A stretch of 64,000 nt of DNA. Origin: an uncultured virus (IMG/VR IMGVR_UViG_2510065032_000001). Its lineage: Duplodnaviria; Heunggongvirae; Uroviricota; Caudoviricetes. The notes under the pieces are model-generated. The model was given only the letters and a program-made list of their open reading frames with translations, did no database searches and had not been told where the DNA came from. The position numbers and the translations under genes are program-made. Positions 1 through 64,000 of the stretch are shown here, one piece after another. Numbering within the stretch: position 1 is the first letter of the stretch; each line of letters starts with the position of its first letter. The stretch lies in IMG/VR virus record IMGVR_UViG_2510065032_000001. One strand, 5' to 3'.

Positions 1-3000
1 GCCCCCGTCGGGCCCGAGCAGGCCGCCGAGTCCGTGGCCGAGGCCGCGCGGGAGGCCAAGGGCGACCTCGAGGCCGCCCGCCGCTTCCGCAAGCTGGCCG
101 AGGGCCTGGACGCGCGGATCAAGGAGCTGGAGCGGCGGCCCTACGAGGGCATGAACCTCACCTACCGCCGCGCCCAGGCCCAGGCCGCGCGCGCCGCCGA
201 AGCCGAGCGCGCCCGCCAGTTCCAGGCCCTGCTCTACCGGCTGGGGGAGCTGGCCGAGGCCGGGGAGCTGCCCCACAGCCTTCGGGGGGTCACCGCCGCC
301 AACCAGCTCGACCCCCTGCTGCTGGCGATCCGCCGCCGGGAGTACGAGCGCGAGCAGCGCCAGCCCGAGAAGCCCTACGCGGCCCACTTCCCCTGGCCCT
401 ACCTCCACCCCACCCGCACCCGCGAGGCCCTGCGGCTGGCCGAGAGGCTGAAGGGCACCCGCAGCCTCATCGCCAAGCTCAAGCCCTACGCCGACCACGA
501 GGGCCACCTGCGCGACGGGGCGGCGATAGCGGCCATGTGGGAGCTGGGCGGGATGATCCACGCCCACAAGGGCTTCACGCCCTACGAGCGCAGCGAGGGC
601 AAGTACCTGCGGGAGGCCGCCGCGGACTACCTGCGGCTGGAGCGGGCCGGGATCACCACCCCCGAGGGCTTCGCCCGAGCGGTGGGCGACCTCGAGGCCG
701 TGCTCAAGAGCGCCAGCCCCGGCGCCCACGACCCCACCGCCAAGAAGGTCAGGGAGGTCGAGCTGTCGCTCGTGGGGCGGAAGATCCCCGGCTACTTCCC
801 CACCCCCGCGGCCCTGGCCGAGCGCATCGCGGAGATGGCCGACATCCAGGACGGGATGCGGGTGCTCGAGCCCAGCGCGGGCAAGGGCAACCTGATCGAG
901 GCCGTGCAGCGGGTCGCGCCCGGCGCCCGGGTGGACGCGCTGGAGTACAACGCCACCCTCAACGACCTGCTCAAGCTCAAGGGCCACAACGTGGTGGGCC
1001 ACGACTTCCTGGCCTACGACCCCGGCGAGGTCTACGACCGCATCGTGATGAACCCGCCCTTCGAGGACGGCCAGGACGTCCGGCACGTGCGCCACGCCTA
1101 CAACCTGCTCAGGCCTGGCGGGCGCCTGGTCGCCATCACCAGCGCCGCCCACGGCTTCCGCTCCGACCGCCAGCACCGGGAGTTCCGGGAGTGGCTCGAG
1201 CTGGTGGGCGGCAGCTCGGAGCCCCTGCCCGAGGGGTCGTTCCTCCAGAGCGACAACTCGACGGGGGTCTCCACCCGCGTGGTGGTGGTGGACAAGCCCG
1301 CGCCCCAGGTGGGCGACGTGAAGGTGGAGGGGGGCGTGACCTACCGCCTCAACGAGAACCACCGCTGGGAGCGGGTGGAGGAGCCCCAGCCCCAGCCTGA
1401 GCCCCAGCCTGAGCCCGCCCCTGAGCCCCCCGCCCCCCAGCCCGAGCCCCAGGGCGCGCAGCCCTGGACCCAACACCGGGCCAAGCCGGGCGGCGAGGTG
1501 GGCCCCAACGAGGCGCGGGCCCTGGGCGAGCAGGTGGGGGTCCAGCCGGAGGGCGAGCCCCGGCCCGACCCCGACCCCGAGGCGGCCTACCGCCACGAGG
1601 TCTACCAGGCGGCGCGCCGGGCGCTCGAGGCGGGCCGGGCGCTGGGGGTGCGGACCCACCTCCGGTACTGGCCCCTCGAGCGGCCCGAGCAACTGGCCTA
1701 CAAGGACGGCCACCTGTACCTCTTCGACCGGGGCAAGCCCGTGGCCGTGACGGGCCTGACCCTCGACGACCTGGCCGCGCAGGTGGGGGTTGCCCGCCCC
1801 GGCGGGGTCGGGGTCCGGGAAAGCCAGGCCGAGCTCGACCGGGCGGCTCAGGCCGAGCGCGAACGGGAGGCCCAGGCGGACGCCCTCTGGCAGGAGTTCG
1901 TTCGCCGCCATTTTGACGGGGACGAGGACGCCGCCTACGCCGCCTACGAGGAGAACAACCGCAGGCGGGCTATGGCCGATCAGGAAGCGCTCAGCCTGGA
2001 GGAGTACGTGCGGTCCCAGGCCCAGCCCACGCCCCAGCCCACGCCCCAGCCCCAGACCCGCAGGGTGGGCACCCACGAGGGCGTGATCGAGCGCGACGGC
2101 TACCTCATCGCCCCAGGCCGCTTCGCCGCCACGGGCAAGTGGGCGGTGATCGGGGAGGACGGCGGCGTGCAGAGCGCCTGGAGCGACAGCCCCGAGCAGG
2201 CCATTCGGAGCCATCTGGAGTGGCAGGCCAAGGGTGAGGCGACCCGCCAGCTCCGTGAGGGCTACGAGCGGGCCCTCGAGGCCGCCCGGCGGGGCGACAC
2301 CGGCGAGGCGACCCTCGCCGCCCTGGGCGCGCGCCGGGGGGCCTTCACCCGCACCCAGGCCCGCCAGCTCGCCCGCGAGCTGGGCTTCAAGGGCAAGGAG
2401 GTGGACGCCCTGGTCAACTCCAACGCCGTCGGCGTGCGGGGCCACACCGCGATGGGCGCCGAGCTGATGGACGCCCGGCAGTTCCTCGAGGAGGCCCACC
2501 GCCGCCTGCAAAAGCGCGCCGACCCCGGCCTGCTGGAGCTGCAACGCCTGGTGTTCGGGCCCGGCGTGAAGCCCATCCCCCTCGAGCCCGCCCCCGCCCC
2601 CGGCCCCGAGGAGGCCCGCCAGACGGTCCTCGACATCGCGCGCGACGAGCCCCACGGCGAGCGGATGGTGGCCGACTTCCGCTACCTCCCCAACAACCCC
2701 AAGCACGCGCTGTGGTACTACGTGCGCCGGGGGCAGGGCGAGGCGAGGATGGCGGCGGCCTGGGACCATTACCAGAACCTCGTGGGGCTGGCGCGCCAGG
2801 CAGCCGACCGGATGCGCCGCGCCCGCAGCGAGGCCGCCCGCGAGGAGGCCCGCGAGGAGGCCCAGCGCCACCTGTTCGAGGCCAAGCGGCGCCTGGAGGA
2901 GTGGGAGACCCTGCGCGCGATGCAGACGGCCCACCGGCACGGCCTGACCAACCCCGCCCTCGAGGTCGCCCCCGAGAAGGAGCGGGCCGCGCAGCGGCTG

Positions 3001-3702
3001 GCCGAGGCCGCCAGGGGCGAGCTCGAGGGCCTGCTGCCGCGCCTACAGCCCCACCTCGAGCGCATCCTGGGCCGGATGTTCGGCGCGCGCTGGCTGGCCG
3101 AGGGCGGGCCCCAGACCTCGGGGGTCATCCCCGCCTTCTTCCACGCCGTCGAGAACCACCCCGCGCTCAATCTCCCCGCCGCACGGGAGGCGCTGGCGAA
3201 CCCGCTGCGCCTGGTGCGCGAGCAGGCCGAGCGGGTGCTCGAGGGCTGGCGCGCGGGGGACGCCTACGCGGTGATCGACGGGCTGCGCGCCCTGCACTCC
3301 ATGTCGGGCCGCGGCAGCGCCACCTTCTTGCTGAGCGGCCTGAACGACACCCGCTACCGCCGGGCGTTCGCGGAGCTGTTGCGGGAGTACCTGGACCAGG
3401 GCCTGGCCGCCGAGATCGACCGGATGCTGGCCGAGGCGGGCCCCGAGGCCGTCAACGCCGCCTACGACGCCGCGCGCCGCTGGGCCTTCCACAGCGGCAG
3501 GCTCTACGACCCCCCCGGCCTGGCCCGCGCCTTCGCGCTGGCGGACCCCCAAAGCCTCAAGCGCTACGTCACCCCGCGCCGCTTCGAGCGCGTCGGGCAG
3601 GCGTTCGTGGTCAAGTCCCAGGCCCTGGTGCTCCGCTCCAAGACCTTCGCCAAGGCCCCGCGCCAGGCCCTGCGCCTGCTGCGCCAGGGGGGTGGGCGAT
3701 GA
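1..3702 (+). CDS. Large polyvalent protein with adenine DNA methyltransferase domain (DarB-like MTase); 5'-truncated
   Basis: Motifs YFPTP, VLEPSAGKGN, IVMNPPF; frame is open back to base 1; Pro-Glu/Gln linkers; C-terminal FAKA motif. Confidence 0.8.
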   Translation, partial: APVGPEQAAESVAEAAREAKGDLEAARRFRKLAEGLDARIKELERRPYEGMNLTYRRAQAQAARAAEAERARQFQALLYRLGELAEAGELPHSLRGVTAANQLDPLLLAIRRREYEREQRQPEKPYAAHFPWPYLHPTRTREALRLAERLKGTRSLIAKLKPYADHEGHLRDGAAIAAMWELGGMIHAHKGFTPYERSEGKYLREAAADYLRLERAGITTPEGFARAVGDLEAVLKSASPGAHDPTAKKVREVELSLVGRKIPGYFPTPAALAERIAEMADIQDGMRVLEPSAGKGNLIEAVQRVAPGARVDALEYNATLNDLLKLKGHNVVGHDFLAYDPGEVYDRIVMNPPFEDGQDVRHVRHAYNLLRPGGRLVAITSAAHGFRSDRQHREFREWLELVGGSSEPLPEGSFLQSDNSTGVSTRVVVVDKPAPQVGDVKVEGGVTYRLNENHRWERVEEPQPQPEPQPEPAPEPPAPQPEPQGAQPWTQHRAKPGGEVGPNEARALGEQVGVQPEGEPRPDPDPEAAYRHEVYQAARRALEAGRALGVRTHLRYWPLERPEQLAYKDGHLYLFDRGKPVAVTGLTLDDLAAQVGVARPGGVGVRESQAELDRAAQAEREREAQADALWQEFVRRHFDGDEDAAYAAYEENNRRRAMADQEALSLEEYVRSQAQPTPQPTPQPQTRRVGTHEGVIERDGYLIAPGRFAATGKWAVIGEDGGVQSAWSDSPEQAIRSHLEWQAKGEATRQLREGYERALEAARRGDTGEATLAALGARRGAFTRTQARQLARELGFKGKEVDALVNSNAVGVRGHTAMGAELMDARQFLEEAHRRLQKRADPGLLELQRLVFGPGVKPIPLEPAPAPGPEEARQTVLDIARDEPHGERMVADFRYLPNNPKHALWYYVRRGQGEARMAAAWDHYQNLVGLARQAADRMRRARSEAAREEAREEAQRHLFEAKRRLEEWETLRAMQTAHRHGLTNPALEVAPEKERAAQRLAEAARGELEGLLPRLQPHLERILGRMFGARWLAEGGPQTSGVIPAFFHAVENHPALNLPAAREALANPLRLVREQAERVLEGWRAGDAYAVIDGLRALHSMSGRGSATFLLSGLNDTRYRRAFAELLREYLDQGLAAEIDRMLAEAGPEAVNAAYDAARRWAFHSGRLYDPPGLARAFALADPQSLKRYVTPRRFERVGQAFVVKSQALVLRSKTFAKAPRQALRLLRQGGGR
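1333..1392 (+). repeat. 60-bp direct repeat copy 1 (encodes GVTYRLNENHRWERVEEPQP)
   Basis: Identical to 15219-15278. Confidence 0.9.
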
Positions 3703-4802
3703 GGCTGCGGCTGGTCGTCAAGGCCCTGGGGCGGGGCAAGCCCCGCGCCCACCAGCCGGGCTACCACCCGGCCACCGACAAGCTGGGCAGGCGCTACTGG
3801 GCGCCCGCCCCCCGGCCCGCCCCNNNNNNNNNNNNNNNNNNNNNNNNNNNNNNNNNNNNNNNNNNNNNNNNNNNNNNNNNNNNNNNNNNNNNNNNNNNNN
3901 NNNNNNNNNNNNNNNNNNNNNNNCCCCCGACCGACGCCGAGCCCGAGGCGCAGACCTTCCGCCTCGACGAGCTGGTGGCGCTGCTGCGCGGCAGCCAGCC
4001 CGCCGGGGACCGGGCCGGGAGCCAGGCCGGGGACCAGGTGGCGGTGCACCGCCGGGTCACGGTGCAGGTCAGCGGCAAGGCCCAGGAGAACCTCGAGCGC
4101 ATCCTGGGCCGGGTGCCCAGCGCCCCCGAGCTGATCCGCCTGATGGGGCTCACGCCCTCCGAGCCCGCCACGCTCTACGTGGGCGCCGACGGGGACACGG
4201 TGACCTTCGCCCTCAAGGACCACCCCCACGTGCTCATCCAGGGGCGCGTGCTCTACCTCGACGGCGACGAGCCGGTGCTCGAGCACAGCCACCTCCGGCT
4301 GGACGAGGCCGCCCCCCAGGGCTACGGCTCGAGGCTCTTCGCCCGCGCGGTGGCGACGGCCCACGCCCTGGGCATCCGGCGCATCGAGACCCTGGCCCAG
4401 CGCGCCGACGACGCCGAGCCGCCCTACATCGGCTACTACGTGTGGCCGCTGCTGGGCTACGACGGCGAGCTGCCGGAGTACCTGCGCGAGCGCCTGGCCG
4501 CCGCCGGGTTCGCCAAGGGCACCCTGGGCGAGGTGATGGCCGACCCCGCGGCCAGGGAGTGGTGGAAGCGCCACGGCGCCAGCGTCCACTGCGCCTTCGA
4601 CGTGGCCGACCCCGCGCGGCGGCGCCACCTGTACCGCTACCTCGAGGCCAAGGGCTACCTCGAGGGGCTCGACCGCACCACCCAGCTCACCCTCGCCAAG
4701 GCCGCGCCGGGCCTGCGCTTCGAGGGGGCCGAGGAGCTGCCGCTTTCGGGCGACGAGCTGGCGGTCCTCGAGGCTTTGTGGGGGAGGAAACCCCGCCCCT
4801 GA
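3699..4802 (+). CDS. GNAT-like acetyltransferase (polyvalent-protein type); spans N gap
   Basis: ATGA overlap with previous stop; PQGYGSRLF...GIRRIETLA...GYYVWPLLGYD resembles GNAT motifs; N-terminal LVVKA; frame across the gap unverified. Confidence 0.6.
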   Translation: MRLRLVVKALGRGKPRAHQPGYHPATDKLGRRYWAPAPRPAXXXXXXXXXXXXXXXXXXXXXXXXXXXXXXXXXXPPTDAEPEAQTFRLDELVALLRGSQPAGDRAGSQAGDQVAVHRRVTVQVSGKAQENLERILGRVPSAPELIRLMGLTPSEPATLYVGADGDTVTFALKDHPHVLIQGRVLYLDGDEPVLEHSHLRLDEAAPQGYGSRLFARAVATAHALGIRRIETLAQRADDAEPPYIGYYVWPLLGYDGELPEYLRERLAAAGFAKGTLGEVMADPAAREWWKRHGASVHCAFDVADPARRRHLYRYLEAKGYLEGLDRTTQLTLAKAAPGLRFEGAEELPLSGDELAVLEALWGRKPRP

Positions 4803-4822
4803 CCCCTCGCCGCCCCCACAGT
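4800..4822 (+). promoter_or_regulatory. Putative late promoter (leaderless)
   Basis: TGACCC-N11-CACAGT, ATG 7 nt later (4830). Confidence 0.75.
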
Positions 4823-4829
4823 GGGGCTC

Positions 4830-7800
4830 ATGGGCCTTCGGCTCCCCCTCCACCCCCGCCTCTACCACCGCGAGGCGCTTCGCTTCGCCCGCGAGCGGCG
4901 CCTGCCCCCCGGCGACCACCTGGTCTGCGTGCGCCCCCTAGCCCCGCTGGTGGGGCTCTTCCGCAAGAGCTACTGGAAGGACGACCCCAACGTCCGCTGG
5001 ATCACCCTGCACCCCCACGGCGACGAGCACTACGTAAGGGTGCCCATCCGGGTCAACGCCGACGGCACCGCGCACGTCATCGGCGGGGGGAAGGGGCTGA
5101 GGGGGCTCAAGCTCGACCGGCTCAAGGGCCCCGAGGAGTGGGGCAAGGGCAAGAAGGCCAAGCCCAAGGACAAGCCCGAGGGCCAGGACAAGCCCAAGGG
5201 CGAGCACGACCGCCAGCTCGAGGAGAACGCCGCCCAGCTCTCCGCCGCCCTCAGCGCGCAGCTCGCTGAGCGCCGACGGCGCCAGATCGAAGCCGCCGCG
5301 CGGCTGGGGCTGGCGGGCTGGGACGACCCCACGGTGGGCAAGCTGGCCGATCCTGGGGGCGACGAGGCGACCCGGAAGGAGTACCTGGCCCGCGCCGCGC
5401 GCGCCTTGGGGATCGACCCCGCCGCCGTGGACGCGGCCCCCCTCAAGGGCGGGGCCGGGATGGTGCGCGCCGCCGACCTGCGCAAGGTGGCCTCGGGGCT
5501 CCGGCGCATCGAGGGCGGCCTGCTGCGCGAGCTGGCCCACAACCACGAGCTGCGCCAGGAGGTCATCGGGGAGCAGCCCGTCGGCGCCGAACACGCCGTG
5601 GACACCCGGCCCTCGGTGGGCCTGGGCTTCCGGCGCGCCACCCGCCGCATGGCCGAGGAGCGGGGGCTCGACCGCGCCCAGGTCAAGCGCCAGGCCCGCG
5701 AGGTGTTCAACGAGCGCGTGGCCCACCTGATGGAGTCCGACCCCGAGAAGGCCGCGCGGGTGGTCAACGCCGCCGAGACCGCGCGGGCCATGCACGACGT
5801 GGCGCGGGTGCTGCGCGAGCAGGGGGGCAGCGTGCAGGTGGACAGCGAGCTCGACCCCGCCGCCCTCAAGGAGCGGGCCGAGGCGGTCAGGGAGTTTCTG
5901 AAGGCCGCGCAGGAGGCCAAGCTCCTCGAGGCCCAGCTCCGCGAGCTCGACCCCCGGCGCCAGCGCGACCCCGAGCGGCTGGCGAAGGCCCTCAAGGCCG
6001 CCAGCGTCCCCGCCATGCGGGTGGACGCCCACGTGCTCGACGACGAGGATTTCATCGCGCAGCTCGAGGCCGACGTGGGCGAGCTCGCCAAGGCCGACCT
6101 CACCAAGCACTTCCTGGACAAGGTGGAGGCGGCGGGCGGGGAGGGGGGGATCGAGGCCGCGCGCGCCAAGATGCACGGCGCCCACGCCCACGGCGCCCAC
6201 GCCCACCTGCAAAGCGCGCTGATGGTGGCGGGGGGGATGGGCATGGACCGCATGGTGGCCGAGGTGCTGGGGCTGGAGGCCGCGGCCCAGATCGCCGCCC
6301 GCGCCATCCTCGCCGCCGCCGACCCCGAGGAGCTGGAGGCGGTGCGCGAGGGCTTGCAGCGCTACCACGACGAGGAGAGCGTGAAGCTGATCCGCGAGGC
6401 CACCGAGCGGGCGGAGCAGGCCGAGGCGGGGGCCGCCGCCATCGAGCTGCCCGACATCTCCGACGCCGCCAGCCTCGCCGCCGCCCAGGAGCTCAACGCC
6501 CTCAGGAAGGGGATGCTCGAGGAGGCCCTGCACCACCTGGGCACCGCGCTGGGCCAGCTCGAGGCCGGGGCCGCGCTCAACCTGGCCCTGCGGCAGGCCC
6601 CGCGCGGCGACCTGCGCCTGGAGTTCGGCAAGACCCCCACCGACAAGGTGCTGTGGGGCCTGGGGGCGCTGGGGCTGGAGAAGGACAAGGACTTTTCCAT
6701 CGAGCGCGACCCCGACACCAACGCGCTGGGCGTGACCCTCTCCGAGGCCGCCGTGTCGCGCCTGGTCAGCCGCCCCAGCGCGCAGGAGGCCATCCTGCAA
6801 AACCACCTCGAGGCCATCAAGCGCGGCGACCTGGACGAGGAGGACTGGCTGCCCGCGGGCTTCGTGTCCTACCCGCTCAGCCTGCACAACGACCCCGCGC
6901 GGCCCAAGCCCTTCGCCGCCCCGCCCGGCTTCGCCCAGGGCCGCCCGGTGGCCGAGGCGCTGGGGGAGTACGTGGCCTCGAGGCTGGCCGACGGCTGGAA
7001 GCCCTCCGACATCCTCGCTGAGGTCGGCAGCGTGGATTTCGTCATCCAGCACGTGCCCGAAGCCCAGCAGGAAGCCTACGCCGACGCGCTGGAGGAGCTG
7101 TTCCCCACCACCGACGCCAAGGGCGAGCTGCGCAACGTGGACGCCGACCCCGAGCTGCGCGCGCGCTTCGAGGCGATGGCGCGGGAGTACGTGGGGTCGA
7201 AGCACCCCGGCGAGGCCGACCTGCACAGCCAGAGCATCGACCCCGACGCCCAGGAGACCCGCCGCGCCGCCTTCGCCGCGCTGATGCAAGACCCCCGCAC
7301 CCAGGCGGCGTTCAAGCCCGTCGGGGAGCTGGGCGACGCCGACCAGCGGGCCCTGCGCAACTACTTCTACACCGAAATCGCCCAGGTGGACCCCAAGAGC
7401 GGCAAGGACCGGGCGGCGTATGAGGCGGCCCTGAAGGAGCTGGGCCCCGAGCCCCAGAAGATGAGCGTCAACCTCTTCGGGGACGAGGACATCAGCCCCG
7501 AGTGGGAGCAGTGGAACCGCCGCCGCCAGGAGATCGTGGAGCAGTTCGCCGGGCCGAGCGCGTGGGCCGAGTTCGTCAGCGGGATGCGGGGGCTGGACAA
7601 GGCGTACCGGGCGGTGCAGGAGCACATGCGCTCGGCCTTCGCCCAGCGCTTCCAGCGCTACCACGCCAACCTCACCGGCAAGCCCCTGCGCCTGGGGAAG
7701 CAGGCCATCCCCCTGGGGGAGCGCTTCAAGGCCGCCACCGACCCCGAGGAGCGCCGCAAGCTGCTCGAGCAGGAGCAGGCGCAGATGGCCGCCCTGCGCG

Positions 7801-9710
7801 ACCGGCGGGCCGGGAAGTTCGCCGCCGAGGGCGAGGGGGCGGTGAAGGAAAAGCTCAACCGCGCCCTCGAGATGAAGGAGAAGCTGCGCCAGGCCCAGGG
7901 CGCGCTGTTCATGGGGCTGGGGGCGCAGGGCTTCGAGGGCAAGCGGGGCATCGAGCTCAACGACCCCTTCCGGGAGCGCCTGACGCTGGGCCAGCGCGCC
8001 GAGGGGGAAATCGCCGCGATCCTGCCCTACCTCACCCACTCCACCGACCCCAACTCCCAGGGGGTGAGGCTGCGGCCGGGGCTGAGCATGGGGGCGGGGA
8101 CCAAGTTCGTGCGCCAGCAGCGGGCCATCAAGTTCGCGGTCGCCGCCAAGAAGACCTACCAGGCCCTCGGGATGGGGAGCGGCAAGACGGCCATCCAGAT
8201 CGGCACCTTCACCGAGCTGCACGCCCGCGGCAAGGCCAGGCGGGGGCTGTTCGTGGTGCCGAGCGTGGTGCGCAACCAGTTCGGGGAGGAGATGGCGCGC
8301 TTCACCGAGCCGGGGCGCTACAAGTTCCACGCCGCCGACGCCCCTTTCGAGGAGCGCCTGGCGGCCTATCGCGACCCCCACACCCACATGGTGGTCACCA
8401 CCCACCAGACCTTCCGTGACGACCTGGTGCGGCTGATGGCCGAGCACCAGGGGGTGGGGGCGGGCGAGCTCGAGGCCCGCTTCGCCGCCGCCCGCCCCCG
8501 CGAGCGCCGCCGGATGCTGCGCGAGGCCCTCGAGCACCACGGGGTGGCCGACCTGCTGGACTACCTCACCATCGACGAGGGCCACAACCTCTCCAACCGC
8601 GACGGCAAGCCCGACGCGCTGATGGCGATGGTGGCCGACGCTGCCCTGGCCGAGAGTCGGCACGCGATGATGGCCTCGGGCACCCCGGCCAAGAACGACG
8701 AGAGCGAAGTTTTCGACATCCTCAGCAAGCTCGACCCCGAGCGCTGGGGCGAGCGCAAGGAGGAGTTCAAGCGCAACTACGGGGTGTCCCTGCCCGTCGC
8801 CCAGGACGCCTTCAAGCGGGCGGCGGGGCGCTACATCTACGCCGCGAGCGTGGGCAGCGGGGTGGCGCGCCGGGAGGTGTGGGGGCGCGAGGGCGAGGGC
8901 GGGGTGCAGGCCCCCCTCGAGCTGCACCCCGAGCAGCGCAAGGCCCTCGAGCAGGTCAACCAAGCCTACCAGAGGGCCCGCGCCGCCCAGCGCACGGGCG
9001 GGGTGGACGTGGAGGCCCTGCGCACCCTCTCCCCCTCCTCCTTCGCGGGCAAGCCCCCTGAGGAGCACGAGGCCATCGCGCGCAAGCTCCAGCAGAACCT
9101 GGGCACGCTGCGCTTCGCCGCCCAGAGCCGCGTCATCGACGCCGCCCCCGCCGCGCACAACGCCAAGGTCCAGCACGTGCTGGCCCTGGCCGAGGCCAAG
9201 CGCCGCGCCGGGCACCCCGGCGTGGTGTTCGCCCACTCCCTCGAGGCCGTCGAGCAGATCAGCGCCGCGCTCAAGGCCGCGGGGCACCGGGTGGAGGTGG
9301 TCACGGGCGCCGACTCCAGCGAGCAGAAAGCCGCCAAGCGCCAGAAGTTCCACCCCGACTCGGGGGAGCCCCAGGCCGACATCCTGGTGATGAGCGACGC
9401 GGGGGCGGTGGGCATGAACCTCCAGCGGGGCCGCTGGCTCGCCAACTACGACCTGCCCCTGACCCACGCCACCCACGCCCAGCGCAACGCCCGCATCGAC
9501 CGCATCGGGCAGACCCAGGACGTGGAGATACACAACCTCGTCACCGACACCAAGTTCGACCGCGACGCCGTGGCCCGCCTCCAGCGCAAGAGCCTGCTGC
9601 AACAGGTCTTCGAGGGCGACTGGGAAAACCTCGACGACAGCGGCATGGCCCGCTACATCGCCCTGGCCCGCGCCGCGCGCGCCAAGACCCCCGAGGAGCT
9701 GGCGGCGTAG
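4830..9710 (+). CDS. Large polyvalent protein with C-terminal SNF2/SF2 helicase (DarB-like helicase)
   Basis: Walker A GMGSGKT, DEGH, SGTP, SDAGAVGMNLQ, QRNARIDRIGQ; start chosen from promoter spacing. Confidence 0.85.
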   Translation: MGLRLPLHPRLYHREALRFARERRLPPGDHLVCVRPLAPLVGLFRKSYWKDDPNVRWITLHPHGDEHYVRVPIRVNADGTAHVIGGGKGLRGLKLDRLKGPEEWGKGKKAKPKDKPEGQDKPKGEHDRQLEENAAQLSAALSAQLAERRRRQIEAAARLGLAGWDDPTVGKLADPGGDEATRKEYLARAARALGIDPAAVDAAPLKGGAGMVRAADLRKVASGLRRIEGGLLRELAHNHELRQEVIGEQPVGAEHAVDTRPSVGLGFRRATRRMAEERGLDRAQVKRQAREVFNERVAHLMESDPEKAARVVNAAETARAMHDVARVLREQGGSVQVDSELDPAALKERAEAVREFLKAAQEAKLLEAQLRELDPRRQRDPERLAKALKAASVPAMRVDAHVLDDEDFIAQLEADVGELAKADLTKHFLDKVEAAGGEGGIEAARAKMHGAHAHGAHAHLQSALMVAGGMGMDRMVAEVLGLEAAAQIAARAILAAADPEELEAVREGLQRYHDEESVKLIREATERAEQAEAGAAAIELPDISDAASLAAAQELNALRKGMLEEALHHLGTALGQLEAGAALNLALRQAPRGDLRLEFGKTPTDKVLWGLGALGLEKDKDFSIERDPDTNALGVTLSEAAVSRLVSRPSAQEAILQNHLEAIKRGDLDEEDWLPAGFVSYPLSLHNDPARPKPFAAPPGFAQGRPVAEALGEYVASRLADGWKPSDILAEVGSVDFVIQHVPEAQQEAYADALEELFPTTDAKGELRNVDADPELRARFEAMAREYVGSKHPGEADLHSQSIDPDAQETRRAAFAALMQDPRTQAAFKPVGELGDADQRALRNYFYTEIAQVDPKSGKDRAAYEAALKELGPEPQKMSVNLFGDEDISPEWEQWNRRRQEIVEQFAGPSAWAEFVSGMRGLDKAYRAVQEHMRSAFAQRFQRYHANLTGKPLRLGKQAIPLGERFKAATDPEERRKLLEQEQAQMAALRDRRAGKFAAEGEGAVKEKLNRALEMKEKLRQAQGALFMGLGAQGFEGKRGIELNDPFRERLTLGQRAEGEIAAILPYLTHSTDPNSQGVRLRPGLSMGAGTKFVRQQRAIKFAVAAKKTYQALGMGSGKTAIQIGTFTELHARGKARRGLFVVPSVVRNQFGEEMARFTEPGRYKFHAADAPFEERLAAYRDPHTHMVVTTHQTFRDDLVRLMAEHQGVGAGELEARFAAARPRERRRMLREALEHHGVADLLDYLTIDEGHNLSNRDGKPDALMAMVADAALAESRHAMMASGTPAKNDESEVFDILSKLDPERWGERKEEFKRNYGVSLPVAQDAFKRAAGRYIYAASVGSGVARREVWGREGEGGVQAPLELHPEQRKALEQVNQAYQRARAAQRTGGVDVEALRTLSPSSFAGKPPEEHEAIARKLQQNLGTLRFAAQSRVIDAAPAAHNAKVQHVLALAEAKRRAGHPGVVFAHSLEAVEQISAALKAAGHRVEVVTGADSSEQKAAKRQKFHPDSGEPQADILVMSDAGAVGMNLQRGRWLANYDLPLTHATHAQRNARIDRIGQTQDVEIHNLVTDTKFDRDAVARLQRKSLLQQVFEGDWENLDDSGMARYIALARAARAKTPEELAA

Positions 9711-9733
9711 GGCGCGGCCCGCCGCCCGGCCCC

Positions 9734-9756
9734 TGACCCCTGGCCGCGCCCACACT
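9734..9756 (+). promoter_or_regulatory. Putative late promoter (leaderless)
   Basis: TGACCC-N11-CACACT, ATG 6 nt later. Confidence 0.78.
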
Positions 9757-9762
9757 GAGGCC

Positions 9763-9996
9763 ATGAAGGACGACACCCACGCCGCCCGCGGCCACCTGGC
9801 GCGCCTGGCCGGGCAGCTCGCCGCCTGCGAGGCCGCCGACCGCCGCATCAAGGAGGCGGCCAAGGCCATCCACGAGCACCACGACCGGCGCGCCGCGGTG
9901 ATCCGCGAACACCTGGGGCCCCTGGGCGCCGACGAGGGCCTCGAGGACGAGTACCTGGCCTCCCTGCGCGAGCGCCACTACGCGGCGAGGTACTAA
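9763..9996 (+). CDS. Hypothetical protein (77 aa)
   Basis: GC3-rich ORF directly behind late promoter motif. Confidence 0.7.
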   Translation: MKDDTHAARGHLARLAGQLAACEAADRRIKEAAKAIHEHHDRRAAVIREHLGPLGADEGLEDEYLASLRERHYAARY

Positions 9997-9999
9997 CTA

Positions 10000-10827
10000 G
10001 TGTGGGCGCTGCTCTGCGTCTCCAAGGGCTACCTGCGGGTCTGGAAGACCCGCAGGGACGGGGTGCGTCAGCGGTACGTCGTGGCGGTGGACGGCGATTT
10101 CAGCCCGATGAAGCTCGGCCCCGACGAGATGCCCCCCTCCGACGAGATCAAGGACGACCGCCTGCTGCGCTACTCCCACCCCTGGGAGCTGGTGGGCCGT
10201 ATCCGCAGGGCGCTCGAGGCCAGGGTGCCGCTGCCGGGGCGCGCGGGCATCCCCTCCGTCAAGCTGGCCTCCAGCCACGAGGAGATGGACGCCCTCGTAG
10301 AGGCCGCCTACGGGGTGCGCCCGGACAGGAGGCTTCGGGGGTTCAGCCACGAGGGCCGGATATTTTTGGGGCCCGAGGTCTACGACGACCTCGAGCACCG
10401 CAACGTCGCCCTGCGGGCCAGGGCCTTCAAGACCATCGCGCACGAGTGGTGGCACGCCAAGCGCGTATCGCCCAGCCGGGAGATGCCCCAATGGATCGAG
10501 GAGGGCCTGGCCGACCACTACGCCGCGCGCGCGGCCAAGGCCCTGCTGGGCACCCCCTACGCGGAGGGGACGTACTTCCATGCCCAGGTCGCGGTGGAGC
10601 ACCTGCTGACCCTGCTGGGCGGGGGGGACTTCGAGGCGGGGTACGAGCAGATCAAGCTCACCCGCTCCGACCCCCACCCCCGCAGGACGCTGCGCGCGCT
10701 GTTCCAGAGCTGGGGGCTCGGGCGGGAGGCGGTGGGGCTGCTGCTGAGCGGCGAGCACGAGATGAGCCAACTCCTGTGGGCGGAGGATGCGCGGAGGATT
10801 TTCGCCGCCCTGACGCGGGAGGGATAA
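10000..10827 (+). CDS. Zincin-like metallopeptidase
   Basis: IAHEWWH plus downstream WIEEGLAD; N-terminal CVSKG and KTRRDGVRQRYVV hairpin. Confidence 0.7.
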   Translation: MWALLCVSKGYLRVWKTRRDGVRQRYVVAVDGDFSPMKLGPDEMPPSDEIKDDRLLRYSHPWELVGRIRRALEARVPLPGRAGIPSVKLASSHEEMDALVEAAYGVRPDRRLRGFSHEGRIFLGPEVYDDLEHRNVALRARAFKTIAHEWWHAKRVSPSREMPQWIEEGLADHYAARAAKALLGTPYAEGTYFHAQVAVEHLLTLLGGGDFEAGYEQIKLTRSDPHPRRTLRALFQSWGLGREAVGLLLSGEHEMSQLLWAEDARRIFAALTREG

Positions 10828-10830
10828 AAA

Positions 10831-10851
10831 TGCTAGAATGCCCGGAGGAGG
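10831..10851 (+). promoter_or_regulatory. Extended -10 promoter and SD
   Basis: TGcTAGAAT followed by GGAGGAGG before GTG 10858. Confidence 0.5.
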
Positions 10852-10857
10852 TGCCGC

Positions 10858-11112
10858 GTGCTATACACCGAGATGATCCGACGCTCGTACAGCCCGGAGT
10901 TCGAGAGGATGCGCGACTGGCTGCTGAGCGCCTGCGGCGACCTTGAAAAGGCCAACCGCGCGGTACAGGAGCTCAAGACCAACCCCCACCTCTTCGACGG
11001 CATCCCCCCCGAAGAGCGGGGGGCCCTCGCGACGGTGATCCACGACCTCTACCGCCGCCGCGCCGAGTACCTGCGCGAGGCGGCTGAGGCGCGACAGCCC
11101 GCGCCCCGCTAG
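10858..11112 (+). CDS. Hypothetical protein (84 aa)
   Basis: Strong SD, followed by terminator. Confidence 0.65.
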   Translation: MLYTEMIRRSYSPEFERMRDWLLSACGDLEKANRAVQELKTNPHLFDGIPPEERGALATVIHDLYRRRAEYLREAAEARQPAPR

Positions 11113-11131
11113 CGCCGCCCTTCGCGCCCCG

Positions 11132-11156
11132 GCCCGCCCCCTGAGGGCGGGCTTTT
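11132..11156 (+). terminator. Intrinsic terminator
   Basis: GCCCGCCC/GGGCGGGC stem + TTTT. Confidence 0.7.
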
Positions 11157-11170
11157 CGCCGCCCCCCTAC

Positions 11171-11206
11171 TTGACTAATACTCAAGCTTGTCCTAGCTTT
11201 AGGACA
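11171..11206 (+). promoter_or_regulatory. SigmaA-type promoter with overlapping operator TGTCC-N8-GGACA
   Basis: TTGACT-17-TAGCTT; TGTCCTA gctt TAGGACA at 11189-11206. Confidence 0.75.
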
Positions 11207-11220
11207 GGAGGTATTGAAAC

Positions 11221-11523
11221 ATGCCCCAAAGCACCTGGCACAAAAGCACCTGGGTCTTCCTCAGCGTCGGCGTGGAGCCCGAACACGCCGCGCGCGCGCT
11301 GGAGATCGGGCGCGCCCTCGAGCCCGCGCTCGACTGGCGGGCGTCCCTCGAGTTCTACCGCCGCCGCCAGCAGGTGGTCCAAGCCTGGCTGCCGCCCACC
11401 GAGCGCGTGGCCGAGCGCGTGGCCGAGCACGCCGACCTCAAGGCCCGCTACCTGGCCGCCCTCGAGCACGAGGGCATCGCCTACGCCGACGGCACGCTGC
11501 CGCTGGCCCGGAGGAGCCTATGA
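11221..11523 (+). CDS. Hypothetical protein
   Basis: SD AGGAGG; GC3-rich frame. Confidence 0.7.
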   Translation: MPQSTWHKSTWVFLSVGVEPEHAARALEIGRALEPALDWRASLEFYRRRQQVVQAWLPPTERVAERVAEHADLKARYLAALEHEGIAYADGTLPLARRSL

Positions 11524-12143
11524 CCCGCCCCCTCGCCGCCCGGCCCCAACCCCAACCCCACCCCCAAGACCCCGACGCCGTGCGCGGCCTGCGCGCGGCC
11601 CGGCGCCGCCTGGTGCGCTACTACCGCAACGGCGACAGCATCTGGGCCGCGGTCTGGCGTGACGAGGAGGGCCTGTGGGAGCTGTGCAACCCCACCTACG
11701 AGGGCCAGTTCTACCGCCACTACCTCTACGCCACGGCCCCCCGCGCCCTGCTGCGCAAGGCCGACCGCTGCCTGCCCCCCTTCGTGGAGCCCGGAGAATG
11801 GCGGGAAGTCCCCCAGGAGGCCGGGGAGTACGCCCACGACCACCACGGGATGGCCCCCCGGCGCACCAACCCCTACGGCCACCGGGAGAGCGGCCCCCGC
11901 GGGCGCCTGCTCCGCCTTTTGCGCCAGCAGGCCCTGGCCGACCACCGGCACGAGCGGCTGAGCGGGGAGGCGCTGGACGCCGCCGACGAGCGCATGGGCC
12001 TGGGGGAGGCCAAGGGCGCCCTGACCCTCGCCGCCGAAGCCCTCGAGGCCCTCGCCGCCGAGCTGCGCGCGCTGGCGGGCCACGCCTGCGAGTACGACGC
12101 GCGCGACTACTGCCGCCACTGCGGGGTGGACGGGAGGGCCTAG
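11520..12143 (+). CDS. Hypothetical protein with C-terminal Cys/His zinc-ribbon-like motif
   Basis: ATGA overlap; HACEY...YCRHCG. Confidence 0.65.
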   Translation: MTRPLAARPQPQPHPQDPDAVRGLRAARRRLVRYYRNGDSIWAAVWRDEEGLWELCNPTYEGQFYRHYLYATAPRALLRKADRCLPPFVEPGEWREVPQEAGEYAHDHHGMAPRRTNPYGHRESGPRGRLLRLLRQQALADHRHERLSGEALDAADERMGLGEAKGALTLAAEALEALAAELRALAGHACEYDARDYCRHCGVDGRA

Positions 12144-12173
12144 CGCCCCCCGAACCCCGGAAAAGGAGACGCC

Positions 12174-12407
12174 ATGACCCGGATCGTGATCGAGCTCAAG
12201 AACCAGCCCAAGCGCTCCCTGACCCCCCTGGCCGGGCAGGGCCTCGAGGAGGCCCTGCTCGCCTACGCCCCCCAGCTCCGGGGCCTCGAGCCCACCCAGG
12301 TGCTCGTGCAGGAGTACGACCCCGGCCTCCCCACCCGCTTCCGCTACACCCCCGCCCCTCACCTGCTCGAGCGGCTGGCGCGCGCGCTGGAGGATGCCCA
12401 TGCCTAG
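12174..12407 (+). CDS. Hypothetical protein
   Basis: SD AAGGAG. Confidence 0.65.
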   Translation: MTRIVIELKNQPKRSLTPLAGQGLEEALLAYAPQLRGLEPTQVLVQEYDPGLPTRFRYTPAPHLLERLARALEDAHA

Positions 12408-12846
12408 ACGGTCCACCGTGTGGGTGTGGCCCTCCGAGGCCGTCGAGCGCTTCCTGGCCGAGCGCACCGGCGCGGGCAAGCCGGGCCACGCCGCCCGCGA
12501 GGGGCTGGAGTGGTACGCCGCGCTGCTCGAGCGCGCCCGCTTCGGGCTGTGGATGCGCTTCAGCGCCCCCGAGCTGGGCTGGCTCCAGGCCACCGCCCGC
12601 CACCTGGCCCTCGAGCCGCGCGCCCTGTCGGGCGCCGTGCTCGCCGCGCAGCTTCTGGAGGCCGAGGCCACGTTGGGCTGGGGCCGGACGTACCGGGTCG
12701 ATCCCGAGGCGGTGGCCGGGCAGCTGCGCGGGCTGGAGCTGGCCGAGGTCTTCGCCCTGGTGGACGCCCTGCGCCGCCACTGGCTCGACCCCGGCCCCGA
12801 CCGCGAGGCCGACACCTGGCGGCAGCTCGGCCTCGAGCCCCGCTAG
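12400..12846 (+). CDS. Hypothetical protein, possible ribbon-helix-helix DNA-binding N-terminus
   Basis: N-terminal RRSTVWVW strand followed by helices. Confidence 0.5.
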   Translation: MPRRSTVWVWPSEAVERFLAERTGAGKPGHAAREGLEWYAALLERARFGLWMRFSAPELGWLQATARHLALEPRALSGAVLAAQLLEAEATLGWGRTYRVDPEAVAGQLRGLELAEVFALVDALRRHWLDPGPDREADTWRQLGLEPR

Positions 12847-12864
12847 GCCCGCCCCGCCCCCAAA

Positions 12865-12885
12865 GCCCCCCGGCAGGGGGGCCTT
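12865..12885 (+). terminator. Stem-loop, possible terminator
   Basis: GCCCCCC ggca GGGGGGC, weak U tract. Confidence 0.45.
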
Positions 12886-12892
12886 GCCGTTC

Positions 12893-12915
12893 TGACCCCT
12901 CGCACGCCCGACCGT
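12893..12915 (+). promoter_or_regulatory. Putative late promoter (leaderless)
   Basis: TGACCC-N11-GACCGT, ATG 6 nt later. Confidence 0.78.
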
Positions 12916-12921
12916 GGGGGT

Positions 12922-13908
12922 ATGAGCCTGATCGGTCTACCCAGCCACGTGTCCAAGCTCGCCATCCCCCTGGACGCCCTCGCCAAGGGGGTGGTGGGCC
13001 CCACCGGGCAGCGCCTGGTGTATTTCGAGACCTCGCGGGAGGGCGTCACCGACCGCGAGGGCGAGGACATCGCCGCCGACGCCCTGTGGGACAGCCGCGA
13101 GCTGTTCTTGCGGCAGGGCAACCTCGACCTCAACCACTGGAGCTGGTTGGGGAACCCGCCGGGCAGCGGGATGCGCCCGGAGTACGTCATCGGCCAGCCC
13201 CTCGACGTGGCGCGGGAGGGCGGCTCGATCTTCGTGCTGGGGGAAATCGCCCAGAAAGCCCCGCCCCCGCCCGCCGAGGCGGTGCCGGGGATGCCCGCGG
13301 GCTCGAGCTGGGCCGACTGGTTCTGGCACACCGTCAGCGTGCAGAACCCGCCCATGCGCTGGTTCCCCAGCGTCTTCGGCAACATCGCCCCCCACGCCAC
13401 CGTCGAGGTCGAGCTGCGGGACGGGCGCAGCGTGCGGCTCATCAAAGGCCCCCTGGAGTGGTTCAGCGTGGGCTTCGCCCAGCGCGCGCAGCACCCCGAG
13501 CTGCCCGCGGTGTCCACGACCCCGTTGGGGGCCTTCGCCATGAGCGCGGACCGCCCCACGCTGGTGCCGGGGGTGCCGGAGGTGGCGGTGCTGCCCTACG
13601 CCGCCTTCGCCAAGGCGGTGCAGGGCGCCCAGGCGGTGATGGCCGGGTACGGCCTGGAGGGTAAGGCCGGGCTGAGCGGGGTGGGCGCGGTGCGCCGGGA
13701 AAGCCTCGAGGGGCGCTACGAGCGCCACAAGCGCCGGGTGCTGGGCAAGCTGCTGCGCCGGGAGATCGACGGCAGCCTCGAGGGGGTGGCCGACGCCTTC
13801 ATGAAGTGCGGCTTCTCCAAGGGCGAGGCCCGCCACTGCGCCATCCGGCTGGGCCAGGAGCTCGATACCCTGGTCAACTCCAGGCGCCGCGGGGGGGTGG
13901 ACCTGTGA
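12922..13908 (+). CDS. Prohead (head maturation) protease
   Basis: S..(G)..DREGE.I, NLDLNH, IGQP, WFPSVFG pattern; upstream of scaffold and capsid. Confidence 0.7.
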   Translation: MSLIGLPSHVSKLAIPLDALAKGVVGPTGQRLVYFETSREGVTDREGEDIAADALWDSRELFLRQGNLDLNHWSWLGNPPGSGMRPEYVIGQPLDVAREGGSIFVLGEIAQKAPPPPAEAVPGMPAGSSWADWFWHTVSVQNPPMRWFPSVFGNIAPHATVEVELRDGRSVRLIKGPLEWFSVGFAQRAQHPELPAVSTTPLGAFAMSADRPTLVPGVPEVAVLPYAAFAKAVQGAQAVMAGYGLEGKAGLSGVGAVRRESLEGRYERHKRRVLGKLLRREIDGSLEGVADAFMKCGFSKGEARHCAIRLGQELDTLVNSRRRGGVDL

Positions 13909-16900
13909 AGGCCCTGCTCAGGCTCTCCGGGCACGCCCTCGAGCGCTTCGCCAAGGCCCGCGCGGGGCTGGTGCCCCACCGCCGCGCGGTGAACCGCGGG
14001 GGGAAGACCCACATCCAGACCTTCTGGGTCAACCCCCTCATCAGCGAGCACAAGCACGTGCCCGAGCGCTTCCGCGGCGAGCTGCTGGCCCTGGCGAAGC
14101 GCCTGCGCGCGGGGTTCATGCTCGAGGACGCGAACCGGGCCATCGAGCGCTACAACAAGCAGCACCGCACCCGGCTCGAGCCCATCAGCGAGGCCGAGTG
14201 GAGGCGAGCCGGGGGCTACGTGATGCCCGCCAGCCTCAAGGAGCGGCTGGCCGGGGGCAAGGCCGGGCCGCAGGGCGCGCAGGCCGAGCAGGCCGAGCAG
14301 GGCAACCTCTTCGACTTCGACTACTCCACGCCCGAGCCCGAACAGGGGGGGCTGTTCGGGCCCCAGCCTGAGCCTGAGCCCACCCCTGAGCCCCCCGCCC
14401 CGCAGCCCGAGCCTGCCCCTAAGCCCCAGCCTGAGCCTGAGCCCGAGGCCCGCAGCCTCGAGGAGCTGGAGAACCCCCCGCCGGGGGGCGTGGTGGTCCA
14501 CCGCGGCGAGCACACGACCCCGCTGGGGGCCAAGATCACCACCGTCTCCCGCCTGGTGCGCCCCGAGGAGGTGCCCGAGGAGCACCGCGCCAGCGGCTAC
14601 TACCCGCTATACGTCCGACGTCAGCACGTCAAGGTTCACCCGGCCATGCCCGAGGCCGAGCCCCAGCGCTGGGAGGAGTACGTGGAGGCCCGCTCGCCGC
14701 TGGCCGCCCTAGAGGACGCCCCCAACGGGCGCACCAGCGGCCAAGACCCCCTCGAGGGCTACACCGGCCACGCCCTCGAGGTCATGCGCCGGTGGGACGC
14801 GCTGACGCGCTGGGCAGACGCCGCCGCCCAGGAGAGCCACGCCGCCGCCGCCGCCCTCACCCGCCTGCGTGAGGCGGGCAACGAGGAGCTTCAGGCCGCC
14901 AACGAGCGCTACAACAAGAGGCTCAAGGCCCTCTTCCGCAAGGACCAGGAGCCCGACGAGGCCAAGCTCGAGGCCGCCCGCCGCGAGCGCGACGAGGAGA
15001 CGGGCCGGATCATGGCGCTCTACAAGCCCTCCGTCGAGCAGGCCCGCGAGGCGGCCCATCGCCTGGCGCTGCGCGCCCAGGCCGCGTCCGACCGCCTGCG
15101 GGACATCCGCCTGGGCAAAAGGCCGCTCGAGGACGTGGGCGACTTCGTGGAAGCCGTGGTGGAGCAGGCCGGAGAGAAGCCCGTCGGCCCGCGGGTGGGC
15201 GACCGCAAGACCGTCAACGGCGTGACCTACCGCCTCAACGAGAACCACCGCTGGGAGCGGGTGGAGGAGCCCCAGCCCGAGTCCCCCGCCCCTGACCCCG
15301 AGTCCCCCGCCCCTGACCCCGAGCCCCCCGCCCCGCCAGCCCGAGCCCGCCCCCGCCAGCGCCGAGGGGGTGAAGCCCGCACCCCGGACCCCGCCCCAGC
15401 CCGAGTACCGCGACGTGGGCGAGAAGATCGGCATGGCCCGCAAGGACATCGCCGCGCTGCGGGCCGAGCTCGACCGCGAGGCGCGCCGCGCGCTCACCGC
15501 GGGCGACCTGGAGGGGCTCGAGCGCGAGCCGGGCCTGGCCGCACGCTACGTGACCCGCGACCGGCAACTGGGCAAGGCTGCCGACCTTGCCCAGGACATG
15601 AAGGACATAGGGGCCAGCCCTGGGGCGGCCTACCTCGCCACCCGCCTGCTGTCCAGCGTCGCCCCCAAGCCCGACGACACCCCCGCCGCCCGCGCGCGCT
15701 ACGTGCGCGCCGCGCGGATGCTGCGCGAGGCGATGCTGAGATGGCAGAACCCCCAGGACGCGCTGCGGGGCATCAAGGAGCTGCAAGAGATCGGGCGCGG
15801 CTACTCCTACACCGCCGAGGAGCTGGCCGAGCTCCAGCGGCTCAAGGCCCAGCGCGACGAGATCAACCGCGAGCGGGCCCGGCGCCTGAACGAGCTGCCG
15901 CGCACCACGCCCTACGCCGAATACGTCCGGGCCGCCAGCAGCCTCGACGCCGAGCTCGCCCCCCGCTTACAGCCGATCCTGGACGCCATCTACGCCCTCG
16001 AGCGGCAGGCCGTCACCCGCAACGAGGCCGACCCCGACAGCCCCCGCAACCTCCTCGCCGCGCTGGGCGAGAAGTTCCTCGAGGCCATCGGGGTGCGCTA
16101 CAAGAAGGGCTGGGCCGACCGCTGGGAGGAGGCCGCGAAGAAGGCCGCCGCCTTCGACCAGGCGGGCGACTGGGGCTTTGCCCTCAAGGCCGCCCCCGCC
16201 GGGGGCGAGGGCCAGCCCCAGGCCGCGGCCCGGCGCCGCCGCATCCCGCCCTTCGAGCGCCGGGGGGAGGACGTGCGCAAAGGCCACGAGGTGCGGTTCA
16301 ACTCCGAGGAGCTGCACCGGACCTTCAACCTGCGGGGGGTGGAGTACGGCAACTGGATGAGCCAGGAGGACGCCGCCCTGCACACCCAGAAGGCGGGGGA
16401 GGCGCTGTACGACCTCGCCCGCCTCCTGCACATCCCCATCGAGCAGGTGTCGTGGAACGGGCGCCTGGCCCTTGGCTTCGGCGCGCGCGGCAAGGGCGCC
16501 GTGGCCCACTACGAGCCCGTGCGCAAGGTCATCAACCTTACAAAGTACGCCGGGGGCGGCAGCCTGGCCCACGAGTGGGGCCACTTCCTCGACAACGTGA
16601 TGGCGATGCTCTCCACCGGCGGCCAGAGCCACCACACCTCCTACGTCTCGGACAACGGCTGGTCGCCCCCCGGCGACGGCCTGCCCCCCGAGGTGGCCGC
16701 CGCCTGGGAGGAGCTGGGCCGGGCCATCAACCAGGGCAGCTACCGCAAGGCCAAGACCGCCCGGCCCGCCACCCACTACTACCGCGCCGATAAGCGCCGC
16801 CTAGACAGCGGGGAGAGCCTCGAGGCCCTCATCCGGGAGAAGGTGGACGAGGCCGCCAAGCGGCTGAAGGAGATCGAGGAGCGGGGGGGCAGCTACGCGG

Positions 16901-17376
16901 GGATGGGCGCCAAAGCGGTGCTGGACAACCTCGACCGCGACATGCGCTACCTGGCCGCCGCCGCCGGGCGCCCCATCCGCTACACCCCGCCCGGCGGCGA
17001 GGGCATGAGCCACTTCCGGGCCACCGCCAAGTTGATGGGCGATTACTGGTCCCGCCCCCACGAGCTGTTCGCCCGCGCGTTCGAGGCGTGGGTGCACGAC
17101 CGGCTGGCGGAGCGCGGCTGGGTGAACACCTACCTGGTCAAGGGCGTGGACGAGGAGGCGGTGCGGCGCTGGGGGAGGGAGGCGGGCCTGCTGGAGGAGG
17201 AGGGCGGCGTGACCTCGCTCTACCCGCTGGGCGAGGAGCGCAAGCGCACCAACGCGGCCTTCGACCGCCTGCTCTACGCCCTCGCGGGCAGCGGGGCCCT
17301 GGCTAAGGCCCTGGGGCTCTGGGGCTCCGGGGCTCCGGGGCGCGCGGCCTCTGACCCCCCGGCGCCCACAGCATGA
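13905..17376 (+). CDS. Large polyvalent protein (LPD5/LPD1-type, HExxH); apparent single-base frameshift near 15336
   Basis: GTG overlap; coding frame moves to the 15370..17376 frame inside a Pro-rich linker; DVGEKIGMARKD, GVEYGNW, AHYEP...INLTK...SLAHEWGH, YWSRPHELFARAFE, YPLGEER. Confidence 0.75.
15219..15278 (+). repeat. 60-bp direct repeat copy 2
   Basis: Identical to 1333-1392. Confidence 0.9.
17352..17374 (+). promoter_or_regulatory. Putative late promoter (leaderless)
   Basis: TGACCC-N11-CAGCAT, ATG 6 nt later. Confidence 0.78.
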
Positions 17377-17380
17377 AGCC

Positions 17381-18370
17381 ATGCCCCGCCTGACCCTGCG
17401 CCTCGCCAAGGCCCACCAGTCCCCGCTGTTCCCCGAGCCCCACGTGGTGCGCAGGGGCGGCAAGGTCCACACCCAGCGCTATTGGGTGGCGCCCGAGCAG
17501 CCCGCCGCGGCCCAGGCCCGCGGGCCCCGGCCCCGCGGGGAGGAGGCCGTGCCCCGTGACCCCGACCCCCGGCTGGCCGAGCGGCCAAGCCTGATCTACC
17601 TGGCCTCCACCAGCTCCTCGTGCATCGGCCAGCCGCCCACCATCGGCATCATGACCGGGCCGGAGGTGGGCGGGCTGCGCCCGATCCAGGAGGGGCGCTG
17701 GTGGGCCAGCGACAACGGCTGCTTCACCGGGCGCTTCAACCCCGAGCGCTTCGTGCGCCACCTCGAGCGCCTCCGGCCCTACCGTGACCGCTGCCTGTTC
17801 GTCGCGGCCCCCGACGTGCCCCGCAACGCCCAGGCCACCCTCGAGCGCTACGGCGAGTGGGCCGGGCCGATCCGGGCGATGGGCTTCCCGGTGGCCTACG
17901 TCCTCCAGGACGGGGCCCAGGAGATACCCCCCTGCGACTACGTGTTCCTGGCCGGTTCGGACGCCTGGCGCTTCGGCCCCCAGGGGCGCGCCCTGATCGA
18001 GGAGGCCGCCCGCCGCGGCCTGCCGGTGCACGTGGGCCGGGTCAACTCCGGCGAGCGCACCCGCCTGAGCGCCGCCGACTTCGGGGCGACCAGCGTGGAC
18101 GGCACCTACACCGCCTTCGCCGGGGTGGAGCGGGGCCTCAGGGACATCCACCGCTTCGTGAGCCAGGGGTTGGCCGCCCGCGCCCGCGTCCCGCTCCCGC
18201 TATTCCCCACCCTCTCCGTGTCCGACACCCTGGACCTCTCCTACCCCGACGCGCAGGCGGGCCGCTGCATGTCGTGCGGCGGGGTCACCTACCGCTACGA
18301 CCAATACGGCGAGGGCTACCTCTGCCCGTTCTGCGCCGAAGAGCTTCAAGAGGAAATGGGGTGGGGATAA
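17381..18370 (+). CDS. TGT/DpdA-like TIM-barrel protein with N-terminal cargo signal and C-terminal zinc ribbon
   Basis: WASDNGCF, APDVP, VLQDG, VHVGRVNS, SVDGT; CMSC...CPFC; N-terminus LRLAKA...RRGGKVHTQRYWV. Confidence 0.5.
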   Translation: MPRLTLRLAKAHQSPLFPEPHVVRRGGKVHTQRYWVAPEQPAAAQARGPRPRGEEAVPRDPDPRLAERPSLIYLASTSSSCIGQPPTIGIMTGPEVGGLRPIQEGRWWASDNGCFTGRFNPERFVRHLERLRPYRDRCLFVAAPDVPRNAQATLERYGEWAGPIRAMGFPVAYVLQDGAQEIPPCDYVFLAGSDAWRFGPQGRALIEEAARRGLPVHVGRVNSGERTRLSAADFGATSVDGTYTAFAGVERGLRDIHRFVSQGLAARARVPLPLFPTLSVSDTLDLSYPDAQAGRCMSCGGVTYRYDQYGEGYLCPFCAEELQEEMGWG

Positions 18371-18383
18371 TCCCCTCCAGGGC

Positions 18384-18428
18384 GCAAAAATCGCCACCCG
18401 CCCCACTCAAAGCGGGCGGTTTTTTTGC
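18384..18428. terminator. Intrinsic, probably bidirectional, terminator
   Basis: A-tract, GC stem, T7 tract. Confidence 0.7.
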
Positions 18429-18432
18429 ACTC

Positions 18433-18455
18433 TGACCCCTCAGCCCCCTGAGCCT
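18433..18455 (+). promoter_or_regulatory. Putative late promoter (leadered, SD GAGGAGG)
   Basis: TGACCC-N11-GAGCCT. Confidence 0.78.
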
Positions 18456-18475
18456 CGAGGTGTGAGGAGGGAACT

Positions 18476-19144
18476 ATGGACCTGAAGGAAGAACAGGCGA
18501 AGCGCGGCTTCGCCGCCATCCAAAACCTCCTGGCGAAGGCGGCCCAGGGCGGCGAGCCCGACGACGCCGACGCCGAGAAGGATGACCTCGACCTCGACCT
18601 CGACTTTTCCGACCTGGACGAAGCCCAGGGCGAGGCCGACGACGGCGAAGGCCAGGGCCCCGAGGAAGAGGAAGAGGACGGGGAGGGCAAGGGCCAGCCG
18701 GTGGCGAAGGCCGCCCAGGGCCAGGGCGAGGAGATCGTGGACGCGGGCCCGATCCTGATGGAGGTCGCCCAATCCCTGCGCGACCTCAGCCAGCAGAACG
18801 CCACCCTGCGCGAGCAGAACGCCACCCTCGCCAAGGCCATGAGCTTCCAGCTCGGCGTCAACCAGCAGCTCTTGAAGCGCCTGGAGCGCCTCGAGGCCAT
18901 GTTGGGCAACACCCCCACCATCGCCAAGGCTTCCAACGTGCGGCTCAAGGGCCAGGGGCAGGCCCAGGCCCAGGGCCTGGGCCTGGACGTGGAGGGCGTC
19001 ATCGCCAAAGCCGCCGTGGACACCGCCAACTTCACCGCCTCGCAGGTGGCGCGGCTGGAAAGCCTGTTGCGCTCGGGGCGGACCGCCGAGCTCCCCCGGC
19101 ACTTCAGCGCGGGCCAGCTCGAGGCCGTGGGCATCAAGCTCTGA
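18476..19144 (+). CDS. Capsid scaffolding protein
   Basis: Acidic stretch + coiled coil, five [LVI]AKA motifs, immediately before capsid gene. Confidence 0.7.
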   Translation: MDLKEEQAKRGFAAIQNLLAKAAQGGEPDDADAEKDDLDLDLDFSDLDEAQGEADDGEGQGPEEEEEDGEGKGQPVAKAAQGQGEEIVDAGPILMEVAQSLRDLSQQNATLREQNATLAKAMSFQLGVNQQLLKRLERLEAMLGNTPTIAKASNVRLKGQGQAQAQGLGLDVEGVIAKAAVDTANFTASQVARLESLLRSGRTAELPRHFSAGQLEAVGIKL

Positions 19145-19175
19145 GGCTCCGCCGGGGCTTTGAAAGGAGAAAAGC

Positions 19176-20669
19176 ATGGAACTGCAAGGAGTGAACGCAC
19201 GTTTCGGCGGCCCCATCGGTGGGGCTAACGACCTGTTCGGCCAGGGCATCAACTCCCTGGAGGACTTCCAGCGATTCATGAAGGCGGTGCAGACCGCGGG
19301 CGACCCCCACGCGCTGGACTTCAAGGGCAACCTCGAGGGCGTGCCCGCCATCCGCCTCGAGGCCCTGGAGGGCACCCTGCGCGCGGTGGTCGAGCGCGAG
19401 CGCAACTTCACCCTCTTCAAGCGCCTGAAGAGCAAGAAGGCCAAGAGCTCGGTGGTCGAGTGGAGCACGCTGAAGAACATCGGCGGCGACGTGGGCGGCT
19501 CGTTCCACGGCGAGTATTCCGACATCCGCCAGGCCCGCAGCGAGTACGGGCGCGACGTGCTGCGCATCAAGTACCTGATGGAGGGCGCCGAGATCACGGT
19601 GGCCGCCCAGGTGCAGCAGGCCATCGACGACATCAAGGCCCGCGAGAACACCTCGGCCACCACCCGCATCCTGCGCTCGGTGGAGTGGGGGCTGTTCCAG
19701 GGCGACGAGAGCGTGGTGCCCGAGGAGTTCGACGGCATCGCCGCCACCCTGCGCCGCCTGCACCCCAACCACATCATCGACCTCGAGGGCTCCAGCGACA
19801 CCCAGGAGCTGTACGACGCCATGTACCGCGCCTACGCCGACACCATCGGCCCCGAGGGCGGCTACGGGTCCATCTCCGACGTGTACCTGACCCCCAGCGT
19901 GCAGAACGACCTCGACCTGTTCCTGGCCCCCCAGTGGCGCAAGAGCCTCGACGGGAGCAAGACCGAGTACGGCAGCCCCGTGCCGGTGATCCACACCTCC
20001 TTCGGGGACATCAAGACCAACCAGAGCGTGTGGATTCAGGAGGGCGACTACCCCCACACCTCGGCCCCCGCCGTGGTGCGCACCAAGGGCAAGCTCTCCC
20101 CCGACGCCCCCGGCGCCCCCACCGTCGCCATCTCTGCCGTGGTGGGCGCGGCTGGTTCGAAGTTCAAGGCCGGGCAGAACGGCACCTACTACTACGCGGT
20201 GGCCTCGGTCAGCGAGAAGGGCGAGGGCCCGCTGTCGGTCATCGGGTCGGTGGCCCTGGGCGTGGGCGACGCCGCCCAGCTCCAGATCACCCCGCCCGCT
20301 GGCCTGGGGCAGACCGGCTTCGTGATCTACCGCTCCAAGCGTAACCCCGCCACCGCCCCCGCCGCCGCCGACCTGCGCATGGTCAAGCGCATCCCGGCTG
20401 CCGAGAACCCCGCGGATGTCGTGACCTTCGTGGACAAGAACGAGGACATCCCCGGCGCCTCGAGCCTGTTCATCCTCGACCTCGAGGACGAAGAGGCCAT
20501 CGACTGGACCCAGCTCCTGCCGATGACCCAGTTCCCGCTGTACCCGACCCGCAAGGCCAGCTACCCCTGGGCCGTGCTGCTGTTCGGGGCGCTCAAGCTG
20601 GGCATCCCCCAGCGGCACTGGGTCGTGCGCAACTACGTGCCCAAGACCGCCCGCTGGCAGCCCTTCTAA
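19176..20669 (+). CDS. Major capsid protein (SPO1/Twort-like pattern)
   Basis: FMKA...AIRLEALEGTL, AKSSVVEW, EWGLFQGD...EFDGI, C-terminal WAVLLFGAL...P; 497 aa, strong SD. Confidence 0.88.
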   Translation: MELQGVNARFGGPIGGANDLFGQGINSLEDFQRFMKAVQTAGDPHALDFKGNLEGVPAIRLEALEGTLRAVVERERNFTLFKRLKSKKAKSSVVEWSTLKNIGGDVGGSFHGEYSDIRQARSEYGRDVLRIKYLMEGAEITVAAQVQQAIDDIKARENTSATTRILRSVEWGLFQGDESVVPEEFDGIAATLRRLHPNHIIDLEGSSDTQELYDAMYRAYADTIGPEGGYGSISDVYLTPSVQNDLDLFLAPQWRKSLDGSKTEYGSPVPVIHTSFGDIKTNQSVWIQEGDYPHTSAPAVVRTKGKLSPDAPGAPTVAISAVVGAAGSKFKAGQNGTYYYAVASVSEKGEGPLSVIGSVALGVGDAAQLQITPPAGLGQTGFVIYRSKRNPATAPAAADLRMVKRIPAAENPADVVTFVDKNEDIPGASSLFILDLEDEEAIDWTQLLPMTQFPLYPTRKASYPWAVLLFGALKLGIPQRHWVVRNYVPKTARWQPF

Positions 20670-20688
20670 GCTTGAAAGCTTTCTGGTC

Positions 20689-20718
20689 CTCCCTGGCAGA
20701 CGCCAGGGAGTTTGCTTT
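20689..20718 (+). terminator. Intrinsic terminator after capsid gene
   Basis: CTCCCTGGC agac GCCAGGGAG + T-rich tail. Confidence 0.65.
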
Positions 20719-20748
20719 GGGCCGACGCCCGACGCCCGGCTACCCCTC

Positions 20749-20776
20749 TGACCCCTGCTGTCCTGGAGATTGGACA
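20749..20776 (+). promoter_or_regulatory. Late promoter motif overlapped by TGTCC-N8-GGACA operator
   Basis: TGACCC-N11-GAGATT (20749-20771); TGTCC tggagatt GGACA (20759-20776). Confidence 0.7.
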
Positions 20777-20789
20777 ACGGAGGTCAGCA

Positions 20790-21365
20790 ATGGATTACCG
20801 CATCAAAGCAGTGGACGTGCCCAGCCTCGAGGACGCCATCATCCGCAAGGGGCAGAAGGACGTGAGCGTGAACGGCCTGCTGTTCGGCTACTCCGACCGC
20901 CTGCAAGCCATCGTCTCCCAGCCCTGCCGCGAGGCCGACTGCGAGAGCTTCCTGCGCGCGGGCGGCTACGTGGTCATCGACGCGGTGACAGGCGAGGAGA
21001 AGGCCACCAAGCCCCGCAACGCCGCGGTGGACGTGGAGGAGGCGGTGCGCGCCGAGCTCAAGCGCCAGGCCGAGGAGCGGCAGAAGGCCCTCGACGCCCA
21101 GCGCGCCGCGGGCGGGGACGCCCACGCCGCCTACGCCGCGGAGTTCAAGAAGAAGTGGGACTCCCTGCCGGACGGCGAGGCCCGCAAGGCCAAGTTCGGC
21201 AAGGACGAGCTGCTGCGCGCGGCCACCGCGCTCAAGCTGGCGGTGCCCAACCCCAGCGAGGCCACCAAGGCCCAGCTCGTGGAGCTCATCGGGGCCTTCT
21301 ACGCCGACGAGGCCCAGCGCGCCCAGGCCGCCCAGACCCAAGGCCAGGCCCAGGCCCAGGGCTAG
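20790..21365 (+). CDS. Hypothetical head-region protein (possible C-terminal HeH/Rho-N-like motif)
   Basis: SD GGAGG; KDELLRAA...ATKAQLVELI. Confidence 0.65.
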   Translation: MDYRIKAVDVPSLEDAIIRKGQKDVSVNGLLFGYSDRLQAIVSQPCREADCESFLRAGGYVVIDAVTGEEKATKPRNAAVDVEEAVRAELKRQAEERQKALDAQRAAGGDAHAAYAAEFKKKWDSLPDGEARKAKFGKDELLRAATALKLAVPNPSEATKAQLVELIGAFYADEAQRAQAAQTQGQAQAQG

Positions 21366-21408
21366 ACGCCCGCCACGGGCCACCGCAGAGCCGGGGGTTC
21401 CCCGGCTC

Positions 21409-21431
21409 TGACCCTTTGCCGCGCCCACCCT
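21409..21431 (+). promoter_or_regulatory. Putative late promoter (leaderless)
   Basis: TGACCC-N11-CACCCT, ATG 6 nt later. Confidence 0.78.
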
Positions 21432-21437
21432 GGGGCT

Positions 21438-22241
21438 ATGCCGACCGTGAGCAAGCTGACCGCGCAACAACTGAGGGAGGAGTTCTTCCGGGACATCCCC
21501 CTCGAGGACTCCCGGGGCCGCCCGGTGAGCGACGCGGCCCTCGAGAAGGTCATCGGCGTGACCGAGGCCGAGTGGACGCGCATGTACTCGGTGCTGTGGA
21601 CGCCCACCACCGTCGTCGCCGGGGCGGTGCCCCCCGACAAAATCCCCCCCGACCAGCCCACCCTCGAGGCCACCCCCCCTTCCTTCGACCCCGAGGGCTG
21701 GCACGCCGACCGCTGGCACTTCCTCAAGCTGCCCTACACCCCCGTCCGGGAGCTGCACTACGTGGGGCTGGGGCTGGGCGGCGGCGCCTCCAACGCCATC
21801 CTGGTGTTCCCCCCCGACTGGTGGCAGCTCAACAAGCGCCGGGGCACCCTCCAGCTCTTCCCGGCCTACCAGCAGCTCGCCGTCGCCAACATCTCCAGCT
21901 TCCAGCTCTCGGTCATCGCCGGGGCCCGCCGCATCCCCAACGCCTGGCGGCTGTGCCTGAGCGCCGGGTACGACGACGTTTCGGTGGAGCAGCCCGACCT
22001 GGCCTACTACCTGTTGATGGCCGCGGCGATCAAGCTCCTGCCCAAGGCCGCCATGCTGCGCGAGGGGGTCATCTCCTCGGAGAGCGTGAGCGTGGACGGG
22101 CTGAGCCAGTCGCGCGCCTACCCCGTCTCGGGGCAGACCCACCGCTACAGCCCCTACCAGAAGTCGCTCGAGGAGCAGCTCGAGAACTTCAAGCGCAGCT
22201 ACTTCACCACCCAGAAGGGCCTGCGCATGTTCTCGGCCTGA
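21438..22241 (+). CDS. Head-tail adaptor / neck protein
   Basis: Position; GVISSESVSVDGLSQS adaptor-like motif. Confidence 0.65.
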   Translation: MPTVSKLTAQQLREEFFRDIPLEDSRGRPVSDAALEKVIGVTEAEWTRMYSVLWTPTTVVAGAVPPDKIPPDQPTLEATPPSFDPEGWHADRWHFLKLPYTPVRELHYVGLGLGGGASNAILVFPPDWWQLNKRRGTLQLFPAYQQLAVANISSFQLSVIAGARRIPNAWRLCLSAGYDDVSVEQPDLAYYLLMAAAIKLLPKAAMLREGVISSESVSVDGLSQSRAYPVSGQTHRYSPYQKSLEEQLENFKRSYFTTQKGLRMFSA

Positions 22242-22252
22242 GGGGAGGGAGG

Positions 22253-23203
22253 ATGGCGAACACCAACAAGCACGCCTTCGAGGGGGTGGCCTTCCACCTC
22301 CAGCACTTCGACGAACTGCTCAACGGCGAGCAGGCGTGGCGGCTGCTGTACCTGCCCGCCACCGCCTGCCCCTGCCGCGACCCCGCCAGCAACGCCCCCC
22401 AGAAGGCGTGCCCCCACTGCAAGGGCTACGGCTACACCTGGCAGCCCCCCGCCACGCTCACCCTCGAGGAGTCCTTCTACGCGGGCAGCGAGACCCGCCC
22501 CCCGGTGCTGGCCTACCGCCACGCCAAGCCCGAAGACCTGCTCGAGGTGACCGACGAGCGGGGCAACGCCTACCCCCAGGCGCGGCTGGAGGAGGGCGGG
22601 CGCGTCGTCTTCCCCGACGCCACCCCCGCCCCCGCGCTGGGCGACGAGTTCAAGGTGCGCTACCGCGCGCCCTTCACGGTGCTGGGCCACATGCAGGGGC
22701 TCTCCTCGAGGCGCGACTTCAAGGCCGAGGGGGTCTACGACCACCGCGACGTGACCCTGACGGTCCCCGCCCTCACCCGGCTGCCGGGCGGGGAGTGGGC
22801 GCCCAACCCCGCGTGGGAGGCCGACGAGAACGACCGCTTCGTGGTTGTGGACGCCAAGCAGCGCATGAGCCAGGTGCTCTACCGCGGCGTCGGCGGCGAC
22901 CGGCTGCTGTACGCCTACGTCTACGAGGTGCGGGGCTGCTTCGCCCTCGACCCCAAGACCTACGCCCGCACCGACTACGCCGAGGGCGTGGACTTCGACG
23001 TGCAGGACGGGATGATCGTGTGGCGGGCCGGGCGGGGGCCGGGGCAGGGCAGGCCCTACACCGTCAGCTACGTGGCGGCCCCCGAGTTCTGGGTCTTCCG
23101 CTCCAGCGACCTCGCCCGCCACCAGGGGGGCGAGCCCCTGCCGCGCCGCCTGACCCTGCGGGTCTGGGAGCTGTTCCCCCGTCCGGGGGCCACGCCGAGG
23201 TAA
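22253..23203 (+). CDS. Head closure / neck protein
   Basis: ACPC...CPHCKGYG motif typical of myovirus neck proteins; SD. Confidence 0.6.
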   Translation: MANTNKHAFEGVAFHLQHFDELLNGEQAWRLLYLPATACPCRDPASNAPQKACPHCKGYGYTWQPPATLTLEESFYAGSETRPPVLAYRHAKPEDLLEVTDERGNAYPQARLEEGGRVVFPDATPAPALGDEFKVRYRAPFTVLGHMQGLSSRRDFKAEGVYDHRDVTLTVPALTRLPGGEWAPNPAWEADENDRFVVVDAKQRMSQVLYRGVGGDRLLYAYVYEVRGCFALDPKTYARTDYAEGVDFDVQDGMIVWRAGRGPGQGRPYTVSYVAAPEFWVFRSSDLARHQGGEPLPRRLTLRVWELFPRPGATPR

Positions 23204-23221
23204 CTGGCTTTCAAGTAATCT

Positions 23222-23239
23222 TGTCCTATATAATGGACA
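23222..23239 (+). promoter_or_regulatory. Operator TGTCC-N8-GGACA enclosing TATAAT (leaderless promoter)
   Basis: TGTCC tatataat GGACA; ATG 23242 lies 7 nt after TATAAT. Confidence 0.75.
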
Positions 23240-23241
23240 GC

Positions 23242-23751
23242 ATGAACAAGAGCCTACTCGAGCTGGCCCGCGACGTTTACCGCGTGCTGCACGGCGCCGC
23301 CCCCGGGATGAGCCGCGAGCAGCTAGCCAAGGCCCTCCAGCAGGGCGACCGCCAGATGCGCGACGCGGTGGCCCTGGCCTCGGAGAAGGCCGCCCCCTTC
23401 GGGGTGGTCCTGGGGCTGGACCCCCAGGACGAGCGCTACTACCTCATCGAGCTGGCGAAGGCCGACGAGGCGGGCATCGCCCGCGCCCGCCGGATCGTGA
23501 TGTACCTGCGCTCGTACTTCGAGAGCTCGCACCGCCGCTACAGCGCCCTGGCCGAGGCGTTCGCGCGGGGGACCGGGCAGAGCCTCGACCCGGTGCAGCA
23601 AGCCGACCTCTTCGCCGCCAGCGACGACCCCGAGGCCATCCTGCGCAGCCTGGCGCTGGAGCTGATGCGGGTGAAGCTGGAGGGGGGCGCCGCGCGCGAG
23701 CTGAGCCGCGCCCTGCAATACCTGGGCCTGGACCGGAGCGTGGCGGCGTGA
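23242..23751 (+). CDS. Putative winged-helix DNA-binding protein
   Basis: GMSREQLAKALQQGDRQMRDAV...RYYLI wHTH-like pattern. Confidence 0.55.
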   Translation: MNKSLLELARDVYRVLHGAAPGMSREQLAKALQQGDRQMRDAVALASEKAAPFGVVLGLDPQDERYYLIELAKADEAGIARARRIVMYLRSYFESSHRRYSALAEAFARGTGQSLDPVQQADLFAASDDPEAILRSLALELMRVKLEGGAARELSRALQYLGLDRSVAA

Positions 23752-25301
23752 AGCGCTGGAATCTGGTGCAAGGGGACGCGCTCGAGGTGCTGCGCACCCT
23801 CCCCGACGCGCACTTTCACGCCATGCTCTCGGACCCCCCCTACGGGCTCAGGTTCATGGGCAGGCGCTGGGACGCGGCCCTGCCCGACCCCGAGGTGTGG
23901 GCCGAGCTGTACCGGGTGCTGATGCCCGGCGCCTTCCTGATGGCCTTCAGCTCGAGCCGCACCTGGCACCGCCTGGCCTGCCACATCGAGGACGCCGGGT
24001 TCATCATGCACCCCACCCTGTTCGGCTGGGCCAACGGCGAGGGCTTCCCCAAGGCCACGCGGGTTGATACGGCGGTGGACAGGCGGGGGGGCAACCCCCA
24101 GGCGTGGCGAGCCTTCGCGACCGCCTATGCCGCGGCAGTGGAAACCTCCCCCTATACCCATAGCGAGATCGACCGATTCTTGGGCATCAAGTCCTCCTCC
24201 TGCTACTGGGCGAGGACCGACCAGCGGGGCGGCCTTCCGCCCCGCCGTCACTGGGAGCGGGTGCGCGATCTGTTGGGGCTCAACGGCAGCCTCGAGGCGC
24301 TTTACGCCGAGGCGGAGCGTGAGGTGGTGGGGCAGGTCGAAGCGTCCGTGCCGACCTACTTCACGGACAGCATCGGGCAAGGCTCGGGGCAGGCCCGGCG
24401 GGACATCACCGCCCCCGCCACCGACCTTGCCCGCGACTGGGCAGGCCACCGCTACGGCCTCCAGGCCCTCAAACCCGCCGTCGAGCCCATCCTCGTGCTG
24501 CAAAAGCCCTACGAGGGCAAGCCGGTGGAGGACATCACCTCCAGCGGGGCCGGGGCGCTCAACATCGAGGGGGCCAGGGTCGGGACGGGCAGCACCCGGC
24601 GCGTCGGATACGCCGAGCTGGGGTACGGGGGCCGGAACAAACCCGGCGCTTACGAGTCGGGCTCTGCTCATGGCCGCTGGCCCGCCAACCTCATCCTGCT
24701 CGACGGGGCCGCCGCCGCCGCGCTCGACGCCCAGAGCGGAGTGCTCAAGAGCGGCAGCCGCAGGGCCGGGGTGTACCGTGGGCTGGGCTATGCAGGCAGC
24801 GAGCGGGCCGAGTTCCCCGAGGTCGAGGGGGACGAAGGGGGCGCTTCGCGCTTCTTCTTCGTGGTGCAGGAGCAGATCGACGGCGCCGACCCCATCTACT
24901 ACTGCGCCAAGGCGTCGCGCTCCGAGCGCGACGCGGGCCTCGAGGCCCCCAACCCCCACCCCACCGTCAAGCCCATCCGCCTGGCGCATTACCTCGCCAC
25001 CCTGCTGCTCCCGCCCGCGCGCTACGCCCCCCGCCGCCTGCTCAACCTCTACAGCGGCTCCGGCTCCGAGGCCATCGGCGCGGTGCTGGCGGGCTGGGAG
25101 GAGGTCACGGGCGTCGAGCGCGAGCCCGAGAACATCGCCGTGGCCGAGGCCCGCCTGCGCTACTGGAGCGAGCGCGGCCTGGAGGCCAAGCCCGGCAGCC
25201 GATCCCGGCCCGGCCCAAAGCCCAACCCCAATCCCGAGCCCCGGCCCGCCGCCCAGGGCGCGGGCCTGTTCGACTTCGACTTTGCCCAGGAGGAAGCATG
25301 A
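23748..25301 (+). CDS. DNA methyltransferase (N4C/N6A, beta class) with internal HTH-like insert
   Basis: GDALEVL, SDPPY, GFPK, LKPAVEPI, GRWPANL, HPTVKP, LYSGSGS. Confidence 0.85.
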   Translation: MKRWNLVQGDALEVLRTLPDAHFHAMLSDPPYGLRFMGRRWDAALPDPEVWAELYRVLMPGAFLMAFSSSRTWHRLACHIEDAGFIMHPTLFGWANGEGFPKATRVDTAVDRRGGNPQAWRAFATAYAAAVETSPYTHSEIDRFLGIKSSSCYWARTDQRGGLPPRRHWERVRDLLGLNGSLEALYAEAEREVVGQVEASVPTYFTDSIGQGSGQARRDITAPATDLARDWAGHRYGLQALKPAVEPILVLQKPYEGKPVEDITSSGAGALNIEGARVGTGSTRRVGYAELGYGGRNKPGAYESGSAHGRWPANLILLDGAAAAALDAQSGVLKSGSRRAGVYRGLGYAGSERAEFPEVEGDEGGASRFFFVVQEQIDGADPIYYCAKASRSERDAGLEAPNPHPTVKPIRLAHYLATLLLPPARYAPRRLLNLYSGSGSEAIGAVLAGWEEVTGVEREPENIAVAEARLRYWSERGLEAKPGSRSRPGPKPNPNPEPRPAAQGAGLFDFDFAQEEA

Positions 25302-25636
25302 GCGTGAACCCCTCGGTCGCAAAACCCGCCCCCGCCTTCGACCCCAGCCGCTACCGGCCCGTGGTGTGGGACTTGCCCGACGACGAGGAGGACTGCCGGT
25401 TGGTCCTCGAGCGCGCCCCCGGTGGGATGTTCGTGTATCTCGAGTGCGGCGAGCACGCCCCCTCGAAGCGCCGCTTCTTGCGGCCTGTCGTCGCGCGCGA
25501 GTGCGCGAAGGAGCTGGAGGAAAACGCCCGCATCGCCCTCGGGGACGGCCAGGAACTCGCCCTGCCCTCGGGCATGGCGCTGGAGGTGGCCGAGGCCCTG
25601 CGCCAGACGGTGCGGGAGATCGAGCGGGGGTGGTAG
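25298..25636 (+). CDS. Hypothetical protein
   Basis: ATGA overlap, SD. Confidence 0.6.
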   Translation: MSVNPSVAKPAPAFDPSRYRPVVWDLPDDEEDCRLVLERAPGGMFVYLECGEHAPSKRRFLRPVVARECAKELEENARIALGDGQELALPSGMALEVAEALRQTVREIERGW

Positions 25637-25637
25637 G

Positions 25638-26189
25638 GTGGACGATTACGCCGCTTTGGAGGAAGTGCTGCAAGGCCCGGCCCCCGAGCCCCGGCCCCTC
25701 GACCCCCAGGCCACCCTCGAGGCCGCCGAGCGCTACCTCCAGCGCCTCGAGCTGCCCTACCCCAAGGCGCGGCCCCGGCCCGGCCCCGACTACGCCAAGG
25801 CCCTGGAGGAACTGCCCCAGGACATCACCCTCGCCACCCCCCAGCAGCTCGGGCAGCGCATGTTCCACCTGGCCGCGCTGCTGGCCTTCGCCCACGCCGA
25901 GCAGGGCCGCTTGCAGGTGCTCGTGGACGGCAAGGAGCTGCGCCTGTCCCAGCACCGCGCCCGGCTCTACCTCAAGCTCAAGGCCGAAGAGGGGCGCAGG
26001 CTCACCGAGGAGGGCTGCAAGGCAGAAATCGCCCACGACCCCACCACCCGAGCCCTGGAGTACGAGCTGTTCGAGGCGCGGGCCAAGCTGAGGCTGCTGG
26101 CGAGCGTGAGCGAGGGCTACCGGCTGGAGTACCAGACCCTCAGCCGGGAGATTGCCCGCCGGGGGATCGACCTGGAGCGCAGCCTGTGA
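25638..26189 (+). CDS. Helical protein, possibly UvsY-like recombination mediator
   Basis: RLYLKLK...KAEIAHDP...LSREIARR helical pattern. Confidence 0.4.
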   Translation: MDDYAALEEVLQGPAPEPRPLDPQATLEAAERYLQRLELPYPKARPRPGPDYAKALEELPQDITLATPQQLGQRMFHLAALLAFAHAEQGRLQVLVDGKELRLSQHRARLYLKLKAEEGRRLTEEGCKAEIAHDPTTRALEYELFEARAKLRLLASVSEGYRLEYQTLSREIARRGIDLERSL

Positions 26190-26524
26190 GCTGGAGGAAA
26201 GCCGTCGTGCTGACGCTGGGCCGGGGCCAGGTCCACCTGGCCTACCTGCGCGCGGGGCAAGGCGCCGAGCAGACCCTCGAGCTGGCGCTCGCCCCCTTCA
26301 CCCCTGACCTACAGCGCAAGAGCAGGCTGGGCCTGAAGGTCTACCGCGAAGAGCTCGACCGCCCTGGGACGGCGGTGCTGCGCTTCACCGGCAGCGCCAG
26401 CGTCCGGGCGCTGCGCGAGCGGCTGGAAGTCCTCGAGCGGCTGCTCGAAGCCCTCGAGCGCCAGCCGGGGGCGACGCCCGCCGGGCCCGGCCCCGGCCCT
26501 GACCCCGGCCCGCCCCGAAACTAG
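26186..26524 (+). CDS. Hypothetical protein
   Basis: GTGA overlap. Confidence 0.6.
   Translation: MSWRKAVVLTLGRGQVHLAYLRAGQGAEQTLELALAPFTPDLQRKSRLGLKVYREELDRPGTAVLRFTGSASVRALRERLEVLERLLEALERQPGATPAGPGPGPDPGPPRN
26500..26522 (+). promoter_or_regulatory. Putative late promoter (leaderless), inside upstream ORF end
   Basis: TGACCC-N11-GAAACT, ATG 6 nt later. Confidence 0.75.
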
Positions 26525-26528
26525 ATTC

Positions 26529-27413
26529 ATGGGCTACGGCATCGCGGTCAGCGTGGGGAACCTGCCGGGGCTGGAGGGCGTCGAGCGCCTGCTGGCGCTG
26601 GCGACCGGCGACGCCGAGGGGCTGTACCCCAACCAAATCGCCGCCCTGCGCCGCCTGGCCCAGGGCGCGCAGGAGAAGTGGAAATCCTACGCCAGCGGCA
26701 ACGAGCCCCTGCCCGACGGCACCCGGCTGCGCCCGTGGAGCGGGGCCTACCTCCAGAGCATCCTGCTCGAGGAGGTCAACGCCCTCGACTACCGGGTGTT
26801 CTCCGACCCCGCCATCGCCCCCCACGCCCCCGCGCTGGAGTGGGGCGCCAAGGGCTGGGACATGCGCGAGCTGCTGCGGCGCAGCCACAGGGCCCGCAGG
26901 AGCGCCGAGGGCAAGCTCTACCTCATCATCCCCTACCGCCACGGCACCCCCCAGAGCGTGGTGGTGGGGGCCTACTCGGGCCGGGAGATGCCCCAGGACG
27001 TGTACGCCCTGGCCCGCGAGCTGGCCCCCAGCCTGGTGACGGGCCACTACGAGGAGGCCAGCGTGCACGACGCCAAGGTGCGGGTGCGGCGCAACGCCTA
27101 CGCCTGGGGCGACCGCCTGACCCTGCGCGAGCTGCGGGCGCTGGGGGTGGAGGAGCGCCAGGCCCAGCGCATGGCCGGGATGGTGCGCTTCGACGCCTCG
27201 ACCCCCGCCGCCCGCTCGAGCCTCTACCTCACCTTCCGCACCCTCTCGGAGAAAAGCCCCGCGGGGACGTGGGTGATCCCCGACCGGCCCGGCAAGGGCG
27301 TGGCCGAGGCGGTGTACCGCTGGGCCCAGAACCTCGCCCCCCAGGTGCTCGCCAAGGCCAAGGAGTTCGACATCGAGCGCATCAAGCGCCTCGCCGGGAT
27401 AGGAGGAGCATGA
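26529..27413 (+). CDS. Neck / tail completion protein
   Basis: LEWG...WDMR, YLIIPYRH, YLTFRTLSEKS..WVIP motifs; late promoter. Confidence 0.6.
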   Translation: MGYGIAVSVGNLPGLEGVERLLALATGDAEGLYPNQIAALRRLAQGAQEKWKSYASGNEPLPDGTRLRPWSGAYLQSILLEEVNALDYRVFSDPAIAPHAPALEWGAKGWDMRELLRRSHRARRSAEGKLYLIIPYRHGTPQSVVVGAYSGREMPQDVYALARELAPSLVTGHYEEASVHDAKVRVRRNAYAWGDRLTLRELRALGVEERQAQRMAGMVRFDASTPAARSSLYLTFRTLSEKSPAGTWVIPDRPGKGVAEAVYRWAQNLAPQVLAKAKEFDIERIKRLAGIGGA

Positions 27414-27463
27414 CGAGCATGACGAGCATGACCACGACCACGACCACGGAGGAGCGCCGGTGA
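27410..27463 (+). repeat. Microsatellite (ATGACGAGC)2-(ACCACG)3 forming a 17-codon mini-ORF
   Basis: SD AGGAGG, 4-nt overlaps with both neighbours. Confidence 0.5.
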
Positions 27464-28335
27464 TCCGCGACGCGATGGCCTTGCCCCGGCCCGAGGGCGG
27501 GGCGGTGCACCTGCTGTTCTCCCTGCCCTCCCCCGCCGCCCGGGTGCGGGTGATCCGCCTGCCCGCGGGCCAGGCCCCCGCCTCGCCCACCGACCCCGCC
27601 GCCCGGCTGGTCTTCGAGGGCGACCCCCTGCGGGTGGGCGCCTTCCCCTTCCACCTGCGGCCCGACCCGCCCCGCGACCCCGAGCTCTACGCCGAGGTCT
27701 TCGACCTCGAGGCGTTCGCCTACTCCTTCGGGGACGACGCCAACGCCATCGAGGGCCAGGAGTGGGATTACTACCTCTACGCCCTCGAGGGGGGCGCCTA
27801 CTCCGAAGCGGTGCGCGTGCGGGCCAGGCCGCAGCGCACCGCCCGCCACCGGCTGCGCCTGGAGGTCAAGCCCCTGCTCTACCAGCGCCTGAAGTACCAC
27901 GCCCAGGACGCCGAGGGCGGGGTGTTCGTCGCGATGGAGGAGAGCCTGCACGAGGGCCACCCCTTCCCCGTGGTGCTGGCGAAGGCCCGCTACGTGCTCG
28001 CCACGCGGCACCTGGGCCACACCCGCCAGGCCGAGGGCGAGGAGCTGGCCGTGACCTACCGCGCGGTGGGCGAGGTGCTGATCCTGGCCCGCGACCCCGG
28101 CGAGCGCGACCGGCTGGCGCGGCACTTCCGCGACCGGCTGGTGTGCGACCTCTCGCTGTTCGAGCTGCTGGGGTGGGAGGACGTGAAGCTCCAGGGCTCC
28201 GACGTGATGCAGGACTTCCAGGACGCGGTGTTCTACGGGCACACCCTGGCCCTCGACGGCGAGGTGGACGGCTTCATCTCCCACCCCCTGCCCTGGCGCG
28301 TCAGCGAGGGGCTCGAGGTGGCCCCCGAGGATTAG
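27460..28335 (+). CDS. Putative tail terminator / completion protein
   Basis: Position before sheath; ERDRLA...F helix pattern. Confidence 0.5.
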   Translation: MIRDAMALPRPEGGAVHLLFSLPSPAARVRVIRLPAGQAPASPTDPAARLVFEGDPLRVGAFPFHLRPDPPRDPELYAEVFDLEAFAYSFGDDANAIEGQEWDYYLYALEGGAYSEAVRVRARPQRTARHRLRLEVKPLLYQRLKYHAQDAEGGVFVAMEESLHEGHPFPVVLAKARYVLATRHLGHTRQAEGEELAVTYRAVGEVLILARDPGERDRLARHFRDRLVCDLSLFELLGWEDVKLQGSDVMQDFQDAVFYGHTLALDGEVDGFISHPLPWRVSEGLEVAPED

Positions 28336-28339
28336 GCTC

Positions 28340-28362
28340 TGACCCCCGCCCCCGCCCACACT
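28340..28362 (+). promoter_or_regulatory. Putative late promoter (leaderless)
   Basis: TGACCC-N11-CACACT, ATG 28369. Confidence 0.8.
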
Positions 28363-28368
28363 GTGGAC

Positions 28369-28602
28369 ATGGCTAAGGAAGCTAAGGAAGCGAAGGAAAA
28401 GATAAAAGACCCCGCCCCCGCCCCCACCCCCGCCCCCGCGGAGCCCGAGCGCGCGGTGAGCCTGGAGGAGTGGGCGCGCCGGGCGGGGCTGGACAAGCTG
28501 GCCCTGGCCGCCATGCGCGCGCGGCACAAAGACCCCACCGAGCGCCGCACCCCTGCCGAGTGGATGCTCTCCTACGAGCGCCTGCTGCGCAGCTCGGTCT
28601 GA
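28369..28602 (+). CDS. Small hypothetical protein preceding sheath
   Basis: Leaderless behind late promoter. Confidence 0.65.
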   Translation: MAKEAKEAKEKIKDPAPAPTPAPAEPERAVSLEEWARRAGLDKLALAAMRARHKDPTERRTPAEWMLSYERLLRSSV

Positions 28603-28631
28603 GACGGGCCCACAGGCCGCGGGCGACGCGA

Positions 28632-28660
28632 CAAAGGCCCTTCGGGGCCTTTGATTTTTT
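28632..28660 (+). terminator. Intrinsic terminator
   Basis: CAAAGGCCC ttcg GGGCCTTTG + T tract. Confidence 0.85.
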
Positions 28661-28664
28661 ACTC

Positions 28665-28687
28665 TGACCCCTCCTTGCCCTGAGCGT
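28665..28687 (+). promoter_or_regulatory. Putative late promoter (leadered, SD AGGAGG)
   Basis: TGACCC-N11-GAGCGT. Confidence 0.78.
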
Positions 28688-28703
28688 GAGGAAAGGAGGT
28701 GTT

Positions 28704-30470
28704 ATGAATGGCATCGGAGTCAATCTAGAGGGGCAGCAGGCCGAGTTGCCGGGCGTGTACCACACGGTCAACACGTCCCGCTTCAACCGCCCCCGCCCCT
28801 TCGGGGCCAAGCGGCTGGCGATCATCGCGCCCGCGCTGGGCGGCCCGCCGCGCAAGTTCACCGCGATCACCCCCTCGGAGGCGGCCAGGGTGCTCAAGGG
28901 CGGGGTCGGCCTCGAGCTGGTCAACGACGCCGCCGACCCCAGCCCGCTGGGGGGCGCCAGCGACATCCTGTTCTACCGGGTCAACGCCGCGACCAAGGGC
29001 AGCCTCAACCTGGGCAACCTGACCGTCACGGCCAAGGACGCCCACGCCGGGGTGGAGGGCAACGCCATCCGGGTCCGTCGCGACAGCGTGCCCGGCGACG
29101 CCGCCGCGCGCCGCCTCAGCGTCGAGCTGCCCGGCGACGGGCTGGGGGCGGAGGAGAGCCCCGAGCTGGGGCCCGCCCTCGAGATCAGCTACGTGGGCAG
29201 CGGGGCCGCCCCCACCGTCACGGTGCAGGACAGCGCCGGTCAGAAGGCCCTGGCCCTCGCCAGCGACGTGGCGGTGGAGGCGCGCACCATCCTCATCGGC
29301 GGCAGCGGGGTCAAGACCTTCAGCGAGCTGGCCCAGCTCATCAACGAGACGGGGGCGTGGACCGCCAAGGTGCTCTACCGCCACGGCAACTTCAACCCCG
29401 GCGGCCTCGCCGCGGGCGCGGTGGCCGTCAGCGCGAACAAGGCCACCCTCGACCTGGGCGTGGAGGCCCAGGCGCAGTGGCTCGCGGGCAGCCGCTACGT
29501 GAGCGCGGCGGTCGCGGGCGGGGCCGAGGCGGGCCTGGACGCGGGCTGGCTCTACCTCTCCGGCGGCACCGAAGGGCCCGCGGTCACCGCCAACGACTAC
29601 GCCAACGCCCTCAACGCCCTCGAGGACGAGGACGTGCAGGCCGTGCTGGTGGGCACCCCCGACCCGGCGGTGGCGGCGATGGGCGCGGCCCACTGCCGCA
29701 GCATGAGCCACCCGGTGAACCGCCGCGAGCGGGTCTTCTTCACCGGCGAGGCCCTGGCCGCCAGCGCCGAGGCGCAGGAGAGCGAGGCCATCGAGCTGGC
29801 CGCCTCGCTCGACACCGACGCCGCGGTGGTGGCGGGGACCGCGGTGCTGCGGCGCAACCCGCGCACCGGCCTGGTCGAGGAGCTGCCCCCCTTCCGGGTG
29901 GCCGCGATGCTGGCGGGGCTGTGGTGCGCGCTGGGCTGGGACCAGCCCCTGACCTACAAGCCCCTCAAGGTGCTGGGGGTGGTCCACAAGAGCGAGCGCG
30001 CCCTCAAGCGCTACCTCACCAAGGGCGTGACCGGCGTGATGTACGACGCCGACGACCAGACCTACCGCGTCAGCGAGGCCATCACCACCTGGCAGGCCGA
30101 CCTCGACCCCCAGCGCCGCAAGCTGCACGGCGTCGGGGTGCGCTTCTTCCTCAACAAGTACATGCGCTTCTCGCTGAAGAAGTGGGCGGGCGGGGTGGCC
30201 TCGCAGGACGACCTGCGCCAGATGCTGGCCGACGCCGACGCCGCGCTGCTGCGCCAGGTGCGGGGCAGCGGGGGCACCAACAACCCCAACGGCGTCCTCA
30301 CCGCGGGCCAGCACCCCGAGACCGGCGAGGACGTGCCGCCCTACAGCGATTTGCGGCTGGTCTTCGACGGCAACAGCGTGGTGGCCCTGACCTACCGCGC
30401 CTGCGCCATCGGGGAGATCACCCAGATCGTCGGGGAAGCGACCTTCGAGCCCATCAAGATCACGGCCTAG
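28704..30470 (+). CDS. Tail sheath protein
   Basis: PGVY N-terminus, LSGGTEG, AHC..MS...RRER, AAMLAG...PLTYK, AITT. Confidence 0.88.
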   Translation: MNGIGVNLEGQQAELPGVYHTVNTSRFNRPRPFGAKRLAIIAPALGGPPRKFTAITPSEAARVLKGGVGLELVNDAADPSPLGGASDILFYRVNAATKGSLNLGNLTVTAKDAHAGVEGNAIRVRRDSVPGDAAARRLSVELPGDGLGAEESPELGPALEISYVGSGAAPTVTVQDSAGQKALALASDVAVEARTILIGGSGVKTFSELAQLINETGAWTAKVLYRHGNFNPGGLAAGAVAVSANKATLDLGVEAQAQWLAGSRYVSAAVAGGAEAGLDAGWLYLSGGTEGPAVTANDYANALNALEDEDVQAVLVGTPDPAVAAMGAAHCRSMSHPVNRRERVFFTGEALAASAEAQESEAIELAASLDTDAAVVAGTAVLRRNPRTGLVEELPPFRVAAMLAGLWCALGWDQPLTYKPLKVLGVVHKSERALKRYLTKGVTGVMYDADDQTYRVSEAITTWQADLDPQRRKLHGVGVRFFLNKYMRFSLKKWAGGVASQDDLRQMLADADAALLRQVRGSGGTNNPNGVLTAGQHPETGEDVPPYSDLRLVFDGNSVVALTYRACAIGEITQIVGEATFEPIKITA

Positions 30471-30489
30471 CCGCGGAAGGAGGTGAGAG

Positions 30490-30903
30490 ATGTCAACCGT
30501 CAAGGACCAGAAGACCCTACACGCCAACCACGCGGTGGTCAAGATCGGCGGGCAGGTGGTCGCGCGCCTGCAAAACATCCAGGTCAACCGCGACTCGGGC
30601 GCCGATTACGTCTACGAGGTGGGCTCCATCGACCCCGTGGAGATCAACCACAACCGCCGCAGCGTGCGCGTCTCGGTGTCGAAGCTGATCTTCCGCCAGG
30701 GCGGGCCCGCCGCGCAGTTCGGGCGCTTCGAGCTGGGCGAGCTGCCGCCCTTCGAGATCACTTTCCAGGACCGCGACTACGGCAACCTGTGGAGCGTCGT
30801 GGGCTGTGAGGTGGTGGGCGACAGCGCCAGCGTGAGCGTGAGCCAGCGGGTGGCCGAGAACCTGACCATCATGGCGCTGAAGGTCAACAACCTCTCGAAG
30901 TAG
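30490..30903 (+). CDS. Tail tube protein
   Basis: 137 aa after sheath; KIGGQVVA, VYEVGSIDPVE. Confidence 0.8.
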   Translation: MSTVKDQKTLHANHAVVKIGGQVVARLQNIQVNRDSGADYVYEVGSIDPVEINHNRRSVRVSVSKLIFRQGGPAAQFGRFELGELPPFEITFQDRDYGNLWSVVGCEVVGDSASVSVSQRVAENLTIMALKVNNLSK

Positions 30904-30916
30904 CCCCTCCGACCTC

Positions 30917-30953
30917 TGACCCCTTGAAGCCTCCAGGATGAGCCTGGAGGCTT
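30917..30953 (+). promoter_or_regulatory. Late promoter with 11-bp hairpin covering -10 and SD
   Basis: TGACCC-N11-CAGGAT; AAGCCTCCAGG atgag CCTGGAGGCTT. Confidence 0.7.
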
Positions 30954-30957
30954 TCAC

Positions 30958-31446
30958 ATGGATTACGAGCCCAAGGAGCCAGCGCAGTACCGCCCCGGCG
31001 TGGTGCGGGCCGAGGGGCCGCACTTCACCCTCACCCAGGCCCGCAACCCCGACCTCAACGGCGATTTCACCTTCCGCTACCCCACCGCCTTCGACGAGAT
31101 CAGCATCGGCGCGCGGGTGACGGAGCTGGTCAACGCGGGGCGGGTGCAGCCGGTCAAGCTCGAGCTGCTGCCCTTCCGGGCCCAGCAGTACGTCCTCGCC
31201 ATCGCCACCCTCGAGGCCACCATCAAGGCCGCCCCCAAGGGCTGGTACGTCCACACCGACGCGGGTTTCCCGCTCCTGGCCCCCGGCGCGGTGGGCGACG
31301 GCGACGAGGAGGTGGTGCTGCTGGCCTACGAGGGCTTCCTCAACTGGAAGCGCCGATTTCGAGAGTCTGTGGCTGGAGCCCGAGCACCTGAAGAAGCTCA
31401 GGACATGGTATCGGGCGCTGAAGATCAGCGGGGCGATGCGGCTTGA
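30958..31446 (+). CDS. Tail assembly chaperone (short form)
   Basis: Between tube and TMP; codon usage degrades after TTT CGA at 31357. Confidence 0.7.
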   Translation: MDYEPKEPAQYRPGVVRAEGPHFTLTQARNPDLNGDFTFRYPTAFDEISIGARVTELVNAGRVQPVKLELLPFRAQQYVLAIATLEATIKAAPKGWYVHTDAGFPLLAPGAVGDGDEEVVLLAYEGFLNWKRRFRESVAGARAPEEAQDMVSGAEDQRGDAA

Positions 31447-31666
31447 CGCCCTCGAGGTGCACACCCCGATGGCCCTGGCCCTGCTGCGGCTGGACCTGAT
31501 GGAGCGGGGCGAGGCCGACCCCATCGAGGCCGCGCGGGAGGAGGCCGAGTTCACGCGGCAGGTCGAGGGCGAGGACGCCTGGGAGCTGGCGGTGGGCGAG
31601 GGCTACACCGGCGAGCGCATGAGGCTCGACTACCGCTTGCTGCGGGAGGAGGTGCGACGTGGATAG
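31358..31666 (+). CDS. Tail assembly chaperone +1 frameshift extension
   Basis: +1 frame open from TTC 31358 with high-GC codon usage (CTG TGG CTG GAG CCC GAG CAC CTG AAG). Confidence 0.65.
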   Translation, partial: FESLWLEPEHLKKLRTWYRALKISGAMRLDALEVHTPMALALLRLDLMERGEADPIEAAREEAEFTRQVEGEDAWELAVGEGYTGERMRLDYRLLREEVRRG

Positions 31667-34600
31667 CGTGGAGCTCAGGCTGCGGATGCTCATCGAGAGC
31701 ATGGGCGGGGAGGACGCCGCGCGCCAGCTCGGGCTGGTGAGCGAGGAGATGCGCGACTTCCTGGAGACGATGGATCAGGTGGGCGAGGCGCGCATGACCC
31801 GCTTCGCCCAGTCCATCCAGGAGATGGCCCAGCAGCTCGGGGTGGGCGTGGCCGACATCGCCCGCTCGACCGAGCGGCTGCAAGAAGCCTGGAACCGCGG
31901 CGAGCCCCCCGCCCCCGCACCCGGCCCGGCCCCCACCCCGGCCCCCNNNNNNNNNNNNNNNNNNNNNNNNNNNNNNNNNNNNNNNNNNNNNNNNNNNNNN
32001 NNNNNNNNNNNNNNNNNNNNNNNNNNNNNNNNNNNNNNNNNNNNNNGGCCCCCACCCCGGCCCCCGGCCCGACCCCCGCACCGGCCCCCGCGCCCACCTT
32101 CGCCACCCCCCTCGAGGCCGCCCACTACCACTTCCAGGGCGGCGACCTCGACGCGGCGACCAAGGCGCTGATGCAGGCCCACGGGCAGGGCTTTTTGAGC
32201 AGCGACCGGCTCAACGAGTGGATGAGCCAAATCCTCAAGGCGCGCCGGGGCGAGTCGTTCAGCATCCCGGGGATCGAGGTCTACGGCCCGCCCGCCCCCG
32301 ACCTGGCCGACCCCGCCACCCTCGGCATCGACCCCTCCGACCGCGAGCAGATGAAGTGGTACGCCCGCTTCCGCCGCCACAGCTCCGAGGCCGAGGCCGC
32401 CCGCAGCGCGGGGCGCGAGCAGAAGGCCCAGCGCCACGAGCGCGACGCCGACGCCGCGGTGGAACAGCTCGGCAAGCTGGGCGCCAGCGTGGACCTGCTG
32501 CGCGAGGTGCTCGAGCGCCAGCGCGAGGAGGCCAAGCGCGGCCAGGGGGGAGGGGGAGGGGGCGGCGACGGGCCCGCCAGCCCCCAGCCCAAGCCGCCCG
32601 AGGACAAGCCCTCCGACGAGGCCCCCAAGTGGCTCAGGGAGCTGACGGACTACTTCGGCGGGCGCGGCCTGGGCGGGCTGGGGGAGCTCGGCAACCTGTT
32701 GGGGCGTTTCGGGAAGTACCTGGGCCCCGGGGTGCTGGGCGCCGCCGCGGGCGCGGGCCTGGTGAGCTGGATGGCGACCCGCGCCGACGCCAACGCCGAC
32801 GGCGCGCGCAACGAGGCCCTGGCCTTCCGCGACCTCTCCCGCGCCACGGGCAACGAGCGGGGCACCTGGCAAGCCTTCCTGGGGGGCGCCGACGACGACC
32901 CCGCCACCAACGCCCTGCAAACCCGCTCCGAGATCACCGCTTTAGGGCTCACCGCGCCCCAGGCCGGGCTCTTCGCCGCGCGCTACGGCATCCCCCAGGA
33001 CGCGACCGGCCTGGCCGCGGACGCCATCGCGGGGCTGCGGCTGGCGAAGTACCTGGGCGCCGACGAGGGCCAAATCGCCAACCTGCTCTCCGGCGGGGTG
33101 CGCGCGGGGGCGGGCCAGGCCGGGCAGATCGAGGCCCTGAGCCGGGTGATCTTCGCCGCGGTGCGCGAGGGCACCAAGGAGGGGGTGGCCTCGAGCGAGA
33201 CCTTCAGCGTCATGCAGCGCTTCTTCGAGGGCAGCGCCAGCCAGGGCGTGACCACCGGGCTGCAATCCACCGCGCTGCTGGCGGCCTACCTCGAGAACCT
33301 CAACCAGTCCGGCAGCCGCGCGCTCAAGGGCCAGGCCGGGGCCGCCGCGCTGCAAAACATCGCCCAGGGCCTGGCCGCCCCCGGCAGCGAGGGCCTGGAC
33401 ATCGTGGTGCTGCAAAGCCTGATGGGCGACGGCGGCCTGACCCCCGAGGCGCTGGGGCTGTCGGGGGAGGAGGCCAAGACCTTCGCCCAGCTCTCCCCCC
33501 TCATGCGCGCCCGCGTCGCCCAGGAGAAGATCAAGGCCCTCAACCCCGCGGTGATGCGCCGGGTGGGGGCGGGGATCGAGGCCATGCGGCTGCCCCCCGA
33601 CCTCCAGCTCATGCTGGGCGAGCAGTTCCTGGGGCTCTCGCGCCAGCAGTCCCTCGAGATCACCGCCCAGTTCGGCGGGATCGGGGAGTTCTTGCAGTCG
33701 GCCACCCCCCAGCAGCTCCAGAAGTTCATGCAGGCCCGGCCCCAGGACACCAAGCCCCTGGGCCCGGAGGGGGACTTTGCCGACGACCTGCTGCGCAAGC
33801 AGGTGCTCGAGGAGGAGCGCCGCCGCCTCACCGCCATCCGCGACGCCAACAGCCAGCTCGTGGGCCTGACCGAGGAGTTCCGCAAGCTGCGGCTCGAGAT
33901 CGACAAGCTGCTCTCCAGCGGCTCCCTGGGCTACTTCTCCGGCTTCGGGCCGGGCGGCAGCGCCTACCGGCCCCCGCTCTTCCAGCCCCAACTGCCCCAG
34001 CCGGGCGCGACCGGCGCGCCGGGCATCCGGGTCAACCCCGGCCTACCCCTGCCCGCCCCGGACCCGGAGCACGCCTTGGTCAGCCGGGTGCCGGTGGTGG
34101 GGGGCCTGGGCGCCCAGCTCGGGGGCACCTACATCACCGCCCGCCCCGGCGAGCCCTACGCCGACCCCGCGCTGGCGGCCCGCTACGACCGGGACGGCGA
34201 CGGCCACGAGGGGCTGGACTACCGCATCGGCAGGCAGGGCGACTCGAGCGAGGTGTACAACTACTTCGGCGCCCGGCTCACCGTCAAGGACATCCGGGCG
34301 TACAGCGACGCCCAGGGCAAGCACAACGTGGACCTTCTGCTGCGCGCCCCCAACGGGGCCACCTTCTGGCTGCGCCACCTGCGCGCCGACCCCAACCAGT
34401 ACCGCCTGAACCAGCAGGTCGAGGCCGGGGCCTACATGGGCCGGGAGGGGTTCGTGGGCTCGGGCTTCCACATCCACGTCGAGCCCGTCGCCCTGCCGGG
34501 CGGGGGGCGGGTGGACCCGGCCAAGGAGGATCAGGTGCAGCGGTGGGTGCAGGAGCTGGGCTTCAAGGGCTTCAACGCCGGGGGCTTCACCGGCGAGGGC

Positions 34601-34891
34601 CACCCGCTGGACCCCGCGGGGATCGTGCATAAGGGGGAGTTCGTGGTCAACGAGGCCGTCACCCGCCGCCACCGGCCCCTGCTCGAGGCCCTCAACTCGG
34701 GCGCCGACCCCTCCCTGGGCTCGGGCGGGGGCTCGGGCAGGCTCGAGGTGGTCTTCACCGGGCAGGGCCGGGTGGAGGTCGGCGGCGGCCACCCCGCCGC
34801 GCCGCGGCTGGAGGAGCTGCTGAGCGGGGCCCTGCGCCAGTTCGCCACCGAGATCGTCAACCCCTACAACGAGGGCAACCGCCGCAAGTGA
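31659..34891 (+). CDS. Tape measure protein with C-terminal M23-like peptidase domain; spans N gap in Pro-Ala-Thr repeat
   Basis: Long Ala/Gly/Leu-rich helical ORF; HEGLDY, HLR, HIHVE; GGFTG...AGIVHKGEFVV. Confidence 0.8.
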
Positions 34892-34909
34892 CCGCCCCGC
34901 GACCCCCGG

Positions 34910-35389
34910 CTAGGCCGGGGGGTAGTAGCCCACGCAGACCCAGGGCATGTACAGCCCCATCGCCACCCCCGCCAACCCCTTGGCGGGGTCGTTCTTGGGC
35001 CCCACGAACAGCCGCAGGCTGTAGGCGGTGGCGAGGCCGCTGTCGAGGTAGAGCTCCAGCCGCTGGCCCTGGAGGTAGTAGGGGGTGTAGCCGCTGTCGG
35101 CCAGCGCCGTCACCAGCCGCTCCTCAATCTCGAGCGAGCGATTGCCGTCGAAGTATTGGGGGTTGAGCACCCCGTAGGTCACGCAGCGCATGTTCCGGGG
35201 GCCCTTGAAGCCCAGGGGCACCCCCGCGCGGGTGTGCGCCTCGTTGATTTCGGCCTGGCCCTTCATGAAGAAGGGCCACTCCTTGAAGTCGTAGCCCTCG
35301 GGCAGCGGCGCCACCGGCAGCGCCTCGTCGCGGCAGGCCGGGAGTGCGAGCGTCAGGCCGAGGAATAGGAGCGGTAGCAGGTAGCGCAT
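34910..35389 (-). CDS. Putative lipoprotein (moron) opposite to tail operon
   Basis: Signal peptide MRYLLPLLFLGLTLALPA-C lipobox; own extended -10 TGcTAAGGT 6 nt before ATG. Confidence 0.7.
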   Translation of the reverse strand: MRYLLPLLFLGLTLALPACRDEALPVAPLPEGYDFKEWPFFMKGQAEINEAHTRAGVPLGFKGPRNMRCVTYGVLNPQYFDGNRSLEIEERLVTALADSGYTPYYLQGQRLELYLDSGLATAYSLRLFVGPKNDPAKGLAGVAMGLYMPWVCVGYYPPA

Positions 35390-35426
35390 GGCCCCACCTT
35401 AGCAGATGGGGAGGGGCCGGGGCGTC

Positions 35427-35449
35427 TGACCCCCCCGGCCCGCCACACT
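35427..35449 (+). promoter_or_regulatory. Putative late promoter (leaderless)
   Basis: TGACCC-N11-CACACT, GTG 7 nt later. Confidence 0.78.
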
Positions 35450-35456
35450 GAGGCCC

Positions 35457-36926
35457 GTGAGCCGCGCCGTCATGTCCTTGCTCAGCCTGAAGGTCCACCG
35501 GGCGGACAACACGACCCTCGACCTCTCCGACCGCGTGATCCAGTACACCCAGCGCGAGTCGCTCGAGGGCTTCCCCAGCTTCTCCCTCGCCCTGCCCCTG
35601 GCCCTCGACGGCGCCCCGGTGATCGAGACCTTCCGCATCGGAGACCTGCTCGAGGCGGGCTTCACCCACACCCAGGACGGCCTGAGCTACGCCTACCGCA
35701 CCACGATGGTCGGGGTGATCCAGAAGATCGGCCAGCAGCAGGCCCTCACCGAGCGCGGCCTGACCCGCGTCGCCAGCGTCAGCGGGGTGGGGCTGGCCGG
35801 GTTCTTGGCCGCCGACAGCGTGAACTACTGGGTGGCGACCAACCTGGCGAGGGTCTTCAAGACCGCGGGCGAGGCCCGGCTCGAGTCCCTCGCCATGAAG
35901 CGCCTCGACCAGGCCCTGGCCGCGTTCATGGAGCAGGTGGCCTTCGACGTGCTCAAAATCCGCCGCCCCCAGGGGGACGTGCGCCGCCTGCTGGCCTACT
36001 GCTTCAGGAGCCTGGAGGGGGTGGGGCAATACTACCTGCGCTGGGCCAACTTCGAGGGGGCCCTGTGGGGCTTCCTCGACGCCTACGCCGAGAAGCCCCT
36101 GCACGAGCTGTACAGCCTCACCCTGCCGCTGGCGGAGTTCGAGCGGCTGGAGGGGGTCAAGCCCGACCCCGCCCGGCTCGCCGCCTTCGGGCCGGACCGG
36201 GCGGTGGCCGCGGTGATCCACCGCCCCGCCCCCTTCCCCTACGCCACCCCCGACGGCAAGCCCACCCTGGGCGAGTGGCCGCGGCTGCCCCTGCACGACC
36301 TCACCCCCGAGCACCTCGAGGCGGGCACCGACCACAGCGCCGACTGGGACGTAGCCAGCGTGCGCAACGCCTTCTTCCTCACCCCCGCCACCTTCGCCCT
36401 CGACACCACGCTGCAAAAGGCGTACATCCCCGTGGTGGTCAACGTCCCCAAGTGGGAGCGCTACGGCTACCGGCCCCTCTCCTGGCAGACCGGGCTGTGG
36501 GGCCAGGACGCGCGGGGGGAGGGGATCACCGAGTTCTTCCGGGCGCTCAACTGGCGCGTAGCCGCGCAGCACAACCGCCTGGAGGAATACTCGGGCGCCA
36601 CCCTCGAGCTGCGCCTGGCCCCGTGGCTGCAACCGGGGCACCGCGCGAAGTACCGCCACTACGTGGGGGACGACACCGCGATCTTCCAGGGCTACATCAC
36701 CTCCGTCACCCACACCTGGAGCCCCGGACCCCAGGGCAAGCGCAGCACCACCGTCCAGCTCGACCGCTGCACGGGGGAGGCCATCTACACCAGGGACATC
36801 GGCTTTTTCACCTTCGGGCTCAGCGAGTACAACCCCCTGGGCGACAAGGACTTGCCCGAGGCCCAGGTGCGCGCGCGCGACGGCGGGCCCGCCAAGCGCC
36901 CCACGGGGGCGGGAGAGCAGCCATGA
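35457..36926 (+). CDS. Baseplate hub protein
   Basis: After TMP; RYGYRP, LQPG...GYITSVTHTW...TTVQL hub-like C-terminus. Confidence 0.7.
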   Translation: MSRAVMSLLSLKVHRADNTTLDLSDRVIQYTQRESLEGFPSFSLALPLALDGAPVIETFRIGDLLEAGFTHTQDGLSYAYRTTMVGVIQKIGQQQALTERGLTRVASVSGVGLAGFLAADSVNYWVATNLARVFKTAGEARLESLAMKRLDQALAAFMEQVAFDVLKIRRPQGDVRRLLAYCFRSLEGVGQYYLRWANFEGALWGFLDAYAEKPLHELYSLTLPLAEFERLEGVKPDPARLAAFGPDRAVAAVIHRPAPFPYATPDGKPTLGEWPRLPLHDLTPEHLEAGTDHSADWDVASVRNAFFLTPATFALDTTLQKAYIPVVVNVPKWERYGYRPLSWQTGLWGQDARGEGITEFFRALNWRVAAQHNRLEEYSGATLELRLAPWLQPGHRAKYRHYVGDDTAIFQGYITSVTHTWSPGPQGKRSTTVQLDRCTGEAIYTRDIGFFTFGLSEYNPLGDKDLPEAQVRARDGGPAKRPTGAGEQP

Positions 36927-37936
36927 AAGGACTCCGCGGCATCCACCTGGCCCAGGTCATCAGCGTCCACCCCAGCGCCCCGGCCACCACCCGGCCCGAC
37001 TCGCCCCCGCCCTACGCGGGCACCCTCAGCGTGAAGCTGGGGGACTACTCCACCCAGGGCGGCACCGACGAGGCGCCCATGTTCCGGGTGCGGGTGCTGC
37101 GCGAGCGGGCCCAGCCCGCCGCCGGGGTCTACCGGCTGCCCCAGGAGGGCGACTGGGGCCTGGTGGCCTTCTTCGCCAACGACGGGGCCAGCGGGGTGTG
37201 GCTGGGCAGCCTCGACTCCATCACCCGCAACCTGATCCCCGAGGAGCTGTGGGCCCTCGACGAGGCCGCCGAGCTGCACCACTTCCCCTCCGACCGCTAC
37301 GCCATCTACCACGGCGACGGGATGGAGGAGCACGCCTGGCCCGACGGCACGCTGCTCAAGATCACCCCCCGCAAGGACGGGCAGCCGAGCAACCCCACCT
37401 ACCGCGCGCGCCGCTCGGCCCGCAAGGCCCGGCGCAAGAGCGGGGAGGGCTGGGCCACCGAGCGCCAGCCCTACTCCCCCCACCCCCAGCCCCCGGTGGA
37501 CGTCGTGCTGAGCCACGCCTCGGGCGCCGAGGTGCGGCTGTCAGCCGACGGCTCGCTGTTCCTCTCCACCCCCGCGGGCCACTCCCTACGGCTGTTCGAC
37601 GACACCGAGCAGGGCCGCGACCCCGCGACCGGCCAGGTCACGACCCCCCACGACCCCGCCCGCGCCCGGAGCGCCCTGGTCCTCGAGGCCGCCGGGGGCG
37701 CCTCCATCCGGCTGGAGGAGAACCCCGCCCCCCGCGTGGTCATCGACCCCGGCCCCGGCACCGTGCAAATCGCCGGGGGGCCGATGGGGGCGGCCCGGGT
37801 GGGCGACCGGGTGAGCGTGACCATCCCCGCGGGCGCGGTGCTGGTGAACACCCCCGCAGGCCCCGGCACCAACCCCGCGCCCATCGTGGCCGAGGGGGTG
37901 ATCGTGGAGGGCAGCGCCAAGGTGACGGTGGGCTGA
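36923..37936 (+). CDS. Baseplate spike (gpV-like)
   Basis: OB-fold-like LPQEGDWGLVAF...WLGS; C-terminal AARVGD...IVEGSAKVTVG. Confidence 0.7.
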   Translation: MKGLRGIHLAQVISVHPSAPATTRPDSPPPYAGTLSVKLGDYSTQGGTDEAPMFRVRVLRERAQPAAGVYRLPQEGDWGLVAFFANDGASGVWLGSLDSITRNLIPEELWALDEAAELHHFPSDRYAIYHGDGMEEHAWPDGTLLKITPRKDGQPSNPTYRARRSARKARRKSGEGWATERQPYSPHPQPPVDVVLSHASGAEVRLSADGSLFLSTPAGHSLRLFDDTEQGRDPATGQVTTPHDPARARSALVLEAAGGASIRLEENPAPRVVIDPGPGTVQIAGGPMGAARVGDRVSVTIPAGAVLVNTPAGPGTNPAPIVAEGVIVEGSAKVTVG

Positions 37937-37956
37937 CCCCTGGCCGGGCTCAGGCT
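37934..37956 (+). promoter_or_regulatory. Putative late promoter (leaderless); TGA doubles as upstream stop
   Basis: TGACCC-N11-CAGGCT, ATG 37963. Confidence 0.75.
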
Positions 37957-37962
37957 GGGGGC

Positions 37963-38574
37963 ATGAGCCGCATCTACCTGCAACTGCTCGAGCCCTCCGG
38001 GGGCAGGCTGCACAGCCCCAACCGCGCCCAGGTGGTCAGCCGCGTCGGGGCCGACGGGCGGTGGGCCTTCCCCATCGGCGCGCAGAGCTACGTGGAGGAG
38101 CGGGGCGCGCGGGTGCAGCTGCTGGAGGTGGCGGACGGGGTGATCCCCGACACGATGGGCCTGTCCAGCCCCCGATTCCGGCTGGAGGTCACCTTCGGCA
38201 ACCGCCCCAAGAACGTCGGGGGCCAGACGGTGAGCGCGATGGAGCTCGCCAACGACCTCAAGCGCTTCGTGGGCTACTACTTCAAGCGCCGCCTCGAGCA
38301 GGCCAAGGCCCGCCAGCCCCTCATCGAGATGTCCTTCCACGACACCTACCACAACCGGCACTGGATCGTGGTGCCCGCCGAAGAGCCCACCCTACGCTCG
38401 ACCGCCAACGAGCCCACCCGCTCCCGGCTGAGCTTCAGCCTCATCGCCGTGCGCCCCTTCGACCGGCCCCAGCTCGCCCCCGACCGGGTGAGGGCCGCCC
38501 TCGAGCCCGCCAGCCAGACCGAGATCGGGCAGGCCGTCGTGCGCTACTGCCCGGTCGAAGGAGCCCGCGCATGA
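37963..38574 (+). CDS. Baseplate / tube-initiator-like protein
   Basis: Position; leaderless start. Confidence 0.55.
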   Translation: MSRIYLQLLEPSGGRLHSPNRAQVVSRVGADGRWAFPIGAQSYVEERGARVQLLEVADGVIPDTMGLSSPRFRLEVTFGNRPKNVGGQTVSAMELANDLKRFVGYYFKRRLEQAKARQPLIEMSFHDTYHNRHWIVVPAEEPTLRSTANEPTRSRLSFSLIAVRPFDRPQLAPDRVRAALEPASQTEIGQAVVRYCPVEGARA

Positions 38575-39221
38575 GCGCCAGCGCCTACCAGGACGTACAC
38601 GCCTTCCACGCCCGCGCCGAGGAGGGCCGCGGCAGCACGGCGCAGGCCCGCGGCGCCCTGCGCCGGGTGGAGGAGGAGGAGGGGCTGCGGGTGCTGGCGG
38701 GCGCCGAGGTGCGCGCCGCCGACGCCGCGGGCCAGCTCAACGTGGTGGGCGGGGCGGCGGGCCCGGCGGCCCAGGCCGCCCTGGGCGCCACCGCCAACCT
38801 GCTCACCCGCTTCGCCGCCGCCCTCAGCGTGCAGCTCGAGATCGGGCCGGACGGCAAGCCCACCCTCTCCCACCGGCTCGACTACATGGCCGCGCTCGAG
38901 GTGGCCCTCTCGCTCACCGGCTCGGTCAACCTGCCCCTGGGCGACATCGCGGGCGGCTTGCAGGCCGCGGTGAGCGTGGCGATGAGCAACGGGCAGCTCT
39001 CCCTGTCGGCCTCCCTCAGCGCGATGCTCGAGCACACCCTGGCCCTGGCCGCCTCCAACCCCGGCGACCCCGCGGTGCGCTGGATGCGGGAGGTGGCCGC
39101 CTCCTTCGCGCTGGGCGTGGTGCTGGAGGCGGGGCCGGGGGGCAAGCTGGAGCTGCGCAACTACTCCCGCGCGCGCCTGTCGCTGGCGTGGGCCGCGGAA
39201 GCGATGGCGAGGTTGGCATGA
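38571..39221 (+). CDS. Hypothetical baseplate-region protein
   Basis: ATGA overlaps at both ends. Confidence 0.55.
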   Translation: MSASAYQDVHAFHARAEEGRGSTAQARGALRRVEEEEGLRVLAGAEVRAADAAGQLNVVGGAAGPAAQAALGATANLLTRFAAALSVQLEIGPDGKPTLSHRLDYMAALEVALSLTGSVNLPLGDIAGGLQAAVSVAMSNGQLSLSASLSAMLEHTLALAASNPGDPAVRWMREVAASFALGVVLEAGPGGKLELRNYSRARLSLAWAAEAMARLA

Positions 39222-39817
39222 ACTACGCGAGCTTGGAGGTACAGCAGGGCGACAGCATCCACCGCCTGGCCCAGGCCCTTCTGGGCGACTTCCGCCGCTG
39301 GCGGGAGCTGGCCGAGCTCAACGGGCTCGACCACCCCTACGTCGTGGACGACCCCGCCCCCTGGCGGGCCGAGGGCAGGCGGGTGCTGGGGCCGGGGGAC
39401 ACCCTCTACTACCCTTCCGACGCCCTGCCCAGCCCCCGCCGCCGGGTCGGGGCCGACCTCGAGGCCCAGACCTACGGCACCGACCTGGCGATGCAGGGGG
39501 GCCATCTGGTGTGGATCGGCGGCAGCCTGAGCATGGTCTCGGGCCTGGACAACCTCAAGCAGGCCCTCACCCACCGGCTCAACACCCCCCAGGGCAACCT
39601 GCCCGCCCACCCCGGCTACGGCCACGCCCTCAAGCAGTACCTGGGCCGGGTGGGCGGGGGCGATGAGGCCGCGCTGGTCCGCCTCGAGGCCCAGCGGGTG
39701 CTCAACCAGGACCGCCGGATAGCCGCCAGCTCCGCGGCGGTGGAGTTTGCCGACTCGGCCGCGCACATCCGCGCCGAGGTCATCCCTCTGACCCCTGGCA
39801 ACCGCGACACTGAGTAG
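39218..39817 (+). CDS. LysM-like + gp25/gpW-like baseplate wedge protein
   Basis: VQQGDSI..LA...LGD..RW.ELAELN; SGLDNLKQAL..RL.TPQG...HPGYG. Confidence 0.75.
   Translation: MNYASLEVQQGDSIHRLAQALLGDFRRWRELAELNGLDHPYVVDDPAPWRAEGRRVLGPGDTLYYPSDALPSPRRRVGADLEAQTYGTDLAMQGGHLVWIGGSLSMVSGLDNLKQALTHRLNTPQGNLPAHPGYGHALKQYLGRVGGGDEAALVRLEAQRVLNQDRRIAASSAAVEFADSAAHIRAEVIPLTPGNRDTE
39789..39811 (+). promoter_or_regulatory. Putative late promoter (leaderless)
   Basis: TGACCC-N11-GACACT, ATG 7 nt later. Confidence 0.75.
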
Positions 39818-39818
39818 C

Positions 39819-40883
39819 ATGAGCGCACCGTATACCTTCAAGACCCTCGACGAGGCCACCTGGGAGATGCTGGCCCTGTTCTGGGGTCTGTCGGGCATCC
39901 AGCCCGACTCCGAGCCCGGTAGCGTGTTGCGAACGCTGTTCGAGGCGGTGGGCTTCGAGGTGGAGGACTTGACATGGAGGTTCGACCAAGCCGCGCGCGC
40001 GGCCATCCCCCAGGCGGTGTTCGAGGCGTTCGGCTTCGAGCCCGAGGGCGCCCGCAGCGCCCAGGCCCAGGTGACCTTCTACCGCGCCGCGCCCCTGCCC
40101 ACGCCCCTGGTGATCCCCCAGGGCTTCCGGGTGGCCCGGGTGGACGGCACCGAGTACGCCACCACCGCCGAGGCCCAGATCGGCGCGGGGTTTGCCGAGG
40201 CCACGGTGCCGGTAGCCGCGGTGATCCCCGGCGAGGCGGGCAACTGCCCCGCGGGGGCCATCGTGGTGCCCCGCGGGGCGCTGCCGGGCTTGCAGCGGAT
40301 CACCAACCTGCTGCCCGCCACCGGCGGGCGCGACCAGGAGAGCCTGGAGGACCAGAAGGCCCGCTTCGCCCGCTACATCGCCCTCATCCACCGCGCCACC
40401 CCCGCCGCGCTCGAGGCCGCCGCCCTCGCCGCCGCCGGGCCCAACGGCGAGCGGGCCAAGGAGGTGCTGGTGCTCGACGCGCTCAAGGTGCCCACCATGC
40501 TCCCCGGCGACGTGGAGGTGTTCGTGGACGACGGCACCGGCAACGCCCCCGAGTCGCTGGTGCAGGCGGTACGCCTCGCCATCGCTGAGGTGCGGGCCGC
40601 GGGCACGCGGGTCACGGTGAGCCGGGTGGGGGCCAAGGCGGTGGACGTGAGCGGCGCCGTCACCGCGCCCCCCGAGGCCCTCGAGCCCGCCCGCGAAGCG
40701 GTGCGCGCCTACTTCCGCGGCCTGCGGGTGGGCCAGAAGTTCGACAAGGACGCCCTGCTGGTGGCGATCAAGACCGCCCACCCGCTGGTGGACAACGTGA
40801 GCGTCACCCAGCCCGTGGACGACGTGCTGGCCGGGCCCACCCAGCGCATCGTGCTGGGGACGCTAGACCTGAGCCGGGTGTGA
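39819..40883 (+). CDS. Baseplate J-like wedge protein
   Basis: PGSVLRTLFEA, PGEAGN, TGGRDQES, PGDVEVFVDDGTG. Confidence 0.85.
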   Translation: MSAPYTFKTLDEATWEMLALFWGLSGIQPDSEPGSVLRTLFEAVGFEVEDLTWRFDQAARAAIPQAVFEAFGFEPEGARSAQAQVTFYRAAPLPTPLVIPQGFRVARVDGTEYATTAEAQIGAGFAEATVPVAAVIPGEAGNCPAGAIVVPRGALPGLQRITNLLPATGGRDQESLEDQKARFARYIALIHRATPAALEAAALAAAGPNGERAKEVLVLDALKVPTMLPGDVEVFVDDGTGNAPESLVQAVRLAIAEVRAAGTRVTVSRVGAKAVDVSGAVTAPPEALEPAREAVRAYFRGLRVGQKFDKDALLVAIKTAHPLVDNVSVTQPVDDVLAGPTQRIVLGTLDLSRV

Positions 40884-40890
40884 GGTAGCC

Positions 40891-42909
40891 ATGCCGCAAG
40901 CCTCCAAGTACATCTCCGCCCCCTGGAAGGCCCACCCCACCGACGCCTACGGCGACCCCGCCGAGGTGTTCACCGCCCGGCTGCGCGAGCTGCTGGCGGT
41001 GGTGGGGGCCAAGCTGGGCACCCCCGGCGACCCCTCCGACAAGGGCTTTTTCCCCGCCGCGGCCGACCTCGACAACGGCAGCCCCAACCTGCTGGACTGG
41101 GGCGACCACAGCCTGTGGCTGGCGACGGACGCCACCGGGGGCGGGGCCACCCGCGACTACACCGGCAGCTTCGTCTACACCGAAGGGCACGAGAACAACT
41201 GGAAGCCCGCCTACTTCTACCGGGGCAACCTCGTCTTCCGCAACGTCGGGGCGACGGCGGACCTGCCCGCGGTGAGCCAGCCCGCCGGGTATCGATGCGG
41301 CAGCATCGACCTCACGCCCAACAGCGCCGACGGGCGCTACAAGGCGCAGTTCCGCCTGAAGCCCAACACCACCTACACCTTCTCCTTCTACGTGAAGAAG
41401 CTGGCCTCCGGCGCCTTCCGCTTCCGCGTCGGGACCGGGACCGACGCCGGGTTTGGCGACGGCACCTGGGGCACCGAGGCCCAGGCGTCCAACCGCGCCA
41501 ACCTCCTGGTGGACGACACTTTAGCCCCTCCGAACGCCTGGACCCGAATCAGCGCCACCTTCACCACCGGCGCCAACGGATACGTCTGGGTGATGTGGGG
41601 CGGCTGGACTAGCTGGCCCAGCAGCCTGCCCCTGCGCCTGGCCTACCCCCAGCTCGAGGAGGGCCCCGCGGCCACCCCCTGGTCCCCCCCGCGCTACTGG
41701 ACCTACCACCCCCTCCCCGCGCCCCAGGCCATCGACCACACCCTCGACTTCGCCCAGGACGACCAGGCGATGCTGGCCGTGACCTACCCCGGCTCGGCGG
41801 CGGTGCTGCGGGTGGACGTGTGCCCCGACTGGGCGCTCAGCGGGGGCACCCTCCCCCGCAGCCAGTGGTTCTACGGGGCCGACCCCACCACCGCCGAGGC
41901 CGCCACGCGGCGCAACAGCCGGGGCGACAACTGGAACCAGTACACCCCGATGTGGGAGTGGAGCCACCTCCAGCGCAACCCCCCGCTGGGGGTGCTCCAG
42001 TACGGCATCTTCCGCTACGGCACCAGCGGCACGTACCGCCTGGCGGGGGAGCTGCGCGGGGTGTGGCTGCGCCACAAGCCGCAGGGCGGGATGGTCTGGG
42101 CCGACTCGAGCGCCCTCAGCGGGCCCGGCCACGAGAAGTTCCTGGCCTTCCGCATGACCGACCTGGGCGGCAACCAGTTCCGCCTCAAGTTCGCCAGCGT
42201 GATGGCGGGGCCCGGCTTCCAGCCCTCCCGGACCGCCGAGGCCCGCTACCTGGGCAATCTGCGCGGGCTGCTCTACAACGGGGGCGACGCCACCTCGAAT
42301 TGGGTCACGGCCAACGCGCCCCACGTGATGGGGCTGCACAGCGTCACGCTCGACAAGAGCCAAGACCTGTTCATCGACGCGGTGGGCAACGAGCAGGGCT
42401 TCTGCCTCAACTTCTACCAGGGCGCGAGCTACCAGACCGCGCTGGTGGTGGGCGACTTCGTGGACAGCCCCCACCCCGCCGACGACGGCAGCGTGTACCC
42501 CCGCTGGGGGCTGATCCTCCCCAACAGCCGGGTGGGCCTCGTCGTGGCGGGCTTCGGCCCGGTCTTCCAGGACTACTGGGCGGCCTACGGCCCGGGCTTC
42601 GGCGCGGCCTCGAACTGGGGCGCGGGCCAGGGCGAGGGGCAGGGCCCGGTGGGCTACAACGAGCTGGTGCTGTTGACGCGGGGCTTCACCCGCGACTACC
42701 CGGTGCCCCTGTGGGTGGCGCGGGCCGACGAGAGCGCGGTGTCCAACCGCGGGCGCGTCCCCAACCTCTACGTGGGGCTCGAGGGCGTGACCAGCGGGCA
42801 GGTGGGCGACAGCCCGCTGGCCCAGGACGGCACCCGCTACTACTACGCCCTGCGCAGCGCCCACTACAACAACAGCGCCTACAACTGCCACCTGTTGATC
42901 CGCCCCTAG
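40891..42909 (+). CDS. Putative tail fibre / receptor-binding protein with carbohydrate-binding-like module
   Basis: LKPNTTYTFSFYVK...WTRISATFTT...QLEEG..ATPW. Confidence 0.6.
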   Translation: MPQASKYISAPWKAHPTDAYGDPAEVFTARLRELLAVVGAKLGTPGDPSDKGFFPAAADLDNGSPNLLDWGDHSLWLATDATGGGATRDYTGSFVYTEGHENNWKPAYFYRGNLVFRNVGATADLPAVSQPAGYRCGSIDLTPNSADGRYKAQFRLKPNTTYTFSFYVKKLASGAFRFRVGTGTDAGFGDGTWGTEAQASNRANLLVDDTLAPPNAWTRISATFTTGANGYVWVMWGGWTSWPSSLPLRLAYPQLEEGPAATPWSPPRYWTYHPLPAPQAIDHTLDFAQDDQAMLAVTYPGSAAVLRVDVCPDWALSGGTLPRSQWFYGADPTTAEAATRRNSRGDNWNQYTPMWEWSHLQRNPPLGVLQYGIFRYGTSGTYRLAGELRGVWLRHKPQGGMVWADSSALSGPGHEKFLAFRMTDLGGNQFRLKFASVMAGPGFQPSRTAEARYLGNLRGLLYNGGDATSNWVTANAPHVMGLHSVTLDKSQDLFIDAVGNEQGFCLNFYQGASYQTALVVGDFVDSPHPADDGSVYPRWGLILPNSRVGLVVAGFGPVFQDYWAAYGPGFGAASNWGAGQGEGQGPVGYNELVLLTRGFTRDYPVPLWVARADESAVSNRGRVPNLYVGLEGVTSGQVGDSPLAQDGTRYYYALRSAHYNNSAYNCHLLIRP

Positions 42910-42939
42910 CCGGGCCTGGGAGAGGAGAGGAGACGAGAC

Positions 42940-45159
42940 ATGGCCGAGTATTCCGCAGCGCTCAACCCGACCTTCACCCTCGAGCAGGTCGCAGACCTGT
43001 ACAAGACCGCCTTCGACGCGCGGGGCTGGGGCACCGGGCTGGTGTCCATCCAGGGCGGCTACCGCTTCACCGCCCAGATGGAGGCCGACACCGCCGCCAA
43101 CCCCGTGCGCCTCACCCCCGACGGGGCGATCCGCGCCCCCAACTCGATCAGCGCCTTCAAGGGGTCCAACTGGGCCGACAACGGCGACGGCACCTTCACC
43201 GCCCAGGGCATGGTGGAGTGGGTGGATAACTTCCACGGCAAGAACCTCTGCCACCCCCTCCTCGACCACAACCGCCGCTGGCGGCTTTTGTTCTGGGTGC
43301 CCGGCCTCAAGCGCTTCCGGCTCAGGTTCACCGTGGTCAAGCGGCCGGACAACGGCGCGTCCGGCCCCTTCTCCGACCTCAAGCTCGACGTGCGCGAGGC
43401 GGTGTACACGGGCAACACCGCCAACGTGTCGAACAACAACCGCAGCGCCAGCCTGAAGGACGCGGGCTGGGGGGCCAACTACGCCGTGGGCCAGCAGTAC
43501 ACCACGCTGTGGAGCCACGGGGCGGGCGGGGCCATCGCGGGGGTGGCCGAGGCGTGGACCTACTGCTCCATCGGGGCGGTCAACGCCCACGTGCGCATCG
43601 ACGCCATCGAGTACGAGGTCACGCCCAACCGCTTCGGGGTGCAGTCTCCTAGTCAGGACTCCGGGCTGTGCGAGTTCGCCTTCGCCCAGGCGTCGGGCGC
43701 GGCCCACGGGGCGATGTTCCCCCTGCCCGTCAAAAACCCCTACAAGCCGCGGGTGCTGCTGTGCCCCCCGGAGGTCCACGACGACGCCAACGCCGCCAGC
43801 GACGCCGGGTCCACCCAGGCCCGCCGCCACTTCTACGCCCTGTGGAACGCCTTCCGCGACGAACAGCTCTCCGCCGCCAGCGCCAACGCCGGGGTGCTGG
43901 CCCTGGCCGCCGTGTGCGCGGTGGTGAAGAACTACTCCTTCGGCTCCACCCTCAACGTCTACCTGGCCTCCAACTCCGACTTCAAGGGCTTCTTCCTGCG
44001 CTCGAGCCAGAGCGGGCGCAGCGACTACCAGATCGTCACCAGCCAGGCCGAGCGCACGAGCTACCTGCCCGCCAGCGCCGTCACCGTGCCCGAGAGCGTG
44101 GTCCGCTTCAGCCGCGTGGTCCAGGACGCGCTCTACGACAACTCGGGGGCCCACGCCGTGCCCCGGACGGGCTACCTCTTCCAGGTGCGGGGCAGCGCCC
44201 CCCGGACCCTCGACCGGGTGCGCTTCGGGGAGCTGTGGTTCCCCAGCGGGACGTACGTCGCCAAGCTCTACGCGGTGGCCGTACAGGACAGCGCCAGCGG
44301 CAAGAAGCTCACCTACCAGTCCACCGTGGCGGCCATCAGCCTGACCACCGCGAGCGGCGTGGCGGAGGCGGGGGGCCTCAACCTCGCCCTGGCCCCGGGC
44401 TACTACCTGCTCACCCTGCCCCCCAACCTGCCCACCCGGGCGGCCCGCGGCCCCCACAGCTACCTGACCCCGGGGCGGGAGGTGCGCCACCTGGGGCAGG
44501 TCGTCTGCCGCGACCCGGCCACCGACGGCACCTGGACGCCGGGGGCCACCCAGCTCAACGTCACCGCCGACGACCTCACCCCCTGGGGCGGCAACCTGCT
44601 CTGCCAGGACAACGCCGCGCTCTCGCTGGACTTCCTGGGCTGCGACACCCCCTCCCAGGCCGCGGGCGCGTACGCCGAGGGCTTCGCCCTGCTCACCGGG
44701 AGCGCCCTCGACGGCGGCTACCGGGCGGAGGACTTCGAGCCGCTGCCCACGGCCCCGGCGGGCAACGACTACACCGGCCGGGTGGGGCTGGGGGTGGTGT
44801 TCCCCTTCGGCCTCGAGCTGACCGTCAACCAGCTCGAGACCCCCTACACCCGCTGGCAGCTCAGCCCGCTGCCGGGCTATTTCGGCTCCTTCCGAAGGTA
44901 CTGGGGCGACGCCTGGCCCCAGCCCGGGGCGCTGGAGTTCGAGTTCGGCCCCGGCTCCGGCCCCGCCCCCCAGACCTTCGACGCCTACGCCGACCGCCCC
45001 TACCGCCAGAGCAGCCCCCGGCTCCTCAACATCCGCCTGAGGACGGGCACCGCGCTGGCGGCGGGCCAGAAGTACGCCAACGGCGACGGCAGCTTCGACG
45101 CGGTGGTCGCGACCCACAACTACGGCAACCACCGCTCGACCGCCTTCCACAGCCGCTAG
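42940..45159 (+). CDS. Putative virion tail/fibre protein
   Basis: 739 aa, beta-rich, between J and I-like genes. Confidence 0.55.
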   Translation: MAEYSAALNPTFTLEQVADLYKTAFDARGWGTGLVSIQGGYRFTAQMEADTAANPVRLTPDGAIRAPNSISAFKGSNWADNGDGTFTAQGMVEWVDNFHGKNLCHPLLDHNRRWRLLFWVPGLKRFRLRFTVVKRPDNGASGPFSDLKLDVREAVYTGNTANVSNNNRSASLKDAGWGANYAVGQQYTTLWSHGAGGAIAGVAEAWTYCSIGAVNAHVRIDAIEYEVTPNRFGVQSPSQDSGLCEFAFAQASGAAHGAMFPLPVKNPYKPRVLLCPPEVHDDANAASDAGSTQARRHFYALWNAFRDEQLSAASANAGVLALAAVCAVVKNYSFGSTLNVYLASNSDFKGFFLRSSQSGRSDYQIVTSQAERTSYLPASAVTVPESVVRFSRVVQDALYDNSGAHAVPRTGYLFQVRGSAPRTLDRVRFGELWFPSGTYVAKLYAVAVQDSASGKKLTYQSTVAAISLTTASGVAEAGGLNLALAPGYYLLTLPPNLPTRAARGPHSYLTPGREVRHLGQVVCRDPATDGTWTPGATQLNVTADDLTPWGGNLLCQDNAALSLDFLGCDTPSQAAGAYAEGFALLTGSALDGGYRAEDFEPLPTAPAGNDYTGRVGLGVVFPFGLELTVNQLETPYTRWQLSPLPGYFGSFRRYWGDAWPQPGALEFEFGPGSGPAPQTFDAYADRPYRQSSPRLLNIRLRTGTALAAGQKYANGDGSFDAVVATHNYGNHRSTAFHSR

Positions 45160-45172
45160 GAGGGGTGAAGCC

Positions 45173-47401
45173 GTGCCCTACCGCAGCCCCCTGCCCACCT
45201 CGAGCGAGCGCGACGCCCTGCGCCAGTGCTCGCTGCACGCCGCCGCCCGCGCCACGGTGCGGGGCCGCCACTGGCGCTCGAGCGCGACCCCCGGCGCGCT
45301 GCGCGACGACTTCGGTGCCGACTACTCCCTGGCCTTCAAGCACGTGGCCTACCCCGCGGGCGCGGTGCCGGGCCTGGCCGCCCACCGCGCCGCGGTGCTC
45401 TCCGACCTCGCCGCCCGCGCCGCCACCCCCGGCTACCTGGCCTCCAAGAAGGTCGCCAAGACCATCTCCGTCCGGGCCGCGCTGACGCAGAGCCTCGAGC
45501 CCGCGGTCCTGGCCTTCTCGGTGGCCCCCCTCGACCCCGACACCTCCCGCGCCAGCCTCAGCCTGGACAAGCCCGCCTCGCCCACCCTCATCGTCAAGCG
45601 GCTCAACAACGGGGTGGAGGGGGCGCTCCTCACCGCCGCCGACGACGAGGACGGCGGGGGCAAGGAGCGCACCCTCGACTTCCCCCGCCAGAGCGGAACC
45701 TACCGGGTGATCGTGCGGGTCGGGTCGCAGAAGTACTACCGCGACTACGACGGGGATGTCCCCGTCTCGGCCCTCGCCGCCTACGCCGCCAGCGCCGAGG
45801 CCACCCTAGCGGGCACCTACGACCAGGGGGTGAGCGACGGCAGGCGGGCCTTCGCCCAGGCCATCTACCCCCTGGGCGACCCCGACGGCTTCGACAGCGA
45901 GGGGGTGCTGGCCGGGCCGGACTGGGACACCCCCGCCACCCGCCAATCCTTCCGGGACACCATCGCCAAGAAGAACTCCATCGACGCCTCGAAGGTCTTC
46001 CTGAACCAGCTCGTGGCGGCAGGGGCCCCCGCCTACAACGGCTCGAGCCAAGACCCCGCCTACTACACGGGGCTGGCCGCGCCCTACGTGACCGCCGTGA
46101 AGCAACTGGGGGGCGTGAGCGCCTACCACAGCGTGTACGCGGCCTACCCCGCCTTCGCCTACGACACGTCCAGCCAGGACGGGGCCTACCTCGACGGGCT
46201 CAAGGCCGCCTTCGTGGGGCAAATCCAGTCCGACGCCAGCGCCTCGGGCTACAACACCGCCTACGCCGAGGTCTGGACCGCGGCCAACGCCGAGCTCCCG
46301 GCGCTGGGCATCCCCGAGGGCTACGCCAACTGGCCCCTCGCCACGCCCAAGAACGCGGGCCAGGCCGCCAACCTCATCCGCTTCGCCTACTCCAGCGGCT
46401 ACATCCGCTCGGCGCAGCTCGTCTACGACGAGGGGCTGGCCGCGGGCTTCGACTTCCGCAGCCGCACCACCACCCTCGACCCCCTGACCTCCGGGGCCTC
46501 GCGGCAGCAGTACGCCGACCTGCGGGACGACTTCCGGGCCGAGCTCCAGGCGGGCGGGCAGGCGGAGGGGCTGAAGCACTTCCTGGAGAAGTTCCGCCTC
46601 CAGTACGGCTACGCCTACGACCACGCCAACAGCGCCGGGCGGGGCGACCTCGAGTACGTGGCCTACCTCCAGGCCCAGCGCGACCCCGCGGTGAGCCTGG
46701 CGGTGGAGGAGGAGAAGCGGGCGGCCTACCTGGACGTTTACGACGCGGCCCGCACCCTCTTCAAGTTCACCGCCTCCACCGCGGGGCTGACCTCGAGCCA
46801 GCTCGCCGCCCTCAAGGACGCCATGTTCACCGCCGTGTACTCCTACGGCATCGTGGCCGAGCTCCAGAAGCTCTACGACCTGTCGGCGGGATCGACCTTC
46901 TTCCACTCCCTCACCAACTACCCCGCCGTGCGCGACGCCAGCTACACCCCCCGCGACGCCTACCGCGACGCCAAGGCGCTGGCCCTGGCCGCGCTGGAGG
47001 GCGACTACTACAGCCGCGTCTACGAGGGCGGGGTGATCTACGTCTACCGCGACCGGATGTACCCCCTGGCCGTGGAGTACGGCTTCACCTTCGACGCCGC
47101 CCAGCAGCAGGCCAGCTACTACGCGGCCAAGGAGCCGGAGTTCATCGAGGCGCTGCGCCAGGGGTACGCGGGCTCGAGCCCCGTGGCTTACGTGGACTCC
47201 TACGACCCCATCAAGCAGGAGTACACCGTGCAGGTCACGCTGTCCAAGCCCGCCAAGGTCTACGGCTGGCTCAGCCAGAGCGAGCTGCCCGTGACCTACG
47301 TGGTGGCCTCGCTCGTCCCCTCGGCCAGCCATACCCTGAGGTTCAAGGCCCCGCGGGGCCTGGGCGTGGTGCAGGCCCACATCGAGGTGTCCAATGGCTG
47401 A
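45173..47401 (+). CDS. Putative virion structural protein (Tyr/Ala-rich repeats)
   Basis: 742 aa, SD GAGGGG, recurring Y..F.YD...Q...Y motifs. Confidence 0.55.
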   Translation: MPYRSPLPTSSERDALRQCSLHAAARATVRGRHWRSSATPGALRDDFGADYSLAFKHVAYPAGAVPGLAAHRAAVLSDLAARAATPGYLASKKVAKTISVRAALTQSLEPAVLAFSVAPLDPDTSRASLSLDKPASPTLIVKRLNNGVEGALLTAADDEDGGGKERTLDFPRQSGTYRVIVRVGSQKYYRDYDGDVPVSALAAYAASAEATLAGTYDQGVSDGRRAFAQAIYPLGDPDGFDSEGVLAGPDWDTPATRQSFRDTIAKKNSIDASKVFLNQLVAAGAPAYNGSSQDPAYYTGLAAPYVTAVKQLGGVSAYHSVYAAYPAFAYDTSSQDGAYLDGLKAAFVGQIQSDASASGYNTAYAEVWTAANAELPALGIPEGYANWPLATPKNAGQAANLIRFAYSSGYIRSAQLVYDEGLAAGFDFRSRTTTLDPLTSGASRQQYADLRDDFRAELQAGGQAEGLKHFLEKFRLQYGYAYDHANSAGRGDLEYVAYLQAQRDPAVSLAVEEEKRAAYLDVYDAARTLFKFTASTAGLTSSQLAALKDAMFTAVYSYGIVAELQKLYDLSAGSTFFHSLTNYPAVRDASYTPRDAYRDAKALALAALEGDYYSRVYEGGVIYVYRDRMYPLAVEYGFTFDAAQQQASYYAAKEPEFIEALRQGYAGSSPVAYVDSYDPIKQEYTVQVTLSKPAKVYGWLSQSELPVTYVVASLVPSASHTLRFKAPRGLGVVQAHIEVSNG

Positions 47402-48035
47402 CCATCTGGTGATCACCGCCTACATCCCCGCCGCCAGCCCCCTCGACGGGGGCGGGGGGGCGGGGAGCGAAGCCTTCAAGCTCCCCGGCTGGTTCGCCCG
47501 CGACGGGGCCAACGCCCCGCTGCTGCAAACCCTGTGGGCCGCGCTGCAAAACACCCGCCCGGAGCACGCCCTCGCCATGACCTACCTCTCGCGCGCCACC
47601 GGGCAGTGGCTCGACCTGCACGCCAGCCTCTACGGGCTGCACCGGGAGTTTGGCGAGGGCGACGCCGCGCTGCGCAGCCGCATCCTGGCCGAGGTGCAGA
47701 ACCCGCGCTCGACCCCCCAGGCCCTCGAGAACGCCCTGCTCCAGGGCTACGGGCTCGAGGCCAACGTCTGGGACTTGTCCGCCCCGGCCCCCTACGAGGA
47801 GTCCATCCGCTACTACGACGGCAGCCTCCTCTACGACGGCAGCGAGACCTATGGCTCGGGCACCGTGTTCGGCCCCTTCCCTAACCCCTTCGGGGTCTTC
47901 GTGGTGGACGTGACGGGCGACGCCGCCGACGCGCAGCGGGCGCGGGAGGTGGTGCTGCGCCTGCGGGCGGCGGGGATGGTGCCGGTGGTTCGCTACTCCC
48001 CCACCGGCGCGCCCCCCTACACCCAGCTCCCCTAG
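47394..48035 (+). CDS. Baseplate protein I-like
   Basis: ATGQWLDL...YGL.R..GE.DA.LR.RI; YDGS..YDG. Confidence 0.7.
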   Translation: MADHLVITAYIPAASPLDGGGGAGSEAFKLPGWFARDGANAPLLQTLWAALQNTRPEHALAMTYLSRATGQWLDLHASLYGLHREFGEGDAALRSRILAEVQNPRSTPQALENALLQGYGLEANVWDLSAPAPYEESIRYYDGSLLYDGSETYGSGTVFGPFPNPFGVFVVDVTGDAADAQRAREVVLRLRAAGMVPVVRYSPTGAPPYTQLP

Positions 48036-48054
48036 CCCTTAGCCCGCCCCCGTC

Positions 48055-48077
48055 TGACCCCTGGGGGGCGCGACCCT
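48055..48077 (+). promoter_or_regulatory. Putative late promoter (leaderless)
   Basis: TGACCC-N11-GACCCT, ATG 6 nt later. Confidence 0.78.
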
Positions 48078-48083
48078 CGGGCT

Positions 48084-49010
48084 ATGGCGACGATCCTCGA
48101 AGGCAACCCCGGCGTGGGGTACAAAAACAGCGTGCGCGGGATCGAGACCACCGATCCCGTCCACCCGGTGGTCAACAACCCGGTCTTCCAAGACCTGCTC
48201 AACAACGACGCCAACCTCAACCAGCGGGTGGGGGTGGTCGAGGGGCAGAACCTCGACCAGCGCCTGCGCAACCTGGAGGCCGTCAACCCCGCCGCCCAGC
48301 TCGCCGCGCTGGACAACCGCCTGGACGTGCTCGAGGGGCACAACCTCGACCCCCGGCTCGACGCCCTGGAGGCTTTGGACATCGCCAGCCGCCTGCAAGC
48401 GCTGGAGGACAGCTCGCAGGTCTACTCCTACGGCCCCGCCGAGACGCCCCCCGCCGACGCCCCGCTGGGGGCGGTGTGGGTGCGCGGCCGCGGGCTGACC
48501 CTGCGCAAGATCGGCTTCGACGGGGGCGCCAACCGCAGCGTGTGGGTCACCATGCAGCCCACCACCCTCAAGGTGGTCTGTGACGCGGTGGGCAACGAGT
48601 ACCGCAAGTCCTCCCGGCTGGACTTCCCCAACACCGTGGACGGCCTGCCGGTGGTCCGCGGCTGGCCGCTGAGCGCGCAGGGCTGGGCCTACCACCTGGG
48701 CTTCGGCTTCCCCCGGATGTCGGCGTGGTACAACCTCAGTTCGGCCACCTCCCTCATCGACCCCGACGGCACCACCCCCGCCGACACCTCGGGCTCGGTG
48801 GCGCTGCTGGACTCCACCGAGGCCCGCGCCAGCGTCGCCTACGCCAACGCCGACCCCCTGACCCTGCCCGCCATGACCCCCGGGCGCTGCCTCTTCGCCC
48901 GGGCCACCCTGGACTTCACCGACGGCGACGGGCCCGGCCAGCGCTACCCCTCCATGACCCACGTCGAGCTGGCCGTCAGCTTCGCCCTCGAGCTCGCCCT
49001 CCAGCACTAG
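48084..49010 (+). CDS. Short tail fibre protein
   Basis: IETTDPV...N...Q.L.NND..L fibre N-terminus; RL..LE coiled-coil repeats. Confidence 0.6.
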   Translation: MATILEGNPGVGYKNSVRGIETTDPVHPVVNNPVFQDLLNNDANLNQRVGVVEGQNLDQRLRNLEAVNPAAQLAALDNRLDVLEGHNLDPRLDALEALDIASRLQALEDSSQVYSYGPAETPPADAPLGAVWVRGRGLTLRKIGFDGGANRSVWVTMQPTTLKVVCDAVGNEYRKSSRLDFPNTVDGLPVVRGWPLSAQGWAYHLGFGFPRMSAWYNLSSATSLIDPDGTTPADTSGSVALLDSTEARASVAYANADPLTLPAMTPGRCLFARATLDFTDGDGPGQRYPSMTHVELAVSFALELALQH

Positions 49011-49043
49011 CCCACCGGCCCGGGCGCCGGGGCGCCAGGGCTC

Positions 49044-49066
49044 TGACCCCTGGCGCCCCCCACCCT
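49044..49066 (+). promoter_or_regulatory. Putative late promoter (leaderless) of lysis cassette
   Basis: TGACCC-N11-CACCCT, ATG 49073. Confidence 0.78.
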
Positions 49067-49072
49067 GGGGGC

Positions 49073-49540
49073 ATGAACCGCGAGGCCCCCCACAGCCCGC
49101 TCGAGGCGTTCGCGCAGCGCGCCCTCGAGCTGTTGATCGCCTGGTGGCCCGCGAAGGCGGTGGGGGGGCTGCTCCTCACCCTCTTCGGGCCCTGGAACGA
49201 ACAGTACACCACCCTGCTGGCCCTCAACGCCCTCGACTTCGCGCTGGGCGTGGCGGTGGGGGTCAAGACCGGGCGGCTGCGCTCGTACGCCGCCAGCCAC
49301 GGCCTGTTCTACAAGACCTTGCAGTGGGTGGCGGTGCTGGTGGCCTACCGCATCGACAAGGGGCTGGGGGTGAGCCTAGTCCACACCCTGATGGTCGGCG
49401 GCCTGATCGTGGCCGAGGCCATCAGCGTGCTGGAGAACCTGCAAATCCTCTCGGGCAACCGCATCCCCGTGCTGGGGAGAATCCTGGGCGACCTCAAGGA
49501 CAAGCAGAACAAGTACCTCAAGGGGGGCGATAAGCAGTGA
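49073..49540 (+). CDS. Holin (phage holin 4-like)
   Basis: TM segments; LDF..GV...S....GL..K, EAISVLEN...IP. Confidence 0.8.
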   Translation: MNREAPHSPLEAFAQRALELLIAWWPAKAVGGLLLTLFGPWNEQYTTLLALNALDFALGVAVGVKTGRLRSYAASHGLFYKTLQWVAVLVAYRIDKGLGVSLVHTLMVGGLIVAEAISVLENLQILSGNRIPVLGRILGDLKDKQNKYLKGGDKQ

Positions 49541-50238
49541 GCGTGCAGCTCGTCTTCGCCTACCCCATCCGCCCCTGGAAGGACGTGAAGCTCGACGCCG
49601 CGTTCCTCGACCCCGCCTACCGCGCGCGCTTCGGCGCCCACCACCCCGGCGTGGACTGGAACCTGCGCAGCGGGGGCGACAGCGACCTGGGCAAGCCCGT
49701 CTACAGCCTCTTCCCCGGCACCGTGGTCGGGGTGGGCTGGTACAGGGTGTGGGGCAACAACGTGCTGGTGAGGGCGGAGGACTGGGTGCGCGACCTGGTG
49801 GCCGCGCGGATGAGGCGCAGCATCAAGAGCCTCGAGCTGCTCTACGCCCACCTGCACCACGTGGACGTGGAGCAGGGCCAGACCGTGCAGGCGGGGGAGT
49901 GCCTGGGCAGCATCGGCAAGGGCGACCCCGCCGCGGGGATGGCCGCCCACCTGCACTTCGAGGCCCGCACCCTGAGCCTGCCCATCAACGACTGGCCCGG
50001 CGGCAGCCCCGCCGCCGAGCGGCGCATCCGGGACACCCGGCTCAACCCCCACGAGCTCATCACCTGCCTGACCTACGGCGACCGGCCCAACCTCCAGCCC
50101 TCCGGCCAGGTCGTCGCCCCCGCGGGGCTGTTCACCTTCGAGGGGGCGGTGATGGACAACCGCGCGGGACTGGTGCTCAACCGCGCGGGCACCAAGCTCT
50201 GGCTGCGCTGCGAGAAGGACGAGCCGAGGGGCAACTAG
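49537..50238 (+). CDS. Endolysin, M23 peptidase
   Basis: HPGVDWN, YAHL, AHLHFE. Confidence 0.85.
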   Translation: MSVQLVFAYPIRPWKDVKLDAAFLDPAYRARFGAHHPGVDWNLRSGGDSDLGKPVYSLFPGTVVGVGWYRVWGNNVLVRAEDWVRDLVAARMRRSIKSLELLYAHLHHVDVEQGQTVQAGECLGSIGKGDPAAGMAAHLHFEARTLSLPINDWPGGSPAAERRIRDTRLNPHELITCLTYGDRPNLQPSGQVVAPAGLFTFEGAVMDNRAGLVLNRAGTKLWLRCEKDEPRGN

Positions 50239-50257
50239 AGGGGCGAGGGGCGGGCTC

Positions 50258-50280
50258 TGACCCCTGCCCGCGGCGACACT
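50258..50280 (+). promoter_or_regulatory. Putative late promoter (leadered, SD GGAGG)
   Basis: TGACCC-N11-GACACT. Confidence 0.75.
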
Positions 50281-50295
50281 CGGGGCTGGAGGTGC

Positions 50296-50637
50296 GTGAT
50301 GAAAGCGGTGATCGATACGGTACAGAAGATTTTGGCGGTGGTGGTCGCGGCGGTGAACGTGGTCGAGCTCGTCAGCGAGGCCACCGGCGAGAAGGGGGCG
50401 CAGAAGAAGGCCGAGGCCAAACGGATCATCAAGGAGCTGCTGCCCGCCGAGGCCCTGCCCCTGCTGATGCGGCCCTTCTACGACCCCATCCTCGACTTCC
50501 TGATCGACGCGGTGGTGAGCTACTGCAACGCCAAGGGCATCTTCGCCAAGGGCGAGGGGGCGGGTGCGGCCAAGGCCGAGCTGCCCGACCTCAAGAGCCT
50601 GAGCGTGCAGGACGTCCTCGAGGCCCGCCGCAAGTGA
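50296..50637 (+). CDS. Holin-like / lysis accessory protein
   Basis: Hydrophobic N-terminus, GAQKKAEA, IDAVV..N..G.F. Confidence 0.5.
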   Translation: MMKAVIDTVQKILAVVVAAVNVVELVSEATGEKGAQKKAEAKRIIKELLPAEALPLLMRPFYDPILDFLIDAVVSYCNAKGIFAKGEGAGAAKAELPDLKSLSVQDVLEARRK

Positions 50638-50640
50638 ACC

Positions 50641-50661
50641 AAGGCCCCCGCGGGGGCCTTT
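50641..50661 (+). terminator. Terminator ending late region
   Basis: 20-bp palindrome AAGGCCCCCGCGGGGGCCTT. Confidence 0.6.
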
Positions 50662-50683
50662 CCCCTACCCCCACCCCCTGCCC

Positions 50684-52141
50684 ATGCTGCAACGCCCGAA
50701 GTGGCTAACCAACGCGCTCCTCGAGCGCATCCGCGACCTGCGCGCGCAGGGCCTGGGCCGCCCCAGCATCGCCCGAGCCCTCGGCCTCACCGCCTACCGC
50801 GCCGAGACCGCGCTCAGCTACCTCAAGCACCTGGAGCAGGCCGCGCCCGCGCCCGCCGACCCGGACCCCGCCGAGGCCGCGCCCGCCCCCGTGCCCCTGC
50901 CCCTACCCCCGAAGCCCGCGCTGAGCGTCACCCAGGAGGGCCAGACCGCCACCGTGAGCAGCGGCAAGGGCCCCCGCGTCCGCACCCTCGAGGAGCTGCT
51001 GGCGGGGGCCCAGGTGGACCGCAGCCTGTGGGAGGTCGAGCGCTACAAGGTCAACGCCTACGAGGTGGCGACCAAGGTGCGCCGCGCCCGCGCCGACCTC
51101 TTGGGCGAGCTGCGCCGGGCCGTCGAGGAGGCGCTGGCGGGCGGGCACGAGGACGTGGCGGAGCACCTGGCGAGGGTGCTGCTGTCGGGCTTCCTGGAGG
51201 AGCAGGTGCAGGTACACCCCCTCTACCAGACCTCGGCTGTCCTCCGGCCCCTGAGCCAGGGGGCCGAGCTGAAGGCGCTCAAGGAGGAGGTGCTCGAGGC
51301 CATGCGCGCCCACGCCCCCCGCGGCTACGCCCCCCTGTCGCGCCGGGGCGGGGGCGGGCACGTGCTGGTGCTCTCCCTGCCCGACGCCCACCTCGCCAAG
51401 CTGGTGGACCCCGCCGAGACCGGCGAGACCTGGAGCCCCGAGGAGGCGCGGCGGGTCTTCCTGGAGAGCTGGCGGGGGCTGCTGGAGCTCGCCAGCCACC
51501 GGGCCGACCTCGAGCGCATCCTCATCCCCCTGGGCAACGACTTCCTGCACACCGACTCCCCGGCCAACGCCACCAGCGCGGGCACCCCCCAGGACGCCAG
51601 CCTGCGCTACCGCCAGGCCAAGCGGCTGGGCCGGGAGCTGCTGGTCGAGGCGCTGGACATGGCCCGCGCCTACGCCCCCCTCGACGTGTTCGGGGTGCCC
51701 GGCAACCACGCCCGCGAGGCCGAGCTCGACCTCGTGGAGCTGCTGGCCGCCTGGTATCGTCACGACCCCGAGGTGAGCGTGGACGACGCCCCCACCACCC
51801 GCAAGTACCGGCGCTACGGGGTCAACCTCTTCGGCTTCACCCACGGCGACCAGGAGAACCCCGCCGACCTGCCGCAGCTCATGGCGCTGGAGGCCGAGGC
51901 GCTGTGGGCGGGGGCCAGGGTGCGGGAGTGGTTCACCGGTCACTTCCACCGCAAGGGCGAGCGCTCCTTCCTGCCTCTGCGCGAGCGGGGCGGGGTGCTG
52001 GTGCGGGTGCTGCCTGCCCTCACCGCCGCCGACGCCTACCACGCGCGCAAGGGCTACGTGGGCAACGTCCGGCGCGCCGAGGCGTACCTCTACCACCTCT
52101 CCCGGGGCTACGCCGGGCACGTGGCCTACGACCCCTTCTGA
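50684..52141 (+). CDS. Calcineurin-like metallophosphoesterase with N-terminal HTH
   Basis: PDAH, GND.LH, PGNH, THGD, TGHFH. Confidence 0.8.
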   Translation: MLQRPKWLTNALLERIRDLRAQGLGRPSIARALGLTAYRAETALSYLKHLEQAAPAPADPDPAEAAPAPVPLPLPPKPALSVTQEGQTATVSSGKGPRVRTLEELLAGAQVDRSLWEVERYKVNAYEVATKVRRARADLLGELRRAVEEALAGGHEDVAEHLARVLLSGFLEEQVQVHPLYQTSAVLRPLSQGAELKALKEEVLEAMRAHAPRGYAPLSRRGGGGHVLVLSLPDAHLAKLVDPAETGETWSPEEARRVFLESWRGLLELASHRADLERILIPLGNDFLHTDSPANATSAGTPQDASLRYRQAKRLGRELLVEALDMARAYAPLDVFGVPGNHAREAELDLVELLAAWYRHDPEVSVDDAPTTRKYRRYGVNLFGFTHGDQENPADLPQLMALEAEALWAGARVREWFTGHFHRKGERSFLPLRERGGVLVRVLPALTAADAYHARKGYVGNVRRAEAYLYHLSRGYAGHVAYDPF

Positions 52142-52173
52142 GCCGGGCGAGAAAACCCGTCCAGGGTGGGCTT

Positions 52174-52210
52174 TTGCGTTTCAAGCTTCCGTGTCCTATA
52201 CTCGGGACAC
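52174..52210 (+). promoter_or_regulatory. SigmaA-type promoter with operator TGTCC-N8-GGACA
   Basis: TTGCGT-17-TATACT; gTGTCC tatactcg GGACAc at 52191-52210. Confidence 0.75.
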
Positions 52211-52220
52211 AGGAGGGACC

Positions 52221-52793
52221 ATGTTCGCACTCGACCTAGACGGGACCGTCTCCGACACCCTCGGCAGCCTGGGGGCCTACCTCAGCCGCGCGCTGGGGGT
52301 CGCGGTGGGCCTCGACCGCGCCACCAACTACCACGCCCTCGAGGAGGCCCTGCCCCCCGAACTGCGGGAGCGGGGCCGCGCCCTGATCGAGCGGGCCTTC
52401 AGGGACAACGCGGGCAACGTGTACGGCCAGGCGGAGGCGGTCCCCGGCGCCCTCGAGGGCGCGCGGCTGCTCGAGGCGCGCGGCAAGCTGGCGGGCTACA
52501 TCACCCGCCGCCCCGCCATCCACGGCGCGATCACCCTCGGCTGGCTGGGCGTTCACGGCTTCCCGGACGCGCCCCTGCTGCACGCCCGGCCCCGCATCTC
52601 CAAGGCGGTGTACATGCGGCAGCTCGGCGCGCGGGTGCTGGTCGAGGACAGCGCCCACGAGCTCGAGGCCGTGCTCACCGAGGGCCTGGGCGGGGTGCTG
52701 CTCGAGCGCCCCTACAACCGCGGCTACGCCCACGAGCGGCTGGTGCGGCTGGGGGGCTGGGCCGCCCTCGCCGGGCTGCTGGAGGCGGCGTGA
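52221..52793 (+). CDS. HAD-family 5'(3')-nucleotidase-like protein
   Basis: DLDGT, YITRR, K, VEDS, PYN. Confidence 0.75.
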   Translation: MFALDLDGTVSDTLGSLGAYLSRALGVAVGLDRATNYHALEEALPPELRERGRALIERAFRDNAGNVYGQAEAVPGALEGARLLEARGKLAGYITRRPAIHGAITLGWLGVHGFPDAPLLHARPRISKAVYMRQLGARVLVEDSAHELEAVLTEGLGGVLLERPYNRGYAHERLVRLGGWAALAGLLEAA

Positions 52794-53257
52794 GGGGCCC
52801 CGAGCACCCCATCGAGCGGGCCGGGCTGATCCTCTCGGGGGCCATCGAGGTCTACGGCGGCAGCCCCCAGCCCGCGCTGCTGTTGTACCCGGGCGAGGTG
52901 TGGCCGGGGGAGCGGGCCCTGCCGCCCTACCTCGCCGCGCTGCCCCAGGCCGGGCTGGACGTGCGCCCCCTGCCCCTGGACCCCGACAGCCTCGAGCGCA
53001 TCGCGCGGGGCCTGGCGCGCCGGGCCGCGGGCGCGCGCCCGCTCCGGGAGCGCGTCCTGCTCAGCCTGCACCTCGACGGCGACGCCGAGGGCCAGGGGGT
53101 CTTGGCCGCGCGGCTGGGCGCCGCCCGGGAGAGCGTCACCAAGGAGGTCGGCATCCTGGCCGCCAAAGGCTGGGTGGAGAAGGGCTACCGCAGGGTAGCC
53201 CTTACCGAGCGGGGCAGGGCCCAGGCCCTGCGGCTGCTCGAGGAGGGAGACAGATGA
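52790..53257 (+). CDS. Crp/Fnr-family-like HTH regulator (reduced sensor domain)
   Basis: LAARLGAARESVTKEVGILAAKGWVEKGYRRV matches Crp-type wHTH. Confidence 0.65.
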   Translation: MRGPEHPIERAGLILSGAIEVYGGSPQPALLLYPGEVWPGERALPPYLAALPQAGLDVRPLPLDPDSLERIARGLARRAAGARPLRERVLLSLHLDGDAEGQGVLAARLGAARESVTKEVGILAAKGWVEKGYRRVALTERGRAQALRLLEEGDR

Positions 53258-53451
53258 ACCCGTACCGCAGCAAGCTCGTCCCCAAGGCCGTCTTCGCCGC
53301 CGCCCTCGCCCGGCTCCTCGGCCTGCGCGAGGCCCTGGGCCCTGCCCCCGCGAAGCCCTGGCGGGGCTGCGGGGAGGCCCACCGCAGGAGGCGCAAGCTC
53401 GAGCGCCAGCGCAGGCGGCTGGGCCGCTACCACGCCCGGAGGCGCCGGTGA
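53254..53451 (+). CDS. Small basic hypothetical protein
   Basis: SD and 4-nt overlaps. Confidence 0.55.
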   Translation: MNPYRSKLVPKAVFAAALARLLGLREALGPAPAKPWRGCGEAHRRRRKLERQRRRLGRYHARRRR

Positions 53452-54209
53452 GCCGGGACGCCGCCATCATCGGCATCACCGGCAAGGCCGGGCACGGCAA
53501 GGACACGCTGTACAAGCTGCTCCTGGCCGCCCACGGCTACGAGCGCATCGCCCTGGCCGATCCCGTCAAGGGCGTGACCCTGGCGCTGGAGTACGCCCGT
53601 CTGGTGGGCAGCGCCCCCGCCCGCGCGACCGTCGTCGCCAGCGCCTACTACTGGTGGTTCGGGCGCAAGAAGCACCCCGAGGTGCGGGCCCGCCTGCAAG
53701 AGGTGGGGACCGAGATCGTGCGCGACGGGGTGGACCCCAATTTCTGGGTGTGGATGGCCCTGAAAGAAATCAAGGCCATCGTCGAGGACGGGGGGCGCGC
53801 CGCCGTGACCGACGTGCGGTTCCCCAACGAGGCCGCCGCGCTGCGGGGGGACAAGGGCTGGATGGCGGGCTACTACGCGCACCTCGAGGCCAGCCAGCGG
53901 CCCTTCCTCGAGCCCCTGCGCCACGACCTCACCCGCACCTGGGAGGAGGGCGGGGTGCTGCCCCCGGCGGGCGCCGCCCTGATCGTGAAGGTGGTGCGCG
54001 AGGGCGCCCCCGACCCCGGCGAGGCCGGGCGGCACGCCAGCGAAGTGGGGGTGGACACCATCACCCCTGACGTGCTGGTGAAGGCTGCCAGCGCGCACGA
54101 GCTGGTCCACGCCGCCTACCGTGCGCTGCGCCCGCGTCTGCCGGTCATGCCCTGGGCCTTCGTGTGGTTTGACGACCCCAAGACCCTCTACCCCGCCCCC
54201 GCCCTATGA
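53448..54209 (+). CDS. Deoxynucleoside monophosphate kinase (T4 gp1-like)
   Basis: GITGKAGHGKDT, LADPVK, R..LQ.VGTE..R, TDVRFPNE, HASE. Confidence 0.85.
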   Translation: MSRDAAIIGITGKAGHGKDTLYKLLLAAHGYERIALADPVKGVTLALEYARLVGSAPARATVVASAYYWWFGRKKHPEVRARLQEVGTEIVRDGVDPNFWVWMALKEIKAIVEDGGRAAVTDVRFPNEAAALRGDKGWMAGYYAHLEASQRPFLEPLRHDLTRTWEEGGVLPPAGAALIVKVVREGAPDPGEAGRHASEVGVDTITPDVLVKAASAHELVHAAYRALRPRLPVMPWAFVWFDDPKTLYPAPAL

Positions 54210-54295
54210 GCTGGCCCGAAGCCCTCTACCACACCGCCTTCCTGCTGGCGATGGTCTGCATCGCGCTGGGCCGCTGGCCCTGGCAAAGGAAGTGA
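54206..54295 (+). CDS. Small membrane peptide (29 aa)
   Basis: ATGA overlap; MSWPEALYHTAFLLAMVCIALGRWPWQRK. Confidence 0.45.
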   Translation: MSWPEALYHTAFLLAMVCIALGRWPWQRK

Positions 54296-54299
54296 GCAT

Positions 54300-54572
54300 A
54301 TGAGCATGGACGAAGCCAAGCCCCACACCCCCGCCGACGCCGAGGCGCACGCCCGCAGGGAGGCGGAGGAGCACAGCCCCACCGTCAAGCGGCTCAAGGC
54401 CCAAATCCTGAACCTGGAGGCCGATTACGAGGAGCTGCGCAGGCTGTACGAGCGCAGCGTCCTCGAGCGGGTCGAGTTGCAGGCGGCGCTCAAGGCGGAG
54501 CGCGAGCGGGCGGAGGAGCTGGAGCGCCTGCTGAACCTGATGGACGGCCCGGCCTCGCCCCCGGAGGGATGA
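54300..54572 (+). CDS. Coiled-coil hypothetical protein
   Basis: Heptad pattern. Confidence 0.6.
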   Translation: MSMDEAKPHTPADAEAHARREAEEHSPTVKRLKAQILNLEADYEELRRLYERSVLERVELQAALKAERERAEELERLLNLMDGPASPPEG

Positions 54573-54988
54573 GCGTGGAGCCCGTCAGGCCGACCCCCGA
54601 GGAGGCCGCCGCCCGACGCGCGCCCGGTGGCCGGTCCCTGGCGACCGGGGCGGGGACGCTGGCCGAGGAGCTGGTGCTCGAGCGGCTGGGCGTGACCGCG
54701 GTGGAGGCGTGGGACTGGATCCCCGAGTGCAGCGCGCGGCAGGTGCAGTGGCGCAGGCCGCGCAGCAAGAAAAAGCGCATCCGCAAGAAGTGGGCCAAGA
54801 ACCCGCTCAACTGGAGGACCGAGCGCCGACGCCTGGTCTACCTGCACGGCAACACCGCCTACATGCACCCCAACACCCTCGAGGCCCTGCTGCACGAGGC
54901 CGAGGCCGAGCGGCGCCGGGTGCTGCGCGCGGTGAAGTGGGCGTGGGCGGCGGGCAAGGTCGCCCGGCTGCTGGGGGTGGGCGCGTGA
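54569..54988 (+). CDS. Hypothetical protein
   Basis: ATGA overlap; RSKKKRIRKKW basic motif. Confidence 0.6.
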   Translation: MSVEPVRPTPEEAAARRAPGGRSLATGAGTLAEELVLERLGVTAVEAWDWIPECSARQVQWRRPRSKKKRIRKKWAKNPLNWRTERRRLVYLHGNTAYMHPNTLEALLHEAEAERRRVLRAVKWAWAAGKVARLLGVGA

Positions 54989-55013
54989 CCCCCCGACGCC
55001 GCAAGGAGGCAAC

Positions 55014-55215
55014 ATGCCCGACCACGAAGAAATCCGGAGTTTTTCGACGAGATGTTCGAACTAGGCCACAGGCTCATCATGGAGTCCGTTCGCGACATAT
55101 GGGAGGGGGCACGTTCGAAAGCATCGAGAAAATGATGGCCCGCCAAGCAGGGTACACGCTGGACCCCTCCGACCCCCGGCTCGAGCTGGCCCTCGAGCTC
55201 CTCGAGCACCGCTGA
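55014..55215 (+). pseudogene. Frameshifted small ORF
   Basis: Good SD and ATG 55014 but early stop; plausible protein text continues in two other frames. Confidence 0.35.
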
Positions 55216-55339
55216 CCCCCGCCCCCGACACCCCGCCCGCCCCGTGAGCCCCCTTCCAGGGGGCTTACGCTGTTTGGCGGCCTTTGTCCCATCCTGGATG
55301 GGGTTTTCTGGGTATGCGCGGTATAAGGCTCCTTATCCC

Positions 55340-55392
55340 TTGATTTTTCGGGGCCCGCCTATGTAAGATGAGTTGTCCTCTCCAAAGGACAA
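55340..55392 (+). promoter_or_regulatory. SigmaA-type promoter followed by operator TGTCC-N8-GGACA
   Basis: TTGATT-18-TAAGAT; tTGTCC tctccaaa GGACAa at 55373-55392. Confidence 0.7.
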
Positions 55393-55419
55393 GAGTTGCT
55401 ACAGGAAAGGAGCAGCCAC

Positions 55420-56574
55420 ATGACCGAAGTCCTCCGTAAGCTCCAGACCCAGGCCGCGCAAGAGGCCGAGGCCCTGGCCCGCCGCAGGCAGCACGAGCAG
55501 CAAAAGGCCGTCGAGCAAGCCCTTGCCGAGCACGGCAAGGCCGTCGAGTACCTGACCGGCCTCTTCGGGTGCGCCGTCAGCGACCTCCAGCCCACGCCGA
55601 ACCTCCGGGGCGAGCTGTGGCTGCGCCTGCCCGTCGAGGTGGGCCCCCTCCGGGGCGTGTCGGTGAAGCTCGGGCCCACGACCTGGGGGAGCTACACGGT
55701 GCGGTGGGACATCGGGCACTTCAGCGCCCACCAGAGCATCCGCGAGGACGCCCCGGCCACCGGCTGGAAGGCTTTCCTCGCGCAGGTCACCAGCCCCGAG
55801 GCGGTCCAGGCCGCCGCCGCGTGGGTGGCCGAGCAGATGTTCCGGGAGTGGAAGGAGGCCCACAGCGCCGAGCTCGAGGCCCTGACCGACGAGGGGGAGG
55901 TGGACGCCTGGCTCGAGGGCCAGGAGGTCCACGCGCTCATCCAGGAGCGCGTGGCCCAGGCCGTCGAAGCCCGCAAGGAGGCCATCCGCAAGGCCCGCGA
56001 GCAGGAGCGCCGCCACCGGCGGGCCGAGGAGCTGGCCGCTAAGGTCGAAGCCCTCCAGGGCCGCCTGGCCCAAAGCCAGGGGCCGGAGGAGTGGCGGGCC
56101 ATCCTGGAGGAGGCCCAAGCCCTGCGGGAGGGCTACAGGGAGGCCATGTACCTGGATAGCTGGCGCTCCCTGACTTCGGTGCTCGAGGCGGTAGAGGACC
56201 AGCTCGAGCGCCACGAGCAGCGCCTGGCCCGGCAGCGCCTCGAGGCCGAGGCTGACGCCCTTTTCCACCCCTTCCGGGTCTACCGGCTCGACCACGCGGT
56301 GCCCGCCGACCGCGGCGACGAGGACGGCGAGGTCTGGCACACCGGGACCGAGATTGCCCTCGACGACACCCCCGACGAGCGGGGCTACTACCGGGTGCTC
56401 GAGAGCGGCCGGGTGCGCCGGGTCAAGCTCCCCCGCGTCTACCGCGTCGAGGTCATCGACGTGCTCACCCGCCATCAGGCCACCTCGCGCGACATCATCC
56501 GAATGGCCTGCAAGTACGAGTACGCCGACGGGGTGTACCTCATCCACCCCCCCGAAGGGGCGGAGCGCCTTTGA
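55420..56574 (+). CDS. Hypothetical protein (helical)
   Basis: SD AAGGAG; GC3-rich. Confidence 0.75.
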   Translation: MTEVLRKLQTQAAQEAEALARRRQHEQQKAVEQALAEHGKAVEYLTGLFGCAVSDLQPTPNLRGELWLRLPVEVGPLRGVSVKLGPTTWGSYTVRWDIGHFSAHQSIREDAPATGWKAFLAQVTSPEAVQAAAAWVAEQMFREWKEAHSAELEALTDEGEVDAWLEGQEVHALIQERVAQAVEARKEAIRKAREQERRHRRAEELAAKVEALQGRLAQSQGPEEWRAILEEAQALREGYREAMYLDSWRSLTSVLEAVEDQLERHEQRLARQRLEAEADALFHPFRVYRLDHAVPADRGDEDGEVWHTGTEIALDDTPDERGYYRVLESGRVRRVKLPRVYRVEVIDVLTRHQATSRDIIRMACKYEYADGVYLIHPPEGAERL

Positions 56575-56581
56575 GTCCCCG

Positions 56582-56606
56582 ACCCCCGGCCCCGTGGGCC
56601 GGGGGT
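56582..56606 (+). terminator. Stem-loop / possible terminator
   Basis: 11-bp stem ACCCCCGGCCC/GGGCCGGGGGT. Confidence 0.5.
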
Positions 56607-56623
56607 TATCAGGAGGTAACGCC

Positions 56624-56716
56624 ATGAAGATGAGGCTCTTCATTGCCGACGTGACCGACATCATTGCCGACGTGACCGACATCGAACAGGCCCCGAAGAG
56701 GGAGGGGACCGAGTGA
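56624..56716 (+). CDS. Mini-ORF with 21-bp tandem duplication
   Basis: SD AGGAGG; TCATTGCCGACGTGACCGACA x2 at 56640-56681. Confidence 0.45.
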   Translation: MKMRLFIADVTDIIADVTDIEQAPKREGTE

Positions 56717-56955
56717 CGCCCCCGCCCCGGCACATCCTCACCCTGGTCCCCCCGGTGGGGACCAGGGTGCGCCTGGCGCGGCTGCCCGCGCCCCTGGACC
56801 CCAAGTACGCCGCCCTGCGCGACCGCGAGGGCGCCACCGGCACCGTGCGCCTGGCGAGCGACCTGGCGCGCCAGGTGTGGGTGGAGCTCGACGCCCCGCA
56901 GTCCCCCGGCGAGGGCTACTGGATCGACGTGGGGGCGCTCGAGGTGCTGCCGTGA
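56713..56955 (+). CDS. Small SH3-like hypothetical protein
   Basis: PVGTRVRL...GATGTV...VWVELD. Confidence 0.5.
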   Translation: MTPPPRHILTLVPPVGTRVRLARLPAPLDPKYAALRDREGATGTVRLASDLARQVWVELDAPQSPGEGYWIDVGALEVLP

Positions 56956-57905
56956 GCCGCGGCGGATACCGCCCCCAAGCCTACCCCTGGGGCCAGGTGC
57001 TCCCCGAGCGGCGGGCCGAGCGGGTGCGGGCCTTCCTGGAGGCCGACGACCGCGCCGCGCTGTGGGCGCTGCTCAGGCACCACCTCACCACCTGGGGGCG
57101 CGCGGGCGAGCGCACCAGCCGGGCCACGCTCAAGACCTACCGCTCGGGCCTCGAGGCGTTCTTCGGCTTCCTGCTGGCCCAGGGGCTGACCGACCCCGCC
57201 CGCCGCGCCCAGGCCGTGCTCGAGCCCCCCGAGGACTTCGGGGCCCAGTTCGTGCGCTGGCTCGAGCGCCGCCACCGCCCGGCCACCGTCAACGCCCGCC
57301 GGGCCGCGGTGCGGGCCTTCTACCGCGCGCTGCGCTGGGCCAGGGCGACCCAGGCCGACCCGCTGGCCGACGTGCCCAGCGTGCGCGACCCCATCCCCCC
57401 CGAGGCCAAGCGCCACCCCTACACCCCCGCCGAGGTCGAGCGGCTGCTCGAGCGGGCCACCCCCCACGAGCGGGCGATGGTGCTGCTGGGCGCCCACGGC
57501 GGGCTGCGCGCCAGCGAGATCATGGGGCTGGAGTGGGCGGCGGTGGACCTCGAGGGCGAGGCCCTGCGGGTGCGGGGCAAGGGCTCCAAGGTGCGCCTGG
57601 TGCCCCTGTCCGACGCGCTGAGGGGGGCGCTGGAGGCCCTGCCGCGCGGGGAGGGCCGGGTGCTGCCCTGGCGCCAGACCGACAGCCTGCGCCGCCGCCT
57701 GCGCCGGTTGTGCGAGCGCGCCGGGGTGGAGTACAAGGGCGCCCACAGCCTGCGCCACCACGCCGGGACCAGGGTCTACCGCGCGACCCGCGACCTCAGG
57801 CTGGCCCAGGAGTTCCTGGGCCACTCGGCCATCGCCACCACCGCCATCTACGCCAAGATGGACCGCGAACACCTCACCAACGCGGTGAAAGAGGCTTTCC
57901 GATGA
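56952..57905 (+). CDS. Tyrosine recombinase (Xer/integrase family)
   Basis: GLRASE, GKGSK, HSLRH, LGH...TTAIY. Confidence 0.9.
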   Translation: MSRGGYRPQAYPWGQVLPERRAERVRAFLEADDRAALWALLRHHLTTWGRAGERTSRATLKTYRSGLEAFFGFLLAQGLTDPARRAQAVLEPPEDFGAQFVRWLERRHRPATVNARRAAVRAFYRALRWARATQADPLADVPSVRDPIPPEAKRHPYTPAEVERLLERATPHERAMVLLGAHGGLRASEIMGLEWAAVDLEGEALRVRGKGSKVRLVPLSDALRGALEALPRGEGRVLPWRQTDSLRRRLRRLCERAGVEYKGAHSLRHHAGTRVYRATRDLRLAQEFLGHSAIATTAIYAKMDREHLTNAVKEAFR

Positions 57906-58507
57906 CTCAGACCGACTTCCAGACCGGACAAAAGGTGATCCTCGAGTGGCACGAGGGGCGGGTCTACCGCTGGGCCCTGGCCCAGGTGCAGCTCGTCACC
58001 CCCAACGGCAACCTCCGCCTCGAGCCCCCCCATGACCGGGCGGTCTTCGACCGCTTCGGGCGGGGCACCGGCCCCTACGCCCACCACAACCTGCGCCCCT
58101 GGAGCGCCGAGCTGGAGGCCCGCCTGCTCGAGGCCGACCGCCTGGCAGCCCTCGAGCGGGAGCGGGCCGAGAGGGAGCGGGTCGAGCGGCTGGAGGCCCG
58201 CCGCCGCGAGGTGCTGGGGGCCAACGCGGGCCTGGCGTGGCAGCGCCAGGAGATGCCCGACGGCAGCGCGGTCTACACCTCCCTGGTCAAGCTTCAGCGC
58301 GGGGGGCACGCTTTCGCGGTGGTCCACGTCCGGCCCGACCCGGTGATAGCGGGCGGCCTGCTGGCCTCCCACACGCTGCTGGGCGCCGCTGGCAGGCTCC
58401 TGAACGGGAGCGACGTGGAGACCCGGAGCGTGGAGGAGGCGCTCGAGGACGCCATCGAGAGCGCCTACCACAGCCTCACGGCGGGCATGACGCCCCGGAA
58501 GGAGTGA
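57902..58507 (+). CDS. Hypothetical protein
   Basis: ATGA overlap. Confidence 0.65.
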   Translation: MTQTDFQTGQKVILEWHEGRVYRWALAQVQLVTPNGNLRLEPPHDRAVFDRFGRGTGPYAHHNLRPWSAELEARLLEADRLAALERERAERERVERLEARRREVLGANAGLAWQRQEMPDGSAVYTSLVKLQRGGHAFAVVHVRPDPVIAGGLLASHTLLGAAGRLLNGSDVETRSVEEALEDAIESAYHSLTAGMTPRKE

Positions 58508-58509
58508 GT

Positions 58510-59436
58510 ATGCCGGGCAAAACCGCGATCGAATGGACCGACCGCACGTGGAACCCCGTCGTGGGCTGTACCAAGGTCAGCCAGGGGTGCAAGTTCTGTT
58601 ACGCCAAGACCCTCCACGACATGCGCCACCGGGCGAAGCTCGCGGGCAAGCCTTTGCCCGAGCAGTACGCCCTGCCCTTCGAGCGCGTGCAGCTCAAGCC
58701 CGAGCGCCTCGAGCTGCCCCTGCGCTGGAAGAGACCGGCCCGAATCTTCGTCAACAGCGTCTCCGACCTCTTCCACGAGGACGTGCCGTTCACCTACGTC
58801 GCCGCGGTGTTCGGGGTGATGGCCGCCACGCCCCGCCACACCTATCAGGTGCTCACCAAACGGCCCCAGCGGATGCTCGAGTTCTTCCGCTGGGTGCGCA
58901 AGGCAGTGCCGGGGGTATACCCCACCAGCCTGGCAATGGGGCTGGCCGAGCCCTACACCAACGGGCGGACCGGGCCGAGGTACGTCAGCAGTGCGGTGCC
59001 CTGGCCCCTGCCCAACGTCTGGCTGGGGGTGACGGTCGAGGACCAGCGGGCCGCCGACGAGCGCGTCCCGCTGCTGCTCGCCGCCCCCGCCGCCGTGCGC
59101 TTCCTCTCCTGCGAGCCGCTGTTGGGCCCGCTGGACATCGCCAAGTACCTGCCCGACCGCCCGGAGGGCGACCGCGACCGCCTGGTGAGCTGGGTGATCG
59201 TGGGCGGCGAAACCGGCACGGCCAGCCAGCCCGTGCGCCCGATGCACCCGGACTGGGCGCGGTCCCTGCGCGAGCAGTGCAGGGAGGCAGGCGTGCCCTT
59301 CTTTTTCAAGCAGTGGGGCGACCACATCACCGACGGCCTCGGGAACCCGGTACGGGTCGGGGCCAAGCGCGCGGGTCGCCAGCTCGACGGCCGGGAGTGG
59401 GGTGAGTTCCCCCTCGAGGCGGTTTCCAATGATTGA
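58510..59436 (+). CDS. Phage Gp37/Gp68 (DUF5131) radical-SAM-like protein
   Basis: IEWTDRTWNP..GCTKVSQGCKFCYA, FVNSVSDLFH, LTKRP, FLSCEPLLG, WVIVGGE, FFFKQWG. Confidence 0.88.
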   Translation: MPGKTAIEWTDRTWNPVVGCTKVSQGCKFCYAKTLHDMRHRAKLAGKPLPEQYALPFERVQLKPERLELPLRWKRPARIFVNSVSDLFHEDVPFTYVAAVFGVMAATPRHTYQVLTKRPQRMLEFFRWVRKAVPGVYPTSLAMGLAEPYTNGRTGPRYVSSAVPWPLPNVWLGVTVEDQRAADERVPLLLAAPAAVRFLSCEPLLGPLDIAKYLPDRPEGDRDRLVSWVIVGGETGTASQPVRPMHPDWARSLREQCREAGVPFFFKQWGDHITDGLGNPVRVGAKRAGRQLDGREWGEFPLEAVSND

Positions 59437-59971
59437 AAGAATGAACGTCCCTACTGCCAGACAGAGCCGCCTCGCCCCCGCCCTCCCCTGGCTGGGCCGC
59501 AACCTCAGCCTGGGGCTCGACCCCAAGTACCGCTTCGCCGCCCCAGGGTGGGTGTACGCCAAGGACGGCGACCCGATCCTCGGCGTGCTCTACCGCTCCC
59601 ACTACAGCGGGCAGGGCCGCCTGCCGCGCGTCTCCCTGTGCGTGGGGCCTGGGGAAAAGCTGGTGCTGCTGCACTACACGGGCCACGCCGCCTTCGTGTG
59701 GCGTAAGTTCAAAGACCGCAGCGGGCAGCAAGGCGTCAACAACGCGCTGTTCGTCAACCACCGCGCGGGGCTGGCCTCCGAGCTGATCCTCCAGGCCGAG
59801 CAAATCGCCTGGAGGCACTGGCCGGGCCAGCGGCTGTACACCTACGTGGACCCGCGGCGGGTGCGCTCGAGCAACCCCGGCTACTGCTACCTCCGGGCGG
59901 GGTGGCGCAGGTGCGGCACCACCAAGGGCGGGCTGATCGTGCTCGAGAAGCACCCCCCACGGCAGGGATAA
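59429..59971 (+). CDS. Mom-like (GNAT-fold) DNA-modification protein
   Basis: SHYS, ASELI..A, LYTYVDP, NPGYCY..AGW..CG.TK. Confidence 0.55.
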   Translation: MIERMNVPTARQSRLAPALPWLGRNLSLGLDPKYRFAAPGWVYAKDGDPILGVLYRSHYSGQGRLPRVSLCVGPGEKLVLLHYTGHAAFVWRKFKDRSGQQGVNNALFVNHRAGLASELILQAEQIAWRHWPGQRLYTYVDPRRVRSSNPGYCYLRAGWRRCGTTKGGLIVLEKHPPRQG

Positions 59972-59992
59972 CGCCCATGATCGGAGGGCCGA

Positions 59993-60376
59993 ATGCGACT
60001 GGTGGAGCTTGAAATGGCCGTCGCCCCCGACGCCCAAGAAGCGCTCAGGGGCAAAAAGGGGGATGACTTGCTGCGGGCCTGGCTAGAGCTGCCCGTCGGC
60101 GCCAGGCCCGAGCTGGTTTGGCGCCTTCAACACCCGCGCCAGCTCATCGACATCATGCGCGGCTTCTACTACGGCCTGTACGCGCGGAATGTCGGACCCA
60201 TGCGGCAGTTGCAGGACGCGAACATCTGCGAGGATTGGCCGGGGGCGGTGGGCGCTTTGGACGACCTCGAGCGCCACCTCGAGCAGTGGCTGGACTGCAT
60301 CCGGCAGGCGAAAGCCTCGCTGCGCAAGGATTTGCGGGTGGCGGGGGGTTCGACGGGGAAGGGGGCGGGGGGCTGA
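59993..60376 (+). CDS. Hypothetical protein
   Basis: SD GGAGG. Confidence 0.55.
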   Translation: MRLVELEMAVAPDAQEALRGKKGDDLLRAWLELPVGARPELVWRLQHPRQLIDIMRGFYYGLYARNVGPMRQLQDANICEDWPGAVGALDDLERHLEQWLDCIRQAKASLRKDLRVAGGSTGKGAGG

Positions 60377-60687
60377 TGCCTCGAGTGCGAGCCTTCGCGG
60401 TGGTTGACCGCCCCCTGAAGCTGATCGGGGACTCGTGGGACGACGTGGTAGGCGCTCTGGTGTTCGCCCGCGACGAGCGCGAGGCCCGCAAGCTGGCCCT
60501 CGAGAAAGACTTCGCGGGCTTGCGCCTCCTGGACCATGACCGCTCGGCTTACACCTCCATCGCCGCCCTGCGGGCCCCCGAGTACGACCCGTATGCCGGG
60601 GACGTGCCCAGGGCGGCCACGCCCGAGGAGATGGCGGCCTGGGGGTTCTGGGGAGAGGAGGGGCAGGGGGGTTATGGGGATTTATGA
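60376..60687 (+). CDS. Hypothetical protein
   Basis: TGATG overlap; LVFARDEREARKLA. Confidence 0.55.
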   Translation: MPRVRAFAVVDRPLKLIGDSWDDVVGALVFARDEREARKLALEKDFAGLRLLDHDRSAYTSIAALRAPEYDPYAGDVPRAATPEEMAAWGFWGEEGQGGYGDL

Positions 60688-60910
60688 CCTTCCCGACGAG
60701 CTGAAGGAGCAGGTGGTCGGCCTGCTCGAGGGCACCTACGGCGACGAAGGGGCCGTGGCCGAGCGCTTCGGCCTCAGCCTCGAGCAGGCCGAGGACATCA
60801 TGCTCGAGGCCAACTACGAGCGCTGCCCCGAGTGCGGGCACTGGGTCGAGTGCTGGGAGCTGGTGGACGAAGACCTCGAGGAGGTGCCCTGCCTGAGCTG
60901 CCGCGAGTGA
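60674..60910 (+). CDS. Small zinc-ribbon protein
   Basis: RCPECGHW...CLSC. Confidence 0.6.
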   Translation: MGIYDLPDELKEQVVGLLEGTYGDEGAVAERFGLSLEQAEDIMLEANYERCPECGHWVECWELVDEDLEEVPCLSCRE

Positions 60911-60931
60911 GCGCCCGGACCCACGCGCCCA

Positions 60932-60954
60932 AGGCCCCGCCCCGTGCGGGGCCT
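60932..60954 (+). terminator. Stem-loop / possible terminator
   Basis: AGGCCCCGC/GCGGGGCCT. Confidence 0.5.
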
Positions 60955-60970
60955 AATCCTGGCCGGGGTG

Positions 60971-60999
60971 TTGCAAACTACTATTATGTTTGCTAGGCT
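60971..60999 (+). promoter_or_regulatory. SigmaA-type promoter with palindrome GCAAAC-N9-GTTTGC
   Basis: TTGCAA-17-TAGGCT. Confidence 0.6.
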
Positions 61000-61050
61000 A
61001 TGGGCAGCGGGGGACTACCAGAATCCCAGCCCCCGCGCGAGGAGCAGACG

Positions 61051-61434
61051 ATGCAAGCATCTGGGGTAACCCGAGGCGAAGTCTCAACCCGGCTCATAGG
61101 CCGCGCCTTCCAGGTCAAGAGCTGGGACATGGCTTTCCACTTCAGAGGGGACGGTATCCAACAGCAGCGCTTCTGGGCGCAGTGGGACTACCGCGCCCTG
61201 GAACGGGTCGAGCCCGACCCCGCCCTGCACCCCGAGGCGTACCGCCGGGGGGACCGCTGGACGATCGTGCGGGCCAAGAGCATGGATGTGGTGCTGGAGC
61301 TCTCGAGCGGCGAGCGCTGGGTGCTCAGCGAACGGGCCAGCGGCGGCCAGGCGGTCTACGACCTGACGCCCTTCGAGGCGTGGGAGGCGGCCCGGCGAAT
61401 CGGGCTTGGGTGGAGCGGGGACTGGAGGGGCTGA
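61051..61434 (+). CDS. Hypothetical protein
   Basis: SD GAGGAG before ATG 61051. Confidence 0.6.
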   Translation: MQASGVTRGEVSTRLIGRAFQVKSWDMAFHFRGDGIQQQRFWAQWDYRALERVEPDPALHPEAYRRGDRWTIVRAKSMDVVLELSSGERWVLSERASGGQAVYDLTPFEAWEAARRIGLGWSGDWRG

Positions 61435-61508
61435 CCCAACGGCGAGCGCCCCCGCCTACCAGAGCGGGGGCCTCTCTACCCCTACGGGGGGCATCAGGGA
61501 GCAGACCG

Positions 61509-61799
61509 ATGCGCAAAAATGATAGCACCGACAAAGAGGCTTCCCTCCAGGGCAGGCGCGACCTGCCCTGGCACGACCGGGACTGGCTCACGCGGGAGCT
61601 CGTGCGGCTGGGCACCGTGGCCGCAGTCTGCCGGGCCCACGGGATCAAGCCCTCGACCCTCTACGGGTACATGAGCCGCCACAAGCTGAGGGCCCCCCAC
61701 CGGCCCTCCGAGTTCGGCAGGCCGCTCAAAGACCCCCAGCGCCCCAGCCGCACCACGCTGTGGCGCCGGAGGCGCCAGGGCGGGAGGGGTCATGGCTGA
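61509..61799 (+). CDS. Small HTH DNA-binding protein
   Basis: WHDRDWL...GTVAAVCRAHGIKPSTLYGYM; SRTTLWRR. Confidence 0.6.
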   Translation: MRKNDSTDKEASLQGRRDLPWHDRDWLTRELVRLGTVAAVCRAHGIKPSTLYGYMSRHKLRAPHRPSEFGRPLKDPQRPSRTTLWRRRRQGGRGHG

Positions 61800-62283
61800 G
61801 CTGAAGCTCGAGTGGTATCACTGCGCCTGGCTCGAGGGCCCCGAGCCCGAGCGCCTGTGGGGGTGGTACGTCAACCTGGCCTGGTATCTGGCGCGCGGCG
61901 AGCCCGCCCAGCCCTTCCCGGTGGCCGAGCTGCTGGAGGCCAGGGGGCCGCAGCACGCGCTCGAGGCCGCCAAGCTGACCCGCGCCGACCCCGACCGCCC
62001 GGTGCTGCTGGCCCCCCTGCCCCTGGAGTACACCGCGCCCTACTCCCCCGCCGAGGTGCTGTTCATGATCGACGGCCACCACACCCTGACCCGCGCGGCC
62101 CAGCTCGGGCGGCGGACGGTGCGGGGGGTGGTGCTCAGCCAGGAGCAGTCCAAGGCCGCGATGCTGACGCGGGAGGAGCTGGAGGCCCTGATCGGCGGGG
62201 CCGAGCCCTGGAGCGTGCTCAAGCGCTTCCACGTGGAGGGGGGATACCCGCTGGTCCAGCTCCGGCACCACCACGGGCGCTAG
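61792..62283 (+). CDS. ParB/Srx-like domain protein
   Basis: PVLL...MIDGHHTL.RA..LG. Confidence 0.55.
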   Translation: MAELKLEWYHCAWLEGPEPERLWGWYVNLAWYLARGEPAQPFPVAELLEARGPQHALEAAKLTRADPDRPVLLAPLPLEYTAPYSPAEVLFMIDGHHTLTRAAQLGRRTVRGVVLSQEQSKAAMLTREELEALIGGAEPWSVLKRFHVEGGYPLVQLRHHHGR

Positions 62284-62286
62284 CCG

Positions 62287-62316
62287 TGATCGTGATCGTG
62301 ATCGTGATCGTGATCG
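62287..62316. repeat. Tandem hexamer (TGATCG)x5, five GATC sites
   Basis: Directly visible, intergenic between convergent genes. Confidence 0.9.
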
Positions 62317-62352
62317 GGGTGTAATGCCCCTTACACCCGCACCCCGCCCGAT

Positions 62353-62376
62353 GCCCGCCCCCGCCTGGGGGCGGGC
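62353..62376. terminator. Stem-loop between convergent genes
   Basis: GCCCGCCCCC gcct GGGGGCGGGC. Confidence 0.55.
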
Positions 62377-62377
62377 G

Positions 62378-64000
62378 TCACGTGGGCAGCTCGCCCGCGC
62401 CCGGCAGCTCGGCCTGGGCGCTCCAGGAGTCGATGCGGCCCTCCCCCGAGTCCCCGTCGCGCGCCACAAAGCCCGCCGTGTCCAACACCGCCGGGCCGAA
62501 GCCCTGGGCGCTGCGGCTGCCGCAGAGGACGGGCTCGCCGTCGATCCACACCGTGAAGCGGTCGCCGTCGCTCAGCAGGCCCAGGGCGTAGCTCTGGCCC
62601 GCCTTGATCCGGTCCCGCAGGTTCTGGCGGTAGCGGATCGGCCCCGAGTCGCCAAAGGTCACCTCGACCTCGGTGCTCTCGGGGCCCTGGCCCGCGTCGG
62701 GGTTGCCCCCCTGCTCGGTGCCCTGGGCGAAGAGGAAGGCGGTGACGGCGTTCGCCAGGTCGAGGCCCTGGAAGAAGGAGTTATCGGGGTCGAAGGTGGA
62801 GGGTCCGGGGGTGAAGTGGCCCTCGAGCAGCGCCCGGCGGGTGAAGGCGGGCAGCGGCTGGGCGTAGCGCAGGCTCACCAGGCCGTTGACGGGGCCGGAG
62901 GGCTGGCCCTCGCCCCCCGATTGCACGTACTCCACCCCCACCGGCCCGCTCACCCGCTGCCAGGGCGCCCCCAGCGGCCCGCTGCCCTCGAAGCCCTCGT
63001 ACAGGCTCGAGGACGTGGACAGCCCCTGGAAGGGCTCCGCCGGGTCGATCCCCGCCCGCTGCACCATCGGGCCGCACCAGGCGGCGAAGTCGCGCACGTA
63101 GGAGTACGAGCCGGTGGGCCCGGCCATGTACAGGGTCAGGCCGGGGGTGTTGAAGGCGGGGTGGAGCTGGGGGAGGACGTGGCGCAGGATGCGCTCGCCG
63201 TCGCGGTAGAGCTCGAGGCCGTAGGCCGTGACCACCGCCTCGAAGGTGTTGGCGCCCCCCTGCTGGGGCGCGTAGGGGCCCGCGGTCACGAAGTCGGTCT
63301 GCTGGCCGTTCTCGTAGAGCGCCAGGTAGATGCGCGGCCACTCGGGGTCGAGCTCCAGCACCGCCATGTTGCCGCCGAAGCGGTCCCCGATGAGCCACTG
63401 CACCGCGCGCCCCGGCGTCCCGTTTTCCTGGGTGAAGCGCAGCAGGCGCACCGGGTCGGGGGTGGCGAAGTCCATCCGGGCCCAGCCCTGGCCCGGCGCG
63501 GCCACCCGCAGGCCCAGCGGGTCGCGCACCCAGGGCTCGGACAGCGACCCCGGCACCTCCTCCCCCTGCCCGGTGAAGGGGTCGTGGAGCTGGGCGAAGG
63601 GGGCGGCCAGCCACCCCGCCTGCTGCGCCTCGACCGCCGACACCGCGGCCCGCCAGACCTGCCCGGCGCCCCGCCCCCCCGAGCGCACCACCAGGTAGCC
63701 CCCGCCCTGGCTCTGGGGGTCGTAGGCGATGGGCTGGAGGCGGGGCAGGGGCTCGAGGTACTTCGCCCCCTGCAAGCCCCCGGCCAGGATCAGGTGGCCG
63801 CCGCCGGGCAGCAGCACGAACATGAAGCCCACCTCGAGCTGGTTGTGCTCGAACTCCATCCCCACCAGCGCGCCCCCGCGCGTGACCCGCCAGGTGTGGG
63901 CGGGGCCGGAGGGGGTCAGCTCGACGCTGGCGATGCCTGGGTCGTCGGGCGCGGGGTCGGGAGTGGCGAAGAAGCCCAGCTTGACCGGGTTGCCCTGGGG
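62378..64000 (-). CDS. Large beta-rich (lectin/ConA-like) protein; 5'-truncated at window edge
   Basis: Frame open to base 64000; repeated D.F....G.L..PW units. Confidence 0.6.
   Translation of the reverse strand, partial: PQGNPVKLGFFATPDPAPDDPGIASVELTPSGPAHTWRVTRGGALVGMEFEHNQLEVGFMFVLLPGGGHLILAGGLQGAKYLEPLPRLQPIAYDPQSQGGGYLVVRSGGRGAGQVWRAAVSAVEAQQAGWLAAPFAQLHDPFTGQGEEVPGSLSEPWVRDPLGLRVAAPGQGWARMDFATPDPVRLLRFTQENGTPGRAVQWLIGDRFGGNMAVLELDPEWPRIYLALYENGQQTDFVTAGPYAPQQGGANTFEAVVTAYGLELYRDGERILRHVLPQLHPAFNTPGLTLYMAGPTGSYSYVRDFAAWCGPMVQRAGIDPAEPFQGLSTSSSLYEGFEGSGPLGAPWQRVSGPVGVEYVQSGGEGQPSGPVNGLVSLRYAQPLPAFTRRALLEGHFTPGPSTFDPDNSFFQGLDLANAVTAFLFAQGTEQGGNPDAGQGPESTEVEVTFGDSGPIRYRQNLRDRIKAGQSYALGLLSDGDRFTVWIDGEPVLCGSRSAQGFGPAVLDTAGFVARDGDSGEGRIDSWSAQAELPGAGELPT

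Follow-up and report, generated by a model that had tools for sequence, protein, structure and literature searches.

A lysine motif, most likely a prohead-protease site, and mobile hairpin modules on candidate head cargo of a myovirus-type plasmid-prophage

How polyvalent and anti-defence proteins enter phage heads is largely open; in the P1 study, no consensus signal emerged. The window analysed here (the whole stretch of 64,000 nucleotides from the uncultured virus IMGVR_UViG_2510065032_000001), a contig from a plasmid-prophage of myovirus type that belongs to the phiMa/Lalka/PHB04 group and resides in a heat-loving bacterium, raises the question whether such a signal can be read from sequence. 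The sequence-only reading of the window had proposed one shared motif, h-x-K-[A/S/G], together with one shared basic hairpin, as the capsid address of otherwise unrelated enzymes. All of the motifs quoted in it were present, each at its place.

The major capsid protein, of the A511/SPO1 type (19176..20669; this and all genes below given with start and end are on the + strand), has a propeptide ending at an invariant lysine, K36 (19275-19286), while the propeptide itself is variable among relatives. The capsid protein of A511 is cut at a Lys-Ser bond. PDB chain 9row_B (439 aa) begins 24 residues into 5lii_P (463 aa), just past the aligned Lys24; the 439-aa sequence could reflect trimming by the depositors. 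The acidic scaffold (18476..19144) carries five sites (K21, K78, K120, K151 and K178), and the prohead protease (12922..13908) carries K22 (LAKG, 12979-12990) and K231 (13606-13617), with the capsid N-arm recurring as a copy after the latter. The fold of the protease is that of T4 gp21/assemblin: the best Foldseek match was T4 gp21 (5jbl, E 6e-4), H72 and S150 are invariant in the family, and 35 of 41 family members match phrog_1028.

Using our own gene calls, h-x-K-[A/S/G] was found within the first 45 residues of 9/17 head-cluster proteins, compared with 7/76 other phage proteins (Fisher p 1.5e-4) and 441/4039 host proteins (11%; p 2.5e-5). Residue shuffling attained nine head-cluster matches in 0/5000 trials (mean 1.9), so the N-terminal enrichment over non-head proteins is above chance. 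The strict hhKA form was N-terminal in 6/17 versus 3/76 proteins. At C-termini the enrichment was weak (4/17 versus 3/76, p 0.02), and for the strict form it was not significant (2/17 versus 1/76). The earlier statement that the motif lies near termini fails for the scaffold, whose sites (4-9 per protein in 44 members) are spread along the protein, and for protease K231, which lies 97 residues from the C-terminal end. Six small ORFs (9763, 10858, 11221, 11520, 12174 and 12394), which sit inside the head-cluster span, have the site at residue 31 or later, or none. Outside the cluster, a 172-aa orphan (23233..23751) has motif matches at K6, K33 and K76 and no family match, and is possibly a further head protein.

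In 43 related phages (capsid identity <80%; the relatives are not independent), h-x-K-[A/S] was present in 43/43 capsid, 43/43 scaffold and 38/41 protease proteins. Sheath (2/33) and adaptor (0/37) seldom or never had the motif, but the tail families also scored with tape measure (8/20) and a small tail gene (9/27). Searches for loci with the capsid as single query returned none. Because of this distribution over core proteins, the gp21 fold and the start of 9row_B after the aligned lysine, the motif is, as had been proposed, most likely the prohead-protease site; it would be the lysine counterpart of the L/I-x-E site of T4. It is highly probable that the gp21-fold protease cuts after Lys in h-x-K-[A/S], and sometimes in K-G, in capsid, scaffold, protease and portal.

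The candidate cargo starts with an adenine MTase-containing polyvalent protein (1..3702; Pfam MTS/Methyltransf_23, PHROG DNA methyltransferase), whose sites K1205 (3607-3618) and K1218 (3646-3657) are both C-terminal and whose N-terminus is off the contig. The GNAT-like protein (3699..4802) has a hydrophobic leader, K8 (3714-3725), a type C hairpin (3747-3806) and K334 (4692-4703); a near-length search found one homologue, with another leader. Positions 3824-3923 of this gene are 100 N. The SNF2 helicase (4830..9710) has K46 (4959-4970) ten residues ahead of a conserved N-terminal hairpin domain (4995-5090), and in 22/23 ORFs the distance between a site and that domain is at most 25 aa. The zincin-like protein (10000..10827; HExxH at 10441-10455) has a lax site, K9 (VSKG, 10018-10029), and a basic stretch (10033-10083); 0 homologues were found among proteins of 151-482 residues, and its place in the tagged set is uncertain. 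The LPD1/CLCA_X polyvalent gene (13905..17376; LPD1 by Pfam, E 9.7e-21) bears K17 (13947-13958), hairpin B (13968-14030) and a C-terminal site (K646 of its second part, 17299-17310). It shows as two ORFs (13905.. and 15370..17376) but is one gene with an assembly error, because the contigs of two runs are without one base at 15336 and a single 1349-aa protein matches the two halves. The 2H phosphoesterase adjoins the portal and bears a site with no evident hairpin.

The TGT-like TIM-barrel enzyme (17381..18370) has a leader of ~65 aa with K10 (17402-17413) and hairpin B (17426-17488), three invariant aspartates (D111, D145 and D240) and no Pfam match. Among its homologues the hairpin was found in 0/119 and the motif in 3/119, which supports, at the level of sequence, a leader grafted onto an enzyme whose relatives are without it and agrees with the claim that the signal sits on unrelated enzymes. 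The enzyme labels given previously held for the MTase, SNF2 and LPD1 (Pfam) and for the zincin (HExxH); GNAT is only a lead (an Atlas cluster with 20% PF00583), and TGT (Z 15.0, rmsd 3.0, 203 aligned) is tied with pyruvate kinase (Z 15.6).

A similar hairpin had been described on four of the enzymes. Those of 13905 and 17381 are homologous (hairpin B), while the profile of hairpin B (146 copies, built excluding the lysine site) matched neither the GNAT-like nor the zincin hairpin at E<=1, and one family for all four was therefore excluded. The GNAT-like hairpin resembles another module, type C, which was seeded from three sequences only. Hairpin B, for which Pfam has no match, is mobile: the module, with conserved V, R, G and Q, is found in 130 proteins of 41 cargo clusters, and 114/146 copies lie <=60 aa from the N-terminus. 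A site comes before 98/146 copies versus 15 expected, and before 71/110 N-terminal and 22/31 internal copies against a background of 13%; 39/110 and 9/31 are without one. Hairpin A follows a site in 11/11 cases, 6 of which were not seeds. The median hairpin charge is +4, and the hairpin was modelled with no more than moderate confidence (pLDDT ~72). Module D (~21 aa, 1312..1374, repeated at 15198-15260) is internal and has no lysine site ahead. A scan of genomes with a DNA pattern of hairpin B was discarded: of at least 84 translated matches among the 80 listed plus 7 viral loci, those from genomes resembled an unrelated, YidC-like conserved gene or off-frame hits.

N-terminal leaders were hydrophobic in 25/44 non-core upstream genes versus 1/22 chance matches downstream. 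C-terminal tags were rejected as a general rule, the figures for C-terminal sites (23/151 versus 21/333 locus genes; 33/114 hairpin proteins) and for hydrophobic tails (7/23 versus 4/21) being weak. Both site and hairpin are present in proteins of cultured Thermus phages (phiMa gp19 and Lalka8 DarB). In fHe-Yen8-01, the two leader-plus-hairpin genes distant from the head cluster carry the particle-associated flag in the record. Motif and flag, which is liberal, gave 7/52 versus 0/84 within 13 residues, a span chosen post hoc, and showed no link within 45 residues (14/52 versus 12/84, p 0.08).

We consider it reasonably likely as a whole that protease processing at lysine sites is combined with loading of cargo into the head by leader and hairpin. 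The protease would free the capsid of its propeptide, break up the scaffold and trim itself and the portal. Enzymes of the head cluster would have gained a short hydrophobic leader ending in a protease site; they are likely co-assembled into the prohead, where the leader would be clipped and internal sites would split polyvalent proteins into modules. The new N-terminus would often open with a small beta-hairpin, basic and aromatic, of which there are several kinds. Hairpin B occurs without a site at the bare N-terminus in Nachito and LysYB2 (Herelleviridae), whose capsid proteins have the site, and also in phages with unrelated capsids; therefore the lysine motif does not by itself make up the address, and the idea of one shared signal with one shared hairpin as address is not supported as it stood. 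As a T4-style address the leader, though not a required one, may be the better candidate than the hairpin, a choice we put just short of even. The most likely role of hairpin B is a general tether, because it remains with the mature protein after the cut and is present in phages with unrelated capsids; we propose tentatively that it retains cargo, and lets it be co-ejected, by tying it to a general partner, probably packaged DNA. The payload would probably protect or modify the incoming phage DNA and blunt host defence.

Three other explanations were weighed. The hairpin could instead be the packaging signal, binding a conserved component of the head such as portal or MuF, with the lysine motif serving maturation only. 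We regard this as possible but rather unlikely: leaderless hairpin B adjoins the portal gene in Herelleviridae, lies, in phages that have a different capsid, with the portal gene on one side and a MuF-like gene on the other, and has <=8 residues ahead in 23 N-terminal copies, whereas the same slot is filled by several unrelated hairpins, no hairpin is evident in some proteins that bear a site (the 2H phosphoesterase, for instance), and the T4 address is the leader that is removed. That the cargo sites serve activation or disposal, the enzymes acting in assembly or in the lysogen and being either activated or eliminated by the protease, with no delivery to the next host, is improbable. Scaffolds with the same sites are destroyed and not delivered, by analogy with T4 gp22; against this, the sites on cargo sit at its ends or where modules join and are not spread, and the cargo includes types known or proposed as injected (DarB-like, ART).

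Chance matches of a loose four-residue pattern on the non-structural neighbours are very improbable as an explanation of the set. The motif background is 11-13%, the zincin has its site only by the lax form and the C-terminal enrichment is weak, but the window's N-terminal count was never reached by shuffling, a site lies <=15 residues from hairpin B in 60/110 N-terminal and 19/31 internal copies against a background of 6%, and besides the helicase ORFs the pairing is seen in 31/41 cargo clusters. The chance reading is thus largely refuted for the set, whereas the zincin site and individual C-terminal sites may be such matches.

Returning to lysine-site processing with leader and hairpin loading, a readable site and a portable module would predict from sequence what a large group of phages injects, and could mark unknown fused domains as anti-defence candidates. 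Such a lysine cut may have been missed because tryptic proteomics cannot see cuts after Lys. A thermostable loading tag could serve protein delivery into bacteria. A further, speculative proposal, which we think doubtful as it stands, is that hairpin B, ~25 residues long, serves unrelated phage lineages as a boarding tag independent of the capsid and ties fused enzymes to packaged DNA (or portal) for co-ejection; the lysine-protease lineages would put h-x-K-A before each copy to give cut-and-release polyproteins. If true, it would provide a general sequence-readable rule for proteins injected with the genome.

The polyvalent proteins of phages, as covered in the part of Iyer et al. 2017 available to us (PMC5512222), have the same repertoire (LPD1, MTase, SNF2, ART, InPase, 2H, zeta toxin, NUDIX, GNAT) and also adjoin late genes, so the cargo types are indeed those of virion-injected proteins. 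In that part, the proteins are proposed to be processed by zincin peptidases of their own and to be loaded through MuF or portal fusion, and neither prohead-protease sites nor these hairpins are described. The lysine motif and hairpin were not found in the literature searched, with most subscription papers and the FTP supplement of Iyer et al. outside that search. The Herelleviridae capsid is homologous to ours, with the aligned Lys followed by Ser/Ala (5lii_P versus 9row_B); there only capsid processing is indicated, and the extension to cargo is new here. The accessible portions of PMC3601020 and PMC9503643 give no cleavage site.

According to the portion of PMC9026906 consulted, T4 gp21 cleaves on the C-terminal side of L/I-x-E, breaks the scaffold into fragments and strips targeting propeptides of 10-19 residues. 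Like T4 with IPI-III and Alt, the present system has a gp21-fold protease, an h-x-residue site common to capsid, scaffold, protease and cargo, and, as predictions, a short removable N-terminal leader, a multiply cut scaffold and some C-terminal trimming. Unlike T4, the cut residue is Lys and not Glu, the capsid is of the A511/SPO1 type, the leaders are alike only in hydrophobicity, and the cut is followed by an exchangeable basic hairpin that is also seen at internal joints. P1 is likewise a plasmid-like temperate myovirus, and its anti-restriction cargo DarB has an N-terminal packaging signal, as predicted here; in the part of PMC9024508 seen, the Dar N-termini are without consensus and the capsid is cut at E120-S121, whereas the present proteins show a consensus site and common modules. 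DarA, Hdf and DdrA/B were not found in Pfam/PHROG scans of 18 window proteins; relatives have DarB-like MTase-helicase and Ulx-like genes, and in the window MTase (5' end missing) and SNF2 helicase are separate genes. The system would be a lysine-cut variant of the cargo loading of T4 and P1.

A lysine site is conserved on the head proteins and grafted leaders of these phages, and a mobile hairpin occurs on many unrelated cargo proteins. The observation made by the sequence-only reading is mostly right and its interpretation partly right. Every site it quoted was present at its place. A match to its pattern, h-x-K-[A/S/G], lay in the first 45 residues of 9 of the 17 head-cluster proteins with intact start; among the other phage proteins the figure was 7 of 76, and among host proteins 441 of 4039. 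None of 5000 residue shuffles reached the 9 head-cluster matches. The motif had been placed near the termini of these proteins; enrichment at the C-terminus was marginal (4/17 vs 3/76). In P0252, the sole homologue of the GNAT-like protein, the leader is different and an R-T-A-A word stands at the place of the window C-terminal site, perhaps, in this one case, a site swapped for that of another protease.

The full contig is 83,151 bp, the window being its first 64 kb, and by our own gene calls the gene set looks complete for a myovirus, including ParA, SSB, beta clamp and terminase. The head cluster wraps round a gap to position 1, since the opposite end of the contig (80521-83151) encodes the portal, a 2H phosphoesterase and, in a truncated gene, a MuF-like protein. 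Beside the portal, beyond the window, the motif is present too, at K6 of the 2H protein and at K52 and K65 of the MuF-like one. The 2H gene directly follows the portal (locus L001, 18281-18805) and its leader ends at K6, as does that of the orthologue in genome G119; the protein, which we take to be Acb1-like, is a candidate packaged degrader of nucleotide signals. Four small leaderless ORFs interrupt the head cluster at 11221-12846, where the stretch 12169-12389 has a 78% match in host contig C3, and an extra assembly base at 15336, lacking in contigs of two sequencing runs (X1 and X2), splits the LPD gene. Beyond the cluster lie two further genes, presumably, from their motifs, a second DNA methyltransferase-like gene (23748-25301) and a DUF5131/gp37-gp68-like gene (58510-59436).

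The capsid belongs to phrog_752. It shares 60% identity with its counterparts in the Thermus phages phiMa and Cumys and 44% with that of Lalka; the value drops to about 31% for PHB04-like phages and to 25% for Herelleviridae. Of the 363 other genomes in the phylum, 3 contained a relative. In several Thermus-group relatives tail or neck blocks are inverted into the head cluster (L032:4398-8264, L039:353-7804 and L012). A host CRISPR array beside cas genes (genome G000, contig C5, about 220500-221950) has 8 matches to the phage contig of 30-40 bases each, 7 at 100% and one at 97%, with one spacer duplicated. Either phage and array reside in different cells, or the phage prevents self-targeting, in that case a hint of an anti-CRISPR.

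Capsid alignment retrieved 80 of 137 viral loci, of which 75 were analysed after five short, truncated or near-duplicate loci were dropped, and 43 relatives with less than 80% capsid identity were kept. When checked on the window and PHB04, the gene caller overlooked the 13905 part and made some genes too short at the start. In the first 45 residues h-x-K-[A/S] was found on capsid (43/43), scaffold (43/43), protease (38/41), MuF (10/12) and helicase (15/23), and at the portal C-terminus in 7/7. Scaffolds held 4-9 sites each over about 218 residues, and in 22 of the 23 helicase ORFs the site and the conserved N-terminal domain were no more than 25 residues apart. The motif was rare on sheath (2/33) and tube (2/28) and missing from adaptor (0/37) and neck (0/33). 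Counter-examples were the tape measure, with 8/20, and one small tail gene, with 9/27. Rare genes bore it in 20 of 70 cases upstream on the head strand, 10 of 125 downstream and 9 of 95 on the opposite strand.

The lysine motif is most likely a prohead-protease cut site, as predicted, and we infer cleavage there. Capsid K36 is invariant while the propeptide before it varies, and PDB chain 5lii_P (463 aa) has 24 more N-terminal residues than 9row_B (439 aa), so that 9row_B begins at the Ser after the Lys aligned to K36; both chains are presumably staphylococcal Herelleviridae capsids. The model of the gene at 12922 has the T4 gp21/assemblin fold (E 6e-4), with His72 and Ser150 invariant. For the A511 Lys-Ser capsid cut cited by the sequence-only reading, our literature search found no paper stating it. 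Past K231 (13606-13720) the protease holds a copy of the capsid mature N-arm, which may dock it in the capsid lattice by mimicry; there the family profile matches capsid 9vel_C (E 0.003), and 5 of 41 family members match the capsid PHROG.

The leaders on cargo enzymes are grafts. The 17381 enzyme was modelled as a hairpin (residues 21-32) plus a TIM barrel, for which TGT was one of the equal best matches. It had 132 matches, the best 120 listed being mostly about 200 aa, and among 119 listed homologues none had the hairpin and 3 an early motif. Of the 44 non-core upstream genes, 25 had a hydrophobic leader before the Lys, compared with 1 of the 22 downstream matches.

The hairpins do not form the single shared family first proposed, but several distinct modules. 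Type B, on 13905 and 17381, also occurs on other enzymes in genomes G169 and G119. A profile of six copies, lysine site excluded, searched against 1.84 billion representatives, found 130 proteins with 146 copies, 114 of them within 60 residues of the start, with median charge +4 and the core V-x-R-x-G-K-x-[F/H]-x-Q-T-[F/Y]-[W/Y]-V. With four seed-like proteins excluded, the site lay within 40 residues before 71/110 N-terminal and 22/31 internal copies (background 172/1285), and within 15 residues before 60/110 and 19/31 (background 192/3247). The 114 carriers of at least 150 aa formed 41 clusters, and 31 of these showed the pairing. Pfam matches on 129 carriers included LPD1, InPase, ART/PARP/DRAT, zeta toxin, SNF2, N6-MTase, NUDIX, ligase, HipA-like kinase, GNAT, DdrB-ParB and 2H; most carriers had no Pfam match, and no family spans the hairpin. 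Type A, in the proteobacterial group, was preceded by the site in 11 of 11 matches, five of these being seeds. The hairpin of the GNAT-like protein is similar to a third module, built from three seeds only, in fHe-Yen8-01 gp129 and Mecenats66 ORF50, and the zincin basic stretch matched none of the modules. A 21-residue internal module is common to the MTase (1312-1374) and the LPD protein (15198-15260); it also occurs in G169 and PHB04 DarB, never after the lysine site. Q-x-x-L-F words, which resemble the beta-clamp binding motif, numbered 23 over the 76,639 residues of the hairpin carriers (P0121-P0249), whereas the host proteins had 134 over 1.24 million. Of those in the carriers, 13 directly precede the hairpin; the window helicase has such a word at residue 1026. 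The phage encodes its own clamp (contig C9, 72168-73247).

Nor do site and hairpin make up one address, as had been supposed. Pattern scanning of viral contigs gave 7 hairpin loci, 6 of them real. In one, whose terminase shares 59% identity with that of the window phage, two genes had site plus hairpin. The other five had the hairpin without the site, near portal and MuF-like genes, with the motif at background (16/134) and with capsid or head genes, where present, from other families. In the Herelleviridae phages Nachito and LysYB2 the hairpin sits at bare N-termini, while Nachito capsid, scaffold, protease and portal all bear the site. Hairpin and site are therefore separable.

Packaging of the cargo, its tethering to DNA and an anti-defence role are what we infer from these arrangements. 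Away from its head cluster, fHe-Yen8-01 has two genes with leader plus hairpin, both marked as particle-associated in GenBank; such flags cover 52 of 136 genes, and our literature search found no paper behind them. Site and flag were associated only at a cut-off of 13 residues picked post hoc (7/52 flagged vs 0/84 other genes), not at 45 (14/52 vs 12/84). Site and type B hairpin are both on Lalka8 DarB and phiMa gp19. That DarB and Ulx are packaged is put forward in the Lalka preprint purely as a hypothesis (10.1101/2024.08.14.607894).

The site-plus-hairpin code was not found in the literature searched, with supplements and subscription papers outside its scope. P1 DarB has an N-terminal signal, and the Dar proteins share no consensus (PMC9024508). 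In T4, gp21 cleaves behind L/I-x-E, breaks up the scaffold and takes off short propeptides that carry the targeting signal (PMC9026906). Compared with the T4 targeting-sequence system, the one here has the same pattern and way of working, but with Lys; as it lacks the Glu specificity, it is not a T4 member. Its cargo class is that of Iyer et al. (PMC5512222).

Follow-up and report, generated by a model that had tools for sequence, protein, structure and literature searches.

The locus considered here raises the question of how the late genes of a phage that is also a plasmid are switched on, and what reads the short two-part element that stands ahead of them. The window, a stretch of 64,000 nucleotides, forms part of contig C9 (83,151 bp) of a 4.69-Mb assembly, and this 83-kb replicon is a phage-plasmid with a contractile tail, from a heat-loving host of the Thermus family. 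Its plasmid features are ParA and replication genes (Pfam/PHROGs), and its capsid protein has 60% identity with those of the Thermus phages phiMa/Cumys and 44% with those of the Lalka phages, including Lalka27a. A preliminary description proposed that the window carries 17 copies of a late promoter, CTGACCC-N11-[C/G]ANNNT, silent to the host holoenzyme until a phage activator or sigma binds. Established here are the motif itself, its confinement to the phage, where its copies stand and the fact that relatives conserve it.

The motif and its distribution

A pattern search of the window returns 17 matches and no more, each of them on the + strand, at the coordinates originally given for them (T of TGACCC at 4800 to 50258). 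The invariant spacing likewise holds, with 17 nt from the box T to the hexamer start in 17/17. This frequency is not that of chance, since 100 dinucleotide-preserving shuffles give a mean of 0.30 copies in the window and a maximum of two. TGACCC alone is mildly enriched (71 observed vs 42 expected in the window) and the signal therefore resides in the two-part arrangement. A scan of the whole replicon and host chromosome gives 33 matches to the full pattern across the 4.69-Mb assembly, of which 20 lie on C9 (240 per Mb) as against 13 in the other 4.6 Mb, at 2.6–4.3 per Mb on the large contigs; as a control, the reversed pattern matches seven times in the assembly. Beyond the window, C9 has three further copies, each ahead of a gene on the same strand:

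80491, + strand: extra motif copy
64722, − strand: extra motif copy
70333, − strand: extra motif copy

Alignment of the 20 C9 sites shows that the conserved portion is longer than first proposed: c-T-CTGACCCC-T, nine variable bases, [C/G]A[c/g][a/c]cT and then a G/A-rich stretch. In this last stretch, the discriminator, there is G at −6 in 15/20, a purine at −5 in 18/20 and at −4 in 20/20, and G at −3 in 15/20. The hexamer does indeed keep −11A and −7T and never −12T (absent in 20/20), although at 72% G+C this absence would arise by chance in some 5% of cases and is weak taken alone. Nor is it an artefact of the search pattern, because a scan with any base allowed at hexamer position 1 adds no exact-box site at spacing 11. 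TG at −15/−14 is absent from the C9 late sites, and in the relatives G169 and Cumys TANNNT is used at some sites.

The relatives share the box, each with its own fixed spacing. The distance from GACCC to the −11 A is 12 nt at 16 C9 sites, at 15 in the G169 prophage and at nine in Cumys; four Lalka27a sites have 11 nt, and nine in the G001 element have 15 nt. Neighbouring spacings hold 0–3 sites, and shuffled sequence is expected to hold 0.4–0.8 sites at spacing 12. Moreover, orthologues of the genes driven by the C9 promoters have a preceding site in 12/17 cases in G169, 6/14 in Cumys, 4/13 in Lalka27a and 4/11 in G001.

Gene context and start codons

As had been claimed, every window site (17/17) lies directly ahead of + strand virion, injected-cargo, tail or lysis genes. 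The sites and the neighbouring intrinsic terminators are as follows, the late promoters being predicted from sequence and their start points deduced:

4799..4822, +: late promoter, box CTGACCCC, hexamer CACAGT, leaderless ATG 4830 (7 nt); drives a 1626-aa virion-type helicase (Lvh-like; Pfam SNF2/Helicase_C), end 9710
9733..9756, +: late promoter, hexamer CACACT, leaderless ATG 9763 (6 nt); drives a 77-aa gene conserved in G169 and Cumys
12892..12915, +: late promoter, hexamer GACCGT, leaderless ATG 12922; drives a 328-aa gene, its Cumys homologue annotated as head maturation protease
17351..17374, +: late promoter, hexamer CAGCAT, leaderless ATG 17381; drives a 329-aa protein without assigned function
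18394..18419, no strand assigned: intrinsic terminator, G+C-rich hairpin and T runs, 13 nt ahead of the 18432 promoter
18432..18455, +: late promoter, hexamer GAGCCT, ~14-nt leader with GAGGAGGG, ATG 18476; drives a 222-aa scaffold-like gene, then the major capsid gene (19191–20669)
20689..20710, +: intrinsic terminator, 3' of the capsid gene, 38 nt ahead of the 20748 promoter
20748..20771, +: late promoter past the capsid-gene terminator, hexamer GAGATT, Shine-Dalgarno leader, ATG 20790
21408..21431, +: late promoter, box CTGACCCT, hexamer CACCCT, leaderless ATG 21438; drives a 267-aa virion protein
26499..26522, +: late promoter, hexamer GAAACT, leaderless ATG 26529; drives a 294-aa protein conserved in all relatives
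28339..28362, +: late promoter, hexamer CACACT, leaderless ATG 28369 (6 nt); drives a small gene ahead of the sheath gene
28632..28653, +: intrinsic terminator, 11 nt ahead of the sheath promoter 28664
28664..28687, +: late promoter, hexamer GAGCGT, Shine-Dalgarno leader, ATG 28704; drives the tail sheath gene
30916..30939, +: late promoter, hexamer CAGGAT, Shine-Dalgarno leader, ATG 30958; drives a tail-assembly-chaperone-like gene, then tape-measure
35426..35449, +: late promoter, hexamer CACACT, leaderless GTG 35457 (7 nt); drives a 489-aa tail protein
37933..37956, +: late promoter, hexamer CAGGCT, leaderless ATG 37963; drives a baseplate-region gene
39788..39811, +: late promoter, hexamer GACACT, leaderless ATG 39819 (7 nt); drives the Baseplate_J gene
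48054..48077, +: late promoter, hexamer GACCCT, leaderless ATG 48084; drives a 308-aa protein, 3' of the fibre genes
49043..49066, +: late promoter, hexamer CACCCT, leaderless ATG 49073; drives a holin, then an M23 peptidase (endolysin-like)
50257..50280, +: late promoter, hexamer GACACT, Shine-Dalgarno leader, GTG 50296; drives a holin-like 113-aa gene

The 1626-aa helicase has 49–62% identity with its large counterparts in Lalka27a, Cumys and the G169 prophage, and the orthologue of the 328-aa gene at 12922 is preceded by a site in 4/4 relatives. At 37933, the TGA of the box doubles as the stop codon of the upstream gene, and at 20748 a CTGTCC-N8-GGACAA palindrome overlaps the hexamer.

The accessory clusters are, as first noticed, free of the motif, with 0 sites in 10000–12846, 23233–26524 and 50684–62283. 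They have canonical TTGnnn-N16-18-TAnnnT promoters with an overlapping palindromic operator; such promoters serve the accessory, replication and maintenance genes, and form a second promoter class. A consensus scan finds no canonical promoter in 17000–36999, and the operator palindrome lies on only 1/20 late sites (20748). The placement of the motif directly ahead of such genes supports the view that the sites behave as late-gene promoters. The RNA data found are assembled sludge metatranscriptome contigs only, which contain parts of the scaffold, capsid, sheath and tube genes, and from which, with DNA possibly included, start and strand are not readable.

An in-frame ATG or GTG lies 6–7 nt past the hexamer in 14/20 C9 sites, such that the mRNA should be leaderless, a layout overlooked in the preliminary description and new here. 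The remaining 6/20 have short leaders with a GGAGG-like Shine-Dalgarno sequence, 9–14 nt in length but ~36 nt at 70333. Since the start codons sit 6–7 nt past the hexamer, the geometry originally put forward appears to be right, with the box at about −30 to −23 and the hexamer at −12 to −7. Independently of the box, 16 predicted C9 gene starts have −11 A and −7 T at 6–7 nt, and 12 of these 16 have the box at −30/−31. The start geometry is common to host and phage late sites, the host having 436 occurrences of TANNNT-N6-ATG and 378 of TANNNT-N7-ATG vs 127–256 at the other spacings tried. The full signal of box, hexamer and start codon is, in contrast, phage-only: TGACCC-N12-A...T-N6-7-ATG occurs 13 times in C9 vs 0 in the other eight contigs, and a start codon lies 6–7 nt downstream in 0/13 chromosomal matches to CTGACCC-N11-[C/G]ANNNT.

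Proposed reading of the late sites

Start points, late timing, use of host sigmaA and a phage factor are what we infer: the sites are probably late promoters at which host sigmaA reads the hexamer and discriminator, the box being left to a phage factor. The host primary sigma would contact the flipped-out A (−11) and T (−7) of the hexamer, together with the G-rich stretch just downstream; in Thermus aquaticus, GGGA vs CCCT at −6 to −3 shifts sigmaA holoenzyme binding ~100–150-fold (PMC3526302). With a hexamer that lacks T at −12 and no −35 box at 17-bp distance, the host enzyme alone should bind poorly. A phage protein made earlier in infection would then read the invariant CTGACCCC box at −30 to −23 and either recruit or re-aim the polymerase. 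Transcription would begin 6–7 nt past the hexamer, that is, at the A or G of the start codon in 14/20 sites, giving leaderless mRNA; in the leadered 6/20 the leader would carry a ribosome-binding site, and the predicted starts at those in the window are ~18462, 20778, 28694, 30946 and 50287. Dependence on a phage factor is plausible by analogy with the late class of Lalka27a, which has the same layout and for which its authors make a matching inference, and the late timing is transferred from Lalka27a at 44% capsid identity.

The four sigma-70-family genes of the assembly all lie on contig C3, and scans of 95 C9 proteins with Pfam and PHROGs reveal neither a sigma factor nor an RNA polymerase. 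The likeliest candidate for the phage factor, though a weak one, is a 281-aa protein encoded beyond the window (C9 74101–74946, − strand). With virion, packaging and replication proteins set aside, no other protein was found to be common to C9, G169, Cumys, Lalka27a and G001 (orthologues in the Cumys gp45 region and Lalka27a gp9), and its gene lies in a leftward early operon with a canonical operator-overlapped promoter upstream. Its predicted structure is confident (pLDDT 86.8), and two parts of the model are weakly like helix-turn-helix/winged-helix DNA-binding domains (best Z 4.8, all matches Z <5); Foldseek returns nothing for the model at E ≤ 0.001, and all Pfam HTH matches of the family lie above E 0.001. 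Its conservation in the lineage fails to separate it from any other core gene.

The strong discriminator dependence of sigmaA binding in T. aquaticus (PMC3526302) would also suit an unlikely alternative, in which host sigmaA polymerase suffices unaided, −11A/−7T and the G-rich discriminator being enough, the box being a −35-like or UP-like helper, and the late timing coming from a repressor, genome copy number or read-through without an activator. The box core TGAC is the core of TTGACA, with TTGACCCC at some sites in relatives, and its fit to the −35 consensus makes direct reading by sigma region 4 conceivable; moreover, the early-promoter palindrome over late promoter 20748 hints at repressor control. 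That operator is, however, on 1/20 late sites only, and the box–hexamer distance is 12 bp, not 17. Host leaderless TTGAC + TANNNT pairs are mainly 17 bp apart (6 cases vs 0–2 at the other spacings tried), the phage geometry is nearly unused among host leaderless promoters, and 4.6 Mb of host DNA contain no copy of the full signal. The Lalka27a authors also class the equivalents as late and distinct from host-type promoters.

A spacing fixed within each phage but different across lineages (11, 12, 15) could instead be the geometry of a highly diverged phage sigma-like protein that replaces sigmaA and reads both box and hexamer, and a protein-language-model search places the 281-aa protein near a viral Sigma70_r4 cluster, at a score of only 0.75 that makes it a lead, with a Sigma70_r3 match at E 0.085 in one orthologue. 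This is quite improbable, in that 0/95 C9 proteins have a sigma domain past any threshold, the 281-aa family, set against the three small sigma factors of the host in profile–profile comparison, reaches a probability of just 0.43%, and the fold search of its model shows no likeness to sigma domain 2. The G-rich discriminator points rather to a primary sigma with region 1.2 (PMC3526302), and the Lalka27a authors likewise report no sigma. That the motif is no promoter, but a repressor or nucleoid-protein site silencing late genes in the plasmid state, or a translation or RNA-processing signal, seems very remote. A plasmid-like prophage (ParA, replication genes) must hold its late genes off; yet the hexamer-to-start-codon distance is that of host leaderless genes, three sites lie directly 3' of terminators, no further candidate promoters turn up in the 20-kb structural region, an Rfam search of the window matched zero families, and RNA 5' ends are mapped at homologous Lalka27a sites.

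Comparison with known systems

The promoter class already has a described close relative, overlooked in the preliminary description. According to the preprint, Lalka27a has a late class, defined by time-resolved RNA data, of 16 promoters that carry TAGGGT and, without exception, a C at −25; half of them have RNA 5' ends 6 nt downstream. Most of its transcripts are reported to lack a leader, and neither a sigma nor a polymerase of the phage is described; the authors infer that the phage encodes a specificity factor (bioRxiv 10.64898/2026.04.20.719267, 2026). C9 and Lalka27a have sheath, baseplate, portal, terminase, large virion helicase and DarB-like genes in common. They also share many promoters across the late genes, an A-11/T-7 hexamer 6 nt before the start, mostly leaderless mRNAs (predicted in C9), C at −25, no −35 box and no recognisable sigma or polymerase. 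In Lalka27a, the near-invariant TAGGGT holds the information and a single upstream base is reported conserved, whereas in C9 the upstream 8–10 bases are invariant, the hexamer is a loose [C/G]ANNNT and TAGGGT occurs in 0/20; starts are predicted in C9 and in part RNA-mapped in Lalka27a. A degenerate box (CTGACCC, CCGACCC or CCTACCC) is nonetheless found at several Lalka27a sites, and the C9 box is 1 bp farther from the hexamer.

In T4 middle promoters, which work by MotA/AsiA sigma appropriation, a host-sigma −10 is combined with a phage box near −30 that replaces the −35, some 12 bp apart. C9 resembles them in its −10 and phage box at a short fixed distance and in the box-reading phage protein proposed here. 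The two differ in box sequence, which is unrelated, in box centre (~−26.5 vs −30 in T4) and in class, predicted to be late in C9 as against middle in T4; Pfam and PHROGs give no MotA or AsiA homologue among the C9 proteins. The gp39 protein of P23-45 favours extended −10 (TGn) promoters, unlike C9 with TG absent at −15/−14. The host family is nevertheless the same, and P23-45 gp39/gp76 control Thermus host RNA polymerase, a phage protein redirecting the sigmaA holoenzyme via its −35-reading part (PMC3950348, PMC5758890), much as may be proposed for C9. No gp39 homologue was seen in the C9 phage.

The likeness to Lpa-dependent promoters of P1 that was first suggested stands as a conceptual one. 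P1 late promoters consist of a −10 box and an Lpa element, an inverted repeat near −22, with no −35 box. The C9 box is asymmetric, with no inverted repeat, and farther upstream, and no Lpa-like protein is found by Pfam or PHROGs. In both phages, however, late promoters combine a −10 box with an upstream element peculiar to the phage, which stands in for a −35 box, and P1, like C9, is a plasmid-prophage myovirus with DarB-like virion proteins. Indeed, the Lalka authors also liken their own phages to P1 (bioRxiv 10.64898/2026.04.20.719267).

The two-part signal and its predicted leaderless layout

The preliminary description had reported 17 copies of a signal in which a CTGACCC box is followed, after 11 bases, by a [C/G]ANNNT hexamer, and a pattern search of the window recovers every one of them where it had been placed, all on the + strand. 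The observation is real and stronger than first stated. In 100 dinucleotide-preserving shuffles of the window the two-part pattern appears with a mean of 0.30 copies and a maximum of 2, and since TGACCC by itself is only 1.7-fold enriched (71 observed, 42 expected), it is the two-part arrangement that constitutes the signal. In the whole assembly (nine contigs, 4.69 Mb) there are 33 matches, 20 of which fall on C9, the 83,151-bp replicon whose bases 1-64000 are the window, giving 240 per Mb there as against 2.6-4.3 per Mb for the 13 matches elsewhere; the reversed pattern, taken as a control, occurs 7 times in the assembly. The reading of the motif as a phage rather than a host signal is borne out in host DNA, where a start codon at 6-7 nt is missing from all 13 chromosomal matches. 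The fuller pattern TGACCC-N12-A...T-N6-7-ATG is found 13 times in C9, and the other eight contigs have 0 copies. The pattern search places the C9 sites beyond the window as follows.

80491, + strand, putative late promoter site
64722, - strand, putative late promoter site
70333, - strand, putative late promoter site

Alignment of the 20 sites gives the consensus c-T-CTGACCCC-T, nine variable bases, [C/G]A[c/g][a/c]cT and then a purine-rich stretch. The hexamer begins with C in 11 sites and G in 9, such that the claimed absence of T at -12 holds throughout (0/20), while A at -11 and T at -7 are present in 20/20, both being fixed by the search pattern. The C at -25, 13 nt before the hexamer, is similarly invariant (20/20) but is part of the search pattern and so is not independent; the base at -24 is C in 20/20. 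The TGAC core of the box stands 12-13 bp ahead of the hexamer in 20/20 sites. Downstream, the discriminator has G at -6 in 15/20, a purine at -5 in 18/20 and at -4 in 20/20, and G at -3 in 15/20.

An in-frame ATG or GTG, as a predicted start, lies 6-7 nt past the hexamer at 14 of the 20 sites (12 of the 17 in the window), the spacing being 6 nt in 11 cases and 7 nt in 3. In the host, the combination of TANNNT and a following ATG peaks at spacings of 6 (436 occurrences) and 7 (378), with 127-256 at the other spacings tried. The usual arrangement for leaderless genes in this organism is, in other words, a hexamer that occupies -12 to -7 and a start codon on which transcription begins, and from this layout the box is placed at -30 to -23. 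In the six remaining sites the gap between hexamer and start codon is 15-20 nt (42 nt at 70333), with a GGAGG-like sequence between; the genes behind them are those of the scaffold and capsid, the sheath, a chaperone-like protein, a holin-like protein and the gene before the large terminase. The 18432 site is counted with these leadered sites because the GTG found 6 nt past its hexamer is out of frame with the gene. At two sites the gene caller picked an upstream GTG, where the promoter agrees better with in-frame ATGs, at 4830 and 28369. The picture is the same when the box is left out of the test: 16 C9 gene starts are predicted with A-11/T-7 at a distance of 6-7 nt, and the box is present at 12 of them. 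The motif can serve to mark late operons and true start codons in poorly annotated phages of this kind.

The replicon and its two predicted promoter classes

C9 has a G+C content of 72.2%, and the other large contigs have 67.6-69.3%. With a codon-usage model built from the long reading frames of C9 itself, 101 genes are called, among which the following are assigned in the window by Pfam and PHROGs.

1-3699, giant methyltransferase-bearing protein
about 4821-9710, SNF2-type helicase of 1629 aa (1626 aa with the corrected start)
about 19191-20669, major head protein
28704-30467, tail sheath
39819, Baseplate_J
49073-50637, two holin-like proteins and an M23 peptidase

Further matches in the window are to tube-like, tape-measure, baseplate and fibre-region proteins, and, beyond it, to portal, large terminase, SSB, beta-clamp, replication initiator, DnaC-like loader and ParA. 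The frame at the contig end (82810-83151) runs stop-free into the first frame of the window (1-3702), from which C9 is probably circular; the joined frames would encode a protein of ~1,350 aa with a methyltransferase domain, resembling the DarB-type virion proteins noted for Lalka phages. From the probable circularity and this gene content, C9 is to be read as a contractile-tailed phage maintained as a plasmid. The control genomes of the host's order and the family sizes in a whole-genome search fit the Thermus-Deinococcus group. The assembly contains four sigma-70-family genes, all of which are chromosomal, none being found on C9.

Some further features of the stretch can be recorded here. 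In 13908-17376 the frame with high third-position G+C switches at ~15300, within a proline-rich PEPxPAP repeat, between a ~470-aa frame (from ~13.9 kb) and a 668-aa LPD1-domain frame (15370-17376). Because the switch falls inside the repeat, a frameshift seems to have broken a single polyvalent protein into these two frames; it may reflect misassembly of the repeat, or else be a genuine or programmed shift. Two assembly gaps of 100 N each stand at 3824-3923 (inside the gene 3699-4802) and at 31947-32046 (before the tape-measure gene), and neither Rfam families nor tRNAs were found in the window.

With the gene functions in hand, the placement proposed in the preliminary description is upheld: the sites precede virion and lysis genes, and there are none in the accessory clusters at 10000-12846, 23233-26524 and 50684-62283. 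The replication and maintenance region of C9 is also free of box-type sites. These clusters and this region carry canonical promoters, such as those below, the -10 of which lies under a palindrome of the form TTGTCC-N8-GGACAA.

11199, canonical promoter TTGACT-N17-TAGCTT, -10 under the palindrome
52202, canonical promoter TTGCGT-N17-TATACT, -10 under the palindrome

In a consensus scan of 17000-36999, 0 canonical promoters were found where 0.5 were expected, and intrinsic terminators stand 11-38 nt ahead of the promoters at 18432, 20748 and 28664.

The palindrome is itself a second repeated signal, 20 bp long, with the general form (T/C/G)TGTCC-N8-GGACA(A/G/C), lying over the -10 of TTGnnn-N16-18-TAnnnT promoters; the operons behind these promoters have accessory, nucleotide-metabolism and replication functions. 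Probably, the maintenance repressor of the phage uses the palindrome as its operator.

11188-11207, palindrome copy
20758-20777, palindrome copy, overlapping the late promoter at 20748
23221-23240, palindrome copy
52191-52210, palindrome copy
55373-55392, palindrome copy
75726-75745, palindrome copy in C9 outside the window
near 67259 and 80227, half-sites in C9 outside the window

Between the tape-measure and tail genes lies a lone opposite-strand gene (34910-35389, - strand, 159 aa) that falls in no family and has a leaderless TAAGGT-N6-ATG start of its own, without a box. The gene resembles a moron whose expression would not depend on the late class.

Conservation among related phages and prophages

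The C9 capsid protein is 60% identical to those of the Thermus phages phiMa and Cumys and 44% identical to those of Lalka phages. Capsid peptide patterns retrieved no close relative from the viral and genome contig sets (viral_contigs and genome_contigs), whereas a protein-based whole-genome search did find relatives. Among them is a prophage in the genome G169, from another genus of the same family, which has 39 of the 101 C9 proteins in common (E <= 1e-5) with their order kept, the proteins being mostly 31-62% identical. Its orthologues stand behind the same layout, for example TTGACCCC-N10-TAGCCT-N6-ATG and CTGACCCC-N10-TAGGGT-N6-ATG. Across the whole genomes of relatives the original pattern gives scattered matches, the signal emerging in the prophage regions.

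A relaxed pattern was used for these relatives, namely [G/T]ACCC-Nk-A...T with a start codon following at 6-7 nt. In C9 it gives 16 sites at k=12, as against 0-3 at other k, and shuffled sequence gives 0.4-0.8 sites at k=12. The same spacing is seen in the G169 prophage (15 sites) and in Cumys (9 sites). The phage Lalka27a has k=11 (4 sites, with 0 at k=12), and G001, a plasmid-like element from another family, has k=15 (9 sites, on one strand, with the longer box GACCCCCCGCG). Moreover, sites often recur before orthologues of the promoter-driven genes of C9: 12/17 in G169, 6/14 in Cumys, 4/13 in Lalka27a and 4/11 in G001, with the prohead-protease-like gene preceded by a site in 4/4 relatives. 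Because the pattern was relaxed, chance may account for one or two of these. An invariant but lineage-specific spacing would fit a protein ruler which has co-evolved with its sites.

Parts of the stretch are also contained in nine public runs, of which three metatranscriptomes and one other, all in the form of assembled contigs, were compared with 17001-37000; no position at which molecules start emerged from the comparison. Assembled contigs from the three sludge metatranscriptomes are 95-100% identical to short pieces at 18474-21033, 28713-28870 and 30393-30639, touching the scaffold, capsid, sheath and tube genes and the gene at 20790, and 65% of the sampled words recur in a DNA-type run of a different study. 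These matches indicate that a close relative of the phage exists outside the source culture.

The proposed mechanism and known promoter classes

The preferred reading is that these are factor-dependent late promoters, used by host sigmaA together with a phage factor. Factors of the sigma-70 type flip out two bases, the -11 A and the -7 T. From -6 to -3, the G-rich stretch agrees with the GGGA element, which is reported to increase binding of the Thermus aquaticus sigmaA holoenzyme strongly, probably via region 1.2 (PMC3526302). Together, the hexamer and discriminator point to the host primary sigma, which would read both. T at -12 is missing from the sites (as it is from all 9 G001 sites), as are a -35 box at 17 bp and TG at -15/-14, such that the host enzyme would presumably need a helper protein, which would read the box.

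In the search for such a helper, tblastn of the C9 proteins against G169, Cumys and Lalka27a gave two common proteins outside the obvious virion and replication sets, of 245 and 281 aa. The 245-aa protein (C9 69530-70267) was dropped as a regulator, since it has a late promoter of its own and stands before the large terminase gene; it leans to a small terminase (Atlas score 0.80, a lead only). The other is as follows.

74101-74946 of C9 (L009:10104-10946), - strand, 281-aa protein, tentative box reader

Its gene belongs to a leftward operon that also encodes SSB and the clamp and is headed by a canonical promoter under an operator; in Cumys, the late genes begin directly after the homologue. 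Every relative of the phage that was compared carries the protein, among them Cumys (gp45, in a frame longer than annotated), Lalka27a (gp9) and, by profile, G001 and a further genome, G119; in these the gene is always on the same contig as the capsid gene. A homologue in another genome, G258, lies on a 24-kb contig of 57% G+C on which no other common genes and no motif were found. A word-index homology search returned the protein itself only, and an exhaustive HMMER search of 1.84 billion proteins gave a family of 23 representatives (E <= 0.001), with conserved RWxEW and RPRG motifs and four near-invariant C-terminal cysteines, CxC-X9-C-X11-C. The structure is confidently predicted (pLDDT 86.8, pTM 0.75) and has no clear fold match. 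Residues 175-238 are weakly like winged-helix DNA-binding domains (Cdc6/Orc1 Z 4.8, Mu repressor 4.1, BldC 3.9, Xis 3.8; 4.8 is the best Z in a wide structural search), residues 51-119 weakly resemble HTH regulators and residues 123-169 SH3/Tudor barrels. Foldseek gave no match at E <= 0.001, a profile search of PDB sequences a single match at E 1.3, Pfam sub-threshold HTH matches throughout, an Atlas search scores of 0.75-0.77 (leads only), and hhalign against the host's small sigma factors a probability of 0.43%. That this protein reads the box is, on these features, possible but rather doubtful.

A second candidate is a 76-aa HTH gene (80286-80516), just before the portal gene, with a variant site, TTGACCCC, as well as a canonical promoter under an operator. 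It is ranked weaker because tblastn found no homologue in G169, Cumys or Lalka27a, the end of the G169 prophage being close upstream of its own portal gene. Ahead of the 76-aa gene, the divergent control region (80172-80285) contains the variant sites CTGACTCC-N10-AATCCT and TTGACCCC-N10-ATAAGT, the latter with an ATG 6 nt on, and a canonical TTGCTT-N18-TATCAT promoter overlapped by a TTGTCC half-site.

Among known classes, the canonical sigmaA/sigma70 promoter can be set aside, there being no TTGACA-like box 16-18 bp before the hexamer in the 20 C9 sites, nor is the extended -10 represented, since at -15/-14 T is found in 1 and 2 of the 20 sites and C is dominant. The leaderless signal of the host is seen with TANNNT, whereas the C9 hexamers are without T at -12. 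ECF sigma factors use GGAAC-N16-17-CGTC, and sigma54 uses GG at -24 with GC at -12; across the 20 sites C stands at -24 in 20/20 and a CGTC-type -10 is absent. The late promoters of P1 that depend on Lpa have an inverted-repeat box near -22. The likeness to these, suggested in the preliminary description, is a conceptual one: the box CTGACCCC, which extends from -30 to -23, lacks a palindromic form, and PHROGs and Pfam give no Lpa-like match. Factor-dependent late promoters remain the best reading, which is strengthened by the leaderless geometry, the restriction to phage, the conservation across five elements and the experimental precedent of Lalka27a. The geometry matches that of T4 MotA/AsiA-type promoters, in which a box replaces the -35 ~12 bp before a sigma-type -10. 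The MotA box is unrelated in sequence, and MotA/AsiA homologues have no Pfam or PHROG match among 95 C9 proteins, a search which distant analogues would escape. In this regard, the box might be a -35-like element, with its TGAC core read by host sigma region 4, which a phage adaptor, the 281-aa protein, would move ~5 bp closer to the -10. This is improbable, although the shape of such an adaptor would explain the invariant distance of each lineage (11, 12 or 15 nt); if true, it would be a sigma-appropriation system in Thermus-Deinococcus phages, unrelated in sequence to MotA/AsiA and with a tunable ruler.

Under the preferred reading of host sigmaA with a phage factor, the motif becomes a handle for finding the late-transcription factor. 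The host of Cumys is Thermus thermophilus HB8, and Thermus RNA polymerase is a workhorse of transcription structural studies, so a box-reading factor could be tested and imaged directly. By text search no earlier description of the TGACCCC box was found among the papers listed, nor, in a search on Meiothermus and leaderless phage promoters, any paper on phage promoters; the 2024 paper describing Cumys and the Lalka phages is without promoter analysis.

The closest precedent is Lalka27a itself, studied by time-resolved RNA-seq (bioRxiv 10.64898/2026.04.20.719267). In that study, transcripts are mostly leaderless, RNA 5' ends lie six bases downstream for half of the late promoters, no phage sigma or polymerase is reported and the authors infer a phage factor that alters host polymerase specificity. 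The Lalka27a late promoters have an A-11/T-7 hexamer 6 nt before the start and precede virion and lysis genes, as do the sites of the related C9, where the layout matches and the starts are predicted only. The Lalka27a hexamer TAGGGT is found in 0/20 C9 sites but is present in G169 and Cumys. Moreover, the conserved C at -25 of Lalka27a falls inside the C9 box, and several Lalka27a sites show CTGACCC, CCGACCC or CCTACCC, 1 bp nearer the hexamer than in C9. On these two grounds the C9 promoters are of the same class, with the information shifted to an invariant box and a loose hexamer. The published logo hides an upstream box, at a fixed distance which differs between lineages, and a trade-off in information between this box and the -10 hexamer. 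The finding is a variant of a recently described promoter class and not a new kind of system; a class described once, in one Thermus phage, is now extended to phiMa/Cumys-like phages, one integrated prophage and two plasmid-like prophages, in two bacterial families.
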